Shown here: one piece after another, positions 1 through 64,000 of the stretch
Layout of the letters: each line of letters starts with the position of its first letter
Numbering within the stretch: position 1 is the stretch's first letter
Source of the DNA: Heterodontus francisci
Taxonomy: Eukaryota
Reading direction: 5' to 3'
Assembly: GCF_036365525.1 (NCBI RefSeq)
Contig: NC_090404.1
Location: 7,130,001 to 7,194,000, forward strand
DNA: 64,000 bases
Made by a program: the position numbers and the translations under genes
The notes under the pieces: generated by a model
What the model saw: the letters and a program-made list of their open reading frames with translations, nothing else
Database searches by the model: none
Told to the model about the DNA's origin: nothing

Positions 1-224
1 CATATGATTGGATTTCTAATTTGCTAGGACTAGAAGTCTTTCAACCTCTCGAATCATCAAATACGAAGATCAAGCAACATTCAGAAACTCCATGAAGCGA
101 AGGTGATTAATATTTTGCTGTTGAGGTTTAATCTGTATGTTGAACCCAACACGATATAAAAATGTAAATCAATTTCATTGCATATCAAACAATTCCAGTT
201 GGCATCATTAGGAGTTAAGAGAGC

Positions 225-544
225 AAAGCTCTCTGTGAACTATCCAATCAGACACTCCGAGAGTCGGTACAACATGGGTTAGATTCAGAGTAAAGCTCCC
301 TCAACACTGTCCTTTCAAACACTGCCAACGGAGGTATAGCACGGGTCAGGAAGAGAGTAAAGCTGCCTCTGCGCTGCCCCATCAAACACTCCCAAGATGA
401 GTACAACACGGGTTAGGTACAGAGTAAAGCTCCCTCTGCGCTGCCCCATCAAACACTCCCAGGGCAGGAACAGCACAGGTTAAATATGGAGTGAAGCTCC
501 CTCTGCGCTGCCCCAACAAACACTCCCAGGGCAGGTACAGCATT
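225..544. repeat. ~60-bp minisatellite (unit ...aaacactcccagggcaggtacagcacgggttagatacagagtaaagctccctct...)
   Basis: About 5 degenerate tandem units. The same unit recurs at ~15630-15885 (reverse) and ~29350-29760. Confidence 0.85.
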
Positions 545-2372
545 GGGATTGGCTGGTCAATTTGGAGCACTTCCTGCCAGCAATCAGGGGGAGCAGCTGC
601 ACCTGTGTTGCAGCAATTGCAGAGTGGAGAGTGGAGACTGCAACAACTGGGGAGAGGAGAGTGGAATAACTGCAAAGAGGTGACTATAGAGTGGAGACAG
701 CTGCATTTCCTGAGGAACTGTTGCACTTTTTCAAAGATTAAGAAGACCTGCAAATCATTTTGGAGAGGTGGTTGTTGGAGCACCAGAGAACTGTTGGTTG
801 TTTGGACTGCTGGGGGAGGGAGGAGGCACCGGAAGATCCAGAGGTGGGGCTGCCAAATTCTGTAGGGAGCCCTTGTATTTGGTCTTGTGTTTATCTGCCA
901 TCCTGCACAGAAGGGGCTCCCTCCCCACCCCCAACTGTGTGGCTCGGGACGGCTGGAGCTGCCCGGCTGAAGACTAGCTTAATACAACAACAGAAAAGGG
1001 AGAGAACCGGGCGGCTCTAGCCGACCCGGGCGAAGAGCCCTCCCCTAACTGGAAGATTGAACTGTAGACTCTGCAGGAAGTTGCTGCAACCACCAAGTGA
1101 ACTGTAACATCCTCGCAAGTGTTCTCTCTCTTCTATCACTCGGCCACCTATCCTCTCCTCTCCTTGTCCTTTTCAACCCTATCCTCCTCTACTCCCATCC
1201 TCACCTCCCCCATCATATTGTTTGTGTTTAAGAAAACTGTCGTGTGCTTTGTTTCTTGGGGGTGGGCGTAGCTCTGCGACCCCATGGTAAGCCCCTCTTC
1301 GCCGGTGGCGGGGCCTTCCCGTTCATATGCTGCTGCGGCTGCTGCAGCTGCAGCTGTTGCCCCGTCACCGTTTGCTTTATTAACATCGAAGAATGGGGTC
1401 AAGAGCTACGTCCACCCGAACATGACTATCGAGACATGCGTGAAAGCAATGGCCGAGGTTGTCGGCCCGTCGGCCATTGTTGCAGCCTCTAAAATGTATG
1501 GGAAGGCAGTGTTGTGGAGGGCCAGGTGCACTTCCACTCCCTCCTCACAGTGAGGTGTTTGTGACGGATTTTAAGTACCTTTGACATGAAGATAACCATA
1601 GCCAGCCTCAACATCAACGGCAGCAGAGGGGCTCACCGCAGATTTCACAATCTCTCAGTCCTTAGGGAAGGGAGATACACGGTGAGCTTTCTGCAGGAAA
1701 CCCACACCGTTCCAGGAGACAAAGCCACCTGGCTCCTGGAGTGGCAGGGTGGGGTCTACATGAGTCACCTCACCCCTATTTCTGGTGGCGTGGCTATCTT
1801 GTTGGCCCCGACTTTTCAGCCGGAGATCTTGGGGATCAAGGAGCTAGTGCCGGGCCACTTGTTCCACGTCGCCATTCACCTGGGTCGCGTGCCGCTCCAC
1901 TTTGTGAACGTGTACGCGCCCAGGCCCGGCGCGTTGCAAGCGCGCTTCTTTGAAGAAGTGGCCGCTCTCTTGAGCTCCATCGATCGCGGCGAGTGCATCA
2001 TCCTCGGGGGGGATTTTAACTGCACCCTCGAGGTGGGGGATCGCTCCGGTCCCCAGCGCGGCCAAGCGTCGGTGGAGAAGTTGAGGGGACTGATCAGCTC
2101 TCTTAACTTGGTGGATGTGTGGCGGAATGTCCATCCCGACTCCAGCGCCTTCACGTGGAGGTCTGGAGGAGTGGGGTCGCGAATTGATCGCCTCTACATT
2201 TCGCAGGCGTACGTCTCCTGCATCTCGGCGGCCTCCATGCGGCTGGTGCCTTGCTCGGACCACCGCCTGGTGTGGGCGGAGTTCAGTCCGCTCCGCACGC
2301 GGGTGGGGTCCGCGTACTGGCACTTTAACAACCGGCTGCTGGAGGACGTGCGATTTCGGGACTCGTTCTGTC
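545..2372 (+). mobile_element. 5' portion of a Tx1/L1-type non-LTR retrotransposon (5'UTR, internally deleted ORF1, ORF2 endonuclease; 3'-truncated)
   Basis: ORF1 remnant 1284-1553 (..GVKSYVHPNMTIETCVKAMAEVVGPSAIVAASKMYGKAV..). ORF2 from ATG 1586 has APE motifs SLNING, LQETH, NVYAP, GGDFN, SRIDR, SDH, WHFNNRLL. Similarity is lost near 2372; no RT domain. Confidence 0.85.
1586..2372 (+). pseudogene. Tx1-type ORF2 AP-like endonuclease domain (truncated)
   Basis: Open frame with all EEP/APE motifs; the annotated ORF runs on to 2623 in unrelated sequence. Confidence 0.85.
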
Positions 2373-3079
2373 GAAAAATACAGAGACATTTATCAACCCG
2401 ACTGCAGGTCAGTGACTCTGCTTTCCCCCAATATAGCAGAGGTTTGTTATTCAAACGGCGCTTTGGTCAGTCCAATGCCTCGCACCTACCAAGTAACAGC
2501 TTTCTGTGTCACAGACCCCGCCAGTTATGGAAGAGTCCAAGAATAGTTGTCTGTGTCCAGGGTGAAGGTATTGGTGGTGGTGATGGGGCGTGCTGCTGCG
2601 TCTGTCACGTGGCAGTCTCCTGAATGTTCCTTCCCAGGTCTCTGTGAGGCCACTGCCTTTGAGAACTGAGTCTAAGGGCTTCCCTCTGGGGATCATCTTT
2701 TGACCATTACTTCCAGGCAGGTACTGAGCTGATCCAGCAAGGGAACCCGCACTCACCTGCACAGGGACTTTGAGCAGATCTTCCTTTCATCCAATCACTT
2801 GTATTATTCTAATTCACAAGAACAATTGTTTTATTTCAATTTGTTCTTTCTTTTTTTCTGTTACCTATCTGTTCTTTCAACTTCTCTTTCAAATGATTTT
2901 CTCCATCAGCTTTTTATGGCAATGGGGGTATCTGGGGATTGTGAAGGAAATTGGGGAGATGGGGAGAAAGGGATAAATGGAAAAACGGAATGATGGGGAT
3001 AAACATTAGTTAAAAACTTCGGACAAGGAGCAGAAAAAAAAAGATGGTTAAAGTTATGAAAAAAATCAATGAAAGGAAG

Positions 3080-3770
3080 ATCTGAGCAATTTACCAGTGG
3101 AAGTGAGTGAGGCTTCCACGGGAGATCAGTTCTATATTTGTATGTCCTCAATGTTTAAAATCTGAACAACGTACCTGTGCAGGCGAGTAAGGTCATCTCT
3201 GTGCATTAACCCAGTTCTGTCTGTATTCAATGGTTAAAATCTTAACAATGTAACTGTGCAGATGAGTGAGGCTCCCCACAGCAGATCAGCTCAGTGTCTC
3301 TCAATTTTCAATGGTTAACACTACAGGTAATGTACCTGTGGAAGTGGAAGAGGCACCCTCTGTGCATTGTCACAGTGCATGTCTGCTCTCAATTTTTAAA
3401 GTTTTTCATCAATGTCCCTGTGCAGATGGATGAAGCTCCCCTCGGTGGATCATCTCAGACCCTCTCTATACACCACAGTTAACTATCTGAGCAATGCACT
3501 TTGTAGATGCGTGAAGCGCCTTACGATGGATCAGTTCAACGCCTGCCTGGTCTGAATTGTTCGAGATTTACGCCAATGCATCAGCACCATACCAGTCTGG
3601 TTCAATGATTGAAGACATGAGCAATTTCCTGTGCAGATGGATGAGGCGCATCAGTTCAGTGCCTGTCTGCTTTCAGTGGTTAATTATTTGATCAGTAGTG
3701 CTGTGAATGCCTCCACCATAGATCTGCCCTGTGCCTGTCTGCATACCTTGACAGAGCTGCCAAATGAGGA
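3080..3770. repeat. Degenerate ~75-80-bp tandem repeat
   Basis: Recurring motif ..aatgtacctgtgcagatgagtgaggctcc..gatcagttc..caatggttaa.. Confidence 0.65.
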
Positions 3771-3854
3771 ACATCGATAAAGGAGAGACTGATCACAGTG
3801 ATGATGAGAGACACCAACAGAGGGCGAAAGATAAAGGTGAGACGGAGTACAGTA

Positions 3855-5113
3855 ATACAACTTGCACTGATGTATCAGCTCATTACCCTCTGCGGGAGTT
3901 ACCAACGTATTTGAAGTGTAACTAATTACAGATGAACGTGGCGATTTGTGCACATAAACATCGACAATAAAGCATAGTTTTCAATTCCCGTTAATGTAAT
4001 TTTTTTGATCTCGATTAAAGGGAGGAATGTTGACCAGGACACAGCATGGAACCATGGGAGCTTTAATGCCCACCTCAACAGAAAACGGGTGGTCGAAAGA
4101 TTATTGTTTCACATTGTCCCTGGAAAGTTTGTGCCCTTTCAGCACTGCACCAACTGGAAACCTAGTTAGTATGCTCAGGTTCTGAATTTGAGGTGGAATC
4201 CACAATCTACTGATTCTGAAATCAGAATCAAATCACTTTATCCAAGCTGCTAGAAAAATGCTTAATGTATTCAGGTGCCATTTTATATCTATAATTTTAC
4301 ATTAACATTATATGACGTCATTGCTGTTAAACTTCCAAATACTAATGTCACAAATCGCATCATCAGGAGCACAATTACAAAACTGATGCAATTGAAATTC
4401 ACTGAATCATGGAATCTGACAGCACCTAAGGAGGCTATTGAGCCCACGGTGTCGATTCTTTGAAAGAGCTGTCCAATAAGTTCCACTCTCCTGATCTTTC
4501 CACGAAGCCCAGAACATTTCCCTTTGTCAAGTAATTATCCTATCCCCATTTCGTAATTACTATTGAATCTGAATCAGGGAATTCATTCCAGCTCATAACA
4601 ACTCGATGCATAAAAAAAATTGCCTCATCCCCTCCCCTACCTTATTTACCATTCATATTAAATCTGTGTCCTCTGGTTACCGACGTTGCTGTCAGTGGAA
4701 ACACCATCTCATTAGCAACACTATCAAAATGTGCATAATTTTGAACACTGCTATTAAGTCTCAGTACAACCTTTCCTGCTCTAAGGAGAACAAACGCAGT
4801 TTCTTGAATCTTTCTATATAACTGAAGTCTCTCATCACTGATCCAATTCCACTAAATCTCCTCTGCAACCTCTCCAAGGCTTTAACATCCTCCCTGAAGT
4901 ATGGATGGAAATAAACTCAACCATTATTTTTGCTTCAGATTATATCTAAGGATTCATGGTCTCTTAAAATTTTTCTGTGCAGTGATCTGAGTATAATTAA
5001 TATTGATTAAAAGTAATATTCCTGGTTCTGACCGAACAGTCAGCGACCGATGTGCTTAACAACATCGGCCTCAGCAGGATCACTGACGCTACCTGCTGGT
5101 GGGACGTTTCATT
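3855..5113 (+). repeat. Old duplicated block (decayed SINE plus CR1 fragment), paralogous to ~58160-61856 and partly to ~45020-45520 (reverse)
   Basis: Collinear shared motifs, e.g. tgaccaggacacag..catgggagctttaa..cccacctcaacagaaaa and ttgctgttaaacttcc..acaattacaaaactg. Confidence 0.8.
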
Positions 5114-5677
5114 ATATTAACAGTGTTATATAAATCTCAGTTGTGGTTGTGGACATGAGGAACAACATTTTTATGCCATGCGCTGTTATGATCTGGAATG
5201 CACCACCTGATAGACCAGTAGAAGCGGATGTAATAGCAATATTCAGAAGCAAAAGGGAATTTGGTTCAATAATTGATGTGCAAAAATTATGTATAAAGCG
5301 AACAGTTTGTGTGTGCTCTTTAAAGTTGTTCCCATCAAGCAGATGAGAGTAAGAGATCTGAGTGGACATTAGGACTTTGCAGTAGCCCATCCGGCGGTGC
5401 TGTGAGGCCAATTAAACCATCGTCCTTGTAACTTATTGTCTGATATTCACCATCTCTCCCTACCACGCTGATGAATGAGTTGCTGAAAACGTTTTAATTC
5501 TTTCCTGGGATGTGTGCGTCGCTGGCAAGACCAGCATTTTTTGTCCATCCCTAGTGCAATGAAAACCTTAAACCACTGAAGGATTTGGTAGTTTTGCAAA
5601 GCCACCGTTTGAACGAAAAATGCCTTAAATATGAAAATGTGGAATGGAGGGTACACCCATGGAGGTAGGACTGTAAC

Positions 5678-5831
5678 AAAAACAAGAAATGCTGGAATCA
5701 CTCAGCAGGTCTGGCAGCATCTGTGGAAAGAGAAGCGGGTTAACAGATGCTGCCAGACCTGCTGAGTGATTCCAGCATTTCTTGTTTATGTTTCAGATTT
5801 CCAGCATCCGCAGTATTTTGCTTTTATTTTA
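5678..5831. mobile_element. Penelope-like element pseudo-LTR fragment forming an inverted-repeat hairpin
   Basis: ~50-bp inverted arms (5675-5724 / 5743-5792); 16-bp direct repeat gaggtaggactgtaac at 5662-5677 and 5832-5847. Confidence 0.8.
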
Positions 5832-6084
5832 GAGGTAGGACTGTAACCTGGGTTAGGAATTTACCACTGCATTAGTAATCCAGATGCTCAGGGTAATGGC
5901 CGAGAGACTTGAGTTCAAATCCCACCAAGGCAGCGGTTGGAATTTAAATTCAATTAATTAATACAAAATGAATTGAAAATCTGGAATTGAAAGCTAGTCT
6001 CAGTAATGGCGCCGTAAAAACTCTCATTGATTGTCGTAAAAACACATCTGGTTCACTAATGTCCTCCAGGGAAGGAAACCTACC

Positions 6085-7172
6085 AAGGGTTCCCCTTGTC
6101 CTCACTTTCCACCCCACCAGCCTCCATATCCAAAGGATCATCCTCCGCCATTTCTGTCACGTCCAGCGTGATGCCACGACCAAACACATCTTCCCCTCCC
6201 TTTTCCTGTCAGGTTTCCAAAGGGATCATTCACTCTGCGGCACCCTCATCCACTCCTTCATTACCCCCCATCACCTCATCCCCTTCCCACAGCACCGTAC
6301 CCCTGCAATCACAGGAAGTGCAATACCTGCGCTTTGACCTCCTCTCTCCTCACTATCCAAGGCCGCAAGCACTTCTTTCAGGTGAAGCAGCTGTTTATTT
6401 GCACTTCTTTCAAATTAGTATACTTTATTCGCTGCTAACAAGGCGGTCTCCTCTACACTGGGGAGACCAAATGCAGATTGGTTGACCACTTTGTGGAACG
6501 CCTCCGCTCAGTCCGTAAGCATGACCCCGAGCTTCCGCTTGCTTGCCATTTCAACACCCCACCCTCGCCCATCGCTCTCAAGCTCACATCTCTCTCCTGG
6601 GATTACTGCAGCGTTCCAGTGAACATCAACGCGAGCTCGAGGAACAGCATCTCATTTACCGATTAGGCACACTACAGCCTGCCGGACTGAACACTGAGTT
6701 CAATAATTTCAGAACATGACAGGCCCCTTTTTATTTTTAGTTATTTTTTCTTTTTTATTTGTTTATTTTATTTTAATTTGTTTCGTTTGTTTCTACTGTG
6801 TCTACCCTTTTTGTTTAATGTTTGTGCTTGGGCTGTTCATTTTCCAGTCAATTGACACCTTCTCTGTACCAACGCTTTGGCTTTCAGAACAGCATTAACA
6901 TACCGTTTGCCTTTGATCCATGACCTTCTGGTCAGTTATTCTCTTTGACCTTGTCCTATCAACAACTTCTATTTTGTTATCTCTTGCCTCACCCCCGCTT
7001 TACTTGCCTATAACCTTTTACATTTCTAGTATTTGTCAGGTCTGATGAAGGGTCACTGACCTGAAACGTTAACTCTGCTTCTCTCTCCACAGATGCTGCC
7101 AGTCTTGCTGAGTATTTCCAGCATTTTTTGCTTTTATTTCAGATTTCAGCATCCGCAGTATTTTGGTTTTAT
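6085..7172 (+). mobile_element. 5'-truncated Penelope-like retroelement (GIY-YIG end plus pseudo-LTR)
   Basis: PLVLTFHPTSLHIQRIILRHF, VYFIRC..LYTGET, LRSVRKHDPELPLACHFN; homologous to 58568-59700 (reverse). Confidence 0.88.
7037..7076 (+). ncRNA. Minimal type I hammerhead ribozyme motif in Penelope pseudo-LTR
   Basis: CTGATGA (7042-7048), stem II ggtc-act-gacc, GAAAC-GTT (7063-7070) with palindromic ACGT helix III. Confidence 0.65.
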
Positions 7173-8034
7173 GAACTTGCCATTCTTACCTGGTCTGGCC
7201 GACATGTGACTCCAGACCCACAGCAATGTGGTTGACTCTTAGCTGCCCTCTGAACTCAATTTGTGGGCAATCTGGGATGTTCAGCAAATGCTGGCCTGCC
7301 TGCGACACAACATCCCATAAAAGAAGAAAAAAAAATCTTTTCTCTATGTCACTAACCACCAGAATCCCAATCCTGATTAATTTCAGCACAGTGGGATGGT
7401 GCCTCCTGTTAGTTACACTCGGACATTATTCTCACAGGTTCAGTCGATATTTGGGAAACAGACTCATATTCCCCATCGGGAAATTAGCAACACTGTCAGA
7501 TGATGGCGGTAAGATATTATCTCAAAGTGATAAAGGCAGGGTTTGAATGTAGATGAATGTGACTGAGGTGGTTGACGGGGGCCTGGTTTGATGAACCTTC
7601 CGTTGGGGACACACAAGGAGAAGATTTCTTCTGGTTTCGCTGTGGAAATCTCCTGTGAAAACTGGTTGAACGAAAACGCAAGCTCATTCTTTTCAAATGT
7701 GATCACTGTTTTGCTAGAGATAGCGACCAGGGGAAATCTATCCGACAGAGGGGGTAGTTCAGTGTAAACAGGGTATGCGGATGATAATGAAGTTGATGCT
7801 CTCGATGAACATAAACAAACACTCAGTGTGATTGATGTCGGCCTGTAAAGTATACCCAAACCTCAGGAAAGACGATGCTTTCCTCACATCATGGACTGCA
7901 CGCACTGACTCACTGACTCCACCATCAGATACTTCATTCAGTGGCTCAAAGGTGCTTTGACCCTCATTTAAGTCTCGTTTCAATATATGGCGGGTGGATT
8001 GGACACTGCTTCAAGCCAGAGGAACAATGGGACC

Positions 8035-8101
8035 AGGAAGTGACGTTGAACCAATAGGAGCCTCTGACGGAATTGTTCCGGTGCAGGATTGGCCTTTTAA
8101 A
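8035..8101 (+). promoter_or_regulatory. TCR V-type promoter: Ets GGAAG overlapping CRE-like AGTGACGTTG, CCAAT, TA-rich box
   Basis: aggaagtgacgttgaaccaat at 8035-8055 and ttttaaa at 8095-8101, upstream of leader ATG 8127/8133. Confidence 0.55.
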
Positions 8102-8126
8102 GAGACCGACAGGTTCGGTCTCGGCA

Positions 8127-8563
8127 ATGGCCATGCGGATATTCAGCGCCTGGGTTGTGTGTGCGGTGTTTATACTTGGTAAGGATGACTTCAATCATGT
8201 TGTCTCCAAATTACTGTGTTAATATTATTTCAGTAACGCCTTTTAATTCTCGATCTTGTCTTCGTCCTGAACGCATGTTACAGATCAAAATGATGGCGAT
8301 ACTGTTACTCAGTCCCAGTCTTCAGAAAGCGGGAGAGAAGGTGAAGCAGTGACTATAAGATGTACCTATAGCACAGGTATTAGTTATATTGGTACCGGCA
8401 ACAAGCAGAAAAAGACTCTCAGTTTGTTGTGTGGAGATGGTCTGGGGATACACGACAATTGAAAGGAGAAGATGTTGGAATTCGTTTCTCTGCTGAGCTC
8501 CAGACCGCGACTAAATTCACCAGTTTAACTATCTCGGGTCTGCAGCTGACTGACTCTGCCGTT
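8127..8563 (+). pseudogene. T-cell receptor alpha/delta-type V pseudogene 1 (leader 8127-8178, V exon 8284-8563)
   Basis: Leader MAMRIFSAWVVCAVFIL-G|gtaagg and acceptor ttacag. V reads DTVTQSQSSESGREGEAVTIRCTYSTGISY, frameshift, then YWYRQQAEKDSQFVVWRWSGDTRQLKGEDVGIRFSAELQTATKFTSLTISGLQLTDSAV. YYC and RSS are missing. Confidence 0.88.
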
Positions 8564-8954
8564 CTCCTTCCTTCACCATCAGTGGATTAAAGTCATATTG
8601 CCTTTATTGCCAGTCTCCAATTACCCTGAGATGAAGACTCCAGCCCCAAACGGATGATGTAGACTTTTAATAGCTTTGTGTCATGGACCCGCAAGACGGG
8701 CAATTGTAAAAGTGCAAGTAAAAATGGAAAATAGATGCCATTCTTAACACCACCAACCAGGTCCGGGGACTGAATACAAAAAATCACATGAGCCAATTCA
8801 ACACCTGACTAACATCATCTCACACTGATCATTGCACCCGTTCTCCTTCCTTCACCATCAGTGGATTAAAGTCAAACAACATTCTCCATGAAATCAGTGT
8901 GATACTTCACGAATATTGTACCGGGTGCTCTGCGTTTCAGATCTTCACATTCAA

Positions 8955-10095
8955 GAACACAAGAAATAGGAGCAGGAGTAGACCATGTGGCCCATCGAGC
9001 CTGCTCCGACATTCAATACAATCATGGTTGATCTTAGACTTCAACTCCACTTTCCTGTCCCTTGATTCCCTGAGAGACCAAAAAACTGCCTATCCCAGTC
9101 TAAAAATTATTCAACGATGGAGCATCCACAACCCTCTGGGGGAGAGAATTCCAAAGAATAACAACCCTTTGAATGAAGTAATTTCTCCTCATCTCAGTCC
9201 TAAATGATCGTTGCCTTCTCCTTAGACTGTGTCCCCGTGTTTTAGATTCCTCGATCCACGAATACAATCTCACAGTTCCTATCCTATTCAGCCCCGTCAG
9301 AATCTTGAATGTTTCAATGAGATCGCCTTTCATTCTTCTAAACTGCAGAGAACATAGGCCCAATGTACTCATTGTACTCTCATCATTAGAAAATCCCCTC
9401 AACCTAGGGACCAGTTTAGTGACCCTTCGCTGTACCGCCTCCAGTGCAAGTATATTCTTTCTTCCATGTGGAGACCAAAACTGCAGCCAGTATTCCAGGT
9501 GCGGTCTGACCAAACCATGTACAATTTTAGTAAGACTTCTTTATTCCTGTACTCCAATCCCCTTTCAATGAAGGCCAACATGCCATTTGCCTTCCTAATT
9601 GCTTGCTGTACCTGCATGTTAACTGTCTGTGTTCTTTGCACAAGTACACCCAAGTCTCTTTGAACATCAACACTTACAAGTTTCACACCTTGAAAAAAAT
9701 ATTCTGCTTTTCTATTCTCACCGCCAAAGCGAATAACTTCACACTTCCCTACATTATATTGCATCTGCAATCTTGTTGCCCGCTCACTTAACCCGTCTAT
9801 ATCTCTTTGCAGCCTCCCTGTATCCTCCCGACAGCGTACCTTTCCATCCATCTTTCTAGCCACAGCAAACTTAGATACATTATCCTCTGTTCCTTCATTT
9901 ATGTCATTGATAGATTGTAAATAGCTGAGGCCACAGAGCTTATCCTTGTGGCACTCCACTATTCACTGCCTGCCAACTTGAAAATGCCTTATTCATGGCC
10001 ACTCTTTGCTTCCTGTACATAAACCAATCCTCTATCCAGGCTAATATATTAACCGAAACGCAATAAGCCCTTGTCTTGCCTATTAACCTTTTGTT
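8955..10095 (-). mobile_element. CR1-like LINE 3' fragment
   Basis: INDINEG..SKFA, VRPHLEYWLQFWSP, GDLIETFKIL, KTRGHSL; typical 3' tail. Confidence 0.88.
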
Positions 10096-10141
10096 TGAAT
10101 ATTGAACTGCGGGGTCCCAGTGTGGGGATACTGCGGCCGTT

Positions 10142-10428
10142 ATGGAGTTTGGGCTTTTCGCTTTCTGGGCTCCTCTGGTATTGTTGTTTGATTATTATAT
10201 TTGTGTTTATTACTGCGACTTTCTGCACATTCCACTATTGATAGAACTGACGTACATTCATCTACCTCTAGTTCTATTAGCCTCTCTGTCTATCTATCTG
10301 CCTGTATTATTATATTTCCAACTATCCCACTCTTCCCCTGTTAGTCAATCAATTCATCTTCGGCTGCTTCCTTTGTCTCCGGACCAAGGTTTCCTTAAAA
10401 TGAGAAGCATATTATCTCTTCTACCTAC

Positions 10429-10485
<57 letters not shown>

Positions 10486-10872
10486 GATCTCTCTGTCTAT
10501 TATCTATTCGACGTTCTGCATCCACGGTTAACCAGGAATATTTTTTGCGGGTGTGAGTTATGGTGACTCTGTCAGACAGTGGCCAACAGAAGCCCAATAT
10601 TTGGAAGGAGTTTCGATGAGCATTAATTGTATCTATTCAAACTCCAATGTGAGCTATTCTGTGCAGCTTTATCGTCGGAGCCAGAACATGGCTTCCACTT
10701 TCGGAATTCAGGCATATTCCTATGGAATGTACGAAGTTAACGGTCATTCTGGAAACGTTCGCAATTCGAGCTTTTCTCATCGTGACTGGGCTGCAGCTCG
10801 TTGACAGCGCCCTGTGCTACTGTGTCTTGAACCTACACAGAAAAAGACCTCGGGATACTTCGTACAAATACC
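10142..10872 (+). pseudogene. T-cell receptor alpha/delta-type V pseudogene 2 with degenerate RSS
   Basis: Putative leader MEFGLFAFWAPLVLLF (10142-10190) and mutated acceptor ttttttgcgg. Exon 10551-10835 reads (G)VSYG-DSVRQWPTEAQYLEGVSMSINCIYSNSNVSYSVQLYRR.., frameshift, then FLIVTGLQLVDSALCYCVLNL. Heptamer CACAGAA 10836-10842, 21-bp spacer, nonamer ACAAATACC 10864-10872. Confidence 0.8.
10421..10485. repeat. (TATC)n microsatellite in the leader-V intron
   Basis: Direct read. Confidence 0.95.
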
Positions 10873-10899
10873 GTGTTCTGTAAGGTCTTTGGTAGGCGG

Positions 10900-13235
10900 T
10901 GAAGGAACCAATAGGAGGGGAAAATATACTTGCCCTTGTCCTAACCAATCTGTCTGCCGCACATGCATCTGTCCATGACAATATTTGTACGAGTGACCAC
11001 CGCACAGTCCTTGTGGAGACAAAGTCCCGTCTTCATCATGAGGATACCCTCCATCGTTGTGTGGCACGACCACCGTGTTAAATGAGATAGATTTCGAACA
11101 GACATAGCAATGCAAAACTGAGCATCCATGAGGCGCTGTGGGCCATCAGCAGCAGCAAAACTTTACAACTGCAATCTGTAACCTCATGGCCCAGCATAAT
11201 CCCCAGTCTATCATTGTGAATCATCAGCGAACATCCCCACTTCTGATCTTATGATTGAAGGAAAGCCAGGGAACCAACCCTGGCTCAATGAAGAGTGCAG
11301 AAGGGCAAGCCAGAAGCAGCACCAGGCATACCTCAAAATGAGGTGTCAACCTGCTGAAGCTGCAACACAGGACTACTTGCTTGCCAAACAGCGTAAGCAG
11401 CATGCGATAGACAGAGCTAAACGATCCCATAACCAACGGATATGATCTAAGCTCTGCAGTCCTGCCACATCCAGCCATGAATGGTGGTGGACAATTAAAC
11501 AACGAACCGAAAGAGGTGGCCACAAATATCCCCATCCTCAATGATGGGGGAGCACAGCACATCAGTGCAAAAGATAAGGCCAAATCAGTTGCAATAATCT
11601 TCAGCCAGAAGTGCCGAGTGGATGATCCATCTCAGCCTCCTCCTGAAGTCCCCAGCATCACAGATGCCAGACCGAAGGCACTGGATACTGCAAGGTGTAT
11701 GGGACCTGACAACGTCCCAGCAATTTTACTGACGACCTGTGCTCCAGAACTTGCTGCGCCCCTAGCCAAGCTGTTCCAGTACAACTACAACACTGGCATC
11801 TGCCCGGCAATGTGGAAAATTGCCCAGGCATGTCTGGTACTCTAAAAGCAGGCCAAATCCAACCCGGCCAATTACATCCGCCAAACCACCCCCCGCCCCC
11901 ACCCCACCTCCCCACAAGTCCACGTTCAATCATCAGTAAAGTGATGGAAGGTGCCGTCGAAAGTGCTATCGTGCAGCATTTACTTAGCAATAACCTGCTC
12001 AGTGACGCTACGTTTGGGTTCCGCCAGGGCCACTCAGGGGCCGACCTCTTTACAGCCTTGGTTCAAGCATAGAAAAAAGAGCTGAACGCAAGAGGTGAGG
12101 CGAGAGTGACTGCCCTTTACATCAAGGCAACATTTGACTGAGTATGACAGCAAGGAACCCTAGCAAAACTGAGGTCAATGGGAAACAGGGGAAAACTCTC
12201 CACTGGTTGGAGTCGTACCTAGCGCAAAGGAAGATGGTTGTCGTTGTTGGAGGTCAATCATCTCAGCTCCAGGACATCACTGCAGGCGTTCCTCAGGGTA
12301 ATGTCCTAGGCCCCACCATTTTCAGCTGCTTCATCAATGACCTTCCTTCAATCATAAGGTCGGAAGTGGGGATGTTTGCTGATGATTGCACAATGTCCAG
12401 CACCATTCATGACTCCTCAGATACTGAAGCAGTCCGTGTAGAAATGCAGCAAGACCTGGACAATATCCAGGCTCGGGCTGATAAGCAGCAAATAACATTC
12501 GTGCCACACAAGTACCAGGCAATGACCATCTCCAACAAGAGAGAATCTAGCCATCTCCCCTTGACATTCAATGGCGTTACCATCGCTGAATCCCCCACTG
12601 TCAACATCCTGAGGGTCACCATTGACCAGAAACTGAACTGGAGTAGCCATATAAGAGCTACAAGAGCAGGTCAGATGCGAGGAATCCTGCGGCAAGTAAC
12701 TCACCTCTTGACGCTCCAAAGCCTGTCCACTATCTACAAGGCACAAATCAGGAGTGTGATAGAATACTCTCCACTAGCCTGGATGGGTGCAGCTCCAACA
12801 ATACTCAAGAAGTTCGACACCATCCAAGACAAAGCAGCCCGCTTGATTGTCACCACATCCACAAACATTCACTCCCTCCACCACCGCACACAGTGGCAGC
12901 AGTGTGTACCACCTACAGGATGCACTGCAGCAGCGCACCAAGGCTCCTTCGACAGCACCTTCCAAACCCGCGGCCTCTACCATATAGAAAGACAAGAGCA
13001 GCAAATGGTTGGGAACAACACCACCTGCAAGTTCCCCTCCAAGCCACACACCATCCCGATTTGGAACTATATCACCATTCCTTCCCTGTCGCTGGGGGAA
13101 ATCCTGGAACTGCCTGCCTAACAGCACTGTGGGTGTCCCTACCCCACATGGAATGCAGCGATTCAAGAAGGCTACTCACCACCACCTTCTCAAGGGCAAT
13201 TAGCGACGCCCACATCCCATCAATGAAATAAAAAG
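10900..13235 (+). mobile_element. CR1/L2-group non-LTR retrotransposon, 5'-truncated, degraded RT
   Basis: MGPDNVPAILLTTCAPELAAPLAKLFQ, FGFRQGHS, GVPQGNVLGPTIFSCFINDL, MFADD; A-rich tail at ~13225. Confidence 0.88.
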
Positions 13236-13239
13236 CACA

Positions 13240-13725
13240 TTCATCTGCTTTATCCTCCTATTTGTATACTTACTTGCGCGTGATACGAAGAATAATCTGG
13301 AGATTACTACTTCTGAGCTCTGGCATGCTAATTTCCTATTTATCTCCCAAAATTCTGATGAAAAAGACCACATCCCCCTTTCTGCCGATGTCATTGGACC
13401 ACGACTGCTGGCTGTTTACGATCTCCCCATCAGGGTGCGCTGCAGACATTCGGTCACATGTTTGACCCTGGCACCAGGAAGGCAACACACCATCCTGGAT
13501 TCACATCTGCATCCACAGAACGCTGTTTATTCCCCTAACGATCGAATCTCCTACCCCTGTTGCTCTTGCAGTCTTCTTTTCGCCCTCTGCGCAGCTGAGC
13601 CAAGCGTGGTGCCATGGACGTGGATCTGGCTGCACTTCCCAGATGAACCAAAACTTTTATTAGTATTCAGAACTGAATACTGATTGGAGAGTGAGATGCA
13701 CTTGGGTTGCAGACACTTCTGCGCC
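13240..13725 (-). mobile_element. CR1 ORF1 (SGNH esterase-like) fragment
   Basis: Minus strand reads VGDSIVRG..MVCCLPGARVKHV; LSNQYSVL. Confidence 0.7.
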
Positions 13726-13739
13726 GTCTTTTGCTGGGC

Positions 13740-13965
13740 TCCCACGTCATTGAGGATGAGGGTGAATTTGGAACCTCTTTCTCCTGTTAGCTGTTTAATT
13801 GTCCAACATCGTTCATGACTGTATGTGGCAGGACTGTGGAGCTTTAATCTGATCCATTGGTCGTGGGACTACTTCGCTCTGTGTATCGCATGCTGCTTCC
13901 GCTGTTTAGCATGTATGTAGTTCTGTGTTGTCGCCTCCTCAGATTGACACCGCATTTTTAAGTCT
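13740..13965 (-). mobile_element. LINE fragment, reverse copy of ~11335-11550
   Basis: Reverse-complement similarity (tgtttaattgtcc..tgtggcaggactg..tatcgcatgctgctt). Confidence 0.75.
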
Positions 13966-15234
13966 ATGGAGACTAAAAACCCGGGCAGCTCCTGGCTGGA
14001 AGGAAGTTGGGTTTATACTCACTCTTGTAATGACTGGACCATTGAGGGCAGTGGGTCCCATACTTCACAGCGCCTGAGAAAGGCCCCAATCTGTGGCACG
14101 GGCCGCGTTACATTCTGAGACAACCCGCGACAAACGCGCACTTCCGCAAAAGGTTTAACCAAGGCTTTTTATATCCCCGCGTGGACAAACTTTCACTTTT
14201 ATGGATTAAGATCGAGTGGTATTTTAATGGAAAGTGAAGTCGGTTTTCTTTTCAATCAGTTGCTCTTTTATCTAAACGGCTAACATGGGCAGTATGTGAC
14301 ATCTCACAAACATGGCGGACGTCAGTTTGACTGGCAGTGGGTGACGTCACAATGCTTCCCCTCGTCACCGCACTGTGATTTGCTGTTTCCAACATTGATT
14401 CAGGGTCAGGGGTCACGAGCCATCTCCAGCCTCCTCTCAGCACCTGTGACCCCGAACTCAGAACTGTGACCCCGAAGGGTTTCGTCTCGACATCTTAAAG
14501 GGGGCGTCACCAGTGAGACTGGTGCCTGGAAAAAGGACAGAAAGACCGAGAGACACAGCGAGGGAGGCTAAAGCTAAATATAGCTTAGAGGGCAGGACGG
14601 CCCAGAATGATAGTGGTGGGGGAGGAGTGGGGGGAGAGATTGGAGCAGAGAAAGAGTTCAAGCATCAACGCCACCCAGTCCCAAATATAATTCTGAGCCG
14701 TTAAGAAGGGTCGTTAATTCTTCTCTGCCTGAATCTGATTTGATATTCAACCACAGGAGACCTCGCGCCTGAACATCAGGAGTGCAGAGAAAAATGCATT
14801 CAAAGGACAATGTCGGAAGATACTGGGGTCGGAACAGAAAGCTCTGGTGATGTTCCCGTGACCGGGAGGTACCGAAAGAATCTGATGAGACAGTGACGAA
14901 GGAGGAGAGAAATTTCAATTTGTGAAAGTATGAGGTTCACTGGCGGATCCCGGGGCTAATTTTTAGGGAGATGGTATAAGAGGGAATGGAGCAGGGAGAG
15001 AGGATCCCTGGTGTGATGTTCAGTGAGTTCAGGGAGATGGTATCAGATGGAATCGAGCAGAGAAGAGAGAAAGGTCATCAGAGAAACATGTGACAGAGGG
15101 GCAGGGGTAACAGGTATTGCAGAAAAGGTGAAGGCAGAAAGTTGGCGTGTGCATAACAGAAAAGTGGAGAGTGTATGTGAGACAGATTAGCTGGAGTGTG
15201 CGGGTTGTGTGAATAACAGAAAATGTGAAGACAG

Positions 15235-15630
15235 AGTCTCTGTATCTGATAGACCTCAGTCTCCTGGAATCATTCCTCCAATTTGTGCTCTCTTTTGTGT
15301 CAGATGTGCCCCAGGCTCTGGGAATCATTCCAGGGATTGTGCTCCCCTGTTTGTCAGATCGGCTTCAGGCTTTGGAAATTATTCCCAGGAATTTTCCTCC
15401 CCTGTTTGTCACATAGTTTTTGGGCATGGGAAATCATTACCCGGGGTCGTCCTCTCTGGTTCATTAGATAGGCCCAAGGTTCTGGCATCATTCTTAGAAT
15501 TTGTGCTCCTTGTCGTATCAGATAGACCCCGGCTCTTGAAATAATTCCCAGCATTTGTGTTCGATGGTATATTGTGTCAGATATGCACCAGTCTCCAGAA
15601 ATCATGCCAGGGTTTGTGCTCTCTCATGTG
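15235..15630. repeat. Degenerate ~54-bp tandem repeat (~7 units)
   Basis: Units such as cagatgtgccccaggctctgggaatcattccagggattgtgctcccctgtttgt. Confidence 0.75.
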
Positions 15631-15885
15631 TTATATATCTAACCTGTGCTGTATCTGTTCTGAGAATGTTTAAAGGAACAGTGCAGAGAGAGCTCCCCTG
15701 TGTAACTAACCTGTGCCGTGCCTGCCCTGGGAGTGTTTGATGGGACAGTGGGGACGGAGATTTACTCTGTTTCGAACCGGTGCTTTGCCTGTCCTGGGAG
15801 TGTTTTATGGGAGAGTGCAAAGCGAGCTTTATTCCCTATCAAACCTGTAACGTGCCTGTCCTGGAAAGGTTTGATGGGACAGTAT
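15630..15885. repeat. ~60-bp minisatellite (reverse orientation of 225-544 family)
   Basis: cctgccctgggagtgtttgatgggacagtg units. Confidence 0.8.
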
Positions 15886-16249
15886 TCCTCCATGTATCAG
15901 ACTGCGATGGAGCAGAGCGCTGCTCTTTAATATAACCTGGCACATGACTGTGGCAGACCATAAGATGGGAGAATTCAGTGAGGTGCTCCAGGTCACTGTC
16001 CGGTCATTCTGCCACTGGGAGTGGCAAGATACGGCAGAACGAAAGGTGTCTTTACTCTGAAGGGACTCTGGTTGGCACTGCAGCTCCTTCACCGAAGAGC
16101 CTTGGGATTAAACGCAACCCGGACAGGACTGGTGCCATATTGCTGTCAGGAAAGTGAGGAAACGTGTAATCGGGAAAAGGGAGCTGTGTAGAGGGTCATT
16201 AGGGCAAGGAATTCAGCCAAGTCCAAGTTAGTCCATGTGTTACTCAATA

Positions 16250-16255
16250 TTTATT
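16250..16255 (-). promoter_or_regulatory. Poly(A) signal of membrane-form mu mRNA
   Basis: AATAAA on minus strand ~420 nt after the TM2 stop. Confidence 0.6.
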
Positions 16256-16674
16256 AACAATTTTAAAAAAGAACATTTTACAGAGAGGATTTAAAGAAAG
16301 GTCCAAAATGAATATAACAACTTTACGTCACATTGAGTACAGAACACATATGATCTGAGCTGCCAGCTCTCTGTAAAACTGTAACAGAGCAGAGAGAGAA
16401 AACGGAGCTCAACATAAAAAGGGACCACTTGTGAATAAGGAATAGTTACTTATTTACACATGAAATTCAAACGAAGGTGAAACTCGAAGACGCATTTACA
16501 TTAGAGCCACGATTATCCCACATATTTTAAAGAGGAAAACGGGAATACTATTTATGATTCTCTCAGCTACAGATTCAGAACTATAAATTGAAGGCATTTT
16601 ACTGTTGGTGTTTTTCTGTTATGCAGAGATGTTTAAAAAACGAGGAAAATCCAGGGTGGCATAAATTCACTCGA

Positions 16675-16683
16675 TCACTTGAC
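16675..16683 (-). CDS. IGHM: IgM heavy chain TM2 exon (VK*)
   Basis: ttttacag|GTC AAG TGA; completes the cytoplasmic KVK tail. Confidence 0.93.
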   Translation of the reverse strand, partial: VK

Positions 16684-16822
16684 CTGTAAAAGAGGGATAA
16701 AGGAGTGAAGCAGAGATTTCGTGGTTCGGGACATTCATCTCAAGGTTAAATTTATGAAACTTTTAGAGATTTGCGAAACAACTTCAGTTAAATTGAAGTG
16801 TGAGTGGATTGAATATTCTCAC

Positions 16823-16950
16823 CTTCACCAGAGTGACGGCAGCACTGTAGAAAATGCTCAAGAAGAACAGGATGATGAATGTGGAAGCGGTTGTCCAGAT
16901 GTTGCCGCTCTCTTCCTCATTGTCTTCAATCCAGATGTGGTCTGAGGAAT
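16823..16950 (-). CDS. IGHM: IgM heavy chain TM1 exon
   Basis: ag|(D)SSDHIWIEDNEEESGNIWTTASTFIILFFLSIFYSAAVTLVK|gtgaga; CART-type motif; 128 nt, phase 1 to 0. Confidence 0.95.
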
Positions 16951-17559
16951 CTACGCGGATATAGAGGAGGAAATATATTCAAATAGTTTATTAATCCAGC
17001 ATATATTTTGCATTCGAATGTCTCTTCCTTCAGCTATTATTGGTTTTCTAATTTAATTTTCAATGTGTGGCTATTAAGTTAATCATGCTCAGTAATCTAT
17101 CTCTGTTACCAACTCCACAATTATTCTTCCTTTATCATCGTCCTCCAGGCCTTATTGGAAAATGTGTCAGTTTTTTCTTCAGTGTCAGGCGCTTTTTTAT
17201 TTTAGATGCAGTTGCGGTTTTTCTTAAGGGATTATTATGGTGAAATATGAGATATCGAGGGAGGTTTACTGATCGATAACAATTATTTTGAAGATGGGTT
17301 CGGATATCTACTTATTTGGAGATTGTCAATTGTGCTGAGTAAGAGCTCGGATGCGAGTTCCAATCTTATTTGTATGTGATGAATGTCGCTTGAAAATCAT
17401 TTACATTCCTCAGTTTCTAAGTGAGAATTTTGCTTCGTTATCTTTTTAGGTCCACCGTGCATTCGGGAAGTTGTTGGAGATGGTGTCCATTCAATCAGTG
17501 CATTTGAATTCTACTTTCGTCAACAGCCTGGCGATTTTGTCTGCGCATTTAGTGTTTGT

Positions 17560-18480
17560 GCAAATGTGTACGAGTATCTTCCTTTGCATCACTCTCTGTT
17601 TCCATGTGTACGTGTGTGTGTGTGAGTGTTAATGTGTGGGAACAATGTAGTTGTTTGGGTGCCCATGTGTGTGTCAATGCGCGTGTTTATATGTTAATGC
17701 CTGTGTGTATGTGTCCATGTATGTTAGTGTGTTAATGTGCCAATGTGCATTGATTTGTGTAATCAAGTAGCCGTCTGTGTGTGTTTGGTGTGTGTGTATG
17801 TGTGTGTTTGTGGTGTGTATATGTGTGTGTGTAAGTCTATGTGAGTTGTGTTTCTTTATCCGTCTTTGTTTATGAGCGGTTGATGTTTATTTATGTCGGT
17901 GTCTGTGTCCCTATGCGTGTGTTAATATCTGTGTTTCTGTGTTGATGGATGTGTTTATGTTTCCCTGTGTTTCAATGTGTGTTTATATGTCCATGTGTGT
18001 GTGCTAATGTGTTATTTATGCCTGCTTGTGTCCCCATGAGTGTGCGAATGTATGTTTTTGTTGATGTCTACGTTTATGTATTAATGCATATATTAATGTG
18101 TGTTTATGTGAGCATGTGTGCGAATGTATGTGCTGATGTGCGCGCTTGTGTATCCATGTTAATATTGGTGTCTATTTGTTTGTGAGTGTGTTAATGTGTT
18201 AGTGTGTCTGTTTATCTGTGTGCATATGTACGCGAGTCTGTTAATATGCGAGTGTATGTGTCCATGTATGTGTTAATGTGTGTGATGGTGTGTGCTTTGA
18301 TGTCTCGGTTTCTGCTTTCGTGAGACTGCACTAACGTGTGCATTTATGTTCGTGTTTGCGTATGTGACTGTGGGAATCTTGCTTTCAGCGTTTGGGTTTG
18401 TTTGTGTATGTAGATGCATATGTGTGTTTGTACATGTGCGTGTGTTTATGTGTTTGTTTATGTCCGTGTGCCTGTACATT
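17560..18480. repeat. Degenerate (TG)n low-complexity tract in the Cmu4-TM1 intron
   Basis: Direct read. Confidence 0.9.
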
Positions 18481-19519
18481 TTTATTATTAAACGAAGTTT
18501 CAGAGAGTACAAATAACCGCGTCTAGCCCTGACGGTGTGCACTGTAGAGAATATTCTTTATCGTTCTGTGCGTAAATCTATTCTGTGCGAGATGCAATAT
18601 GACATCAGCTGGATGAATGCAACAATGAAAATGATGGGCCTCGGCACAACAGGAATAGTGGATGATTAAATCACCAGTTAGATTTAGACTATTGGAATTT
18701 AATCTGTCAGGGAACGTGGCCAACAGGAAAATGTTTTAAGATATCATGTTGCATAAAGATATATTTTGCAATATATTTCCCACGTGGAATGTTTAAACCT
18801 TCGTACAGTGAACTGGAAGCCGACTTCGAACTGATGGCAATTGAATCCGATCATGAAGAGCAGTTGGCTTCCAATCTCTCTGCAGGGGGAGTGGGAGTAT
18901 AGTGGGTTAACAAATGCCCTTACTCCTTTCTCTGTCGAGGAATTGGTGAGGAGTGGGGGGCCTATTACAGTAGGTCCACAATTGCCTTCCTTCTCTATTG
19001 GTGAAGTGGAGTAACAGTGGATTAACAATTACCCTTTCCCCCTCTCTGTTTAGGATGTGGATCTACAGTAGATTAATAAATTGTACTTTCCCCTCTTTCT
19101 GATGGAGAATTGTGAGTGCAGATCGTACTTGTGTGTGGCCTTCGGTTCAGTTCCCACAGCATGTGATGCTGAAACTGCAAACTGACCTCAATACCGAAGG
19201 GGTGGACAACACGAGAAGCAGGAACACCGATTACTAAATGCACTTCGTTTGTTCGTTAGAAAAGGGAAATTTTCAGATATCCCCAGACAAGGCAGGAGGA
19301 AAGCTAAGTTGCTGGTGTTACCTTCCGGAATCCTGTAATGAATCAGTTTTCCTCTGTCGCTAACCTGTGATATCTGAGTTGGGAGCACTGATTGCACAAG
19401 ACTTGGGCCCGAGACCTGCAAATATCCCACTTTAGATGAATAGATCTACCCTGAGAAAATGTGGGAAGCAGAATTAATTGAGCGCTTGTGTATTTGAATC
19501 GTGATTGGAGGAAAATGTC

Positions 19520-19535
19520 TTTATTGATTTTTATT
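19520..19535 (-). promoter_or_regulatory. Tandem poly(A) signals for secretory mu mRNA
   Basis: AATAAA at 19530-19535 and 19520-19525, 30-45 nt after the secretory stop. Confidence 0.75.
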
Positions 19536-19563
19536 TAAGAATTAAAATGCAATCGAGAGATTC

Positions 19564-19955
19564 TCATTGACATGAATTGACAGTGTCCAACAGTGCAAGG
19601 GAAATGTTCACAAAACTCGGTTTACCGCTGGATTTATTAACTGTTCTGTTGATGATCTTCAAGGGGATCGCTTCATGTCCCACCACACAGGAGTAAGAAG
19701 CGCCGCTGGCCCACTCCTCCGCTGCAATGGATAACAGGCTGTAGATGAAGTAGGAGCTATTGTCGTTCTCTGCCATCACCTCGGTGTTCTTGTAGTTGCC
19801 AGGATTCACCGACTTGTCATTGACGGTCCACTTGACGAAGATCTCTCGGGGGGAGAAACCTCTCACTAAGCAGGTGAGGGAGAGGAACCTCTGAGCGGAG
19901 ACATCGTCTGCCGGGGGCAGGAGGACAGATACGGACGGTTCCCGCAGATCTTTAT
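19564..19955 (-). CDS. IGHM: IgM Cmu4 exon plus secretory tailpiece
   Basis: cag|(N)[74 protein letters not shown]. Internal donor G|GTAAA at 19626/19625 for TM splicing; NIS glycosylation site and penultimate Cys. Confidence 0.97.
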
Positions 19956-20457
19956 CTGCAGAAAAATTAAAATAGATGTCAATAAACTGGATAATTCCAC
20001 AGACAATTAAACCGTTGGTTAGATGTGAGAGGAATGTGATTTGTGCTGAATTTTAAAGGTTTTCCTTTTCCCCTCTGCGGTCTGTCCTGTTTTCCAGCCC
20101 GGAGCAGAGGCGGATGCAATCCCCTTCGCAGAGAACTTAAAGGATTAGACTGGAAAATTACATAGAAGTAAAAAGCACAGGAACAGGCAATTCAACCCAG
20201 CTAGCCTGTGCTGGTGTTTATGCCGCCCACGAACCTCCTCCCACCTCACTTCATCTCTTTCTATTCCTTTCTCCCTCATCTACTTATCTAGCTTCCCCTT
20301 AAATGCATCACCTCTGGTTCCAGAGCGTTTCGTTTGAGGAATTACAATTAAATTATCAGAATAATCCATGAGAAGACTTAACAGGACGAATTGTTCCTTG
20401 CACAAACACCGGAAATAAGCACAACCTCTCACTTATTGTTTCAATCTCACCGCTCAC

Positions 20458-20766
20458 TTTTTTCCTTGTGGATGAAATCTCTGAGAGGAGTCGGCAGATC
20501 CTGATGGCTCACCACACAGTAGAAATCAACCCCACTCAGCCAGGATTGTGCCGAGATGTCTACGGTGCTGATCACACTGTCGGAATCCTCTCCGGGTTGC
20601 ACGGCAATCTCAGATTTCAAAGGCTTCTGTTCTTGTGTCCAGGACACGTTGACACCATAAGGAGCATTAGACACGACGCAGGTTAAGGTCACCGTCGCCT
20701 CCAGTAAGACCTGTTCTATTGATGGTGGCAGTAGTTTAATTACTGGATCATTGCAGGAACAAGGAA
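20458..20766 (-). CDS. IGHM: IgM Cmu3 exon
   Basis: cag|(V)[45 protein letters not shown]|gtgagc; 309 nt, phase 1-1. Confidence 0.96.
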
Positions 20767-21332
20767 CTGTAAAACAGATATGAAAGTCAAACAAAGATTC
20801 ATCTTCAGAATCAGACACCAATATTCAGCCTTCACTGTCTCTAGGAGAATAAATCAACTTCGAGACATCGAACTCAGACTTTTGCTTTATTAATATCGTT
20901 TATTGGAAGGACAACAACCTGAAAAAGCTTCCGGGAGATTCTATAACATATACTGTGTACTTGCACCCTAAAAAGCCTATAATGGGCTTTGAAGCAAGTA
21001 CCCAGAGTAAAAATCGAATAATTGCGGGAGAAATTGTGTTGTGCACTGAATAATGTTCTTCCCGAAATCCCTTCGGAGCAAGCTCGAAGGGCCGTATGGC
21101 CTACTCCTGTTCCTAATTCGGATGTTCGTTTGTTAGTATTCCACCCATCTATCAGTCCTTGCACCGGATCACATCTCCTCTAAATATAATGGCTCTGACA
21201 CCCACGAGCTCTTTATCTAATTCACACTGGCTCATAACGAGAGTCAAATGAAATCCCGAATTTTAGGCCCAACAGGAAACAAACTTAATTTTCTTGCGCC
21301 TTGTCACGGTATTTGGGGAGAGGAAAATGTTT

Positions 21333-21669
21333 AGATTTCAGATTTAGAGATACAGCACTGAAACAGGCCCTTCGGCGCACCGAGTCTGTGCCGACCATTA
21401 ACCACCCATTTATACTAATCCTACACTAATCCCATATTCCTGCCATATCCTCACCTGTCCCTATATTCCCCTCCCACCTACCTATGCTAGGGGCAATTTA
21501 TAATGGCCAATTTACCTATCAACCTGCAAGTCTTTTGGCTGAGGGAGGAAACCAGAGCACCCGGAGGAAACCCACGCAGACACAGGGAGAACTTGCAAAC
21601 TCCACACAGGCAGTACCCAGAATTGAACCCGGGTCGCTGGAGTTGTGAGGCTGCGGTGCTAACCACTGC
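21333..21669 (-). mobile_element. tRNA-derived V-SINE (HE1-like)
   Basis: Minus: CAGTGGTTAGCACC..GGTTCAATTC Pol III boxes, core GTGGGTTTCCTCCGGGTGCTCTGGTTTCCTCCC, CR1-like tail. Confidence 0.85.
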
Positions 21670-21849
21670 ATATGAAGGAACCAATCGGAGGAGGGGTGAA
21701 AAATCGGGAAAATGCACTTCTGAGGAATCGTTTTGAGGTGCAGAATAACTTACAATAACGGTATGAGGCAGTTTCCTTATATCTGTAATGAGTCAGAACC
21801 CCTCAAATGTCAGTCTGCAGTCAGAAGGCGATCTGACAAGAGGGCAATA

Positions 21850-22280
21850 ATAGAAACATAGGAAAAAGCGTAGGCCATTCAGCCCCTCCAGCCTGTTCTG
21901 CCATTCAAATAGGCAATGGCTGACCTGCATCTTAATCCCGTCTGCCCAAATGCGATCCTTAATAGTCTTGCCTTGCATAAATCTATCAATCTCAACATTA
22001 AAATTTCCAATTGATGCCAAACTTCAAGAGCGAATTGAGGGAGAGAATACCAGATCACCGATAGCCTCTGCATAAATGTTAGCTTCCTGATATCATCCCT
22101 GAATAACCTTGGTCTAATTTGAAAGTTATGCCCCCTTGCTCTCGAGTCCCTCACCAGAGGAAATATTTTTCTCCATTGACTCCATCAATTGCAGTAAACA
22201 TCTTAAACACCTCAATTAGATCCCCCTTCAATCCTGAAAGCAATGCCAGTTTGGTCTGTGAAATCTGTCCTCTTAATTTA
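21850..22280 (-). mobile_element. CR1-like LINE 3' fragment
   Basis: GDLIEVFKM, SRARGHNFQI. Confidence 0.75.
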
Positions 22281-22519
22281 ACCCGTTCAGCCGCGCTACA
22301 ATTCAAGTCAGTTTCTGTTGCACCACTCCCACGGCCAATAGATTCCTCCTGAACTCCGGAGTTCTGAATTGAACACAGTTTTCGAAATCGATGCTCTTTC
22401 TGGCGCTTGATCCCGAGGCTGTAACCGGGAAACGTCCAGCCACTTATTGCCGCTCTGAATATAATCAGCCAACTCAAGATAAATCTGATATCAAGGCCAC
22501 CTCATTCACTATGTGACAT

Positions 22520-24495
22520 CAATGAGATGTAAGACTGAGGATTGGGAGTTTTAGAAACCAGCAAAGGACAACCAAAAAGTTGATAAAAAGGGGAAAAAAT
22601 AGAATTTGAGAGTAAACTAGCCATCAATATAAAAATAGTTTGGAAGATCTTTTATAAGAACATAAAAAGGAAAAGAGAAGCCAAAGTAGACGTTGGTCCC
22701 TGAGAGGCAGAGACAGGAGAAATCATCATGGGGAATGAGGAAATGGCAGAGGCATTGAACAAATATTTTGTGTCTGTCTTCACAGTAGAAGACACAAGTT
22801 CCATACCAGAAACAGGCAGTAATCTAGGTGCTAAAAAGAGTGAGAAAATTAAGGATATTGATATCAGCCGAGAAAAAGTATTGGAGAAACTTGACAGAGT
22901 AAAATCTGACAAGTTCCCAGGACCTGATGGCTTACATCCTGGGGTTCTAAAAGAGATAACTGCAGAGATATTGGATGTGATGGCTATGACTTTCCAGAAT
23001 TCCTCAGATTCAAGAATGGTCCCATCAGCTTGGATGTTATGGCAAATGTTATGCCGCTTTTCAAGAAAGGAGGTAGAGAGAAAACAAGGAACTACAATCC
23101 AGTTAGCCTGACGTCAGTCGTTGGAAAGATGCTGGAAACTATTATTAAAGAAGTCTTGACATTACACTTGGAAAAGCATAGTATGATTAGAACAAGTCAG
23201 CGTGGTGTTACTAAAGGGAGATACTGTTTAACAAATGTATTAGAGATTTCTGAGGATGTAACTAGTAGGGCAGATAAAGGGGAACGAGTAGATGCAGTAT
23301 ACCTGGCCTTTCAAAAGGCATTCAGTAAGGTACCACATAAAAGAATAATATGCAAGGTCAGGGCACATGGTGCTGGAGGTAGTATATCAGCGCGGACAAA
23401 GGATTGGTTAACAGACAGGAAGCAGAGAGTGGGCATAAATGAGGCATTTTTAAGTTGGAAGGCAGTGAATAGTGGGGTGCCGCAAGGATCAGTGCTGGTG
23501 TCTCAGCTATTTACACTCTATATTAATGACTTGGAAGAAAAGACAGAGAGTAATATATCTAAGTTTGCTGATGATACAAAGTTCAGTGGAAAGGTAAGCT
23601 GTGGGGAGGATATATGGAGAGGCTGCAAAGAGATATAGACAGGTTAAGTGAGTGGGCAGCAAGTTGGCAAATGGAGTATTATATAGGGAGTTCTGAAATT
23701 GTTCACTTTGGTCGTAAAAATAGAAAAGCCAAATATTTTGGAAGGAGTGAAAATGGTAAGTGTTAATGTTCCAAGAGACTTGGGGGTACTCGTACAAGGA
23801 ACACACAAAGTTACCATGCAAGTGCATCCGGCTATTAGGAAGGTAAATGGCATGTTGGCCTTTTGTGCAAGGAGATTGGAGTACAGGAATAAAGAAGTCT
23901 TACCAAAATTGTACAGGGCTTTGGTGAGATCGCAAATGGAATACTGTGTGCAGTTTTGGCCTTCACATTGAAGAAAGGATGTCCTTGCACTTGAGGCAGT
24001 GCTGTGAAGATTTACTAAATTGGCCGCATTGGTTGATGGGCTTGTCCGGTGATGAGAGACTGAGTAAATTGGGCCGATATTCTCTGGCGTTTAGAAGAAT
24101 GAAAGGCAATCTAATTGAGACACACGAGATTCTGAAAGGGCTTGATCGGGTAGAAGCTGAGAGATTGTTCCCATTGGTCAGGCAATCGAAAACACGGGGA
24201 AGCAGCCTCAGGATAAGGAGCCAATAATTCAGGACTGAGATGAGAAGAAATTACTGCACTCAAAGAATTGTGAATCTTTGGAATTCTCCACCACAGAGGG
24301 TTGTGGATGCTCCATCATTGAATACATTTAAGGCTGGCATAGATAGATGTCTGGTCTCGCGGGTAATCAAGGGATATGGGGAGCGGGCAGGAAAGTGGAA
24401 TTGAAGCCCAAGAACAGCCATGATCGTATTGAATGGCGAAGCAGGCTCGATGGGCCATATGGTCTACTTCTGATCCTATTTCTTGTGTTCTTGTA
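22520..24495 (+). mobile_element. CR1-like LINE (degraded RT and 3' end) in the Cmu2-Cmu3 intron
   Basis: EMAEALNKYF, PGPDGLHP, NYNPVSLTSVVGKMLE, SGVPQGSVL, SKFADD. Confidence 0.92.
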
Positions 24496-24710
24496 TCAAA
24501 GCAGAGGGAACCATTTTGTGGTGATGTAATAACATGTTGAACCGTGAGCAAACCTAATTCAGCACTCACAGCGGAACAAAGCAAAATAAAACCTACATGA
24601 TGGTAAATTAGAAATTATTCTGTGATTTGTACTAATTCCAATAATTTCCTGCCTTTGATATTCATCATAGAACAGAATGATCTGGAGCTTTCTCCATTGG
24701 TGTCTCTTAC

Positions 24711-25028
24711 CCTGAGATCCGGTGATGTTTCGGCTTTGGGTGACCGCTTGATGGGAGACCTGGCAGGTATAGACCGTGTTGGTGAACCATTCCCCTGCGG
24801 GGACTGTCAGCCGACTGGTCGCTGAGAAGTTTCCGTTCACTTCACAGGCGGGAGAGGTGACGAAGCCCGAATCCATGGATTGTCCATCCTTCAACCAACT
24901 CACGGTTATTGACTCTGGATGGAAATCGATGATTGAACACAAGACAGTTGCAAATCTGCTGCTTGTGATTTCTTCACTGGAAGTCTGGGTGAGGAGAACA
25001 GTTGGATGGACGATGTCGCCTTGACAAT
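24711..25028 (-). CDS. IGHM: IgM Cmu2 exon
   Basis: aag|(D)[64 protein letters not shown]|gtaaga; 318 nt. Confidence 0.96.
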
Positions 25029-25231
25029 CTTCAAGAAAAACATGTTAGACATTTCTAGAAGAAATTAATAACTAATGCAAACTGTTCTTTCATTTTAACA
25101 GATGTCAAGCAGACACTAACTGGAATCTTCAGGAATTAGAACAGTGCACAGTGCTCTAAATGTAATATAGCCGAAGCTCTACAAAAGATCATTCTAGCTT
25201 TTCAGTTTTTCACAGTTTCCACAACACTAAC

Positions 25232-25528
25232 CTGGAATTTCCTTGATCCAGACTGACTCTCCGCGTCGAACCTCGCAGTAGATTTTGCTGCTTCCCACCT
25301 CTGACTCGGTGATGGTTAACTGGCTGCTCAGGGTGTAGGTTCCCTTCTTGTTCAGCACTGACGGGTAAGTCTTCAGTCCAGTGGTGATCGTCTCTTGATC
25401 TTTCTTCCAGGAAACGCTGGTGATTTGGGGGATGTAGTCCATCGCCAAACAGCCGTAGGCAACGGAGCCACCGGTGTTGGGTTGTTCACAGGAGCACAGA
25501 CCATAAAGTGTCGGGGGAGACGGTGTCG
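25232..25528 (-). CDS. IGHM: IgM Cmu1 exon
   Basis: cag|(A)[45 protein letters not shown]|gttagt; 297 nt. Confidence 0.96.
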
Positions 25529-26263
25529 CTGGGAAACAATGGCAGATTGAACAAGTTAGACTCTGTGATTCTTGCTTATTAAGTAACCAGACACATCGGA
25601 ATTTAACTCCAGCTAGAAACTGATTCCAATATTTTCCGATTGAAACCTTCATCCACATTTCAGCTTCATTTAGATCCATCGTTTGGTGATAATCGCCTGT
25701 CGGTCCCCTGGTTAGGAAAACACCTCTCTTTCAGGACCTGTCACATTACAAAATTAAGAGCCTTTTGAAGTCATCTCAATAAAGTACCCTCCATTGGACT
25801 GATCTGGAAGAGGAGATTCCCCACTATTTCAGCTAGTACTTATTTCTAAACCAACAGCACCTTGCCAAAAAAAAAGCACTCGGCATTTATTAATTGCAGT
25901 TTTTGGAAATTTACTCTCTGCAAATTGACTGCTGGTTTTCCCCACCCCTCCACATACCACCACCACCCACCCCCCACCCCTCCACCCCACGCCCACCCCC
26001 ACCTCTCCCCACCCCCAAATAGCGGCAACTCTTAAAAAGAGGCATCGCAATGTGTGCTTATAAAACGAGTTTATAACCCGAAACTTGACTCCCAGGCAAA
26101 GTCCTTTCATTATTTCCCCATAAAAAAACCTACAACAAATCCTGGCATGTACATGACCCAGGATTATAAAATAATAGAAATGATAGCAGAGAAATAGGCC
26201 ATTCGGTCCATCAAGCCTGTGAAAGATCACTCCAGCGATCCCGCTGACCTTCCAATTACTAAT

Positions 26264-26430
26264 TTAAAGCAACATACTGCGGATGCTGGAAATCGGAAAT
26301 AAAAACAAGAAATGCTGGAAATGCTCAGCAAGTCTGGCAGTATCTGTGGAGAGAGAAACCGAGTTAACGTTTCAGGTCAGTGACCCTTCAACAGTGACCT
26401 GCTGAGTATTTCCAACATTTCTTGTTTTTA
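26264..26430 (-). mobile_element. Solo Penelope pseudo-LTR with short inverted segment and hammerhead-like motif
   Basis: Same pLTR sequence as 7040-7170; flanked by ttccaattactaat (26250-26263) and ttccaattcctaat (26431-26444). Confidence 0.78.
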
Positions 26431-27429
26431 TTCCAATTCCTAATCTTCTTTTCTAAAGTTCCATTTTATCCAGCTATGTTAGATTCTGTTGACAGCTCTC
26501 TTTCTGATAGGACATCCCAGATCCTAACAACCCCCTGTGTAGAAAAGTAGATTCATACCCTCTTCCTTCATTCTTTTGACGCTGATTTTAAATCAGTGCC
26601 CTCTGCAGTCCAACTCACTGATCTGGGCAAATTGGTTTCGAAATTTCTGGATAAAACATTCATTATTCAAAACACCTCTACATGACTTCATTTTAATCTT
26701 CTATGTTCCCACAACAATAAAGAACTTTAACAATAAATAGTTGAAGTCTCCTTTGAAACATGGACTGAATCATTTAGTACACAGATTTCAGAGGGGAATG
26801 TTTACACAACCTAGTTTCTGGAATTAAAATTTTAGATGACTCGGCATTGACTCCAGACTATCAGTTTCCTTCTCAGTACTTGAAGATTGTGATTTGTGTT
26901 CTAGCTTTACTGAATGGATCTCTCCCGAGTTTGCTGCTCCCTCCAGCTCAATTAATAATCCGAAATAAATCCGATTCCTAAATATCAGTTATCTGGAATG
27001 ATGTTCTTGAAATGGTCCATTTAATTTTCCAAAGTATGTTCCCACCCCTCACCAGTGAGAACTGGTGTTGCAGAGTGTGCCGTTACAGACACATCTTCTT
27101 GTAGCTTACACCGACCATAATGTGAACATCAGGAGAGGTTTCTTCTATAAATATCTGATATTCACATTACTTACACATTACACATCGAGTGAATATCAGT
27201 AATTTCCAGGCAAGGGAGGACAAAAGTTCCTGAAGTGTTATTGCTGACATGGCCAACTCTCACTTCTGTTTTGTGTGGACAATTCAAACACTTGAGGCTT
27301 ATTGGTCAGATATTGAAAGCTCGCTCACCAAAAGGATGGAAAAGAGATTGTCGATGTTGGTGGCACAAAGGTTGGACAGATGGGCTCTCAAATGACATTA
27401 GATAACATACCACATAAGAGAACATTCAG

Positions 27430-27738
27430 AAAATTTAGAAATACAGCACTGAAACAGGCCCTTCGAGTCTGTGCCGACCAACAACCACTCATTTATACTA
27501 ACCCTACAGTAATCCCATATTCCCTACCACCTACCTACACTAGGGGCAATTTACAATGGCCAATTTACTTATCAACCTACAAGTCTTTTGGCTTGTGGGA
27601 GGAAACCAGAGCACCCGGAGAAAACCCACACAGACACAGGGAGAACTTGCAAACTCCACACAAGCAGAACCCAGAATCGAACCCGGGTCCCTGGAGCTGT
27701 GAGGCTGCGGTGCTAACCACTGCGCCACTGTGCCACCC
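27430..27738 (-). mobile_element. tRNA-derived V-SINE (HE1-like), near full length
   Basis: Minus begins GGGTGGCACAGTGGCGCAGTGGTTAGCACC..GGTTCGATTC; same family as 21333-21669. Confidence 0.88.
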
Positions 27739-27789
27739 ATTTGGGGAGTAGAATTTCGAAGTTCGAGAATTATACGAAACAAATTGTGA

Positions 27790-28650
27790 GCAGGATAGTA
27801 ACAGAGTTCAGGAGGACATAGACAGACTGGTGAAATATTCAGAGACAGAGCAGATGCAATTTAATGCGGTTAAATGTGAAGTGCTGGACTTTGAGGAACA
27901 ACAGGGAAAGCTAATGCAATGTAAGTGGTACTATTTTGAAGGGGGTAGAACGGTAGAGGGGCCTGAGGTGCATATTCACAATGTTTTGAAGATGGTTAAG
28001 AAAGCAAATAGAACATTTGGTCTTGTAAAATGGATTATTGAATACAAACAAGGAAGTCATATTAAAGCTTTGCAAGTCACTGATTAGGCTGGAGTATTTT
28101 TTGCACAATTCTGGCCATCACACTTTCGGAAGAAGGTCACGGCTTTGGGGAGAGTGCAGAGGGAGTTTACCAGGATGATGTCAGGAATGAAGGAGTTCAG
28201 TTATGTAGAGAGATTATACAAGTTGAAATGTTCTCCTTCGCTGGATACCGAATAGGCATGTTCAAAATTATGGGATGTCTTGATGTAGCAGATAAGGAGA
28301 AACTGTTTCCTCTGGCAAGTGGGTCAGTGGCAAAATAATTAATTGGCAACAAAATGGAGTGTGGGCGGGGTGGTGGCTGCAGAAGGAGGTCTCTTTACTG
28401 ACAGAAGGTGATTTTCACAGAAGCATAGAACGGTTACAGCACAAAGGGAGACCATTCAACCCGTCGTGTCGATGCATGCTCTCTGTAAGTGCATCTGGAA
28501 TGCACAAGGCACCAGGACATGTCCTGGAAGGAGACTACATTTCATGGTTATGAGGGGGGAAATGGCTTGTAGGATTAAATTGGAGAGCTCTTTAAGAGCT
28601 AACACAGGCATGGCGGGCTGAATGGCCACATTACGTACGAGAAGATTCTG
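27790..28650 (+). mobile_element. Old CR1-like LINE 3' fragment(s)
   Basis: QMQFNAVKCEVL, VKKANRTFG; CR1-like tail. Confidence 0.7.
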
Positions 28651-29349
28651 TGATCCTACCCGACTCAGTAGAGTTAGTTCTTCCAAATTCAATGGGAGGA
28701 AAGGCTTCATAAATTTGAACATCTCTGACATTTGTTTCTATTGCTTATTATAATGAAAGAGGATTTTTAAAATAAGAGGATCTGAAAGATTTAATAGAAG
28801 TGAGTCAATCAGATACCGTCGGAGACTTAAAGTTTGTGATTGACATTGATTGCAGGCTAACTGTATCACTTCAAAAGTTACACAGAAGCTTACTTCAGTG
28901 GCTTTGTGCCCTCTGCTGTGACCCAGTCCAATAACTGCATCTCAGAGTTTATCACTGCCTGTTATCTTTTGAAAATACTTGAACGAAATACTGGTTTTAA
29001 ACATGAGATTATCATGATGGTTATTTGGAGCAGGAGTCTCGACTTTTCTCCATTTAAATCGCCAAAAGGTCTTCCAGCCTCATCAGATCAGAACAGGTGC
29101 TGTTCTCTGGAATGTTACAGTCACTTCCTGCAACTTTTTGTTCTGAAAGCGCTCTCAAAATCAGACCAATTTCATTCAATAATTATCTGATGCTTAACAT
29201 TTTAAAATATTATTAATTCATTAAAATTTGGCCATGAAAGAATATTAATACCAATTAATATGCGTTGTTTAATCTGGGCAATGGAACGATTTATTTTCAT
29301 ATATCTGGGTCAAGAACTCACAAGTTCTAAGTTAGATGCAGATTAAGGA

Positions 29350-29760
29350 TCCTTGGAACACTGGGGAAAACACTCTCAGGTCAGGTACAGGAAAGATAAG
29401 CGATCGAGTAAAGACCCCTTTGTACGGCCCTGTCATGAGCTGCAAGGTCAGACATCGCAAGTGTTATATTCGGAGGAAAGCCGCCTCTACACTACACTGT
29501 CGCTCTGGGTCAGGTACAGCACTAGTTTAATATTTTAAAAAATAGTTCCCTCTACGCTGTCCCATCAAATACATCCAGGACAGGTTGAACCAGGTTTAGG
29601 TACAGAGTAATTTCTCCCTCTACCCTTGCCTCATCAAACGGATCCAGGATAGTTACAGTATGCATTAAGTATGCAGTAAAGCTTCCCCTACATTGCCGAA
29701 TCAAACACTCCCAAGGGAGGTACATTGCTGATTACAAACTGACCAAATATCCTTCTACAG
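29350..29760. repeat. ~60-bp minisatellite, degenerate
   Basis: catcaaacactccc..caggtacag..gagtaaag units. Confidence 0.7.
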
Positions 29761-30196
29761 TCTGTCTGCCGTGTCTCTGAAGTGTTATCTCTGATTGTCA
29801 CAGACTGGAATACTGATCTCATTGCTGAGGCGCCTCATCAAACTTAAAGTCAAAACTTTAGGTTTCTCACAGATACAAGCTTCTTAAATAAATGGATCAA
29901 GTTGCAGGAGAACGAATCAGACTGTTTACCACCTGTAGGGAGGGCTCCTCGTCCCGACACAGTAAGCAGGCGCACAGAAACTGAACAGGCACAAACGATG
30001 CAACAATCGGGCTCTCAGCAGATAGATCTGTTCAATCCGTCAATTTCAATGAAGCTGTTTGATTCTAATTTATCAATTGTCAAATTGTGACCACTCCAAG
30101 TCTGGAAGCTCTTTGAAATTAAACTGATAGTCATTTCCAAAACTCCCTTCGACCTCCAAATGTTTCTCCCTGTCTGTTTGCAATCTTAAAAACGTG

Positions 30197-31105
30197 TATG
30201 AAAATTCTGAAGGAGAGAATCTATCTCCACTTGGCGAGGCAAAATTTGATTAGGTTATGGTCAGCATGGCGATGTCAAATGGAATTTAACGCTGAAAAGT
30301 GTGAGGTGATACACTTTGGAAGGAGTAATGTGACACGGAAGTATTCAATGAATGACCTGACACTGGGAAGTTCTGAGGAATAAAGGGATCTTGGCGTGTT
30401 TGTCCATAGAACTCTGAAGGAAGAAGGGCAGGTTAATAGGGTGGTGAAAAAGGCATATGGGACACTTGCCTTTATCAATCGAGGCATAGATTACAAAAGC
30501 AGGGAGGTCATGTTGGAGTTGTACAGAACTTTGGTAAGGCCACACTGGAGTACTGTGTGCAATTCTGGTCGCCACATTATAGGAAGGATGTGATTGCACT
30601 GGAGGGGGTGCAGAGGCGATTCACCAGGATGTTGCCTGGGATAGAACATTTAAGCTATGGAGAGAGGTTGGATCGGCTTGGGTTATTTTCGCTGGAGCAG
30701 AGAAGACTGAGGGGTGACCTGATCGAGGTGTACAAGATTATGAGGGGCATGGACAGGGTGTAAAGGGAGCATCTGTTACCCTTAGTTGAAGGGTCCATTA
30801 CGAGGGGACAGTAGTTAAAGGTGAGGGGTGGGAGGTTTAAGGGGGATCTGAGGAAGAACTTACTTTTTTACCCAGAGGATGGTGACGTTCTGGAATGCCA
30901 CTGCCTGGGTGGGTTGTCGAGGCCGGTTGCCTCACATCCTTTAGAAAGTACCTGGATGAGCATTTGGCACGTCACAACATTCAAGGCGATGGGCCACGTG
31001 CTGGCAAATGGGATTAGGTAGACAAATCAGGTGCCATTAATGCATCGGTGCAGACTCAATGGGCCGAATGGCCTCTTCTGTACTGTATTATTCTGTGATT
31101 CTGTG
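30197..31105 (+). mobile_element. CR1-like LINE 3' fragment in the J-Cmu1 intron
   Basis: [45 protein letters not shown]; tail gggccgaatggcctcttctgtactgtattattctgtgattctg. Confidence 0.9.
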
Positions 31106-34076
31106 AGAAAGTTTCCCTTAAAATGAGTACATCAAAACAATCCACATTCAGGAAACTTTGATGTCGGTGACAGGAACTCAGTGACAGATAAAGAATTTAG
31201 CAAATCAGGAGACATTTAATTGCAAACAGATTACCCACTGGTTTGATACAATTTCAGAACTAAATGTTACCAAAAAATCATTGAAGCAATACACAAAGTT
31301 AATTAAAATCAGCGGTGAAACCTTATCGAGCTGAGAATCGCTGAGTAAGAAATGTATTGTTCTCTAAATTATTTTTGGACATCATTCAAAATTCTCTCCG
31401 GCCCTTGCTATTTTGCAATCATTGGAATCCTGGGAGGTCATTTATGTTTACTGAATTAGCGCTATTATATTCTAGGCTAATATTTAGGTTACCTGATTTT
31501 ACACTGTAATTTTGAGCATTAGTTAATATTAATTCAAGACCAATTTCTGTGAAATTATCGGATTTTAATTAAATCAATATGACATTTAATCAATATTAAA
31601 TAATAGACGTCATATTGATTGATGAAAACATTCAGACAAATATATTACTTAATCGAATCACAGTTCAATAATTTAAAATGAAAAATAATTTCTACTTCGG
31701 CCCTGCTTTCAATCTATAAACTTGGAAACTGCGCATGTATCTGAATGTGTTGATATATCATAGACTCTGTCTAATCTCAGCGAGTATTTCACACGATGGA
31801 TTTAAGAGTGGAATATTTTAAATAGTTTCAAGCCAGGCCAGGGTCACATCTCACTAACTGTTCATGGGCTGTAACATCCGCTGTTCATGAAAGCAGGACT
31901 CTGGTGTTTAAATATTGTCATAAATCTTAATCATATAAGAAAAAAATCAAAAACATCCGGACAGTTTGCGATCAGGAACTGTGCTGCCTCTATTTAATCA
32001 GACAATGTTTTTATATTTTATTCTCGTAATGCACACAATCCCCGTAAATTAATTGGTAAATATATTCTGGTTTTTTTTATTGAAAGAAGCTCCAAAATGA
32101 TCACTGTAAAATTGGACGAGAATAATTCTTTCAGATCATCTGCGACATTTCAAACTTAATGAACAAATGTAGCCCAGATTTTGCTGATCAATTTAATATT
32201 TCATAAGAATTAAGCATAACTCTCAGGTATAATCTGTTCTTTGTCTATAATTCTATCCTGTGTGCAGCATAACTGTGGGAGACAGGATGTTGTTACTGAA
32301 TTAAAAACTAACATTAACCTTTTGTAATTAATTGAATCTGCTTGAATTTCAAGGGGTTATTTGTTTGCCTCCAGCCTTACGCAGTTTGCAAGTTTCTTCA
32401 ATTTAAACAAAATCATATCTGCAATTCTTTGACTGCCAACAACTTCCTGTCTCAGGAAAATTGTTAATATTAGATTAGTGATAATTATCTCACTATCCAA
32501 CAACAAATGATATTTAAGGAAGAACATGGTTTGGGCTGCACGCAAAGAATGTAATAACCGGACAGAGATATTACACTGACAAACTGCAATTTACAACTCC
32601 TATTGAAGTTATAAGTAAAGACAAGCTGTAATTCACTTGTTTTAATCAGAAATATAACAATTAATTCAAAATCGTTCATCAAATTGAACACAGCACTAGA
32701 ATAAGTACACTCTTATTGAAATAATTTCAAGCATAAATTAAAATTGTCTGCAGCCCATAACATTTCTGGTCACGATAATTGTGCGCATGGCACACCAGAA
32801 CTGTGAAAGTCGATTAATGAATAATGAATCGATGTTAATATTAAAGCATATTTGGTTTATATGATGAGATATTGCCGCATTAAAACTGTTTGAATTACAT
32901 TAACTTTACTCTCCAATCTGCAAACCTTCTAATTATGCAGTTTGTAATTGCAGTAACATTTAACGGACTTTCACGTCACAAACCGTGGCTTAATAGTTTA
33001 ACCTGTAATTATCAGTTAAATTTTTAAAATGCCATGAAATATCTTAAAATATTATTTCTCATTTCTTTCAAACAGTTTTAAACACGTAGAACGTTTCAAT
33101 TCGATCAGAAAACCTGCAGCCGCTCGCTCGAGATTAAACAATGTAGAAACACCAAACTGTTTCACAAATTTTACTTATTCAAAGTAACACACTCTCTTCA
33201 GCAGATAAACACCAAATCACATCACTGAGGAACTGAATCCCACCACAGTACATTTCATGGAGAAGCAGCTTAATTCTACAAATACTTCCAGCAGAATGAA
33301 ATGTAATATTGCAAAAAAAAATCTCAATGCAGAATCCACCGAGCCCGCCTGTACCTGACCTAACTAATTATTAAAATGATCAGATATATGAAACAATGGT
33401 CGCAGAATTGTTAGTAGACAGAACATGTTTAATAAATTAATATGAGTCCATGGCATAATCCATTGATGTTGGCTGATATCACTGCAGTATAATAACGAAG
33501 ATTATATGAATTTAAATCTGACCAAAGCTGCAAGTTTGTTATTTATGTAGCTTTTAATTACATCAAAATTTATTGTATTACATGTGAGCATTCCTGAGCA
33601 GTAGATTGATAGATGGCAATTTAATTACCACAAATATGAATCAAAATATTGTAAGACTATTTTTAACCGTTGAAGCTTTCTGCCTATACTTTTATTTCAA
33701 ACATATTTAAACACTTATTGTTTGCGCTAGACTAGAAAACCTGCAGTGACTAAATGTCAGCAAGATAAATCCTTGCAGAAATGTCGAACAGTTGAACAAC
33801 AGTTCGGTATTTAAAGTAGCACAGACACACCATCTCATCAACAAATTAACACCAAATCACATCAAACAGTAACTGAATCCTTCAACAGCACAGCCTGTGG
33901 AGAAGCCGTTAAATTCTCTAATCCCTTTGCAGCAAAATCACATGAAACATTGCACCAAATCTCAATACAGAATCCACCGACTCCACATTTCAGTGAACTA
34001 AGGTATCGTTAAAATAAACAGAAATATAAATAAAAACACGAATAAAACAGTTACTGAATAAATGCATGTTTCTTAC

Positions 34077-34124
34077 CTGCAGTCACCGTCACCATGGTCC
34101 CTTGTCCCCAGTAGCCCATGGCGT
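34077..34124 (-). CDS. IGHJ: IgH J segment (AMGYWGQGTMVTVTA)
   Basis: WGQG motif; donor G|gtaaga at 34076. Confidence 0.96.
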
Positions 34125-34163
34125 CACAGTGTTACATTCCCTGGGCTGGGTCACACAATAACC
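34125..34163 (-). other. JH 23-RSS
   Basis: Plus strand CACAGTG 34125-34131, 23-bp spacer, ACAATAACC 34155-34163. Confidence 0.95.
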
Positions 34164-34489
34164 GGCTCTGCACAGAATAGAGAGAAATCCATCATTATTT
34201 TAAATATCCATACCCCAGAGGCAAAATAAAATCTTGATGGTTCTTTGTAAAATTATATCTGCATTACTGATTTTTTTCACTCTTTATAAATTTCCCTGAT
34301 GTTTTATATTTCACACAGTAACATATCAGCAATTATTGAAATCACCAACTGATGAATGAGTAATTAATCAGTTTATCCATAATAAACCGTGCAAGGAGGA
34401 CAGTGCTGGACACAAACAGTACTTCACTGTATATACAGTTGGATTGTAAAAGCGAGCACTGACCCAGACTCGTCAATTAGTGCTGAGGG

Positions 34490-34558
34490 AGTTTTTGTTT
34501 TGACAGTAACTGCTGTGCCACCCAGAATATCACAGTGAACCACACCGTGTCAAATACT
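34490..34558 (-). other. IGHD: IgH D2 segment ATATTCTGGGTGG (34518-34530) with 12/12 RSS
   Basis: 5' RSS: CACAGTG 34531-34537, 12 bp, TCAAATACT. 3' RSS: CACAGCA, 12 bp, ACAAAAACT (to 34490). Confidence 0.93.
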
Positions 34559-34871
34559 GCAGTGGACTGTTAACTGTAAAATACAGAGATTAAATTCCAC
34601 AGCGTCCTCAAAAACCTGATTCCGACTCCCCTAAGAGTATATCGGTGAGATAATTCAGTTTATACCCGTCATTATATTTATAAAGGGGATTTGAATACTT
34701 CTGAAGCATCTGTACTGATTTAGCGTGACAGTCAGCACTAATTACGCAGGAGACTTTTATACATTTTTACAAATCTATATTATATTTCCCCAGTATTTTT
34801 ATTTAATCCTCATTGTTTACGGACCATCTCCCGTGTTAGTGATCACTGGTTGGTGCAAACTCCATGTATGG

Positions 34872-34952
34872 GGTTTTTGTGTGAGGAATTCGCTCTGTAC
34901 AGCACCGTGACCCACTGTAGTACCCACAGTGACACGAACCTGCACAAATACT
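34872..34952 (-). other. IGHD: IgH D1 segment GGTACTACAGTGGGT (34910-34924) with 12/22 RSS
   Basis: 5' RSS: CACAGTG 34925-34931, 12 bp, ACAAATACT. 3' RSS: CACGGTG, 22 bp, ACAAAAACC (to 34872). Confidence 0.95.
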
Positions 34953-35333
34953 GCACTCACTCTGTTAAGTACTGCCTCTCACCATTCGCTTCATCTCGAA
35001 ATCCACTTCTGATCTAGTTCGGAATATATCCAAAAGTTTACACCACGCAGTAGGAAGTGACTCCAAGTAACTCGCTCCAGGTCACAGTCACATTAAAACT
35101 AGCATCTTATCCAGATCTGCAATTGCCGATACTGTTAACATTAAAATCAGCACAGCCAAAATTACTCATCAGTACTTCGATCAGTGTCTTAGATTTGAAC
35201 CATTGAATTTTCACTGTGCTAGTTGTGTAAGAGACGGTCTCTGGTCTTTTTCTGAACACTGCCGTTAATATTGTATTTAATACAATTACTGACCGTTAGA
35301 TTATGATGGAAGTTGTTGAATTCCCTCTCCATG

Positions 35334-35372
35334 TGTTATTGTACGGGTCCAGCCCTGGTTCTTCTCATTGTG
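35334..35372 (-). other. VH 23-RSS
   Basis: CACAATG 35372-35366, 23-bp spacer, ACAATAACA 35342-35334. Confidence 0.93.
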
Positions 35373-35677
35373 ATCTCTGGCACAGTAATAAATGGCGGTG
35401 TCTTCGGTCTTCAGTTTCTTCATCTCCAAAGCGAAGATGTTTTTTGAAGTGTCTTTGGATGCAGTAAATCGATCTTTAATCTCTGGGGCGTAAGCATTGT
35501 CGGATGAACTATAGTAGTAAACTATCCACTCCAGCCCCTTCCCGGGAAACTGTCGGATCCAGTACATGTTGTAGCTGCTAACAGTGAATCCGCTGGTTTT
35601 ACAGGTCAGTCTCAGGGAGCCTCCTGGTTTCCCGGTCTCTGCCTCTGGCTGAGTCAACACGACATCCGAATGGACAC
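35373..35677 (-). CDS. IGHV: IgH V exon (IgM-type VH)
   Basis: cag|(R)[61 protein letters not shown]; open frame. Confidence 0.98.
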
Positions 35678-35805
35678 CTGTCAAAAATATTTTTAAAAAC
35701 CCGAGGATTAATCCTGGTGAAAGTATTCCTGACTCGTAACATTCCAGAGAGAGACTAACACTGAGACGGGAACAGTGAGAGACTCAGACAATAAAAACTA
35801 CTCAC

Positions 35806-35851
35806 GGGATAAAAAAACCAGTAACAGACTGAGAGAAATCGCCGACCTCAT
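35806..35851 (-). CDS. IGHV: VH leader exon MRSAISLSLLLVFLS
   Basis: 46 nt, phase-1 donor C|gtgag; 128-nt intron to the V exon. Confidence 0.93.
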
Positions 35852-35940
35852 CCTTCTGGCAATTCAGGGAAAATGGTTCTGGTAAGAACTCACTGAGCAA
35901 ACCCACTCCCGGACTGTTGTATTGCGGTCCCAGTGACCTG

Positions 35941-36040
35941 CATTTAAATACCTGGCAGAAGGAGGCGAGGTTCCAGGCTCCGCCCATAGATTCCCTGATA
36001 GAGGCGGTTACTGGATCCACGTCCCACCTTCCACATCACT
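35941..36040 (-). promoter_or_regulatory. VH promoter (TATA-like box; no Ig octamer seen)
   Basis: TATTTAAATG 35950-35941; AGTGATGTGG 36040-36031 and GGGACGTGG upstream. Confidence 0.55.
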
Positions 36041-37634
36041 AACAGAATGGATTCATATCATTACACTGGGATATTATTAAATGTGAACTTTTTATCTGCA
36101 TCCATGGATAGTTATTTGACTTTATGGATTTAATGCTATATTACGTGGTAGTAAATGGAGATATTGCAGTTGAGTATATGTTCAGTAATAAATAATTGCA
36201 TTGTGGACTGTAAATTAAATCTCTTTATTTCCTCAACTCTTCACAGGGAATGTGAATCTCAGGTAAAATTACATTACCAGGGTCTAAAGTGACTGTTAAT
36301 GTGTGTCAATCCATCTCGCTATATCTATCCCTTCAGTTTATAACAATAATTTGTTCACAATTTATGCAACTGAATGCGGGATATTAGTAAAGTGATTCTA
36401 TTTGCAGTGTGAATAACTGTAGTTACACGATTTAAGACCAGAGTGATTGGAAACGCCTTACATTATTCAAAAATCTTTCTCTCTCTCTCTCTCTGTATTT
36501 CTCGAATTGCTCCTGACTCTGTGACTCTAAGCCAGCCCATTGAAAATTGGCTGTAAACGAAGTCCGCTTGCTTGATAATTAAGGAGTCAGAAGTAAAATT
36601 CAGATTATTTTTCGAAAAAGGGAATCCAGTGAATCAGAACCAAAACGGCGATCAACAAATCTACTCTCCGGCACCCAAAACATTGCAGCTAACTTTAATC
36701 GAAACAGTGCAATATACACTGGGATCAGGAATACAGTATATCAGGAATTAATGCTACACTACAGAATATCGCAAGAATAAACGTTTTATCTACTGTGGAA
36801 ATGAATCGCAAACTGAGAATTTCTCTACTCATTGTCTGTCCCATGTCTGGCTATGAGAGGGCTTGTTAAACAATCCAAATCATCATAAATTAAACTGTAC
36901 ATTACGCAACTGTTATCAGTAATAGAGGAGTCTTTATTTGTTTGCGATTGACAGCTCTGTGAGAAAATTCAAGGAAATGCAGCGGATTCAAGGCAATTCC
37001 ACCTATTTATTTATTTACTTTGCGGATCCCAATATCTCAATACGGAATGTTGGGTCATTAAAATCTCTCTCCAGAACTTCATGCAATACGGAATAAATGG
37101 TCTTAATTATCTAGAATTATATTTAATTGTCGTGTGGGTCAATTTATTATTTTGAACTCCCATTTTATCATGATCTGAGCACTGAATTTACAGAAAATCA
37201 TTCTTTTGATGTGATGCCACGTAAAATGCTTTCTTTTTTTGCAAGGGCGCCGCTGTATAAGTTAATGTTTAAATGGTTAAATCACATATTTTCCCATTCA
37301 TATTCACGCTAATCTGCCCTCACAGTATTTGGCAGCAATCCAGTCAGGGAGGCTCGAACACCCAATGTTATTTACAGGAAGCATCTGTGGGTTCTGTGCA
37401 GTAAATCAAAGATCTGTTTCCTCATTACTAACGGCTTGGCTGCAAGCCAACTTCAAATCCTTAACATTGTCAACGAAGCCTATTCATAAACAAATCTACC
37501 CAGCAACAACACTGGAGTCAATTATATTTTTTCAGTTGTGGAACTATGTGAACTGTTCCCATCTCAGAAAAGGAAATGAATCCAATGTCTCAGACACCCT
37601 GTTAGTAAAAACAGTCCACTGGGGAACCTGTCCA

Positions 37635-37762
37635 NNNNNNNNNNNNNNNNNNNNNNNNNNNNNNNNNNNNNNNNNNNNNNNNNNNNNNNNNNNNNNNNNN
37701 NNNNNNNNNNNNNNNNNNNNNNNNNNNNNNNNNNNNNNNNNNNNNNNNNNNNNNNNNNNNNN
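37635..37762. other. Assembly gap (128 N)
   Basis: Direct read. Confidence 0.99.
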
Positions 37763-39914
37763 AGAGAGGATGCATTCTGAAATAGATAAATATGCTTGTT
37801 TCTGTGGATGGAGGGACAGCTGCAGTGATGTAGGAATGGATGGATAGTTGGATGACTGATTGTTATGTTTAAAGGGCCGATGAACAGATTGGACATATGG
37901 ATAGATGGGCAGGAAATATACTGTTCGACATTCACATCTTTGTGATCGACTGCTCCTGACATGAAGCAGCCCGTTTCCTACATTTGCGTCAGTCTGAAGC
38001 CTCAGTCCTTCCCGATTTTCTGGTTCATTTCTACCTCGAGGGTACCCAGAACTAATAAGATCAATTCACCAAGAGAATTCTGGAGATGTCACTGCGGGAC
38101 TGATGATCCTTCTCTGCTGCTGGTAAATTTTCGTCTCAAACATATAAAGGGAGAATATGGCTGTGTTCAGAGGAGACGATTGTAATATTTCTGAACATGT
38201 GGTCCTTTCATGTACAACTAAGCTCTCAATATATCCTCACCTGAATTACTTCAGTCAAAGCAGAAATATAGCAAACCATTGGACACAATGTTTTCCACTT
38301 CCCAACGTAAACACTTATTTCTCTGAGACTGTTCCAGTCATACCATTCTAAACAGCACGGATCCAAAGGTATATGAATTGTAACGTTCTTTACCGCCATA
38401 TATTCATTGTAAGTCATTGCCACAGTAAAATATATCCTGTGGGTATTACACACTGTGGTCACAATTTCAAATGTCCTTAAATCCTTTAACAACACTCCCC
38501 AGAGCCTCTCTATTCAGTCTATGAATACACTAAATGAACTGTTCACGAGTTCAGTATTTCAGTGTGATTTACTCAGGTTGATGATAGAGGGTCACTGTGA
38601 TAAGAAACTAAGAAATAGGAACAGGAGTCGGCCATTCAGCCCTTCGAGCCTGGTCCGCCATTCAACAAGATCATAAGATCATATGGTTGTGGCCTTAACT
38701 CCACTTTCCTGCCTGTCCCCCATAACTCTTGTCTCCCTCCAACACTATGAGAACAGAAGAATTAGGCGCAGGATGGAGACATGTGGTTGGAATGGACATG
38801 ATATATCAACCGGACAGAGCTGAGTCGGTGATGTTGGTGATTTCAATCACAGTTTTGAGGATGATTCTCAGGCCAGTGCTCGACAGCATGAGGTTAATGC
38901 AGAATCCTGCTTCTCAACCGGTTGCACATCTGTTTTAGGCTTGTTTAGTGTCAGGAGAACTGCAGTATGGATATAAAGCGTCCAATAAGATACCAGTGTG
39001 GAAATATTCAGTAATTAGCTTTCCCCACAAATTTCTGCTCCGAATTTATACCTTGACACCCTTTCCGAATGCTCTAAGTCCCTGCAAAATGTATTGTTCA
39101 TGATGAGGTATAATTGGTGATATGTATTTAGGGGAATGGCGCCGACTTTATCATTCTTGATTGACTCCTCCCCCTTGTGGAAGAGGCTGTCTCCCACAAT
39201 ATAAAATTATTAATCTGGTTTGAGAACAGTTCACATTCCCGCTACCAGGAGTAACAAACTGTCTCTGCGCCAACTGACAGAAACAGATCGACGGAGAGAC
39301 ATTTCTAGATCAATCGATATTTCCCTCTTGTACAAGGAGGAGGGGTCAATCGGTCAAATATTTCTCAATATTTCTGTTCTTCATCGAGTTTCCCAAACAT
39401 GAGATGTTTCTCAATCCATTGATGGTTCCAATCTATTGATAGATCCACAACCATGAATTTTCTCAAACAATTGATAGTTTGCAACCAACTGATGTCTCTC
39501 CATCAATGAATCCCAATTCTTTCACCACTCTCAATCGATTGATGTATCTCAATCTATTAATGATCACCAAATATTTAACGATTCTCAGTCCACTGAAGTT
39601 TCCTTTGTAGAAAATGGCCGACTTTGTCCACATAGCCTTTGAATTATTGTGAAGTTCTGGATTACCTACTAAATGATTGATTGATCCAGTCCAATTCCAG
39701 AATGGCAGAACTATTCTGGTGTTGGATTCAAGGTCACACCCACAGTCAGTGTCTGTACTACCGGTCATACAGTACATAACGGGGGGATACCTGAGAGGTC
39801 TGGACTCAGTCTGATTTAACACTGTATCGAGATCAAAAGTTCAACTGTTGAATGCCTGGAGTTCTATTTCCCTATTCCACCCTGATCTATATTTTAATTA
39901 GCATCGACACTTGA

Positions 39915-40410
39915 TCATCAGCCATAGATCAGTTGGTAGCACCTTGCCCTCTCAGGTTTCAGTTTCAAGCCCTACTCCAGGACGTGAACACAAAAATGAC
40001 ACTGACTCTCCAGTCGAGTGCTGCACTGTCAGAGATACCATTTTAAGGATGGGACATGAAACCGAGGCGCTGTCTGCCCTCTCAGGTGTAAAAGATCCCA
40101 TGGCACTATTTCGAACTAGTGCAATGGAGTTATCCCCGGTGTCCTGATCAATATTTATCCCACAACCAACATCACAAAAACAGATTATCTGGTCATTATC
40201 GCATTGCTATTTGTGGAGGGGCCGAATGGCCTACTCCTGCTCCTAATTCGTGTGCTCGTATGTTTGTTGTGTGAAATTGGCCACTGTACTTCCTACATTA
40301 CAGAAGTGACGACACTTCACAAGTAGTTCATTGACTGCAAAGCTTTTGAGACGTCCTGTGGTCGTGAAAGGCGCTATATAAATGCAACGTCTTTCTTTTG
40401 TTCTTTTTAT
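39915..40410 (+). mobile_element. tRNA-derived SINE (Deu-domain/SacSINE1-like)
   Basis: cagttggtagcac..gtttcaagccctactccag..gtaaaagatcccatggcactatttcgaa..gtgaaaggcgctatataaatgcaa tail. Confidence 0.7.
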
Positions 40411-40469
40411 TAACAATAGATGTTAAAAAAGGAGTGTTGGAATGAGCCAGGAACTCATACACTCCTAGA

Positions 40470-41920
40470 ATGATAAAGCTAAGAAGGAGGCCATTCAGCC
40501 TTTTAGGCCTGTGCCAACTCTTTGATAAATCGATCCAATTATTCCAATACCCACTGCTACTTCCACAGAGTGGTGCAACTCTTTTTCAATTTGAAATATT
40601 TATTAAATTTCCTTTTAAAAGTTATTATTCAATCTGCTTCCACCATGCTTTCAGGCAGTGCATTCCAAATCATAACAATTCCCTCTTTCATTTATATTCC
40701 CCCTCATATCGCCTACAGTCAGAGAGTTACTTACGGCACAGAACGAGGCCATCGGCCCATTCAGTCCACAGAGCTATTCAATTAGCCCCATTCCCCCACG
40801 CACCCTCATAGCCCTGCAAGTCTATTTACTTCAAGTGGTCATCCAATTCCATTTTGAAGTCATTTCTAGTCTTCGCTTCCACTACCCTTGTGGGCAGCGA
40901 GATCCAGATCATTCCCACCCACTGCACAAAAAGTGCTTCCTCATATTCCCCCTGCATCACTTACCCAAACCTTCAATCTGTGTCCCCTAGTCCTTGTACC
41001 ATTAGTTAATGTGAACGGTTTTTCCTTCTCTAATTTACCTAAGTCTTTCATAATCTAGTACATTTCTGACAAATTTCCCCCCAATCTCCTTTCTTCTAAG
41101 GAGAATAACCCCAGTTTTTCCAACCCAACCTTGTAACTAAAATCCTCCATCCCTGGAACCATTCTGATAAATCTCTCTCAAGGACCTTCACATCCTTCCA
41201 AAGGTGTGGTGATCAGAACTGGATGTAATACCCCAGTTGTGGCCTAACCAGAGCTTTCTAGAAGTTCAGCATAACTTCCCTGCTTATGTTCTCAATGCCT
41301 CTGCTTATGAAGCCCATGATCAAATATGCTTTACTAAGAACACACTCAATATGTCCTGCCACCTTCAAAGATCGATGCACATGCACTCCAAAGTCCCTCT
41401 GTTCCTGCACAATCTTTAGAATTGTGCCATTAAGTACATATTGCCTCTCCCTATTCCTTCTGCCAAAATACATCACCACGCGCTTGTTTTAAATTCCATC
41501 TGCCACTTATCTGCTCTCTCTGCTCGCCTATCTAAGTCCTGTTTATATCATCCTAACTGTTTTCCAGGCCTTAAGTTTTGGTGTCATCAGCAAGTTTTGA
41601 GATTCCACTCCATTTCCACTTGAATCTGTGTCCTCTGGTTATCAACCCTTCTACCACTGGATATATTTTCAGTTTATTTATTCTATCCAACCTCTTCATG
41701 ATTTTGAATGTCTCTATGACATCCCCTTTTAACATTCTCTGCTTTCAGCAGAACAATCTCAGCTTCTCCAGCCTCTTCATGTAACTGAAATCTTTCACCC
41801 AAAGTATCATTTTCGAAAATCTTTCTGGACCATCTTCAATGCCTCGATGTCCTTCTGAAAATTTGACGCCCCGAAATGGGCACAATACTCCAGCTGGGGC
41901 CTACTGGTTGTTTTGTAAAA
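40470..41920 (-). mobile_element. Nested CR1-like LINE 3' fragments
   Basis: YFGRRNRERQYVLNGTILK..DFGVHVHRSLKV. Confidence 0.75.
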
Positions 41921-42699
41921 GTTTATCCTAATCCTTATTTTTCTATTGGAGTAGTCTATGGTCTAGTGCAATGAGAACTGAGACAAAAGCTAAGTTAATA
42001 TCTACAGATACATGGCACGGTGTACTAATAGCTGAGACAGGATCTAGTGTAATATAAATTGACACATTATGCAATGAAATACTAACAGATACATTATCTA
42101 GGGTAATATAGACGGAGATGTGACGTCGTATCCTATAAACAGCGAAATCATCTTGTGCAATAAATTTAGAGCCTTGGTCAAATTTATTAAATGATCTGAA
42201 AATACGTTTTGAATAGAAGGAAATAAAATGCTAAAACATAATTTGTGAAGATAATCATCTATCTTTGTCGAATCCACACACACGCACACACACGCATGTG
42301 CACTTATATGTGTGTTTGTGTGTGCTCGATTAGGTTTAGGTTATTCCGATGTCGCGGCTGAGAGCTATAGAATTCAGTGGATTTTAGGACCCTGCGGCAG
42401 TCCAAACGGCTGTGCGGTGTCACAGTTCCAGACTCTGTCTGATGCAGTCAGTTCGTTCGAGGAAGGCTAAATAGAAAAGCCTACAGGAAAAACATCCTTG
42501 AACAAGAAAAAGAAACCGTGAGCAATTATCACAGTACAACACGAATACGAATTAGTAAAATTTATCACAACAGTTTGTCACTGCGTAGTAAAAAAAAAGA
42601 CATGCTCTGTTGCTCACTGTTAGTTCTGTCCTTCAATTCCAGTTTATCTCTGAAAGATTGTTACATTACTCCAGCTGAGGCTTACCAGTGTTTTGCAAA

Positions 42700-43520
42700 A
42701 GGTTAGCATAATGATTATTTTTCTACTGGAATGGACTATGGCCGAGTGCAATGAGAACTGAGGCGCAGATTACTGCAATATAGACAGATACATGGTCCTG
42801 TCGTGCACATTACATCGCACTAAACCCTGTTTACATTACATCACACTCGGCCCTATTTCTTGTCTCCGTTTTCAATGCAGAAAAGTGTGCCTCATAGTAT
42901 AATATACAAGATTCTGCCTCAGTTATTACTGTACTAGACCATCTCTCTCTCTTATATTTCCCTACCTCCTCCCTCAGTTATTAACCATGTTTCTATTTCC
43001 ATTGCACTGGACCCTAACTCAGTTATCATTTGACTAAATAAATTCTCTGCTGGTATTTCACTAGACCCTTCCTCTGTTTGTGTTGCACTAGACCCTGTGT
43101 CATTTATTACTCCATTGGACCATGTCCCTGTTTACATTACACTAGAAATTATCTCAGTTGGCACTGCTTTAGAAATCTCTTTGTTTATATTGCACATGAC
43201 TCATTCTAGATTATTACTACACGAGACCATGCATCTGCTCAGATTACACTAAGCTGTGTCTCAGTTATTTCTGCTCTGGACCATATCTCTGTTTATATTA
43301 TACTAGGCCTGCTCCATCTTACTACATTAGACCATGTGCAATTATTAGTGCAGGAGACTATTTATCTGTTTATAATACATTATGCTATTCTTAGTTATTA
43401 TAGCACTAACTCATGTCCCACCTATATTGCACTAGACCATGTTGTATTTTTATATTATGCTAGGCCATGCGTTAGTTACTACTGCACTATTTAAACCACA
43501 CTAAACCATGTCACTTCTTC
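42700..43520. repeat. Degenerate ~31-bp minisatellite (ctagaccctgtctctgtttatattaca family)
   Basis: Direct read. Confidence 0.7.
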
Positions 43521-45554
43521 TCGTAGGTTAGCTTGCGTCTCAGTTATTAATGAATTGAACCGTAAATATATTGGAGGACGGCGAGGAGTAGATAGTGAAG
43601 GTAACAGGCTAAAAGGGAAGTTTGTGGAAACAGAAATGGTGTTGAATTCACTGAAAAGCAGCAACCGTTTTATTCCTTTGCAAAAGAGGGAAATAATAAA
43701 TCAGTCATTTACAGATTTTCACATCAGGTACAGGCAGTTTCATTTTTACCATCACTTGCATAAATCATCACACACTCGAGGTATATACCAGCAGCTACTG
43801 TGTGATGGTGAGGTGATCACTTAACAGAGACAGGTGGGTCGCTGCTTATTTCCCTCGATCTGCAATTACATTTTGAATTTAATAAATGCAAAAAGAAAGA
43901 TCAGTGAAGCTAATTATTTGTATTTGTGGAATTGAAAGCAATATGATGTGTTTTGTTCACATACACAAACACATAAATAAGTAAACACTTGCGGGTTATT
44001 TTGCTGGAAGTGTGAAGCCAGGGGCTCAATGGGCACTGTGCTAATGAAACACCCTGTTTGAATGTCTGCATTTAGCACACAATTTTGATCCTAATTGATA
44101 ATTACCACAATTGTATTTGCCTTAAAGGTGCTAAACCAGAGACCTGCAGATTTAGCTCTCAAGTGCTGATTAACCACAATTTTCTTGAAACAGTCTAGGT
44201 GGGTTCCATGAACCCACTTCTAGTACAAGTGTTGGGTGGCCTGGCTGACACACAGTGACATGTTTACGGATGGCTCAGGAGCCAACTGAGAGTGTGCACA
44301 GATTCTCAGATACAGCATTGTAGGTCCTGGTGAAGGAGATCCTGGGGAGGCAGGATATCCTGTACCGCAATGGGGCAGGACACCACCTCATTCAACTGTC
44401 TCACTATCCTGCAGCAACTGGGGCTGCTCTGCCTGGCCTCATGTCCTCCCCTCCATTCAGCCAACCAGCAAGGTGCCAATGATCAAGTACTTCTTTTCTC
44501 CCGTTGACTTCGATAAGGTTAAGTCGCACAGCTCTTACACTTCTTGAGTGAGGCCTTCAGAGAATTTCCAAGAATAAATTTTGATAGGGTGTTGGAAAAG
44601 TCGGAAAAGTGTCCCAGAATTTCTCCGGATGGGTTTCAAAAGTCCTCTTCAAACTTCCAGCAACCAATGGACAATAAAAGGTGATGTACCTTTAAGTAGC
44701 ACAGAATACCACTGCAGCAACGTTTTACTCCCAATCAGCTGGTTGTTGTTTAGAGAGAGGGTTCGCCAAGTGCTAGTTACCAAAATGGTGTGCAGCCGAT
44801 TTAATAAGCGTTAACAGAAGATTTTCAGTAACAATTAGCTGCAGACTGATCCTCCGTATCCTAGCCCAAGTGTCAACTCTTTTACCAAGACATTATCTTC
44901 CATTAAACTCAGTCGAAATCAATGTTTCAGCTAGAGATCACATCTTGGCTCCATTGGAGGCTACATCGCACTTAAAGTATCAGGGACGTCCCCCCTCGAC
45001 CATCCTCCCCCGACAATGTCTTTCAGGTGACATCATGAAACAATAGTCTCTCCTCTCCCTCTTCTCTGTTGATATGGCTATTAAAGTTCCCATCGTTCCC
45101 ACACTGTGTCCTGATCAACATTCCTCCCTTCAACCATGGTTTGACATCCTTCCATCTACATGCAGCAAACCATTTATTAAGGTGGTGTGTCTTCTCTTGG
45201 TGTGCCTTTGCTGAGGGCTGTGAAGGCCAATCATTGAGGGGCAGCTGCTGCCGCAAGTGCCAAAACTTAATCAACCAAAATCAATGAAAATACATTGACA
45301 GATGTTCAGTCACTTTGCTCTATTATTGATGTTTCTGGGCACAAATCGGCCACGTTCATCTGGAAATAGTTGCACCACACATTTTGGGACCTCTGAGAGA
45401 AGGTGATGATCTTGTACATCAATGCTAGTTGTTTCTTGGTGTATTACGACCAGAAACAGTAACTGACATCGACATTTTCACAATAGGAGTAATGGCCAAA
45501 TACAACCACCAGGTGTCAGTGAAAGCCCGATTGTTGACATTACATGAAACAGGT

Positions 45555-47775
45555 GCTGCCTCAGTTATTACTGCACTGAACCCTGTATCTGTTTATATTA
45601 GACTAGACTCCGTCTCAGTTTATATGAAGCTAGAGCCGGCTTCAGTCAATATTACACTAGCTGTTGTCCCTGTTTATATTACACTAGGTCATTGTCCTAT
45701 TTGTATGCCGACAAACGTTGTCTCTGATCATATAAAAAACAGCCCATACCTCAGTTATTTCTATATTGGCCCAAACTCAAGTGTTAATATACTGGACCAT
45801 GTTTCTGCTTGTATCACACAATGCCCTGTCTAGGTTATTACTGCACTAGACCACGTTTCTGTTTATATCACACAATGCCCTGTCTCTGTACTGTAATTAA
45901 CCATCTCTCTGTTACGACTACATGTTACCCTGTCGCACCTATTGCTGCACTGTCCATGTCTCAGCTCATAGAAATCGAGGTCTTGTATCAGTAATTACTG
46001 CACTAGGGTCTGTATCAGTTTATAATACACAATGATCTCCATCAGTTAAAACTGCACTGGACCTTGTCTCAGGTTTTCTTATACTAGATGCTGTTTCACT
46101 TTATACGACACTATACAATGTCCCTGTTCACATGACACAAGACTCTGTCTCAATTTTTACTGCACTCGACTCATTTTTTCTTATGCTAGATCATGCATCT
46201 GTTTGAATTACACTAGACCATGTCTGTTAATACTACACGGGACCCAATATTAGTTTTTACTGCTCTAGGCCCTGTCTCAGTAATTACTGAACCAGACCCA
46301 GTGTTGGTTTATATTACTATAGGTCCTGCATCAATAATTGGTGCACAAGGCCCTCTCTCAGTATTCCTGCACAAGACCCTGTCCCTGATCATATTGCATC
46401 AGTTATTAGTTATCAGTTATTAGTTATCAGTTATTAGTTATCAGTTATTCTCTCGGTTGCTACTGCCCTGCACCCTGTCTCAGCTGTTACTACAAAGGAC
46501 CATGTCTCCGTTTATATTAAAGTCGGCAAAGTCTCTGTTATTACTGCACCAAACCCTGTGTCTGTTTATACCACACTAAACCCAGTCTTAATTAACGGTG
46601 GACTCGTCCATGTCTCCATCTATATTACACTGGACCATGCCCCTGTTATCACTCTACGGGAACATGTCTCTGTTCGCATTCAACTAAATCCTCTCATTTC
46701 GTTAATATTGTGGTTATTTTATGCTAGGATCTCTCTCTTTCTCGATCTCTCTCTCTGTTGATATTACACTAGATTCCCTCGCTGTTTATATTAATGTTGA
46801 CCCTGTCTCTCTTCACATTACGCTGGACCCCTTCTCTGTTTGAATGACACTATACGCAGTTTGTGTTCATATCACACAAGGCCCAGTCTCAGTTTATATT
46901 ACACCAGGCTCTTGCTCTGTTCATATGATATTAGGCTTCTCTGTTTATAGTCTATTCGACCATGTCCCTGTTATTACTCCACTGAAACATGTCCCTTTAT
47001 ATTAAACTAGGTCTCTCTCTTCATTAATATTCTGCTAGACCCTGTCTCTGTTAATATTGCACTGGACCCTCTCCGTTTATATTACATTAGATCCCGAAAT
47101 CGTGCCTCAGTTTATATTACACTAGACCTGCGTCAGTTGTCACTGGATTTCGTCATGTCTCTGTTTATATTACACTAGACCCGATCTCTGTTCTTACTGC
47201 AATAGGCCCGATCTCTGTTCTTTTACACTAGATCCTGTCTCTGTTTATATTGCACTATATCCTATTTCAGTTCTGAATGCAGTGTGCCCTGTCTCAGTTT
47301 ATATTACACTAAGCCCTGTCTCAGTTCATATTGCATTCGACCCTGTCTCAATTATCATTGGACTTCGCCCTATCTCTGTTCATATTGCTCTGGATCCTGT
47401 CTCTGTTTCTATTACACTAGGCACTGCCTCTGTTCATATTTAACAAGATCATGTCTCAGTTTATATTACACTAGACTCTGCCTCTGTTTGTATTAAACTA
47501 CACCCAGTCTCTGTTTAAATAACACGACACCCTGTCACATTTTACGTTACACTCGACCATGTCTCAGTTATCAGTGTCACCATGTCTCTGTTTATATTAC
47601 GCTAGACTCTGTCTCTGTACTTACTGCACTGGGCCCTGTCTCTGTTTATATTACACTCGACCCTGTCTCTGTTCATATTAAACGAGACCCTGTCTCTGTT
47701 TATATCACACTAGACCCTGTCTCTATTTATGTTACACTAGATCCTGTCCAGGTTATCACTTCACGAGGCCATGTC
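45555..47775. repeat. ~31-bp minisatellite array
   Basis: Many units of ccctgtctctgtttatattacactaga; internal (agttattagttatc)n at ~46400-46449. Confidence 0.9.
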
Positions 47776-48649
47776 TCTATGAGATGAAAAAACATTATTA
47801 TCAATAATGATGTTGGATTGGAAATTGGTCTCGGGTGACAGCCCAACACGGTCGTTATGGGTTTGGCCACCCGTTCTACGCAGCGCCTGATACTTAGTTT
47901 CACGACAGTCAACGGAATTAAATATCAGGTGCTGCCTATACCGGGCAGTCAATCCGATACTGTCCTTTCTGTGCCACTGACTGGGACCAATTTCTACCTC
48001 ATATATTTCTCTGTGTGGGAGAGTGCAATCCTTTTCTGTCTGAATGAATATGTTTATTCTTGTTAATAGGAATCAGCAGCTATGTGCAATTGCGAATTGC
48101 TCCAGTATTATGTGGGTAATATTTGTGTTAAAAGGATAGGATGAGTCTTGCACCGATTTCCCAGAAATGTACTGGCGTTGAAGGACAGGACTAAAGGTGG
48201 ACATAGTGCACTGCACTTCACACGACACAGTGACAAACTCTGTTGTCTTGAAGTTTGCTAATTCACTCTTGTGTTGTACTGTGAAAATGCTCAGTTTTTA
48301 ATGTTGAGGATTTTTTGGCCCTGCAGGATTTTCAATTTAGCTTTCACCTGAATGAGTGATTGTGTCAGAAACAGCTTGGAACAGTGATCTCGCAGTACCG
48401 GCTGATGGGCTGCCGCAGAGTGCTAATGCCCACGAGAAATTTCTCACCTGATCAATAGCAAAAGTGAAATGGGAATACACAATGTGTTATATACACGAGT
48501 GTGTGTGTGTGTGTGAGTGTGTGTGTGCAAAATAAATCATCCTTAATTACAAGACCGTTCCACAAAGACATGTGCGTATTTCACAGGACTTTTTCTGCAT
48601 TTTATTTTCTTTTATTCAAACTGTAATTGCAGATTGCTTAATACCGTGG

Positions 48650-49270
48650 AATGTAAACAGAGATATGGGCTAGTGCAGTAATAACAGAGCGACATGACCT
48701 AACGTGAAACTAGAAGAAACATGTCTTTCTGCAATAATAGTTGAAACAATACTTTGTACAGTAATAACTGTAAGTGGTCATGGTGTAACATTAACAGAAG
48801 CAGGGTCAACTTTAACAATAGCAGAAACAGGTTCCTATTGAAAACTGACAGGGACAAGGTTTACAGTAATAATAATGGAAGCGGGCACTAGAATTCGAAT
48901 AACAGCAGTTTTTTTTTCAAATAATGACAGTGACAAAGTTATAAGTGTAACAATTACAGTGACAGTGACTAATGCAATAAGAGTGGAGACAGGGTCCAGA
49001 AGAAGACGTGGCTTAACTTGAGTATAACAAAGACAGTGTTTGATGCAATAATAACACAGGCAGGCTGCAGTGTATTACTGAGCACATCACGGGATCCAGT
49101 GTGATGATAACACAGTCGTTATCTAGTGCACCAAATCGAAAGTTCGGGTCTCATCTCATAGTGCGCGTGAGTCAGAACCTATTTAAATAATCGTAAATGC
49201 TTTGCCTAATAACAGAGTCAAGGACCACTGGAGTATGAATGAGATAGGATTAGTGTCATGACACAGGCAC
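48650..49270. repeat. Degenerate ~31-bp minisatellite, reverse orientation
   Basis: tagtgcagtaataacagag..cagggtc units. Confidence 0.6.
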
Positions 49271-50029
49271 TGTTCTGTGTAATGGCAGCTGGGAACAGAT
49301 TATGTCAGCATTGTCGAATTGGTCGCCCACTCACTCCTAAATCTGAAGCTTGTGTTTTCAAGCCCCACTCCAGAGACTCAACTATATAATCTAGGCCGAT
49401 GCTCCCAGTGTTAGTATAAATGCAAGTCTTTCTGTTCTTTTGCCCACTATTTTCTTTGACTCAGAAGGAGCGAGGGGAATGGCAGACAGAGCTATTCTGC
49501 ACAGTTTCTCCACCCAGCGAAGCAGGCGTTCCCAAAACATCATTGCACGTTTGACGTGCTGCCCACTCCCCCCAAAAGATATCATCACCCTTGTTTTTGT
49601 GAAGGGACTTACGACTGCAGGCCCGGGACAGACTGGGACCTGGTATAATAATAATCACAGAGGCTGGCTCCAGGGTATCGATAACAGAGGTTGCTTTTAC
49701 TGCAGGTGTTTTTACACTGAGGGAAGCATGTGCCGAATAGACACTCGACTGCAATAGGAAGAAAAGGTGCAGGGAAGCAATGATGTTTAGAGCCTAGTGC
49801 AGGCTTCTGTGTGGTGGTGAGTGAAGCAGGGAGTTGTGTGATAAAATAGCAGTGGAAATATATTGACAGAGGCACTTGTGACCGACACCACCTGACTAAG
49901 AGCTGATACACAAAAGGCTTTGACCATGAGGACATGACGGACTGCAGAGATTTCAGATATCTGAGGTGACAATTATGCCTCTCTCAGAGGAACCAAAAAT
50001 AATCTGTTCCTTCTCATCCTTCTGCACCT

Positions 50030-50465
50030 GTCAGCTGTGCCTCAATTGGTAACCCTCTCACCTCCAAGTCACAATTTTCCGGGTTCCAGACCCACTCCAG
50101 GGCTTAAGCAAAAAAATCACGACTGGCACTGTAGCGCAGTAGTGAGGGGATGTTGCACTGCCAGAGGCCCCGTCTTTCAGATGGGATGTTAAACCAAGGC
50201 CCTGTCTGCTTGCTCGGGTGGATATACAAACTCCCAAGGAGCTATTTAGAAGAAGAACAAGGGAGTTATCCCTGGTGGCCTGGCCAATATTTATCCCTCA
50301 GTCAAGATCACAAAAACATATCACATTGCTGTTTGCAAATTGGCTGCTGAGTTTCCTCCATTACAACAGTGACTACACTTCAAAAATACTTCATTGGCTG
50401 TAAAGCATTTTGAGACATCTGGTGAAAGGCACTAGATAAATGCAAGTCTTTCTCTTTTTCTTTTT
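50030..50465 (+). mobile_element. tRNA-derived SINE (same family as 39915-40410)
   Basis: ctgtgcctcaattggtaaccctct..gggttccagacccactccag..gtgaaaggcactagataaatgcaagtctttc. Confidence 0.7.
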
Positions 50466-51784
50466 TGCAGTCCCCGGGTTACACAGGGGCTGGATCTGAC
50501 AGTTCATAGAAACCAATGTTTAAATCTTCTTTTTCGGGAATTTTATGTCTGAAAAAATCAAACTTCAAACCTCGCCAGAGGAACATTCAGAGTGTCACAA
50601 AGTTAAGTGAGCTGTTCGATTAATCCTATTTCCCATAACACGGCCAATTTGTCCACCTTCATGTATTGAGACAATTCCCTTTGAAAGTTACTGTTCAATC
50701 TGCTTCCAGCGGCCTTTCAGGCTGTGCATTCCAGATCACAACAAATCGCTGTATTAAAACAAAATTCTCCTCATCTCCCCCTCTGGTTGTGTTGCCAAAT
50801 ATCTCAAATCTTTGTGTCCTCTGGTTACAACCCCTCCTGCTATTGGAAACAGTTTCTCCCTATCTACTCCATCAAAAATCCTTCCGGATTTTGCACACTT
50901 CTATCAAATCTTGTCTGCTCGAAGAGGACAACCCATGTTTCCCTTTATAAAATCTATCAAAAACCCCTCATTTTTGAACAGATCGATTAAATAGGAAGAC
51001 ACACAGATGAAGAGGGAGACAAGAGAATGAGAGACAGAAAGACTCAAAGAAAATCTGAGAGACTTGAAAAAAGGCAGAAACACGAGGTGGTGAGAGATAA
51101 AAAGCTGAGTAATAGAGGGAACAAAGAACACACAGAGAGAATTATATAAAATCAAAGGGAGAAAACGACTAGCTCCCGGTTTCAGAGAGCAGAGAGAGCT
51201 CAGTGACTGATCCACAGATACTGCCAGTTATGTCCGGGAATGGAGAATCAAATCAGAAACAACAGGTTACATTGTAAATGTCACCACAATGTGTTCTGTG
51301 TGACTTTGAACCGATTCTGTGGACAGATATAGGCCACCTTTGCAGATGTTTCCATCAGATTGTGGCCCCTGGATTTATTTTCTACTCAGAAGTGAGATGT
51401 GTGGTTTGGAACCGGCAGCAGTGAAACAGGAAGTTGTGTTGCCCGAGAATGAAACAGCAGCTGTCAGTTTCATGCTATCACCATGAACAATTTTCCTGCC
51501 TGTGAGGGTGGATTCACTCTGATAGCACCAAGAACCAGCACAAAGATTTCTTCTGGACTCAGCATTGCATTCACCTCTATTCACATTTTAAAAAATAATC
51601 ATCTGAGTTCATTTGGGTTTTTATGAAGGGGGAGATGGATTCAGGATGATCACTGGGAGAAATGAGGGGAGATTAATAAAATGCATTTTCCCCAAAGAGA
51701 ATTATTCGAAAATAGGAGATTTTAAATGAGTCAACGTCTGTCTGTACAAGCGAGATAGAGAGAGAGGAGACAGATCTAATGCGT

Positions 51785-52400
51785 GCAGTGCAGTCTGAGG
51801 GAGAGGAGAGAGGTTCACTGAGTACAGTCTGAGAGAGAGGAGAGAGATTCAGTGAGTTCAGTCTGAGAGAGAGGAGAGAGGATCAGTGATTTCAGTCTGA
51901 GAGAGAAGAGAGGTTCACCGAGTTCAGTCTGAGAGAGAGGGGATAGGTACAGTGAGTTCAGTCTGAGGGAGAGGAGAGAAATTCAGTGAGTTCAGTCGGA
52001 GAGAGGAGAGAGGTTCAGTGAGTTCAGTCTGAAAGAGAGGACAGAGGTTCAGTCTGAGAGAGAGGAGAGAGGTTCAGTGAGTTCAGACTGAGAGAGAGGA
52101 GAGAGGTGCATTGAGTTCAGTCTGAGAGAGAGGAAAGATGTTCACTGACTGAGTTCAGTCTGAGAGAGAGGAGAGAGGTTCAGTGAGTTCAGTCTGAAAG
52201 AGAGGACAGAGGTTCAGTGAGTTCAGTCTGAGAGAGAGAAGAGAGGTTCAGTGAGTTCAGTCTGAGAGAGAGGAGAGAGGTTCAGTGAGTTCAATCTGTG
52301 AGAGTGGAGAGAGGTTCAGTGAGTTCAGTCTGAGAGAGAGAAGAGAGGTTCATTGAGTTCGGTGCAGCTTGAGAATAGGACAGAGGTTCAGTGAGTTCGG
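51785..52400. repeat. ~33-bp tandem repeat (gagagagaggagagaggttcagtgagttcagtct)
   Basis: About 18 well-conserved units. Confidence 0.93.
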
Positions 52401-52639
52401 TGACAGATGTTCTCGCCTGGGTAACGGAATGGTCTGTTTGAGATGTCTTTCTCACACAAGAGCACGCAACAGAATGGGTTGTGAAAAATTGTTCTTGTTA
52501 TCAGATGATTGGCAATGTTATTGCATTTTGAATAAAGCGAAATTGAATAAAATACTGAAAAACACTCGGTTGACATAATCACTTATGCCGGTGCAAATGC
52601 ATTGGAAGAATTAAGAATTATGTGTTCGAGGCAAACTGA

Positions 52640-53010
52640 CTATACAACACCAACACCAGCCCCCACACCCCCGTCAACATCCACATATGCACACACCACA
52701 CACACACATATACTCCACACACATTGCCACCCACACAGCACACACCCATACCCACACACAAACACACATCATTCTCCCCACACACACAGTCACTCACAAC
52801 TCCACCCCACACATACAGCCACTCACCACCCCACCCCCCCCCCACACACACAAACATATACCTACCCACACACAAACACACATGATTCTCCCCACACACA
52901 CAGTCACTCACAACTCCACCCCACACATACAGCCACTCACCACCCCACTCCCCCCACACACACAAACATATACCTCATCACACACACACGCACAGACACA
53001 CACACATAAA
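52640..53010. repeat. CA-rich tract containing a ~115-bp direct duplication
   Basis: acccacacacaaacacacat..cagccactcaccacccca occurs twice. Confidence 0.85.
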
Positions 53011-53554
53011 ACATTTTGTGTGAGCTATTTTCAGTTGCAGCTCTGAACCAGATGAGAGAGATAATCGTGTGGGCATTAGGACCCTACGGCAGCCCATCTG
53101 GTGGTGCTGTGAGGTCACGGTTCCAGACTCTGTCCAGTCGAAGCAGTGGGTCAGGGGAAGGTTATATCGAAAATCCTGCAGGAAAAAAAAAGTGGAACAT
53201 TAAAAAACAGTCAGCAATGGTCACAGTACAACATAAGTATGAATTAGCAAACCTTAACACAACAGAGTTTGTCAGTAAGTAGTGTAAAGTTCAGTGCACT
53301 ATTACTCAACTTCAGTCCTGTCCCTCAACCCCAGTTCATCTCTGGGAGATTGTTACAAGATTCAGCCCATCCTTTCAACACAAATATTACCCATAAAATA
53401 CCGGAGCAATTAGAAATTGCACACAACTGTCTTCCAACCAAAAATGATTAAATCATCATACACAAATGTATGTCTTTATTTAATATTAATATATATGATT
53501 CTCACTGTCTACCTACCTATCTATCTAGCTATTTATCTAGCTGCCTATCTATCT

Positions 53555-56500
53555 ATAAGAACATAAGAAATAGGAGCAGGAGTAGGCCATTAGGCCCCAC
53601 GAACCTGCTCCACTATTCAATAAGATCAGGGCTGATGTGATCATGGCCTTAACTCCACTTTTCTGCCTGCCCCCTTAACCATTGACTTTCTTATAGCTAA
53701 AAATGTGTCTCAATCACCTTTGAGTGTATACAATGACCCAGTCTCCACTGCTTTCTGAGGAAGAGACATCAAACACTAACAACCCTCTGAGAGAAGAAAT
53801 TCCACTTCACTCCGTCTTAAATGGAAGACCCCTTATTTTGAAACTGTGCCCCCTAGATCCAGATTTCTCCATGAAGGGAAACGTTCTCTCTGCATCTACT
53901 CTTTCAAACCCCCTCAGAATCTTATATGCTTCAACAAGATCATCTCTTATACTTCTAAACTCCAATGAGTAAAGGCCCAACCTTCTCAACCTTTCCTCAT
54001 AAGCCAACCCTTTCATCCCAGGAATCAGCCGCATGAAACCGCGCTGAACTACTTCCAATGCAAGTACATCCCTCCTTAAGCAAGGAGACTAAAACTGTAT
54101 GCAGTACTCTAGGTGCAGTCTCTCCATACCCTGTAAAGTTGCAGCAATACTTCCCTACTTTCATATGCCATCCTCCTTGCAATACGCACCAACATTCTAT
54201 TTACCTTCCTTATTTCTTGCATGCTAACTTTTTGTGATTCATGTACGAAGATACTCAGATCTCTCTGTACCACAGCATTCTGCTGCATCTCTCCATGTAA
54301 ACAATATTCTGCTTTTCTATTCTTCCTGCCAACGTGGACAACCACACATTTTTCCACATTATTCTCCATCTGCCAAATTTTTGTCCACTCTTTTAACCGA
54401 CCTATATCTCTTTGCAGATAGATTGTGTCCTCCTTCCAACTTGCTTTTCTATGCATTTTCATATTGCCCACAAATTTAGCTACGATATACTCGGCCCCTT
54501 CATCCAAGTCATTGATATAGATTGTAAATAGTTGAGGCCCCAGCACTAATCCCTGTGACACTCCGGTTTGCCAACCTGAGAATACTCCATTTATCACGAC
54601 TCTCTGTTTCCTGTTAGTTAGCCAATCCTCTATGCATCGAAACAGAGAAAATAGGAGTAGGGGAAGGCAATTCGGCCCTTCGTGCCTGCGCCACCATTCA
54701 TTATGATCATGGCTGAACATCCAACTCAGTAACCTGTTCCTACCTTCGCCCCATATCCTTTGATCCTTTTAAACCGAAGAGCTATATCTTCTTGAAAACA
54801 TACAATGTTTTGGCCTCAACTGCTTTCTATGGTTGCGAATTCCACAGGTTCACCACTCTCTGGGTGAATAAATTTCTCCTCATCTCAGTCCTGAATGGTT
54901 TACCCCATATCCTTAGACTATGACTCCTGGTTCTGGACTCCCACACCATCGGGAACATCCTGCCTGCAACTACTCTCTCGAGTCCTGTTAGAATTTTATA
55001 GGTTTCTATGAGATCCCCCTCACTCTTCTGAACTCCAGGGAATAAAATCATAACTGACTCAATCTCTCCTCATACGTCAGTCCCGCCATCCCAGGAATCA
55101 GTCTGGTAAACCTTCGCTGCACTCGCTCTATAGCAAGAACATCCTTCCTCAGATAAGGAGACCAAAGATGCACACAATATTCCAGGTGTGGCCTCACCAA
55201 GGCCCGGTATAATTGCAGCAAGACATCCCTACTCCAGTTCTCGAATCCTCTCGCTGTGAAGGCGAAAGTGGGAACAGGTTACTGAGTTGGATGATCAGTC
55301 ATGATAATAATTAATGGTGGAGCAGCCGCGAAGGGCCGAATGGCCTTCTCCTGCTCCGATTTTCTCTGTTTCTCTTTGCCTTTTTTACCGCCTGTTGGAC
55401 CTCCATGCTTACATTCAGCGACTGGTGTACGAGAATACCCAGGTCTCGTTGTGTATTCCCCTCTCTCAGTTTATCGCCATTCAGATAATATATTACCCCC
55501 AACACCAAGAGCTCTTATCTTGTCTAAAAAAATTTATGTGGCACCTCATCGAACGCCTTTTGGAAATCCAATGCGTGGTCTCTACTAGTTTCCTTTTATC
55601 CACCCTGCTTGTTACATCCTCAAAGAACTGTAAAACATTTGTCAAACACAATTTCCATTTCATAAACCATGTTGACTCTGTCTGATTGAATTACAGAGTC
55701 ACAGATTCATAACGGCGAAGAAGGAAGCCAATCAACCCACCGAATCCATTCTGGCTCTATTTAGAGCAATGCAATCAGTCCTGTCCATCAGCTCTATCCC
55801 TGTCGCCCTGAAAATTTACTTCCCTCAAGTGCCCATCCAATTTATCATTGAAATCATTCATCATCTCTGCATCCAGCATTCTCTTAGGCAGTAACTTCCA
55901 GGGCATTACCGCGCAATGTGTAAAGCAGTTCTTCTTCACATCCCCCTGTATTTCTTGCTCAAAACCTGAAATCTGTGCCCACTAGTCCTTGTACCATCAT
56001 GTAATGGGAACAGCTTTTCTTGTCTACTCCATTCATACCTGTCACACTCTTCCACACTTCTGTCAAAATTACCCTCAATCTTTTTTGCTCCAATGAGAAC
56101 AACCTCAGCTTCTCCAACCTAAACTTGGCGCTGAAATCGCTCATCTCTGGAATCATTCTCATAAATCTCCTCTGCATCCTTTCAAGGACCGTCACACCCT
56201 TCCTAAAATGTGGTGACCAGAACTGGAAGCAATACTTTAGTTGTAGCCTAACCAGAGCTTTATAGAGGATCAGCATAACTTCCCTGCTCTTGCACTCAAT
56301 ACTTCTATTTTGAAGCCCAAGATCCCAAGTGCTTTGTTAACTGCTCTTTCAATATACTGCCACGTTTAAAGCTCTATGCACACGATCCTCCAAGTCCCTC
56401 TGCCCCTGTGCACTTTTTAGAACTGTACCAATTTAGTCTATATTGCCTCTCCTTACCCTTTTTGCCAAAAAGCATCACCTCACATTTCTCTGCACGAACT

Positions 56501-56690
56501 TCCATCAGCCACTTGTCTGCCCATTCTGCTAGTCTATCTATGTCCTGTTGCAATTAATTGGCAACAACCTCACTATCTGCCAACTGATTTTCTAAATTTC
56601 CTGCTACTACTTCTTTCAGAATGGATTCCAGCATTTTCCCAATGACAAATGACAAGCTAACTGGCCTATAGTTTCCTACTTTCCGTCAGT
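53555..56690 (-). mobile_element. Cluster of nested CR1-like LINE fragments
   Basis: IEDWLTNRKQRV, GVSQGLVLGPQLFTIYINDL, GDLIETYKIL, LYKALVRLQLKYCFQFWSP. Confidence 0.85.
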
Positions 56691-56749
56691 CTGTCTGTCT
56701 ATCTATCTAGCTGGCTATCTATCTATCTAAGAGATGTTTTACAGTGCAG

Positions 56750-58010
56750 CCATGAATATGTAGGACCTAGTGTAATATAAGAAGAGATGGGATGGAGTCC
56801 ACTCTTGACTGAGACAGGGATGTATGTAATATTACATGAGACTAGGCCTTGTGCAGTAATGACGTAGACAATGCCAAGTGTAAAATAAACAGAGATGTGG
56901 TCGAGTGCAGTAATAATCTAAACATGTTCTCATGTGATATAAACTAGGACTGGGGATGGCCTAGTGGAATATGAAAAGAAGCATGGCCATGTCAACCAGA
57001 AGTGAGCGAGGGCTGAATGTAATATAAGCAGAGACATGGTCTGGAGCAATATGAGCAGTAATGGTCGGTTTTATGGTAAACAGAAACACTGGCTACTGCA
57101 GCAATAACTGAGACAGGGCCAAGTGAAGCTAATAGAGCTACAGGACCTGGAATACGATAAACTGAGACAGGGTCTAGTGAAGTTAATAGAGCTGCAGGAC
57201 CTGGAAAACAATAAACTGAGAAAGGGTCTAGTGTACTCACTAATGATACTGGGTCCAGATTCATATAAACTGAGACAGGGCCTAGGATACAGGGCCTTGA
57301 TTAATATAAACTGAGACAGGATCCAGCGCAGAAATTACTGATTCAGTCATTATATTAGTATGAAGTTTGACAGAGCCTAGTGCATTGATTACAGATACAG
57401 GGTCTAGATTAAAAGAAACTGATTCAGGTTCCATTGGGACATAAATAGAGATAGAGTACAGTACAATATAAACAGAAACGGGGTCCAGTTAAATATAAAT
57501 AGAGACGGGATCCAGTGTAATATCAACAGAAGACAGGCTCTAGTAAAATATATTAACAGAGATGGAATCTATTTATATATATATATATCAACAGAGACAG
57601 GGTCAAGTTTGATAAAAACAGAGACGAGGCCAGTGTAATATAAACAGAGACGGGGTCTATTGTAGTATAAAGAGAGACAGGGTCTAGTTTAATAAAACAG
57701 AGATGGGTTCTATTTTAATATAAACAGAGACGGGGTCTAGTTCAATGTAAACAGAGACAGGGTCTAGTATAATATAAACAGAGATGGGTTCTATTTTAAT
57801 CTAAACAGAGACAGGGTCTATTGAAATATAAAGGGAGACAGGGTCTAGTTTAATTAAAAACAGAGACGGGGCCAGTGTGATATAAATGGAGACAGGGTCT
57901 ACAGACATATAAACAGAGACAGGGTCTATTGTAATATAAAGAGAGACAGGGTCCAGTTTAATAAAACAGAGACGGGGCCAGTGTAATTTAAACAGAGACA
58001 GGGTCCACGT
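56750..58010. repeat. ~31-bp minisatellite array, reverse of 45555-47775
   Basis: tctagtgtaatataaacagagacaggg units. Confidence 0.9.
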
Positions 58011-58567
58011 GCAGCATATGCGGAGAAGCTCCAGTGCGGTGAAGCAGCGCCCGTTTCATGTCAAGAATTAGGCTTTCACTGCCATCCACTGGCCAGAGAT
58101 TGTCATTGCTCCCATTGGGAAAATGTCGATGTCAGTCACTGTTTCATGCAGCAATGTATCAAGAAACAACTTGCAATGATGTACCAGCTCATCACCTTCT
58201 GTGGAAGGTACCAAAGGGTTTAAGGTGTAACTAATTCAAGATGAATGTGTCCGACTTGTGCATAGATTCTTCAGGAACAGAGTATAGTGGTTCAAATCCT
58301 GTGAATGTATTTTTGTTGCTCTTGGTTCAAGCTGACCAGGACACAGTGTGGAATCATGGGAGCTTTAAAACCCACCTCAACAGAAAAGGGGTGGAGGAGA
58401 GATAATTGTTTCAGTTTGTCCCTGGGAAGATAGTGCCCTTTCAGCACTGCACCCATCGGAAGCCTGGTTAATACACTCAGTTTCTGAAGCTGACGTGGAA
58501 TCCATAATTTACTGATTCAGAATCAGAGTCAAGCCACTTTCGCCAAGCTGCTACTTAAATGTTTAAT

Positions 58568-60977
58568 AAAAGCAAAATAATGCGGATGCTTGAAATCTGA
58601 AATAAAAACATGAAATGCTGGAACAACTCAGCAGGTCTGGCAGCATCTGTGAAAAGAGAAGCAGAGTTAACGTTTCGGGTCAGTGACCCTTCTTCGGAAC
58701 TGATATATAGAATATTAGAAAAGTCACAGGTTATAAGCAAGTGAGGTGGGGGTGGGGCAAGAGATAACAAAGGAGAAGGTGTAGATTGGACCAGGACACA
58801 TAGCTGACCAAAAGGTCATGGAGCAAAGGGAAACAATGCAAATGGTGTGTTGAAAGACAAAGCATTAGTACAGATTAGGTGTTAATGCACTGAATATTGA
58901 ACAGCAGCAAGTGCAAACCTGAAAAAAAAACAGTGGGTAAGTAAACTGAACAAACTAAGATGAAATTAAATAAATGCAAAAAAAAGAATGTAAAAAATGT
59001 AAAAAAGAATGTAAAAAAAAAGAGAAGAAAATATAACTAACAAAGAAAGTAAAATGGGAGGCTGTCATGGTCTGAAATTATTGAACTCAATGTTCAGTCC
59101 GGCAGGCTGTAGTGTGCCTAATCGGTAGATGAGATGCTGTTCCACGAGCTTGTGTTGATGCTCACTGGAACACTGCAGCAATCCCAGGACAGAGATGTGA
59201 GCATGAGAGCAGGGGGGAGTGTTGAAATGGCAAACAACCGGAAGCTCAGGGTCCTGCTTGCGGACTGAGTGGAGATATTCCGCAAAGCGGTCACCCAGTC
59301 TGCGCTTAGTCCCCCCAATGTAAAGGAGAGCATACTGTGAGCAGCGAATACAGTATACTACATTGAAAGAAGTACAAGTAAATCGTTTCTTCACCTGGAA
59401 GGGGTGTTTGGAGCCTGGGATAGTGAGCAGAGAGGAGGTAAATGGGCAGGTATTTACCTCCTGTGATTGCAGGGGAAGGTGCCATGGGACGGGGACGAGG
59501 TGGTGGGGGTAATGGAGGAGTGGACCAGGGTGTCGTGGAGGGAACGATCACTTCGGAATGCTGACAGGGGAAGGGAGGGGAAGATGCGACAGATAGTGGC
59601 ATCACGCTGGAGGTGGCAGAAATGGCGGAGGATGATCCTTTGGACATGGAGGCTGATGGGTGGAAAGTAAGGACAAGGGGAACCCTGTCACGGTTCTGGG
59701 AGGGAGGGGAAGGGGTGAGGGTAGAGGTGTGGGGAATGGGCCGAACACCGTTGAGGACCTTGTCAACCTTAGTGGGGGGAAATCCTCGGTTGAAGGAAAA
59801 GGAGGTCATATCAGAAGCACCGTCATAGAAGAGCAGATGCGTCGGAGACGGAGAAACTGGGAGAATGGAATGGAGCCCTTCCAGGAGGTAGGGTGTGAAG
59901 AAGTGTCGTCGAGGTAGCTGTGGGAGTCGGTGGGCTTATAACGGATATTAGTAGACAACCTATCCCCAGAGATGGAGACAGAGAAGTCGAGGAAGGGAAG
60001 GGAAGTGTCAGAGATGGACCATGTAAAGGTGAGAGAAGGGTGGAAATTGGAAGCAAAGTTGATACAGTTTCCCAGTTCAGGGCGGGAGCAGGAAACGGCA
60101 CCGATAGTCATCAATGTACCGGAAAAAGAGTTGGGGGAGGGGGCCTGAGTAGGACTGGAACAAAGAATGCTCGACATCTCCCACAAAAAGACAGGCATAA
60201 CTAGGACCCGTGCGGGTACCCATAGCGACGCCTTTTACTTGAAGGAAGTGCGTGGAGTTGAAGGAGAAGTTGTTCAATGTGAGAACAAGTTCAGCCAGGT
60301 GGAGGAGGGTGGTGGTGGATGGGGACTGGTTGGGCCTCTGTTCCAGGAAGAAGCGGAGAGCCCTCAAACCATCCTGGTGGGGGATAGAGGTGTAGAGCGA
60401 TTGGACGTCCATAGTGAAGAGGAGGCGGTTGGGACCAGGAAACTGGGAATTGTCAAAATGACATAGGACGTCAGAAGAGTCACGGATGTAGGTGGGAAGA
60501 GACTGGACCAGCGGAGAAAAGATAGAGTCTAGATAGGAAGAAATAAGTTCAGTGGGGCAGGAGCAGGCTGACACATTGGGTCTGCCGGGACAGTCCCGTT
60601 TGTGGATTTTGGGAAGGAGGTAGAAGCGGGCTGTCCAGGTTTGCGGGACTATGTGGTTGGAAGCTGTAGAGGGAAGATCTCCAGAGGAGATTAGGTCAGT
60701 GACAGTCCATTGGACGTTGGCCTGATGTTCGGTGGTGGGGTGATGGTCCAGAGGGAGGTAGGAAGAAGTGTCCGTGAATTGGCGTTGAGCTTCTGCAAGG
60801 TAGAGGTCGGTACGCCATGCAACAAAAGCATCACCCTTGTCTGCAGGTTTGATGACCATGTCGGGGTTAGACCTGAGAGACCGGTGTGCCTCAAGTTCAG
60901 ATGGGGACAGGGTAGAGTGAGTGAGGGGGGGGGCAGAGAAATTGAGATGACCAATGTCTCGCCGACAGTTTTCAATG
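58568..60977 (-). mobile_element. Penelope-like retroelement (RT, GIY-YIG endonuclease, pseudo-LTR), frameshifted
   Basis: RT: IKPADKG, FYLLPKIHK, TMDVQSLYTSIPH, KGVAMGT, RYIDD. GIY-YIG: VVYCIRC..LYIGGTKRRL. pLTR ~58568-58700; flanking 10-bp repeat aatgtttaat. Confidence 0.93.
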
Positions 60978-61884
60978 AATGTTTAATGTGTTCAAGTGAC
61001 ATTTTATATCTGCATTGGTTAATACAGTTGCTGTTAAACTTCCGTATACTAATATCACAAATAGCAACTTCAGGATTACAATTACAAAACTGTTGATTAA
61101 TGCAACTGAAATTCGTTGAATCATTGAATCTGACTGGATAGAAGGAGGCCATTCAGCCCATCGTGGCAGCTGTTTGAAAGAGATATCCAATCAGTTCCAC
61201 TCTCCTGGTCTTTCTCCAAAGTCCTGACAATCTTTCCTTTTCCAGTAATTATTCAATTCCCTTTTGAAAATTCCTAATTGAATGTGTTTGCACCAACCTT
61301 TCAGATAATTCATTCCAGCTCAAAACAACTCGCAGTATTAAAAAAAATCTCCTCTTCTTGCCCCTTATTCCTTTACCAATTGTTTTAAATCTGTGTCCTC
61401 CGGTTGCTGACATTCCTGCCAGTGGAAACAGTATCTCACTAACAACACTATCAAAATCATTCATAATCCATGAGCTCAATTAATTCTCCCTTTAGGCCTC
61501 TCTACTCTAAGGGAAACGATCCCAGCTGTTGTAACCTCTCTGCAGAACTGAAGTCCCTCATCCCTCTTCCAATTCTATCAAACCCCCTCTGCACCCTCTC
61601 CAGCGGCCTTAAAATCCTCTCTGAAATGTGGATTGAAATAAATTCTGCCATTATTTCACATTCATCTTATTTCTAAAGATACATTGGCCCTTAACATTGA
61701 GGTGTGTGGTAATCTGAGTATTATTAATATTGGTACCGATAATCTTACTTGCTTTGACACTGCAGACGGTGACTACATACTCAGCAACATCAACCTCTGC
61801 ACCGTTGATGTTTCAATAAGATCACTGTTGTGAGCTGCTGATTGGACATTTCATTGATTTAAAGACTCTTTTTAAATACAGTTG

Positions 61885-62620
61885 TTTATTTATTCATTCA
61901 TGGGATGTGGGTGTCGCTGGCTCGACCAGCATTTATTTCCCATCCCTAATTGTCTTTGAGAAGGTGATGGTGAGCTGCCTTCTTGAACAGCTGCAATCTT
62001 TGAGGTGTAGGTACACCCAGAGTGTTGTTAGGAAGGGAGTTTCAGGATTTTTACCCCGTGACAGTGATCGTGTTCCAAGTGAGGATGGTGTGTGAATTGG
62101 AGTGAACCTTGCGAGTGGTGGTGTTCCCATGCATCTGCTGCCCTTGCCCTTCTAGGTGATAGAGGTCGTGGGTTTGGAAGGTGCTGTCAAAGGAGCCTTG
62201 GTGAGTTGCTGCATTGCATCTTGTACACAGTATGCACTGCTGCCACTGTGCATCAGTGGTGAGTGAATGTTGAAGGAGGTGGTTGGGGTGCCAATCAAGC
62301 GGGTTGCTTTGTCCTGGATGGTGTCGAGCTTCTAGAGTGTTATTGGAGCTGTACCCATCCAGGCAAGTGGGGAGTATTCCATCACACTCCTGACTTGTCT
62401 CTTGTAGATGGTGGACAGGCATTGGGGAGACAGGAGGTGAGTTAATTGCTGCAGATTTTCCAGCCTCTAACCTGCTCCTGTAGCCACAGCATTTATGTGG
62501 CTGGTTAGTTTCTGGTCAATGGTGACCCCCAAGATGTTGATAGCCGGGGATTCAGCGATGATAATGTCATTGAACTTCAAGGGTAGAAGGTTAGATACTC
62601 CCTTGTTTGATCTGGTCATT
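61885..62620 (-). mobile_element. 3' fragment of the LINE family at 10900-13235
   Basis: Reverse-complement similarity incl. tail catccctaattgtctttgagaaggtgatgg. Confidence 0.85.
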
Positions 62621-62920
62621 GTCTGTTATTGTTGTTGTAGACATGTCTCTCTTTATATTCCAGTAGGACCTGTGCTTGTTGTTCATAATGTAGAACATCT
62701 CTCTGTTTCTATTGCACAAGGCTCTGCCTCAGTTATTACTTGAGAAAATGCCTCTATTTATATTATATTCGGTCCTATCTTTGTTATTACTATGCTAGAC
62801 GTCGATGTCTCTGATAATATTACATTCGGCTCACTCTCAATTACACTGTAATAAACCTGATCTCTCTTTATATTGCACTGGACCTGCGTTGCACTCGATC
62901 CTGTATCTGTTTATATAACA

Positions 62921-63018
62921 GTTCCGAAGAAGGGTCACTGACCCGAAACGTTAACTCTGCTTCTCTTTCCACAGATGCTGCCAGACCTGCTGAGTGAATC
63001 CAGCATTTCTTGTTTTTG
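62921..63018 (+). mobile_element. 98-bp solo Penelope pseudo-LTR with hammerhead-like core, inserted in minisatellite
   Basis: gttccgaagaagggtcactgacccgaaacgttaac; direct repeat tatataaca at 62912-62920 and 63019-63027. Confidence 0.8.
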
Positions 63019-64000
63019 TATATAACAATAGACCCTGTCTCTCTATAAATTACACTGGACCCTGCCTCTGTATACATTGCACTAGTCCCTGTATCTGTTT
63101 ATCTCACAATAGACCCTGTCTCTGTTTACATTATATTAGACTGTTTGGTATCATATTTTATTTTATAATGCTCTTGTAAAGCACCTCAGGACTTATTATT
63201 ATGCTGATGGCACGATCTAACTGCAAGCTGTTGTTGCTTCTGTGATTGGATTCTGCTGTTGAACACGTCCAGGACTAAACCATGTTCAATCTGAAAGTGG
63301 AGTTTGTTTCTGCTGATGTCAATAACCCCTATAACTGGGCTGGAGTTTAATTTTTACATTTACCAAATAAATCAGATTTGTGTCAAACACACATTTGTTC
63401 AGTCCTTGATTTCTCCAGGACAGGAGGAAACTGATTGATGTCCTGTTAGCCACAGTTCCGTTTTTGGTCCTTTTCTGCTTTCTAACTCGACATCATTCAG
63501 TTCTTGTCGCTTCAGTTACTCTCATGTACAAGTCGCAGCGCCTCTTCCCTTCCAGACTGCCTCTCCAGCCTTGAGATCCAGGGAAGGTTATCAGTAACAT
63601 GCCCGGGATCACTAAACACAAAAACTCACTCTGTAAATCACTTTCAGCTATTGGACCTAGCCAATGCCTCACAGCATCTCTCGCACCTTCGATGTGTGAA
63701 TAGACCATCACGCCTGCATACTCGATTTAAATGTAAACTTAAATCTTCCGAGCAAATGTATTCAACAACAGATGAACACTTCACATAACTGGCGAAATAC
63801 TCAATTACTGTGATCTGCAATGCACTGGCTGAAAGGGTGGTGGAAGTAGATTCAATAAGTTTCCAAAGGGAATTGGATAAATAATTAAAAGGAAGAGTTT
63901 GCAGGGCTCTGGGGAAAGGCCAGGGGAGTGGGACTAATTGTCAACTCTTTCAAAGATGCTGCCGGCCCGACAATGCAGCTCTCTATTGACAGCAGACAGT

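Follow-up and report, generated by a model that had tools for sequence, protein, structure and literature searches.

The window, i.e. the whole 64-kb stretch of shark DNA analysed here, contains a complete germline IgM minicluster on its minus strand (35851-16675, with exon borders and frames read in the window) and two broken V exons on its plus strand, here called V1 and V2, which converge with the cluster tail to tail. The cluster comprises the following elements:

35806..35851, minus strand: VH leader exon (MRSAISLSLLLVFLS plus 1 nt), split leader
35334..35677, minus strand: VH exon (35677-35373), V-set, with 23-RSS (35372-35334)
34872..34952, minus strand: D1 (34924-34910) with a 12-nt RSS 5' and a 22-nt RSS 3'
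34490..34558, minus strand: D2 (34530-34518) with 12-nt and 12-nt RSSs
34077..34163, minus strand: JH (AMGYWGQGTMVTVTA; 34124-34077) with 23-RSS (34163-34125)
25232..25528, minus strand: Cmu1 exon, Pfam C1-set, in frame
24711..25028, minus strand: Cmu2 exon, Pfam C1-set, in frame
20458..20766, minus strand: Cmu3 exon, Pfam C1-set, in frame
19564..19955, minus strand: Cmu4 with secretory tail, C1-set; AATAAA at 19535 and 19525
16675..16950, minus strand: TM1 (16950-16823) and TM2 (16683-16675), the latter coding VK and then a stop

A preliminary description of this DNA had listed a complete minus-strand cluster of leader, V, two D, J, Cmu1-4, secretory and transmembrane parts, and each of these elements was found, with exact borders. 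Its further statement that the cluster looks fully functional holds in the structural sense: the frames are open without any internal stop, every acceptor is AG and every donor GT, including that of JH at 34076, and the RSS spacers are canonical, with 23 nt at VH, 12 and 22 nt at D1, 12 and 12 nt at D2 and 23 nt at JH. The RSS of VH consists of CACAATG, 23 nt and ACAATAACA, that of JH of a nonamer at 34163-34155 and a heptamer at 34131-34125. Leader and VH exon together form an open reading frame of 117 aa, in which CDR1 reads SYNMY and CDR2 YYYSSSDNA. The VH exon matches the Pfam V-set domain with E 3.3e-18, is 78% identical to HV01_HETFR and clusters in our tree with the IgH V of cartilaginous and bony fish (support 100/100). 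Near the leader a TATA-like TATTTAA is found at 35950; the exact Ig octamer ATGCAAAT, sought upstream of the leader, is absent. In the constant part, Pfam C1-set matches were obtained for all four Cmu exons (E 1e-9 to 3e-16), an internal donor for TM splicing lies in Cmu4 after 19626, and the first AATAAA downstream of TM2 is located at 16255. The exons were searched singly and joined solely for counting reading frames; in this joined state both the secreted form (J to Cmu4) and the J-to-TM2 form are open, each with one terminal stop.

This organization is that of the classical shark IgM cluster as known from horn and nurse shark, which likewise possesses one VH with a split leader, RSS spacers of 23, 12 and 22/23, 12 and 12, and 23 nt, four Cmu exons, a Cys as the penultimate residue of the secretory tail, and a TM1 followed by a TM2 of two codons, all within ~19 kb. 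Structural differences from the classical type are nil; a LINE fragment adds to the length of the Cmu2-Cmu3 intron, and the intron between J and Cmu1 measures 8.5 kb. By analogy with shark IgM clusters, RAG would join the cluster's own VH, D1, D2 and JH under the 12/23 rule, and the transcript would be spliced to its own Cmu1-4 and then to either the secretory tail or TM1-TM2.

The two V exons on the plus strand, together with their immediate surroundings, show the following features:

8127..8178, plus strand: V1 leader exon (MAMRIFSAWVVCAVFIL plus 1 nt), donor GTAAGG
8284..8563, plus strand: V1 V exon, pseudogene of TCR alpha/delta type as judged by similarity, frameshift at ~8388-8389 in CDR1
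8559-8595 and 8838-8874, plus strand: two identical 37-nt direct repeats, the first beginning at the end of the V1 similarity
10142..10189, plus strand: putative V2 leader (MEFGLFAFWAPLVLLF), exon border uncertain
10536..10832, plus strand: V2 V exon, strongly diverged, probable TCR alpha/delta-like pseudogene, 1-nt frameshift at 10778 in FR3
10836..10872, plus strand: V2 RSS remnant (CACAGAA, 21-nt spacer, nonamer ACAAATACC), degenerate
11263..13121, plus strand: LINE-type reverse transcriptase fragments (RVT_1, E 2.2e-12 for 12144-13121)

The two V pseudogenes had been placed at 8127-8563 and 10142-10872 before; these coordinates are right, and both exons are broken. The similarity of V1 ends after '...LTDSAV', with Cys104 and the RSS gone, and the 37-nt repeats mark an insertion or rearrangement that deleted its 3' end. 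In V2, Trp41 is replaced by Leu (VQLYRR) and CYC stands in place of YYC. Both are regarded as pseudogenes because V1 combines a frameshift with the loss of Cys104, and V2 a frameshift with the change of Trp41 to Leu; neither is able to join any rearrangement product.

The affinities of V1 are seen in a match from a phmmer search of a library of 1.84 billion proteins, a 297-aa V-J-C chain model of the sawshark Pristiophorus japonicus (P0001, UniRef100_UPI00398F1F4D), which was found with 72% identity and E 3.3e-16, a value that in a library of this size lies far beyond chance. At full length, P0001 itself has TCR delta chains as its best PDB matches (E 1e-35 to 1e-37). V1 agrees with P0001 in the length class of its CDR1 as well as in the leader (80% identity over 15 aa), FR1, FR2 and FR3; the identity is 76% for the FR1-CDR1 part and 72% for FR2-FR3. 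P0001, however, is an intact V-J-C model, whereas in V1 the frame is shifted and both the YYC end and the RSS are missing. Nearly all of the 30 proteins that match V1 at E<=1e-3 are single-V or V-J-C proteins of TCR alpha/delta-like character, one being an unrelated dinoflagellate protein, and no recognisable Ig heavy or light chain occurs among them. Likewise, V1 scores 123.7 bits to TCR-type V and 22.5 bits to the best VH, where, as for V2 and for the tree, the pseudogene was translated through its frameshift with an X at the break.

Alternatively, the relics could derive not from TCR V but from exons of Ig light-chain, NAR or non-rearranging V-set type that have decayed. The FR2-FR3 piece of V1 alone, which has no Pfam match at E<=0.1, is indeed matched first by lambda-type light chains in the mammal-dominated PDB, and V1 meets unspecific, generic V-set clusters in the ESM Atlas. 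Against such an origin stand the 74% identity (90 aligned columns) between the V1 V exon and a V that is joined to C-delta in P0001, and the nine TCR alpha chains that rank above the first light chain when FR1 of V1 is compared with the PDB. Judged by its sequence, V1 is a TCR alpha/delta-type V of the family used with C-delta. Automatic annotation has given two of the 30 matching proteins the names 'immunoglobulin iota chain-like' and 'VPREB'.

For V2 the evidence is weaker than for V1, with a Pfam V-set match of E 0.017 and scores of 30.8 bits to TCR-type V versus 9.3 to VH. A search for homologous proteins with the V2 piece yielded zero candidates, its putative leader is without a relative in the set of proteins compared, and the ESM Atlas gave unrelated clusters only. 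An origin outside the TCR V genes is favoured by the best PDB match of V2, which is pIgR (E 0.062), but 21 of its 27 weak PDB matches (E near 0.08) are TCR alpha, despite the great preponderance of antibodies over TCRs in that database. Moreover, the spacer between heptamer and nonamer of V2 is 21 nt, not 12, and neither relic is followed by a J or C1-set exon, unlike in a shark IgL cluster. The tree that had been proposed as a check of the relics answers part of the question: it sets VH-type apart from TCR alpha/delta-type V, with V2 on a long branch (1.99), and it separates these two types only, as V sequences of Ig light chains, NAR and TCR beta/gamma are not part of it, which leaves some room for a non-TCR ancestry. 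Taken together, we regard such an ancestry of the relics as very improbable; V2 is probably a TCR alpha/delta-type V as well, far more diverged than V1. The earlier assignment of both relics to the TCR type is therefore upheld for V1 by the P0001 match and, for V2, as a probable one by the weak PDB matches and the difference in bits.

The distance from the V2 nonamer (10872) to the AATAAA after TM2 (16255) is 5.4 kb, and from the end of V1 (8563) it is 7.7 kb, in accordance with the tail-to-tail spacing of about 5-8 kb given previously. Reverse transcriptase and endonuclease fragments surround the relics, and the whole stretch from V2 to where the IgM cluster ends on its 3' side is filled with retrotransposon fragments. 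Such an interval, with 5 kb rich in retrotransposons, is one in which a mis-assembly over repeats might have joined the IgM cluster to the V relics artificially. However, the interval is free of N, as had been noted before, the sole N run of the window lying elsewhere (37635-37762); DNA contigs of the same sample match the germline V-D-D-J stretch; the same juxtaposition has been published for four other elasmobranchs (PMC12227049); and in P0003, a gene model from a bamboo shark, a TCR-type V and a VH-type V are fused. An assembly artefact is hence hardly credible, and in the assembly the IgH cluster is contiguous with the TCR alpha/delta-type V exons on one chromosome.

Linkage of this kind is not without precedent. 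A linkage of TCR alpha/delta with the IgM, IgW and IgNAR clusters of elasmobranchs has been shown (Flajnik et al., Sci Adv 2025; PMC12227049), TCR alpha/delta-type V exons have been reported between IgH clusters, and this proximity has been proposed as an explanation of VH-to-D-delta rearrangement (PMC12227049). The ideas of linkage and proximity put forward in the preliminary description were thus already published in 2025 (PMC12227049), and its interpretation is only partly new. Like the antigen receptor complex, the present locus combines an IgH minicluster that keeps its V(D)JC with TCR alpha/delta-type V exons beside it. Unlike that complex, which includes TCR D-J-C, PSMB5, IgW and IgNAR, the window holds one cluster and two pseudogene V. 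Neither a TCR D, J or C segment nor a further V was found in a search across the 64 kb, and an intact TCR V is likewise absent from them. Of the suggestion that the cluster lies in or next to a TCR alpha/delta V array, it can accordingly be maintained that the cluster adjoins V1 and probably V2; the placement within an array is weak because only these two dead relics speak for it in the window, where TCR D, J, C and intact V are lacking.

In our opinion the locus is likely to be an ordinary intact germline IgM minicluster beside dead remnants of TCR-type V, with an adjacency that is historical and does not constitute a working Ig-TCR unit. The cluster would sit in a region where elasmobranch IgH clusters interleave with TCR alpha/delta-type V (the 'antigen receptor complex'), and V1 and V2 would be dead remnants of a field of TCR-type V, scattered amid retrotransposon debris and devoid of a function of their own. 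Their neighbourhood may then be a by-product of regional history, i.e. of segmental duplication and decay. Interleaving of Ig and TCR genes bears on the divergence of the Ig and TCR loci, on the origin of VH-TCR delta chimeras and on the action of AID on shark TCR. To these questions the window adds an example at base level, an annotated intact IgM cluster 5.4 kb away from decayed TCR-type V. It shows that dead relics make up at least part of the interspersed TCR-type V exons, and functional readings of such adjacency should be tempered.

A functional reading would make the locus a substrate in cis: in T cells, RAG would join this VH with its 23-RSS to a TCR D-delta with a 12-RSS on the same chromosome, leading to VH-D-J-delta-C-delta chains, so that the IgM cluster doubles as a donor of TCR delta V. 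The VH 23-RSS is intact and near consensus, and rearrangements of shark VH to TCR delta are documented and ascribed to proximity (PMC12227049). Yet the 64 kb contain zero TCR D, J or C, the cluster is oriented away from the plus-strand relics, and an inversion over about 1 Mb would be required if the TCR D-J-C were oriented like these. The nurse shark TAILV, or TCR delta-associated Ig-like V, offers a comparison, as it also places an Ig heavy-chain-type V physically near TCR V segments. TAILV, however, are solitary VH-like segments within the TCR delta locus that use TCR D-J-C, while the VH described here is followed, over a span of 19 kb, by a D1, D2, JH and Cmu of its own and groups with IgM VH. 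We therefore consider the use of this VH in cis by TCR delta unlikely. Quite unlikely, too, is the more specific version in which the IgM cluster is situated deep in a field of TCR delta / NAR-TCR V of >10 Mb and its VH is joined inversionally to a D-delta ~1 Mb off in T cells. If inversional VH-D-delta joining were true, IgM clusters would serve the B-cell and the gamma-delta T-cell repertoires with one germline V.

Finally, RNA-like runs from the same individual speak for ordinary IgM use of this VH family, whose VDJ-Cmu transcripts are abundant in them. In these runs V is joined to J in more than 100 distinct ways, with 12-35 nucleotides at the junction that include D1- and D2-like stretches, and the DNA run contained no joint of this kind. 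In the RNA contigs JH (34077) is spliced to a Cmu1 sequence, and every contig leaving JH, within the short length of these contigs, runs into Cmu1, which again argues against a use of the VH by TCR delta and agrees with an ordinary IgM minicluster. The leader and the Cmu1 joined to V/J in the RNA contigs each carry 2 mismatches to those of this cluster; therefore, the bulk of the transcripts would come from a near-identical paralogue, and the RNA data were rejected as proof of expression of this very cluster. One L-V splice of lower depth (35806 to 35677, run X2) fits the present copy and is the sole one to do so. As a minor observation, marks specific to this IgM cluster are a T-run in the leader and CCG ACA at the start of Cmu1.

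A complete germline minicluster for the IgM heavy chain extends from 35851 to 16675 on the minus strand of the window, and two broken V segments (relics), here called V1 and V2, lie beside it on the plus strand.

Features of the IgM minicluster and of the neighbouring V relics (window positions; RSS, recombination signal)
35851-35806 (-): leader exon, donor GTGAGT; leader ends in CTGGTTTTTTTATCCC
35677-35373 (-): VH exon, Pfam V-set
3' of VH exon (-): VH RSS, CACAATG, 23-nt spacer, ACAATAACA
34924-34910 (-): D1, RSS spacers of 12 nt (5' side) and 22 nt (3' side)
34530-34518 (-): D2, RSS spacers of 12 nt on both sides
34124-34077 (-): JH, AMGYWGQGTMVTVTA; RSS with 23-nt spacer, GT donor
25528-25232 (-): Cmu1, Pfam C1-set; starts with CCCCCGACACTTT
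25028-24711 (-): Cmu2, Pfam C1-set
20766-20458 (-): Cmu3, Pfam C1-set
19955-19564 (-): Cmu4, Pfam C1-set, carries the secretory tail
19535, 19525 (-): AATAAA signals 3' of the secreted end
16950-16823 (-): TM1, spliced from an internal Cmu4 donor after 19626
16683-16675 (-): TM2, 2 codons; membrane form ends in ...TTASTFIILFFLSIFYSAAVTLVKVK
16255 (-): AATAAA signal 3' of the TM end
8127-8178 (+): V1 leader, followed by a phase-1 intron
from 8284 (+): V1 V exon; similarity ends after ...LTISGLQLTDSAV at 8563
from 10142 (+): putative V2 leader, hydrophobic
about 10536-10832 (+): V2 V exon, 1-nt frameshift at 10778
3' of V2 V exon (+): V2 RSS remnant, CACAGAA, 21-nt spacer, ACAAATACC

The complete L-V-D-D-J-Cmu1-4-Sec-TM organization claimed in the preliminary description is borne out by open frames, AG/GT borders, RSSs and Pfam domains. 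Leader and VH encode 117 aa in open frame, with the terminus ...YYCARD. The borders are AG/GT throughout Cmu1-Cmu4, whose exon lengths preserve the frame, and the frame from J through Cmu4 comprises 453 residues and one stop, with the 20-residue secretory tail at its end. The RSS layout is the canonical one of shark IgM, and all cis elements needed by an autonomous IgM cluster are intact in this copy. By analogy with established shark IgH clusters, RAG rearrangement would take place within the cluster, and splicing would then join the rearranged product to the Cmu exons of the same cluster. The Cmu2-Cmu3 intron (3.9 kb) is lengthened by an antisense LINE reverse-transcriptase fragment (22728-24227, +; RVT_1 E 9.5e-18). 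Long, imperfect CA/CACG-rich low-complexity tracts with His/Thr-rich pseudo-ORFs occur at 17500-18550 and 52600-53050, one of them between Cmu4 and TM1.

Expression was assessed in three small runs that behave like RNA (X1, X2, X7) and share their source sample with the assembly, and in a genomic run (X3). RNA-like depth reaches about 10^6 on leader, V and J and is near zero in between. These runs contain more than 100 distinct joints from V end to J start, with 12-35 inserted nt including D1- and D2-like stretches, and in their contigs the leader-V intron is spliced out and J at 34077 is joined to a Cmu1 start. Since such diverse joints and splices are present in the RNA-like runs, and none of the joints occurs in X3, the VH/JH family is, at the family level, rearranged and highly expressed as IgM. 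The Cmu1 start joined to JH in the RNA contigs reads CCCCCAACCCTTT against CCCCCGACACTTT in the window cluster, and the consensus leader end CTGGTTTTCTTATCCC against CTGGTTTTTTTATCCC, each pair differing at 2 positions. Because of these mismatches, the dominant transcripts point mainly to a near-identical paralogue of the IgM cluster, identical to it in the V and J stretches, as the main expressed copy. Between V and D1, all covering runs, DNA and RNA-like, have an extra A after 35142 and G instead of T at 35248, which reflects allelic variation or, alternatively, a minor error in the assembly consensus.

A comparison of the FR2-FR3 piece of V1 with 1.84 billion representative proteins yielded 30 matches at E<=1e-3, none of them a recognisable Ig chain; two are automatically named 'immunoglobulin iota chain-like' and 'VPREB'. 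The top match (E 3.3e-16) is a V-J-C chain of 297 aa from the sawshark Pristiophorus japonicus (P0001, a TCR delta chain model), to which identity is 80% in the leader, 76% in FR1-CDR1 and 72% in FR2-FR3. In PDB, full-length P0001 matches human TCR delta chains best (E 1e-35 to 1e-37), with TCR alpha chains trailing at about 1e-22, and we read its transmembrane stretch as delta-like. Further matches of V1 include P0019 (282 aa, with a C region of the same kind as P0001), a 'TCR alpha V region' from a frog and numerous unnamed single-V models (chimaera, bamboo shark, horn shark, skate); the pattern GDSVTQ ... LQLSDSAVYYCAL is common to all of these. When the FR1 piece of V1 is compared with PDB, nine TCR alpha chains rank ahead of the first light chain. 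Sequence similarity thus identifies V1, with high confidence, as a TCR alpha/delta-family V pseudogene.

V2 is far more diverged: VQLYRR replaces the WYRQ motif and CYC replaces YYC, its PDB matches are weak (E about 0.06-1) though mostly TCR alpha, and its branch length in our tree is 1.99. The bit scores of V2 are 30.8 with TCR-type V sequences and 9.3 with VH. The earlier assignment of the relics to TCR V held in this tree, where VH-type sequences were the only Ig V included: the window's VH falls in a VH clade with 100/100 support, and the TCR-type clade comprises V1 (beside the sawshark delta V) and V2. An identity of either relic as VH or TAILV (TCR delta-associated Ig-like V) is therefore rejected; the tree, built without light-chain, NAR and TCR beta or gamma V sequences, excludes these two identities only. 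With moderate confidence, V2 is likewise identified as a TCR alpha/delta-family V pseudogene. Its closest BLASTP relative is P0027 / P0038 (Callorhinchus milii LOC103191216; residues 52-120, 40.6% over 69 aa), whose V fragment also lacks Trp41 (LLFRHRRG vs VQLYRRSQ in V2); this common loss could mark an ancient, atypical family of V genes, or decay that ran in parallel.

Both relics are convergent with the IgM gene, and as assembled V2 and V1 lie 5.4 and 7.7 kb from its TM polyadenylation signal, in agreement with the 5-8 kb first described. The absence of an N gap between relics and cluster also stands, since the sole N run of the window (128 N, 37635-37762) lies 1.8 kb 5' of the IgM leader. 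Fragments of reverse transcriptase and endonuclease are present in the DNA between relics and cluster. Self-tBLASTN and tBLASTN with 45 V/TCR proteins detected neither another V nor a TCR constant exon anywhere in the 64-kb window. The V1 frame shifts by 2 nt within CDR1 (about 8388-8389), and V1 is without Cys104 and RSS because its similarity stops at 8563, where a 37-nt sequence begins that has a second copy 279 nt downstream. The V2 leader intron contains a (CTAT)n microsatellite (10404-10511). As neither relic can yield a protein and the RSS is lost (V1) or degraded (V2), both are inert remnants of a V field in which IgH clusters are dispersed.

If TCR delta were to use the window VH in cis, the joining would conform to the 12/23 rule, and an inversion of about 1 Mb would be needed should the TCR D-J-C segments be oriented like the relics. 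The observation of cluster and relics is confirmed, with clean anatomy, but the phenomenon is already described. Flajnik et al. (PMC12227049) found that IgM, IgW and IgNAR clusters of elasmobranchs are in linkage with TCR alpha/delta, and that V exons of TCR alpha/delta type occur among the IgH clusters; according to them, proximity of IgH clusters and TCR alpha/delta readily explains VH-to-D-delta rearrangements, the same inference as in the preliminary description. The window example supplies only pseudogene TCR-type V segments. An independent hint of Ig/TCR V juxtaposition comes from Chiloscyllium punctatum GCC21065 (P0003), in which a TCR alpha/delta-type V (…LQLSDAAVYYCAYGD) is fused to a VH-type V (EVILSQPETETG…), so that TCR-type and VH-type V segments are adjacent in the bamboo shark too. 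P0002, a horn-shark 'uncharacterized protein', begins with TCR-type V domains; its C-terminal tail matches transposon sequence of the window at 11263-11503 (+) and 13793-13976 (-) with 46-69% identity, and the same repeat family accompanies TCR-type V segments in that shark.

What the first reader, a model, noticed from the sequence alone, without database searches (positions are those of the whole stretch)
10836..34952. RSS geometry predicts single-step inversional TCR-V to IgM and VH to TCR-delta joins
Seen: the TCR V RSS (10836-10872) and the D1 5' 12-RSS (34925-34952) both have coding DNA left and signal right on +. Established: same-orientation 12/23 pairs join by inversion. Inference: an intact + strand TCR V further left could join D1 and flip D-D-J-Cmu into its own orientation, making a TCR-V/IgM heavy chain. 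Conversely the minus VH could invert onto a + strand D-delta further right. The RSS visible here (CACAGAA, 21 bp) is probably dead, so an intact neighbour V is required.
Basis: inference. Interest (0 to 1): 0.7.

Follow-up and report, generated by a model that had tools for sequence, protein, structure and literature searches.

The report
Fossil TCR-by-antibody RAG join in shark
This shark antibody (IgM) gene sits beside a dead T-cell-receptor V piece in a mixed region already known to give antibody-V/TCR-delta hybrids, and about 400 kb away the inherited DNA carries an exact fusion of a T-cell-receptor V signal to an antibody D signal, likely the scar of a germ-line recombinase cut that left an antibody V without its D, J and constant parts; no T-cell-V/IgM hybrid gene was found.

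Summary
The coordinates are right: a frameshifted TCR alpha/delta-type V with a dead signal (10836-10872) and the 5' 12-RSS of D1 in an intact minus-strand IgM cluster face the same way. The geometry is true but generic, since TCR-type V segments lie on both strands on both sides. Both D-delta-J-C cassettes lie 3.7-3.8 Mb to the left: the canonical one is on the VH's strand (deletion), and a second, inverted cassette allows inversion. VH-TCR-delta hybrids and this linkage are published. Not found in my searches: 400-430 kb left of the window the assembly holds exact signal joints between an IgH D1 12-RSS and a TCR V 23-RSS. Their unrearranged paralog is an intact + strand TCR V 309 kb left of D1, so the predicted pair was likely cut and joined once in the germ line. 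The TCR-V/D-J-Cmu product is not in the assembly; what survives is an open VH with no D-J-C. A second germ-line joint shows D1 inverting onto JH. Earlier scan notes reported the dead TCR V relics but not the signal joints. An expressed TCR-V/IgM chain remains unsupported.

The parts
8295..8563 (+). TCR alpha/delta-type V pseudogene A (frameshifted; no YYC end, no RSS)
10562..10833 (+). TCR alpha/delta-type V pseudogene B; 11-nt deletion near 10744 shifts the frame; 75% identical to intact L007
The nearest intact + strand TCR V found lies outside the window, at G000:C34:6,855,834-6,856,343
16823..16950 (-). IgM transmembrane exon 1, open
19567..19953 (-). Cmu4 plus secretory tail, open
20471..20770 (-). 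Cmu3, open
24721..25020 (-). Cmu2, open
25233..25544 (-). Cmu1, open
34077..34163 (-). JH (34077-34124) with its 23-RSS (34125-34163)
34490..34558 (-). D2 (34518-34530) between two 12-RSS
34872..34952 (-). D1 (34910-34924) with 3' 22-RSS (34872-34909) and 5' 12-RSS (34925-34952). A paralog of this 5' 12-RSS is fused to a TCR V 23-RSS outside the window, at C34:6,700,551, 6,713,829, 6,716,873 and 6,730,147
35334..35851 (-). VH: leader 35806-35851, exon 35373-35677 (open), 23-RSS 35334-35372, heptamer 447 bp from the D1 heptamer. Its possible D-delta partners lie outside the window: D-delta1 (-) at C34:3,343,702-717 (deletion) and D-delta2 (+) at 3,443,366-370 (inversion)

Best explanation
The window holds an intact IgM minicluster and two dead TCR V passengers in a 106-kb unit repeated five times inside the shark Ig/TCR-alpha-delta complex; its VH likely joins its own D1 in B cells and could occasionally reach D-delta 3.7-3.8 Mb to the left in thymocytes, while TCR-V-by-D1 joins are likely rare accidents, one of which was likely made by RAG in the germ line and survives as a signal joint beside a VH that has lost its D-J-C. 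Shown: cluster anatomy, dead local V, repeat structure, positions and strands of D/J/C-delta and alpha, exact heptamer-to-heptamer joints and the origin of both halves. Inferred: RAG as the cutter (precise RSS fusion is its signature); germ-line rather than somatic origin (both halves differ from every unrearranged relative examined); loss of the TCR-V/D-J-Cmu product, most simply on an excised circle (about 65%) rather than by inversion plus later deletion (about 35%); rarity and silence of somatic TCR-V/IgM joins (from nurse shark and Heterodontus data).
For: Five relic copies at about 106-kb steps plus one inverted copy; adjacent units 98-99.5% identical. TCR-type V on both strands on both sides: 150 of 643 candidates scored, all on C34. 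All 48 C34 matches to the 12-RSS J pattern lie at 3.19-3.46 Mb (94 matches, 13 in control). C-delta: 2 matches among 41 candidates, at 3.30 (-) and 3.46 (+) Mb. 12/22-23 D pattern: 43 matches, 0 in control; on C34 2 D-delta, both left, and 19 IgH D1. Signal joints: 5 matches, 0 in control; a looser pattern gave 20 matches, 2 in control, with the same 5 on C34. In 4 of the 5 the left half aligns to the V-D1 spacer up to the D1 heptamer. The right half differs at 3 of 110 bases from the RSS and flank of the TCR V at 6.856 Mb, at 11 from the next family member, and at 64 or more from VH, JH and D1-3' signals; homology starts at the heptamer's first base. The fifth joint (4,252,003) is D1-by-JH with the inverted coding joint kept. 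Rearrangement is intra-cluster in Heterodontus (PMC2191167, abstract passage) and in nurse shark, where 96 of 97 partial joins were within the minilocus and thymocyte IgH is partly rearranged but not transcribed (PMC2435157, passages and Discussion).
Against: The four TCR/IgH joints are over 99.8% identical, palindromic, and straddle a 13-N gap, so they record one event and some copies may be assembly duplicates. No second individual's DNA was checked. Deletion versus inversion is not resolved: the joint's VH is about equally close to two sister VH. The coding-joint searches used tight patterns that missed joins seen by other means (against 49, 52). Behaviour in B and T cells is borrowed from other studies. 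The TCR-V label of the 6.856-Mb gene rests on sequence motifs, its 23-RSS, the absence of a linked D-J-C and its place outside the well-supported VH clade, not on a named database hit.
Confidence: 0.75

Rival explanations
1. One reading: somatic inversions regularly join intact TCR V to D1-D2-JH-Cmu and give expressed TCR-V/IgM heavy chains.
For: An intact opposite-strand TCR V lies 309 kb left and others lie 0.55-0.72 Mb left and about 0.62 Mb right. The fossil joint shows the two signals are compatible. D1's 5' RSS has been used by inversion in the germ line. Nurse shark thymocytes hold V-DD-J and V-DDJ intermediates with a free 12-RSS (PMC2435157, passages). Inter-cluster inversions are real in zebrafish IgL (PMC3014032, abstract).
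Against: The cluster's own VH is 447 bp away. Thymocyte IgH is not transcribed and long-range IgH joins are rare (PMC2435157). All 7 germ-line joined V found by pattern are VH (2, 5). No copy of the lost TCR V coding end was found: 5 of 5 candidates, best non-self 85%. T cells lack light chain and an unpaired CH1 is held in the ER (recalled). The papers read describe only VH-to-TCR hybrids.
Confidence: 0.08
2. The signal joint is a one-off germ-line accident with no consequence, and the VH beside it is a young pseudogene.
For: Its leader has Leu in place of Ser at the -1 position. VH x D1 re-cutting across 450 bp would outcompete distant partners (inference). Neighbouring clusters are mostly joined or broken.
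Against: Open frame, intact splice sites and a 23-RSS closer to consensus than the window's own VH (1 against 3 mismatches), while its two closest sister VH are pseudogenes. This rival is compatible with the best explanation and differs only on function.
Confidence: 0.55
3. The joints are an assembly error or a somatic lymphocyte product.
For: Palindromic, near-identical copies around a gap.
Against: A mis-join would not fall exactly between two heptamers. The flank differs by 5-10% from the only close unrearranged paralog and has a 1.5-kb insertion relative to it, and the VH differs by about 12% from its sisters, so neither unrearranged parent is in the assembly. The VH side continues as a 90%-identical inverted paralog of the window's unit for about 80 kb.
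Confidence: 0.05

Closest known systems
Elasmobranch antigen-receptor complex (Flajnik et al. 2025, PMC12227049; parts 1-3 of 8, section 15 and passages read)
   Same: IgH miniclusters linked to TCR alpha/delta, with TCR-type V exons between clusters; VH-to-D-delta trans-rearrangement called common and explained by proximity.
   Different: The parts read give no orientations, no second inverted delta cassette and no TCR-by-IgH signal joint; its Table S1 was not read.
IgM/IgW V to TCR-delta trans-rearrangements and TAILV of nurse shark (Criscitiello 2010, Deiss 2019, Ott 2021; not held, known here only through passages in PMC12227049, PMC5931798, PMC6795676, PMC5192425)
   Same: VH with a 23-RSS joins D-delta. 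VH-like segments without D-J-C sit next to D-delta here too (3.36-3.43 Mb).
   Different: The orphan VH at 6.70-6.73 Mb groups with IgM VH, not with that TAILV-like clade, and carries the scar of how it lost its D-J-C. The reverse hybrid (TCR V on Cmu) is not described in the passages read.
Germ-line RAG joining in sharks (Lee et al. 2000, PMC2193156, passages; commentary PMC2193153, passages)
   Same: Heritable V-D, D-D, V-D-D and V-D-D-J joins within clusters, also seen here; a germ-line hybrid-joint inversion between D1 and D2 is described.
   Different: Those cases are coding or hybrid joints within one Ig cluster. The commentary's figure legend marks inter-cluster signal joints as postulated, not among the events supported by shark data. 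Here an exact signal joint links two receptor classes.
Zebrafish IgL inter-cluster inversional rearrangement (PMC3014032, abstract)
   Different: Somatic, within one isotype class, and shown in cDNA.

Membership tests
Cartilaginous-fish IgM minicluster | V-D1-D2-J within about 2 kb with 23/12-22/12-12/23 signals | tested here: met
Cartilaginous-fish IgM minicluster | four C-mu exons, secretory tail and TM exon, open | tested here: met
Functional TCR alpha/delta V (window 10562-10872) | open V exon | tested here: not met
   11-nt deletion in 6 of 6 close copies
Functional TCR alpha/delta V (window 10562-10872) | CAC heptamer with 22-23 bp spacer | tested here: not met
   TAC in the 23 register, 21 bp in the CAC register
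Functional TCR alpha/delta V (C34:6.856 Mb) | split leader, open V-set exon with both Cys and Trp, 23-RSS | tested here: met
Functional TCR alpha/delta V (C34:6.856 Mb) | seen joined to J-alpha or D/J-delta in transcripts | not tested
RAG signal joint | exact heptamer-to-heptamer fusion of one 12-RSS and one 23-RSS | tested here: met
   precise fusion as the signature: PMC2193153, PMC13433984 passages
RAG signal joint | each half traceable to an unrearranged segment, with homology ending at the heptamer | tested here: met
Inversional V(D)J join (TCR V x D1) | coding joint kept on the chromosome | tested here: not met
   no close copy of the TCR V coding end; no TCR-type V among 7 joined V. Met for the D1 x JH event at 4.25 Mb
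Germ-line (heritable) join | present in non-lymphoid DNA of several individuals | not testable with these tools
   no relatives held; my one run search asked for RNA with C-delta and listed no run on record as DNA
TAILV (TCR-delta-associated Ig-like V) | VH-like segment without its own D-J-C | tested here: met
   no D, JH or Cmu after any of the 4 copies
TAILV (TCR-delta-associated Ig-like V) | member of the distinct TAILV-like clade next to D-delta | tested here: not met
   falls outside the 99/99 clade of six such V; the label TAILV for that clade is my assignment
TAILV (TCR-delta-associated Ig-like V) | expressed with C-delta | tested here: inconclusive
   contigs cannot bridge V(D)J junctions

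The most novel reading that the evidence does not exclude
Germ-line RAG joins TCR V signals to IgH D signals in the interleaved shark locus, cutting the D-J-C away from an antibody V and so creating free VH segments that can be expressed only through TCR-delta. The orphan VH at 6.70-6.73 Mb is such a segment caught at birth, a mechanism for the origin of TAILV and of VH-delta genes, and the inverted second delta cassette lets VH of either strand reach a C-delta.
Probability: 0.25. Interest if true: 0.78.

Novelty: new variant of a known kind. Interest (0 to 1): 0.5.

Why it matters
How antibody V segments moved into TCR-delta loci (sharks, frogs, birds and others) is usually explained by proximity alone. 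A fixed signal joint between a TCR V signal and an IgH D signal is physical evidence that the recombinase has acted across the two receptor classes in the germ line, and it gives a one-step way to make a VH without D-J-C. It can be tested with one PCR and one repertoire search. The map also tells repertoire studies what to expect: VH-delta joins by deletion to cassette 1 and by inversion to a second C-delta only 57% identical in protein, which primers for C-delta1 could miss. The window's own feature, a dead TCR V beside an IgM cluster, is ordinary.

Tried and rejected
RNA: no holder on record as RNA was listed. Four runs of one sample show spliced C-delta1, but contigs break at V(D)J junctions. 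Laid on the orphan VH they covered only stretches shared by many VH, and neither the signal joint nor the 3' end of the V; this is no evidence either way. C-delta2 expression was not tested. Naming the 6.856-Mb V by database failed: PDB gave generic antibody hits, the protein search gave none, and the Atlas did not hold it. A 'longer' search with L007 gave two unnamed proteins. NAR-TCR D/J as + strand targets to the right: one NAR-like V at 7.807 Mb had no D or J between it and its partner V, and the D pattern found none; cassettes with other spacers were not surveyed. The + cluster at 6.652 Mb was considered as the inversion partner and rejected, because it is headed by a truncated VH joined to D1. 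The + cluster at 6.762 Mb was rejected likewise: it is the paralog of the window's cluster. RSS-like hits at window 17932-17979 and 24567 are within background. Nine paper searches surfaced no germ-line TCR-by-IgH signal joint, but the three key nurse shark papers were not held and no supplements were read.
Full report
Setting. The window is G000:C34:7,130,001-7,194,000 of a 6.0-Gb genome. The gene content is that of a shark; earlier scan notes call it horn shark, which I did not check. It holds one minus-strand IgM minicluster: leader 35806-35851, VH 35373-35677 with 23-RSS, D1 (12/22), D2 (12/12), JH (23), Cmu1-4 with secretory tail and a TM exon, all open. Two TCR alpha/delta-type V relics lie on + at 8295-8563 and 10562-10833.

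Observation. Both signals are at the stated places and face the same way. The motif at 10836 is not significant alone (10 loose hits in the window, 0-10 in 20 simulated windows), but it aligns to the 23-RSS of an intact relative at 9.245 Mb. In that alignment the true heptamer is TACACAG at 10834 with a 23-bp spacer. The V has an 11-nt frameshifting deletion in all 6 close copies. Five copies are at about 106-kb steps and one is inverted; neighbouring units are 98-99.5% identical. The rest of the unit carries a + strand IgM pseudocluster whose V, D1 and D2 are already joined. The TCR V relics therefore behave as passengers of a segmental duplication.

Map of the partners. All 40 scored VH matches (of 59 candidates) and all 150 scored TCR-V-like matches (of 643) are on C34, nearly all between 3.6 and 13.9 Mb, on both strands. 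The TCR alpha/delta core is far to the left: C-alpha 3.184 Mb, J-alpha 3.19-3.27, C-delta1 3.302-3.304, 21 J-like motifs 3.309-3.343 and D-delta1 3.3437, all minus. VH-like segments without D-J-C follow at 3.36-3.43 Mb, then an inverted, roughly 80%-identical second cassette on +: D-delta2 3.4434, 11 J-like motifs, and C-delta2 at 3.460-3.462 with open C and TM exons, 57% identical in protein to C-delta1. Genome-wide searches found 2 C-delta (of 41 candidates), 2 D-delta on C34 among 43 D-pattern matches, and no 12-RSS J on C34 beyond 3.457 Mb (48 C34 rows of 94). So the window's VH reaches D-delta1 by deletion over 3.82 Mb, or D-delta2 by inversion over 3.72 Mb. Nothing of the kind was found to the right, within the limits of these patterns.

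Intact TCR V. The nearest intact + strand TCR V found on the left is at 6,855,834-6,856,343, 309 kb from D1, with leader, open frame and a 23-RSS one base from consensus. I read 6.603-6.959 and 7.090-7.296 Mb in full; 6.959-7.090 Mb was only partly fetched and is taken to be further copies of the unit. More open V with good signals lie on both strands at 6.45-6.61 and 7.78-7.80 Mb. By the 12/23 and orientation rules (established knowledge), an opposite-strand V on either side joins D1 by inversion, a same-strand V upstream joins by deletion, and only a same-strand V downstream sends the coding joint to a circle. Orientation therefore hardly restricts anything; access and distance do.

What limits it. 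In Heterodontus cDNA, rearrangement is intra-cluster (PMC2191167, abstract passage). In nurse shark 96 of 97 partial joins were within the minilocus; thymocytes rearrange IgH extensively but incompletely and do not transcribe it (PMC2435157, passages and Discussion read). A TCR-V/D1 DNA join is thus plausible in thymocytes, where both loci are open, but expression is unlikely; T cells also lack light chain (recalled). The opposite hybrid, VH on TCR-delta, is described as common, and TCR V between IgH clusters is published (PMC12227049, parts 1-3, section 15; PMC5931798, PMC6795676, PMC5192425, passages).

The new evidence. Because shark RAG is known to act in germ cells (PMC2193156, PMC2193153, passages), I searched the assembly for head-to-head 12/23 signals: 5 matches, none in the reversed control. 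A looser pattern returned the same five on C34 among 20 matches, 2 in control; the other 15 lack proper heptamers. The other four (6,700,551; 6,713,829; 6,716,873; 6,730,147) read open VH, 23-RSS, V-D1 spacer, D1 12-RSS, then directly a foreign 23-RSS. That RSS and its flank match those of the 6.856-Mb TCR V: 1 difference in 39 bases, 3 in 110, 95% over 474 bp starting at the heptamer's first base, and 90-93% over further kilobases. VH, JH and D1-3' signals differ at 64 or more of 110. The VH side continues as a 90%-identical inverted paralog of the window's own unit, in which this VH corresponds to the + strand cluster at 7.210 Mb. The four copies are over 99.8% identical and flank a 13-N gap, so they are one event, perhaps present in only two real copies.

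The missing product. No close copy of the TCR V coding end was found (5 of 5 candidates, best non-self 85%), no D-J-Cmu follows the orphan VH, and all 7 germ-line-joined V found by pattern are VH (these patterns missed some joins seen). One excision with outward-facing signals explains the joint and both losses. I put these at about 65 to 35. The orphan VH keeps its frame, splice sites and a strong RSS but has Leu at the leader's -1 position; it groups with IgM VH, not with the VH-like clade beside D-delta. Whether it is expressed is open.

Verdict. The window itself is ordinary and half of the prediction is known biology with the partner on the other side. The other half gains a fossil: the predicted signal pair was likely joined once in the germ line, leaving a free VH rather than a hybrid heavy chain. 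I did not find this in nine searches of the held library or in four answered look-ups of earlier scan notes, but Criscitiello 2010, Deiss 2019 and Ott 2021 were not held and supplements were not read, so they may bear on novelty.

Noticed in passing
G000:C34:3,443,343-3,462,000 (L025-L027): Second, inverted TCR-delta D-J-C cassette facing away from the first; C-delta2 57% identical in protein, with open C and TM exons; a 5-base D. Expression not tested.
   Followed up: partly
G000:C34:4,251,189-4,252,004 (L064): Germ-line inversion joining D1 to JH with both joints kept. The result still obeys 12/23 for V to inverted D2 to inverted-D1-J, so the cluster may remain rearrangeable with reversed D frames.
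   Followed up: partly
window 33000-37000: The V-D-J region is 93-96% identical to the next unit's while the rest of the unit is mostly 98-99.5% identical, suggesting gene conversion from another cluster or selection.
   Followed up: partly
L040 (C34:7,378,900-7,379,400): In the fifth unit D1 and D2 are fused in the germ line, leaving one 12/12 D.
   Followed up: no
window 35366-35372 and sister copies: All five sister VH carry the non-consensus heptamer CACAATG; other VH here have CACAGTG.
   Followed up: no
L007:1502-1786; C34:6,447,064 and 7,785,459: A TCR V family with Leu in place of the conserved Trp of strand C (LQLYRQ), open and with good signals; the window's relic belongs to it.
   Followed up: no
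L045 (C34:7,802,803-7,802,929): Three tandem near-perfect 23-RSS at 63-bp steps behind one TCR V, and a NAR-like V with a 22-RSS 4 kb upstream without D or J.
   Followed up: no
contigs C407, C761, C779, C1317, C1675, C2233: Many copies of a D plus two J on both strands, likely a multiply duplicated TCR-beta cassette (label recalled, not tested).
   Followed up: no
contig C1869: Unplaced copy of the J-alpha array with identical matches, likely a haplotig.
   Followed up: no
C34:3,593,518 and 6,395,380: Two fully germ-line-joined VDJ heavy-chain genes.
   Followed up: no
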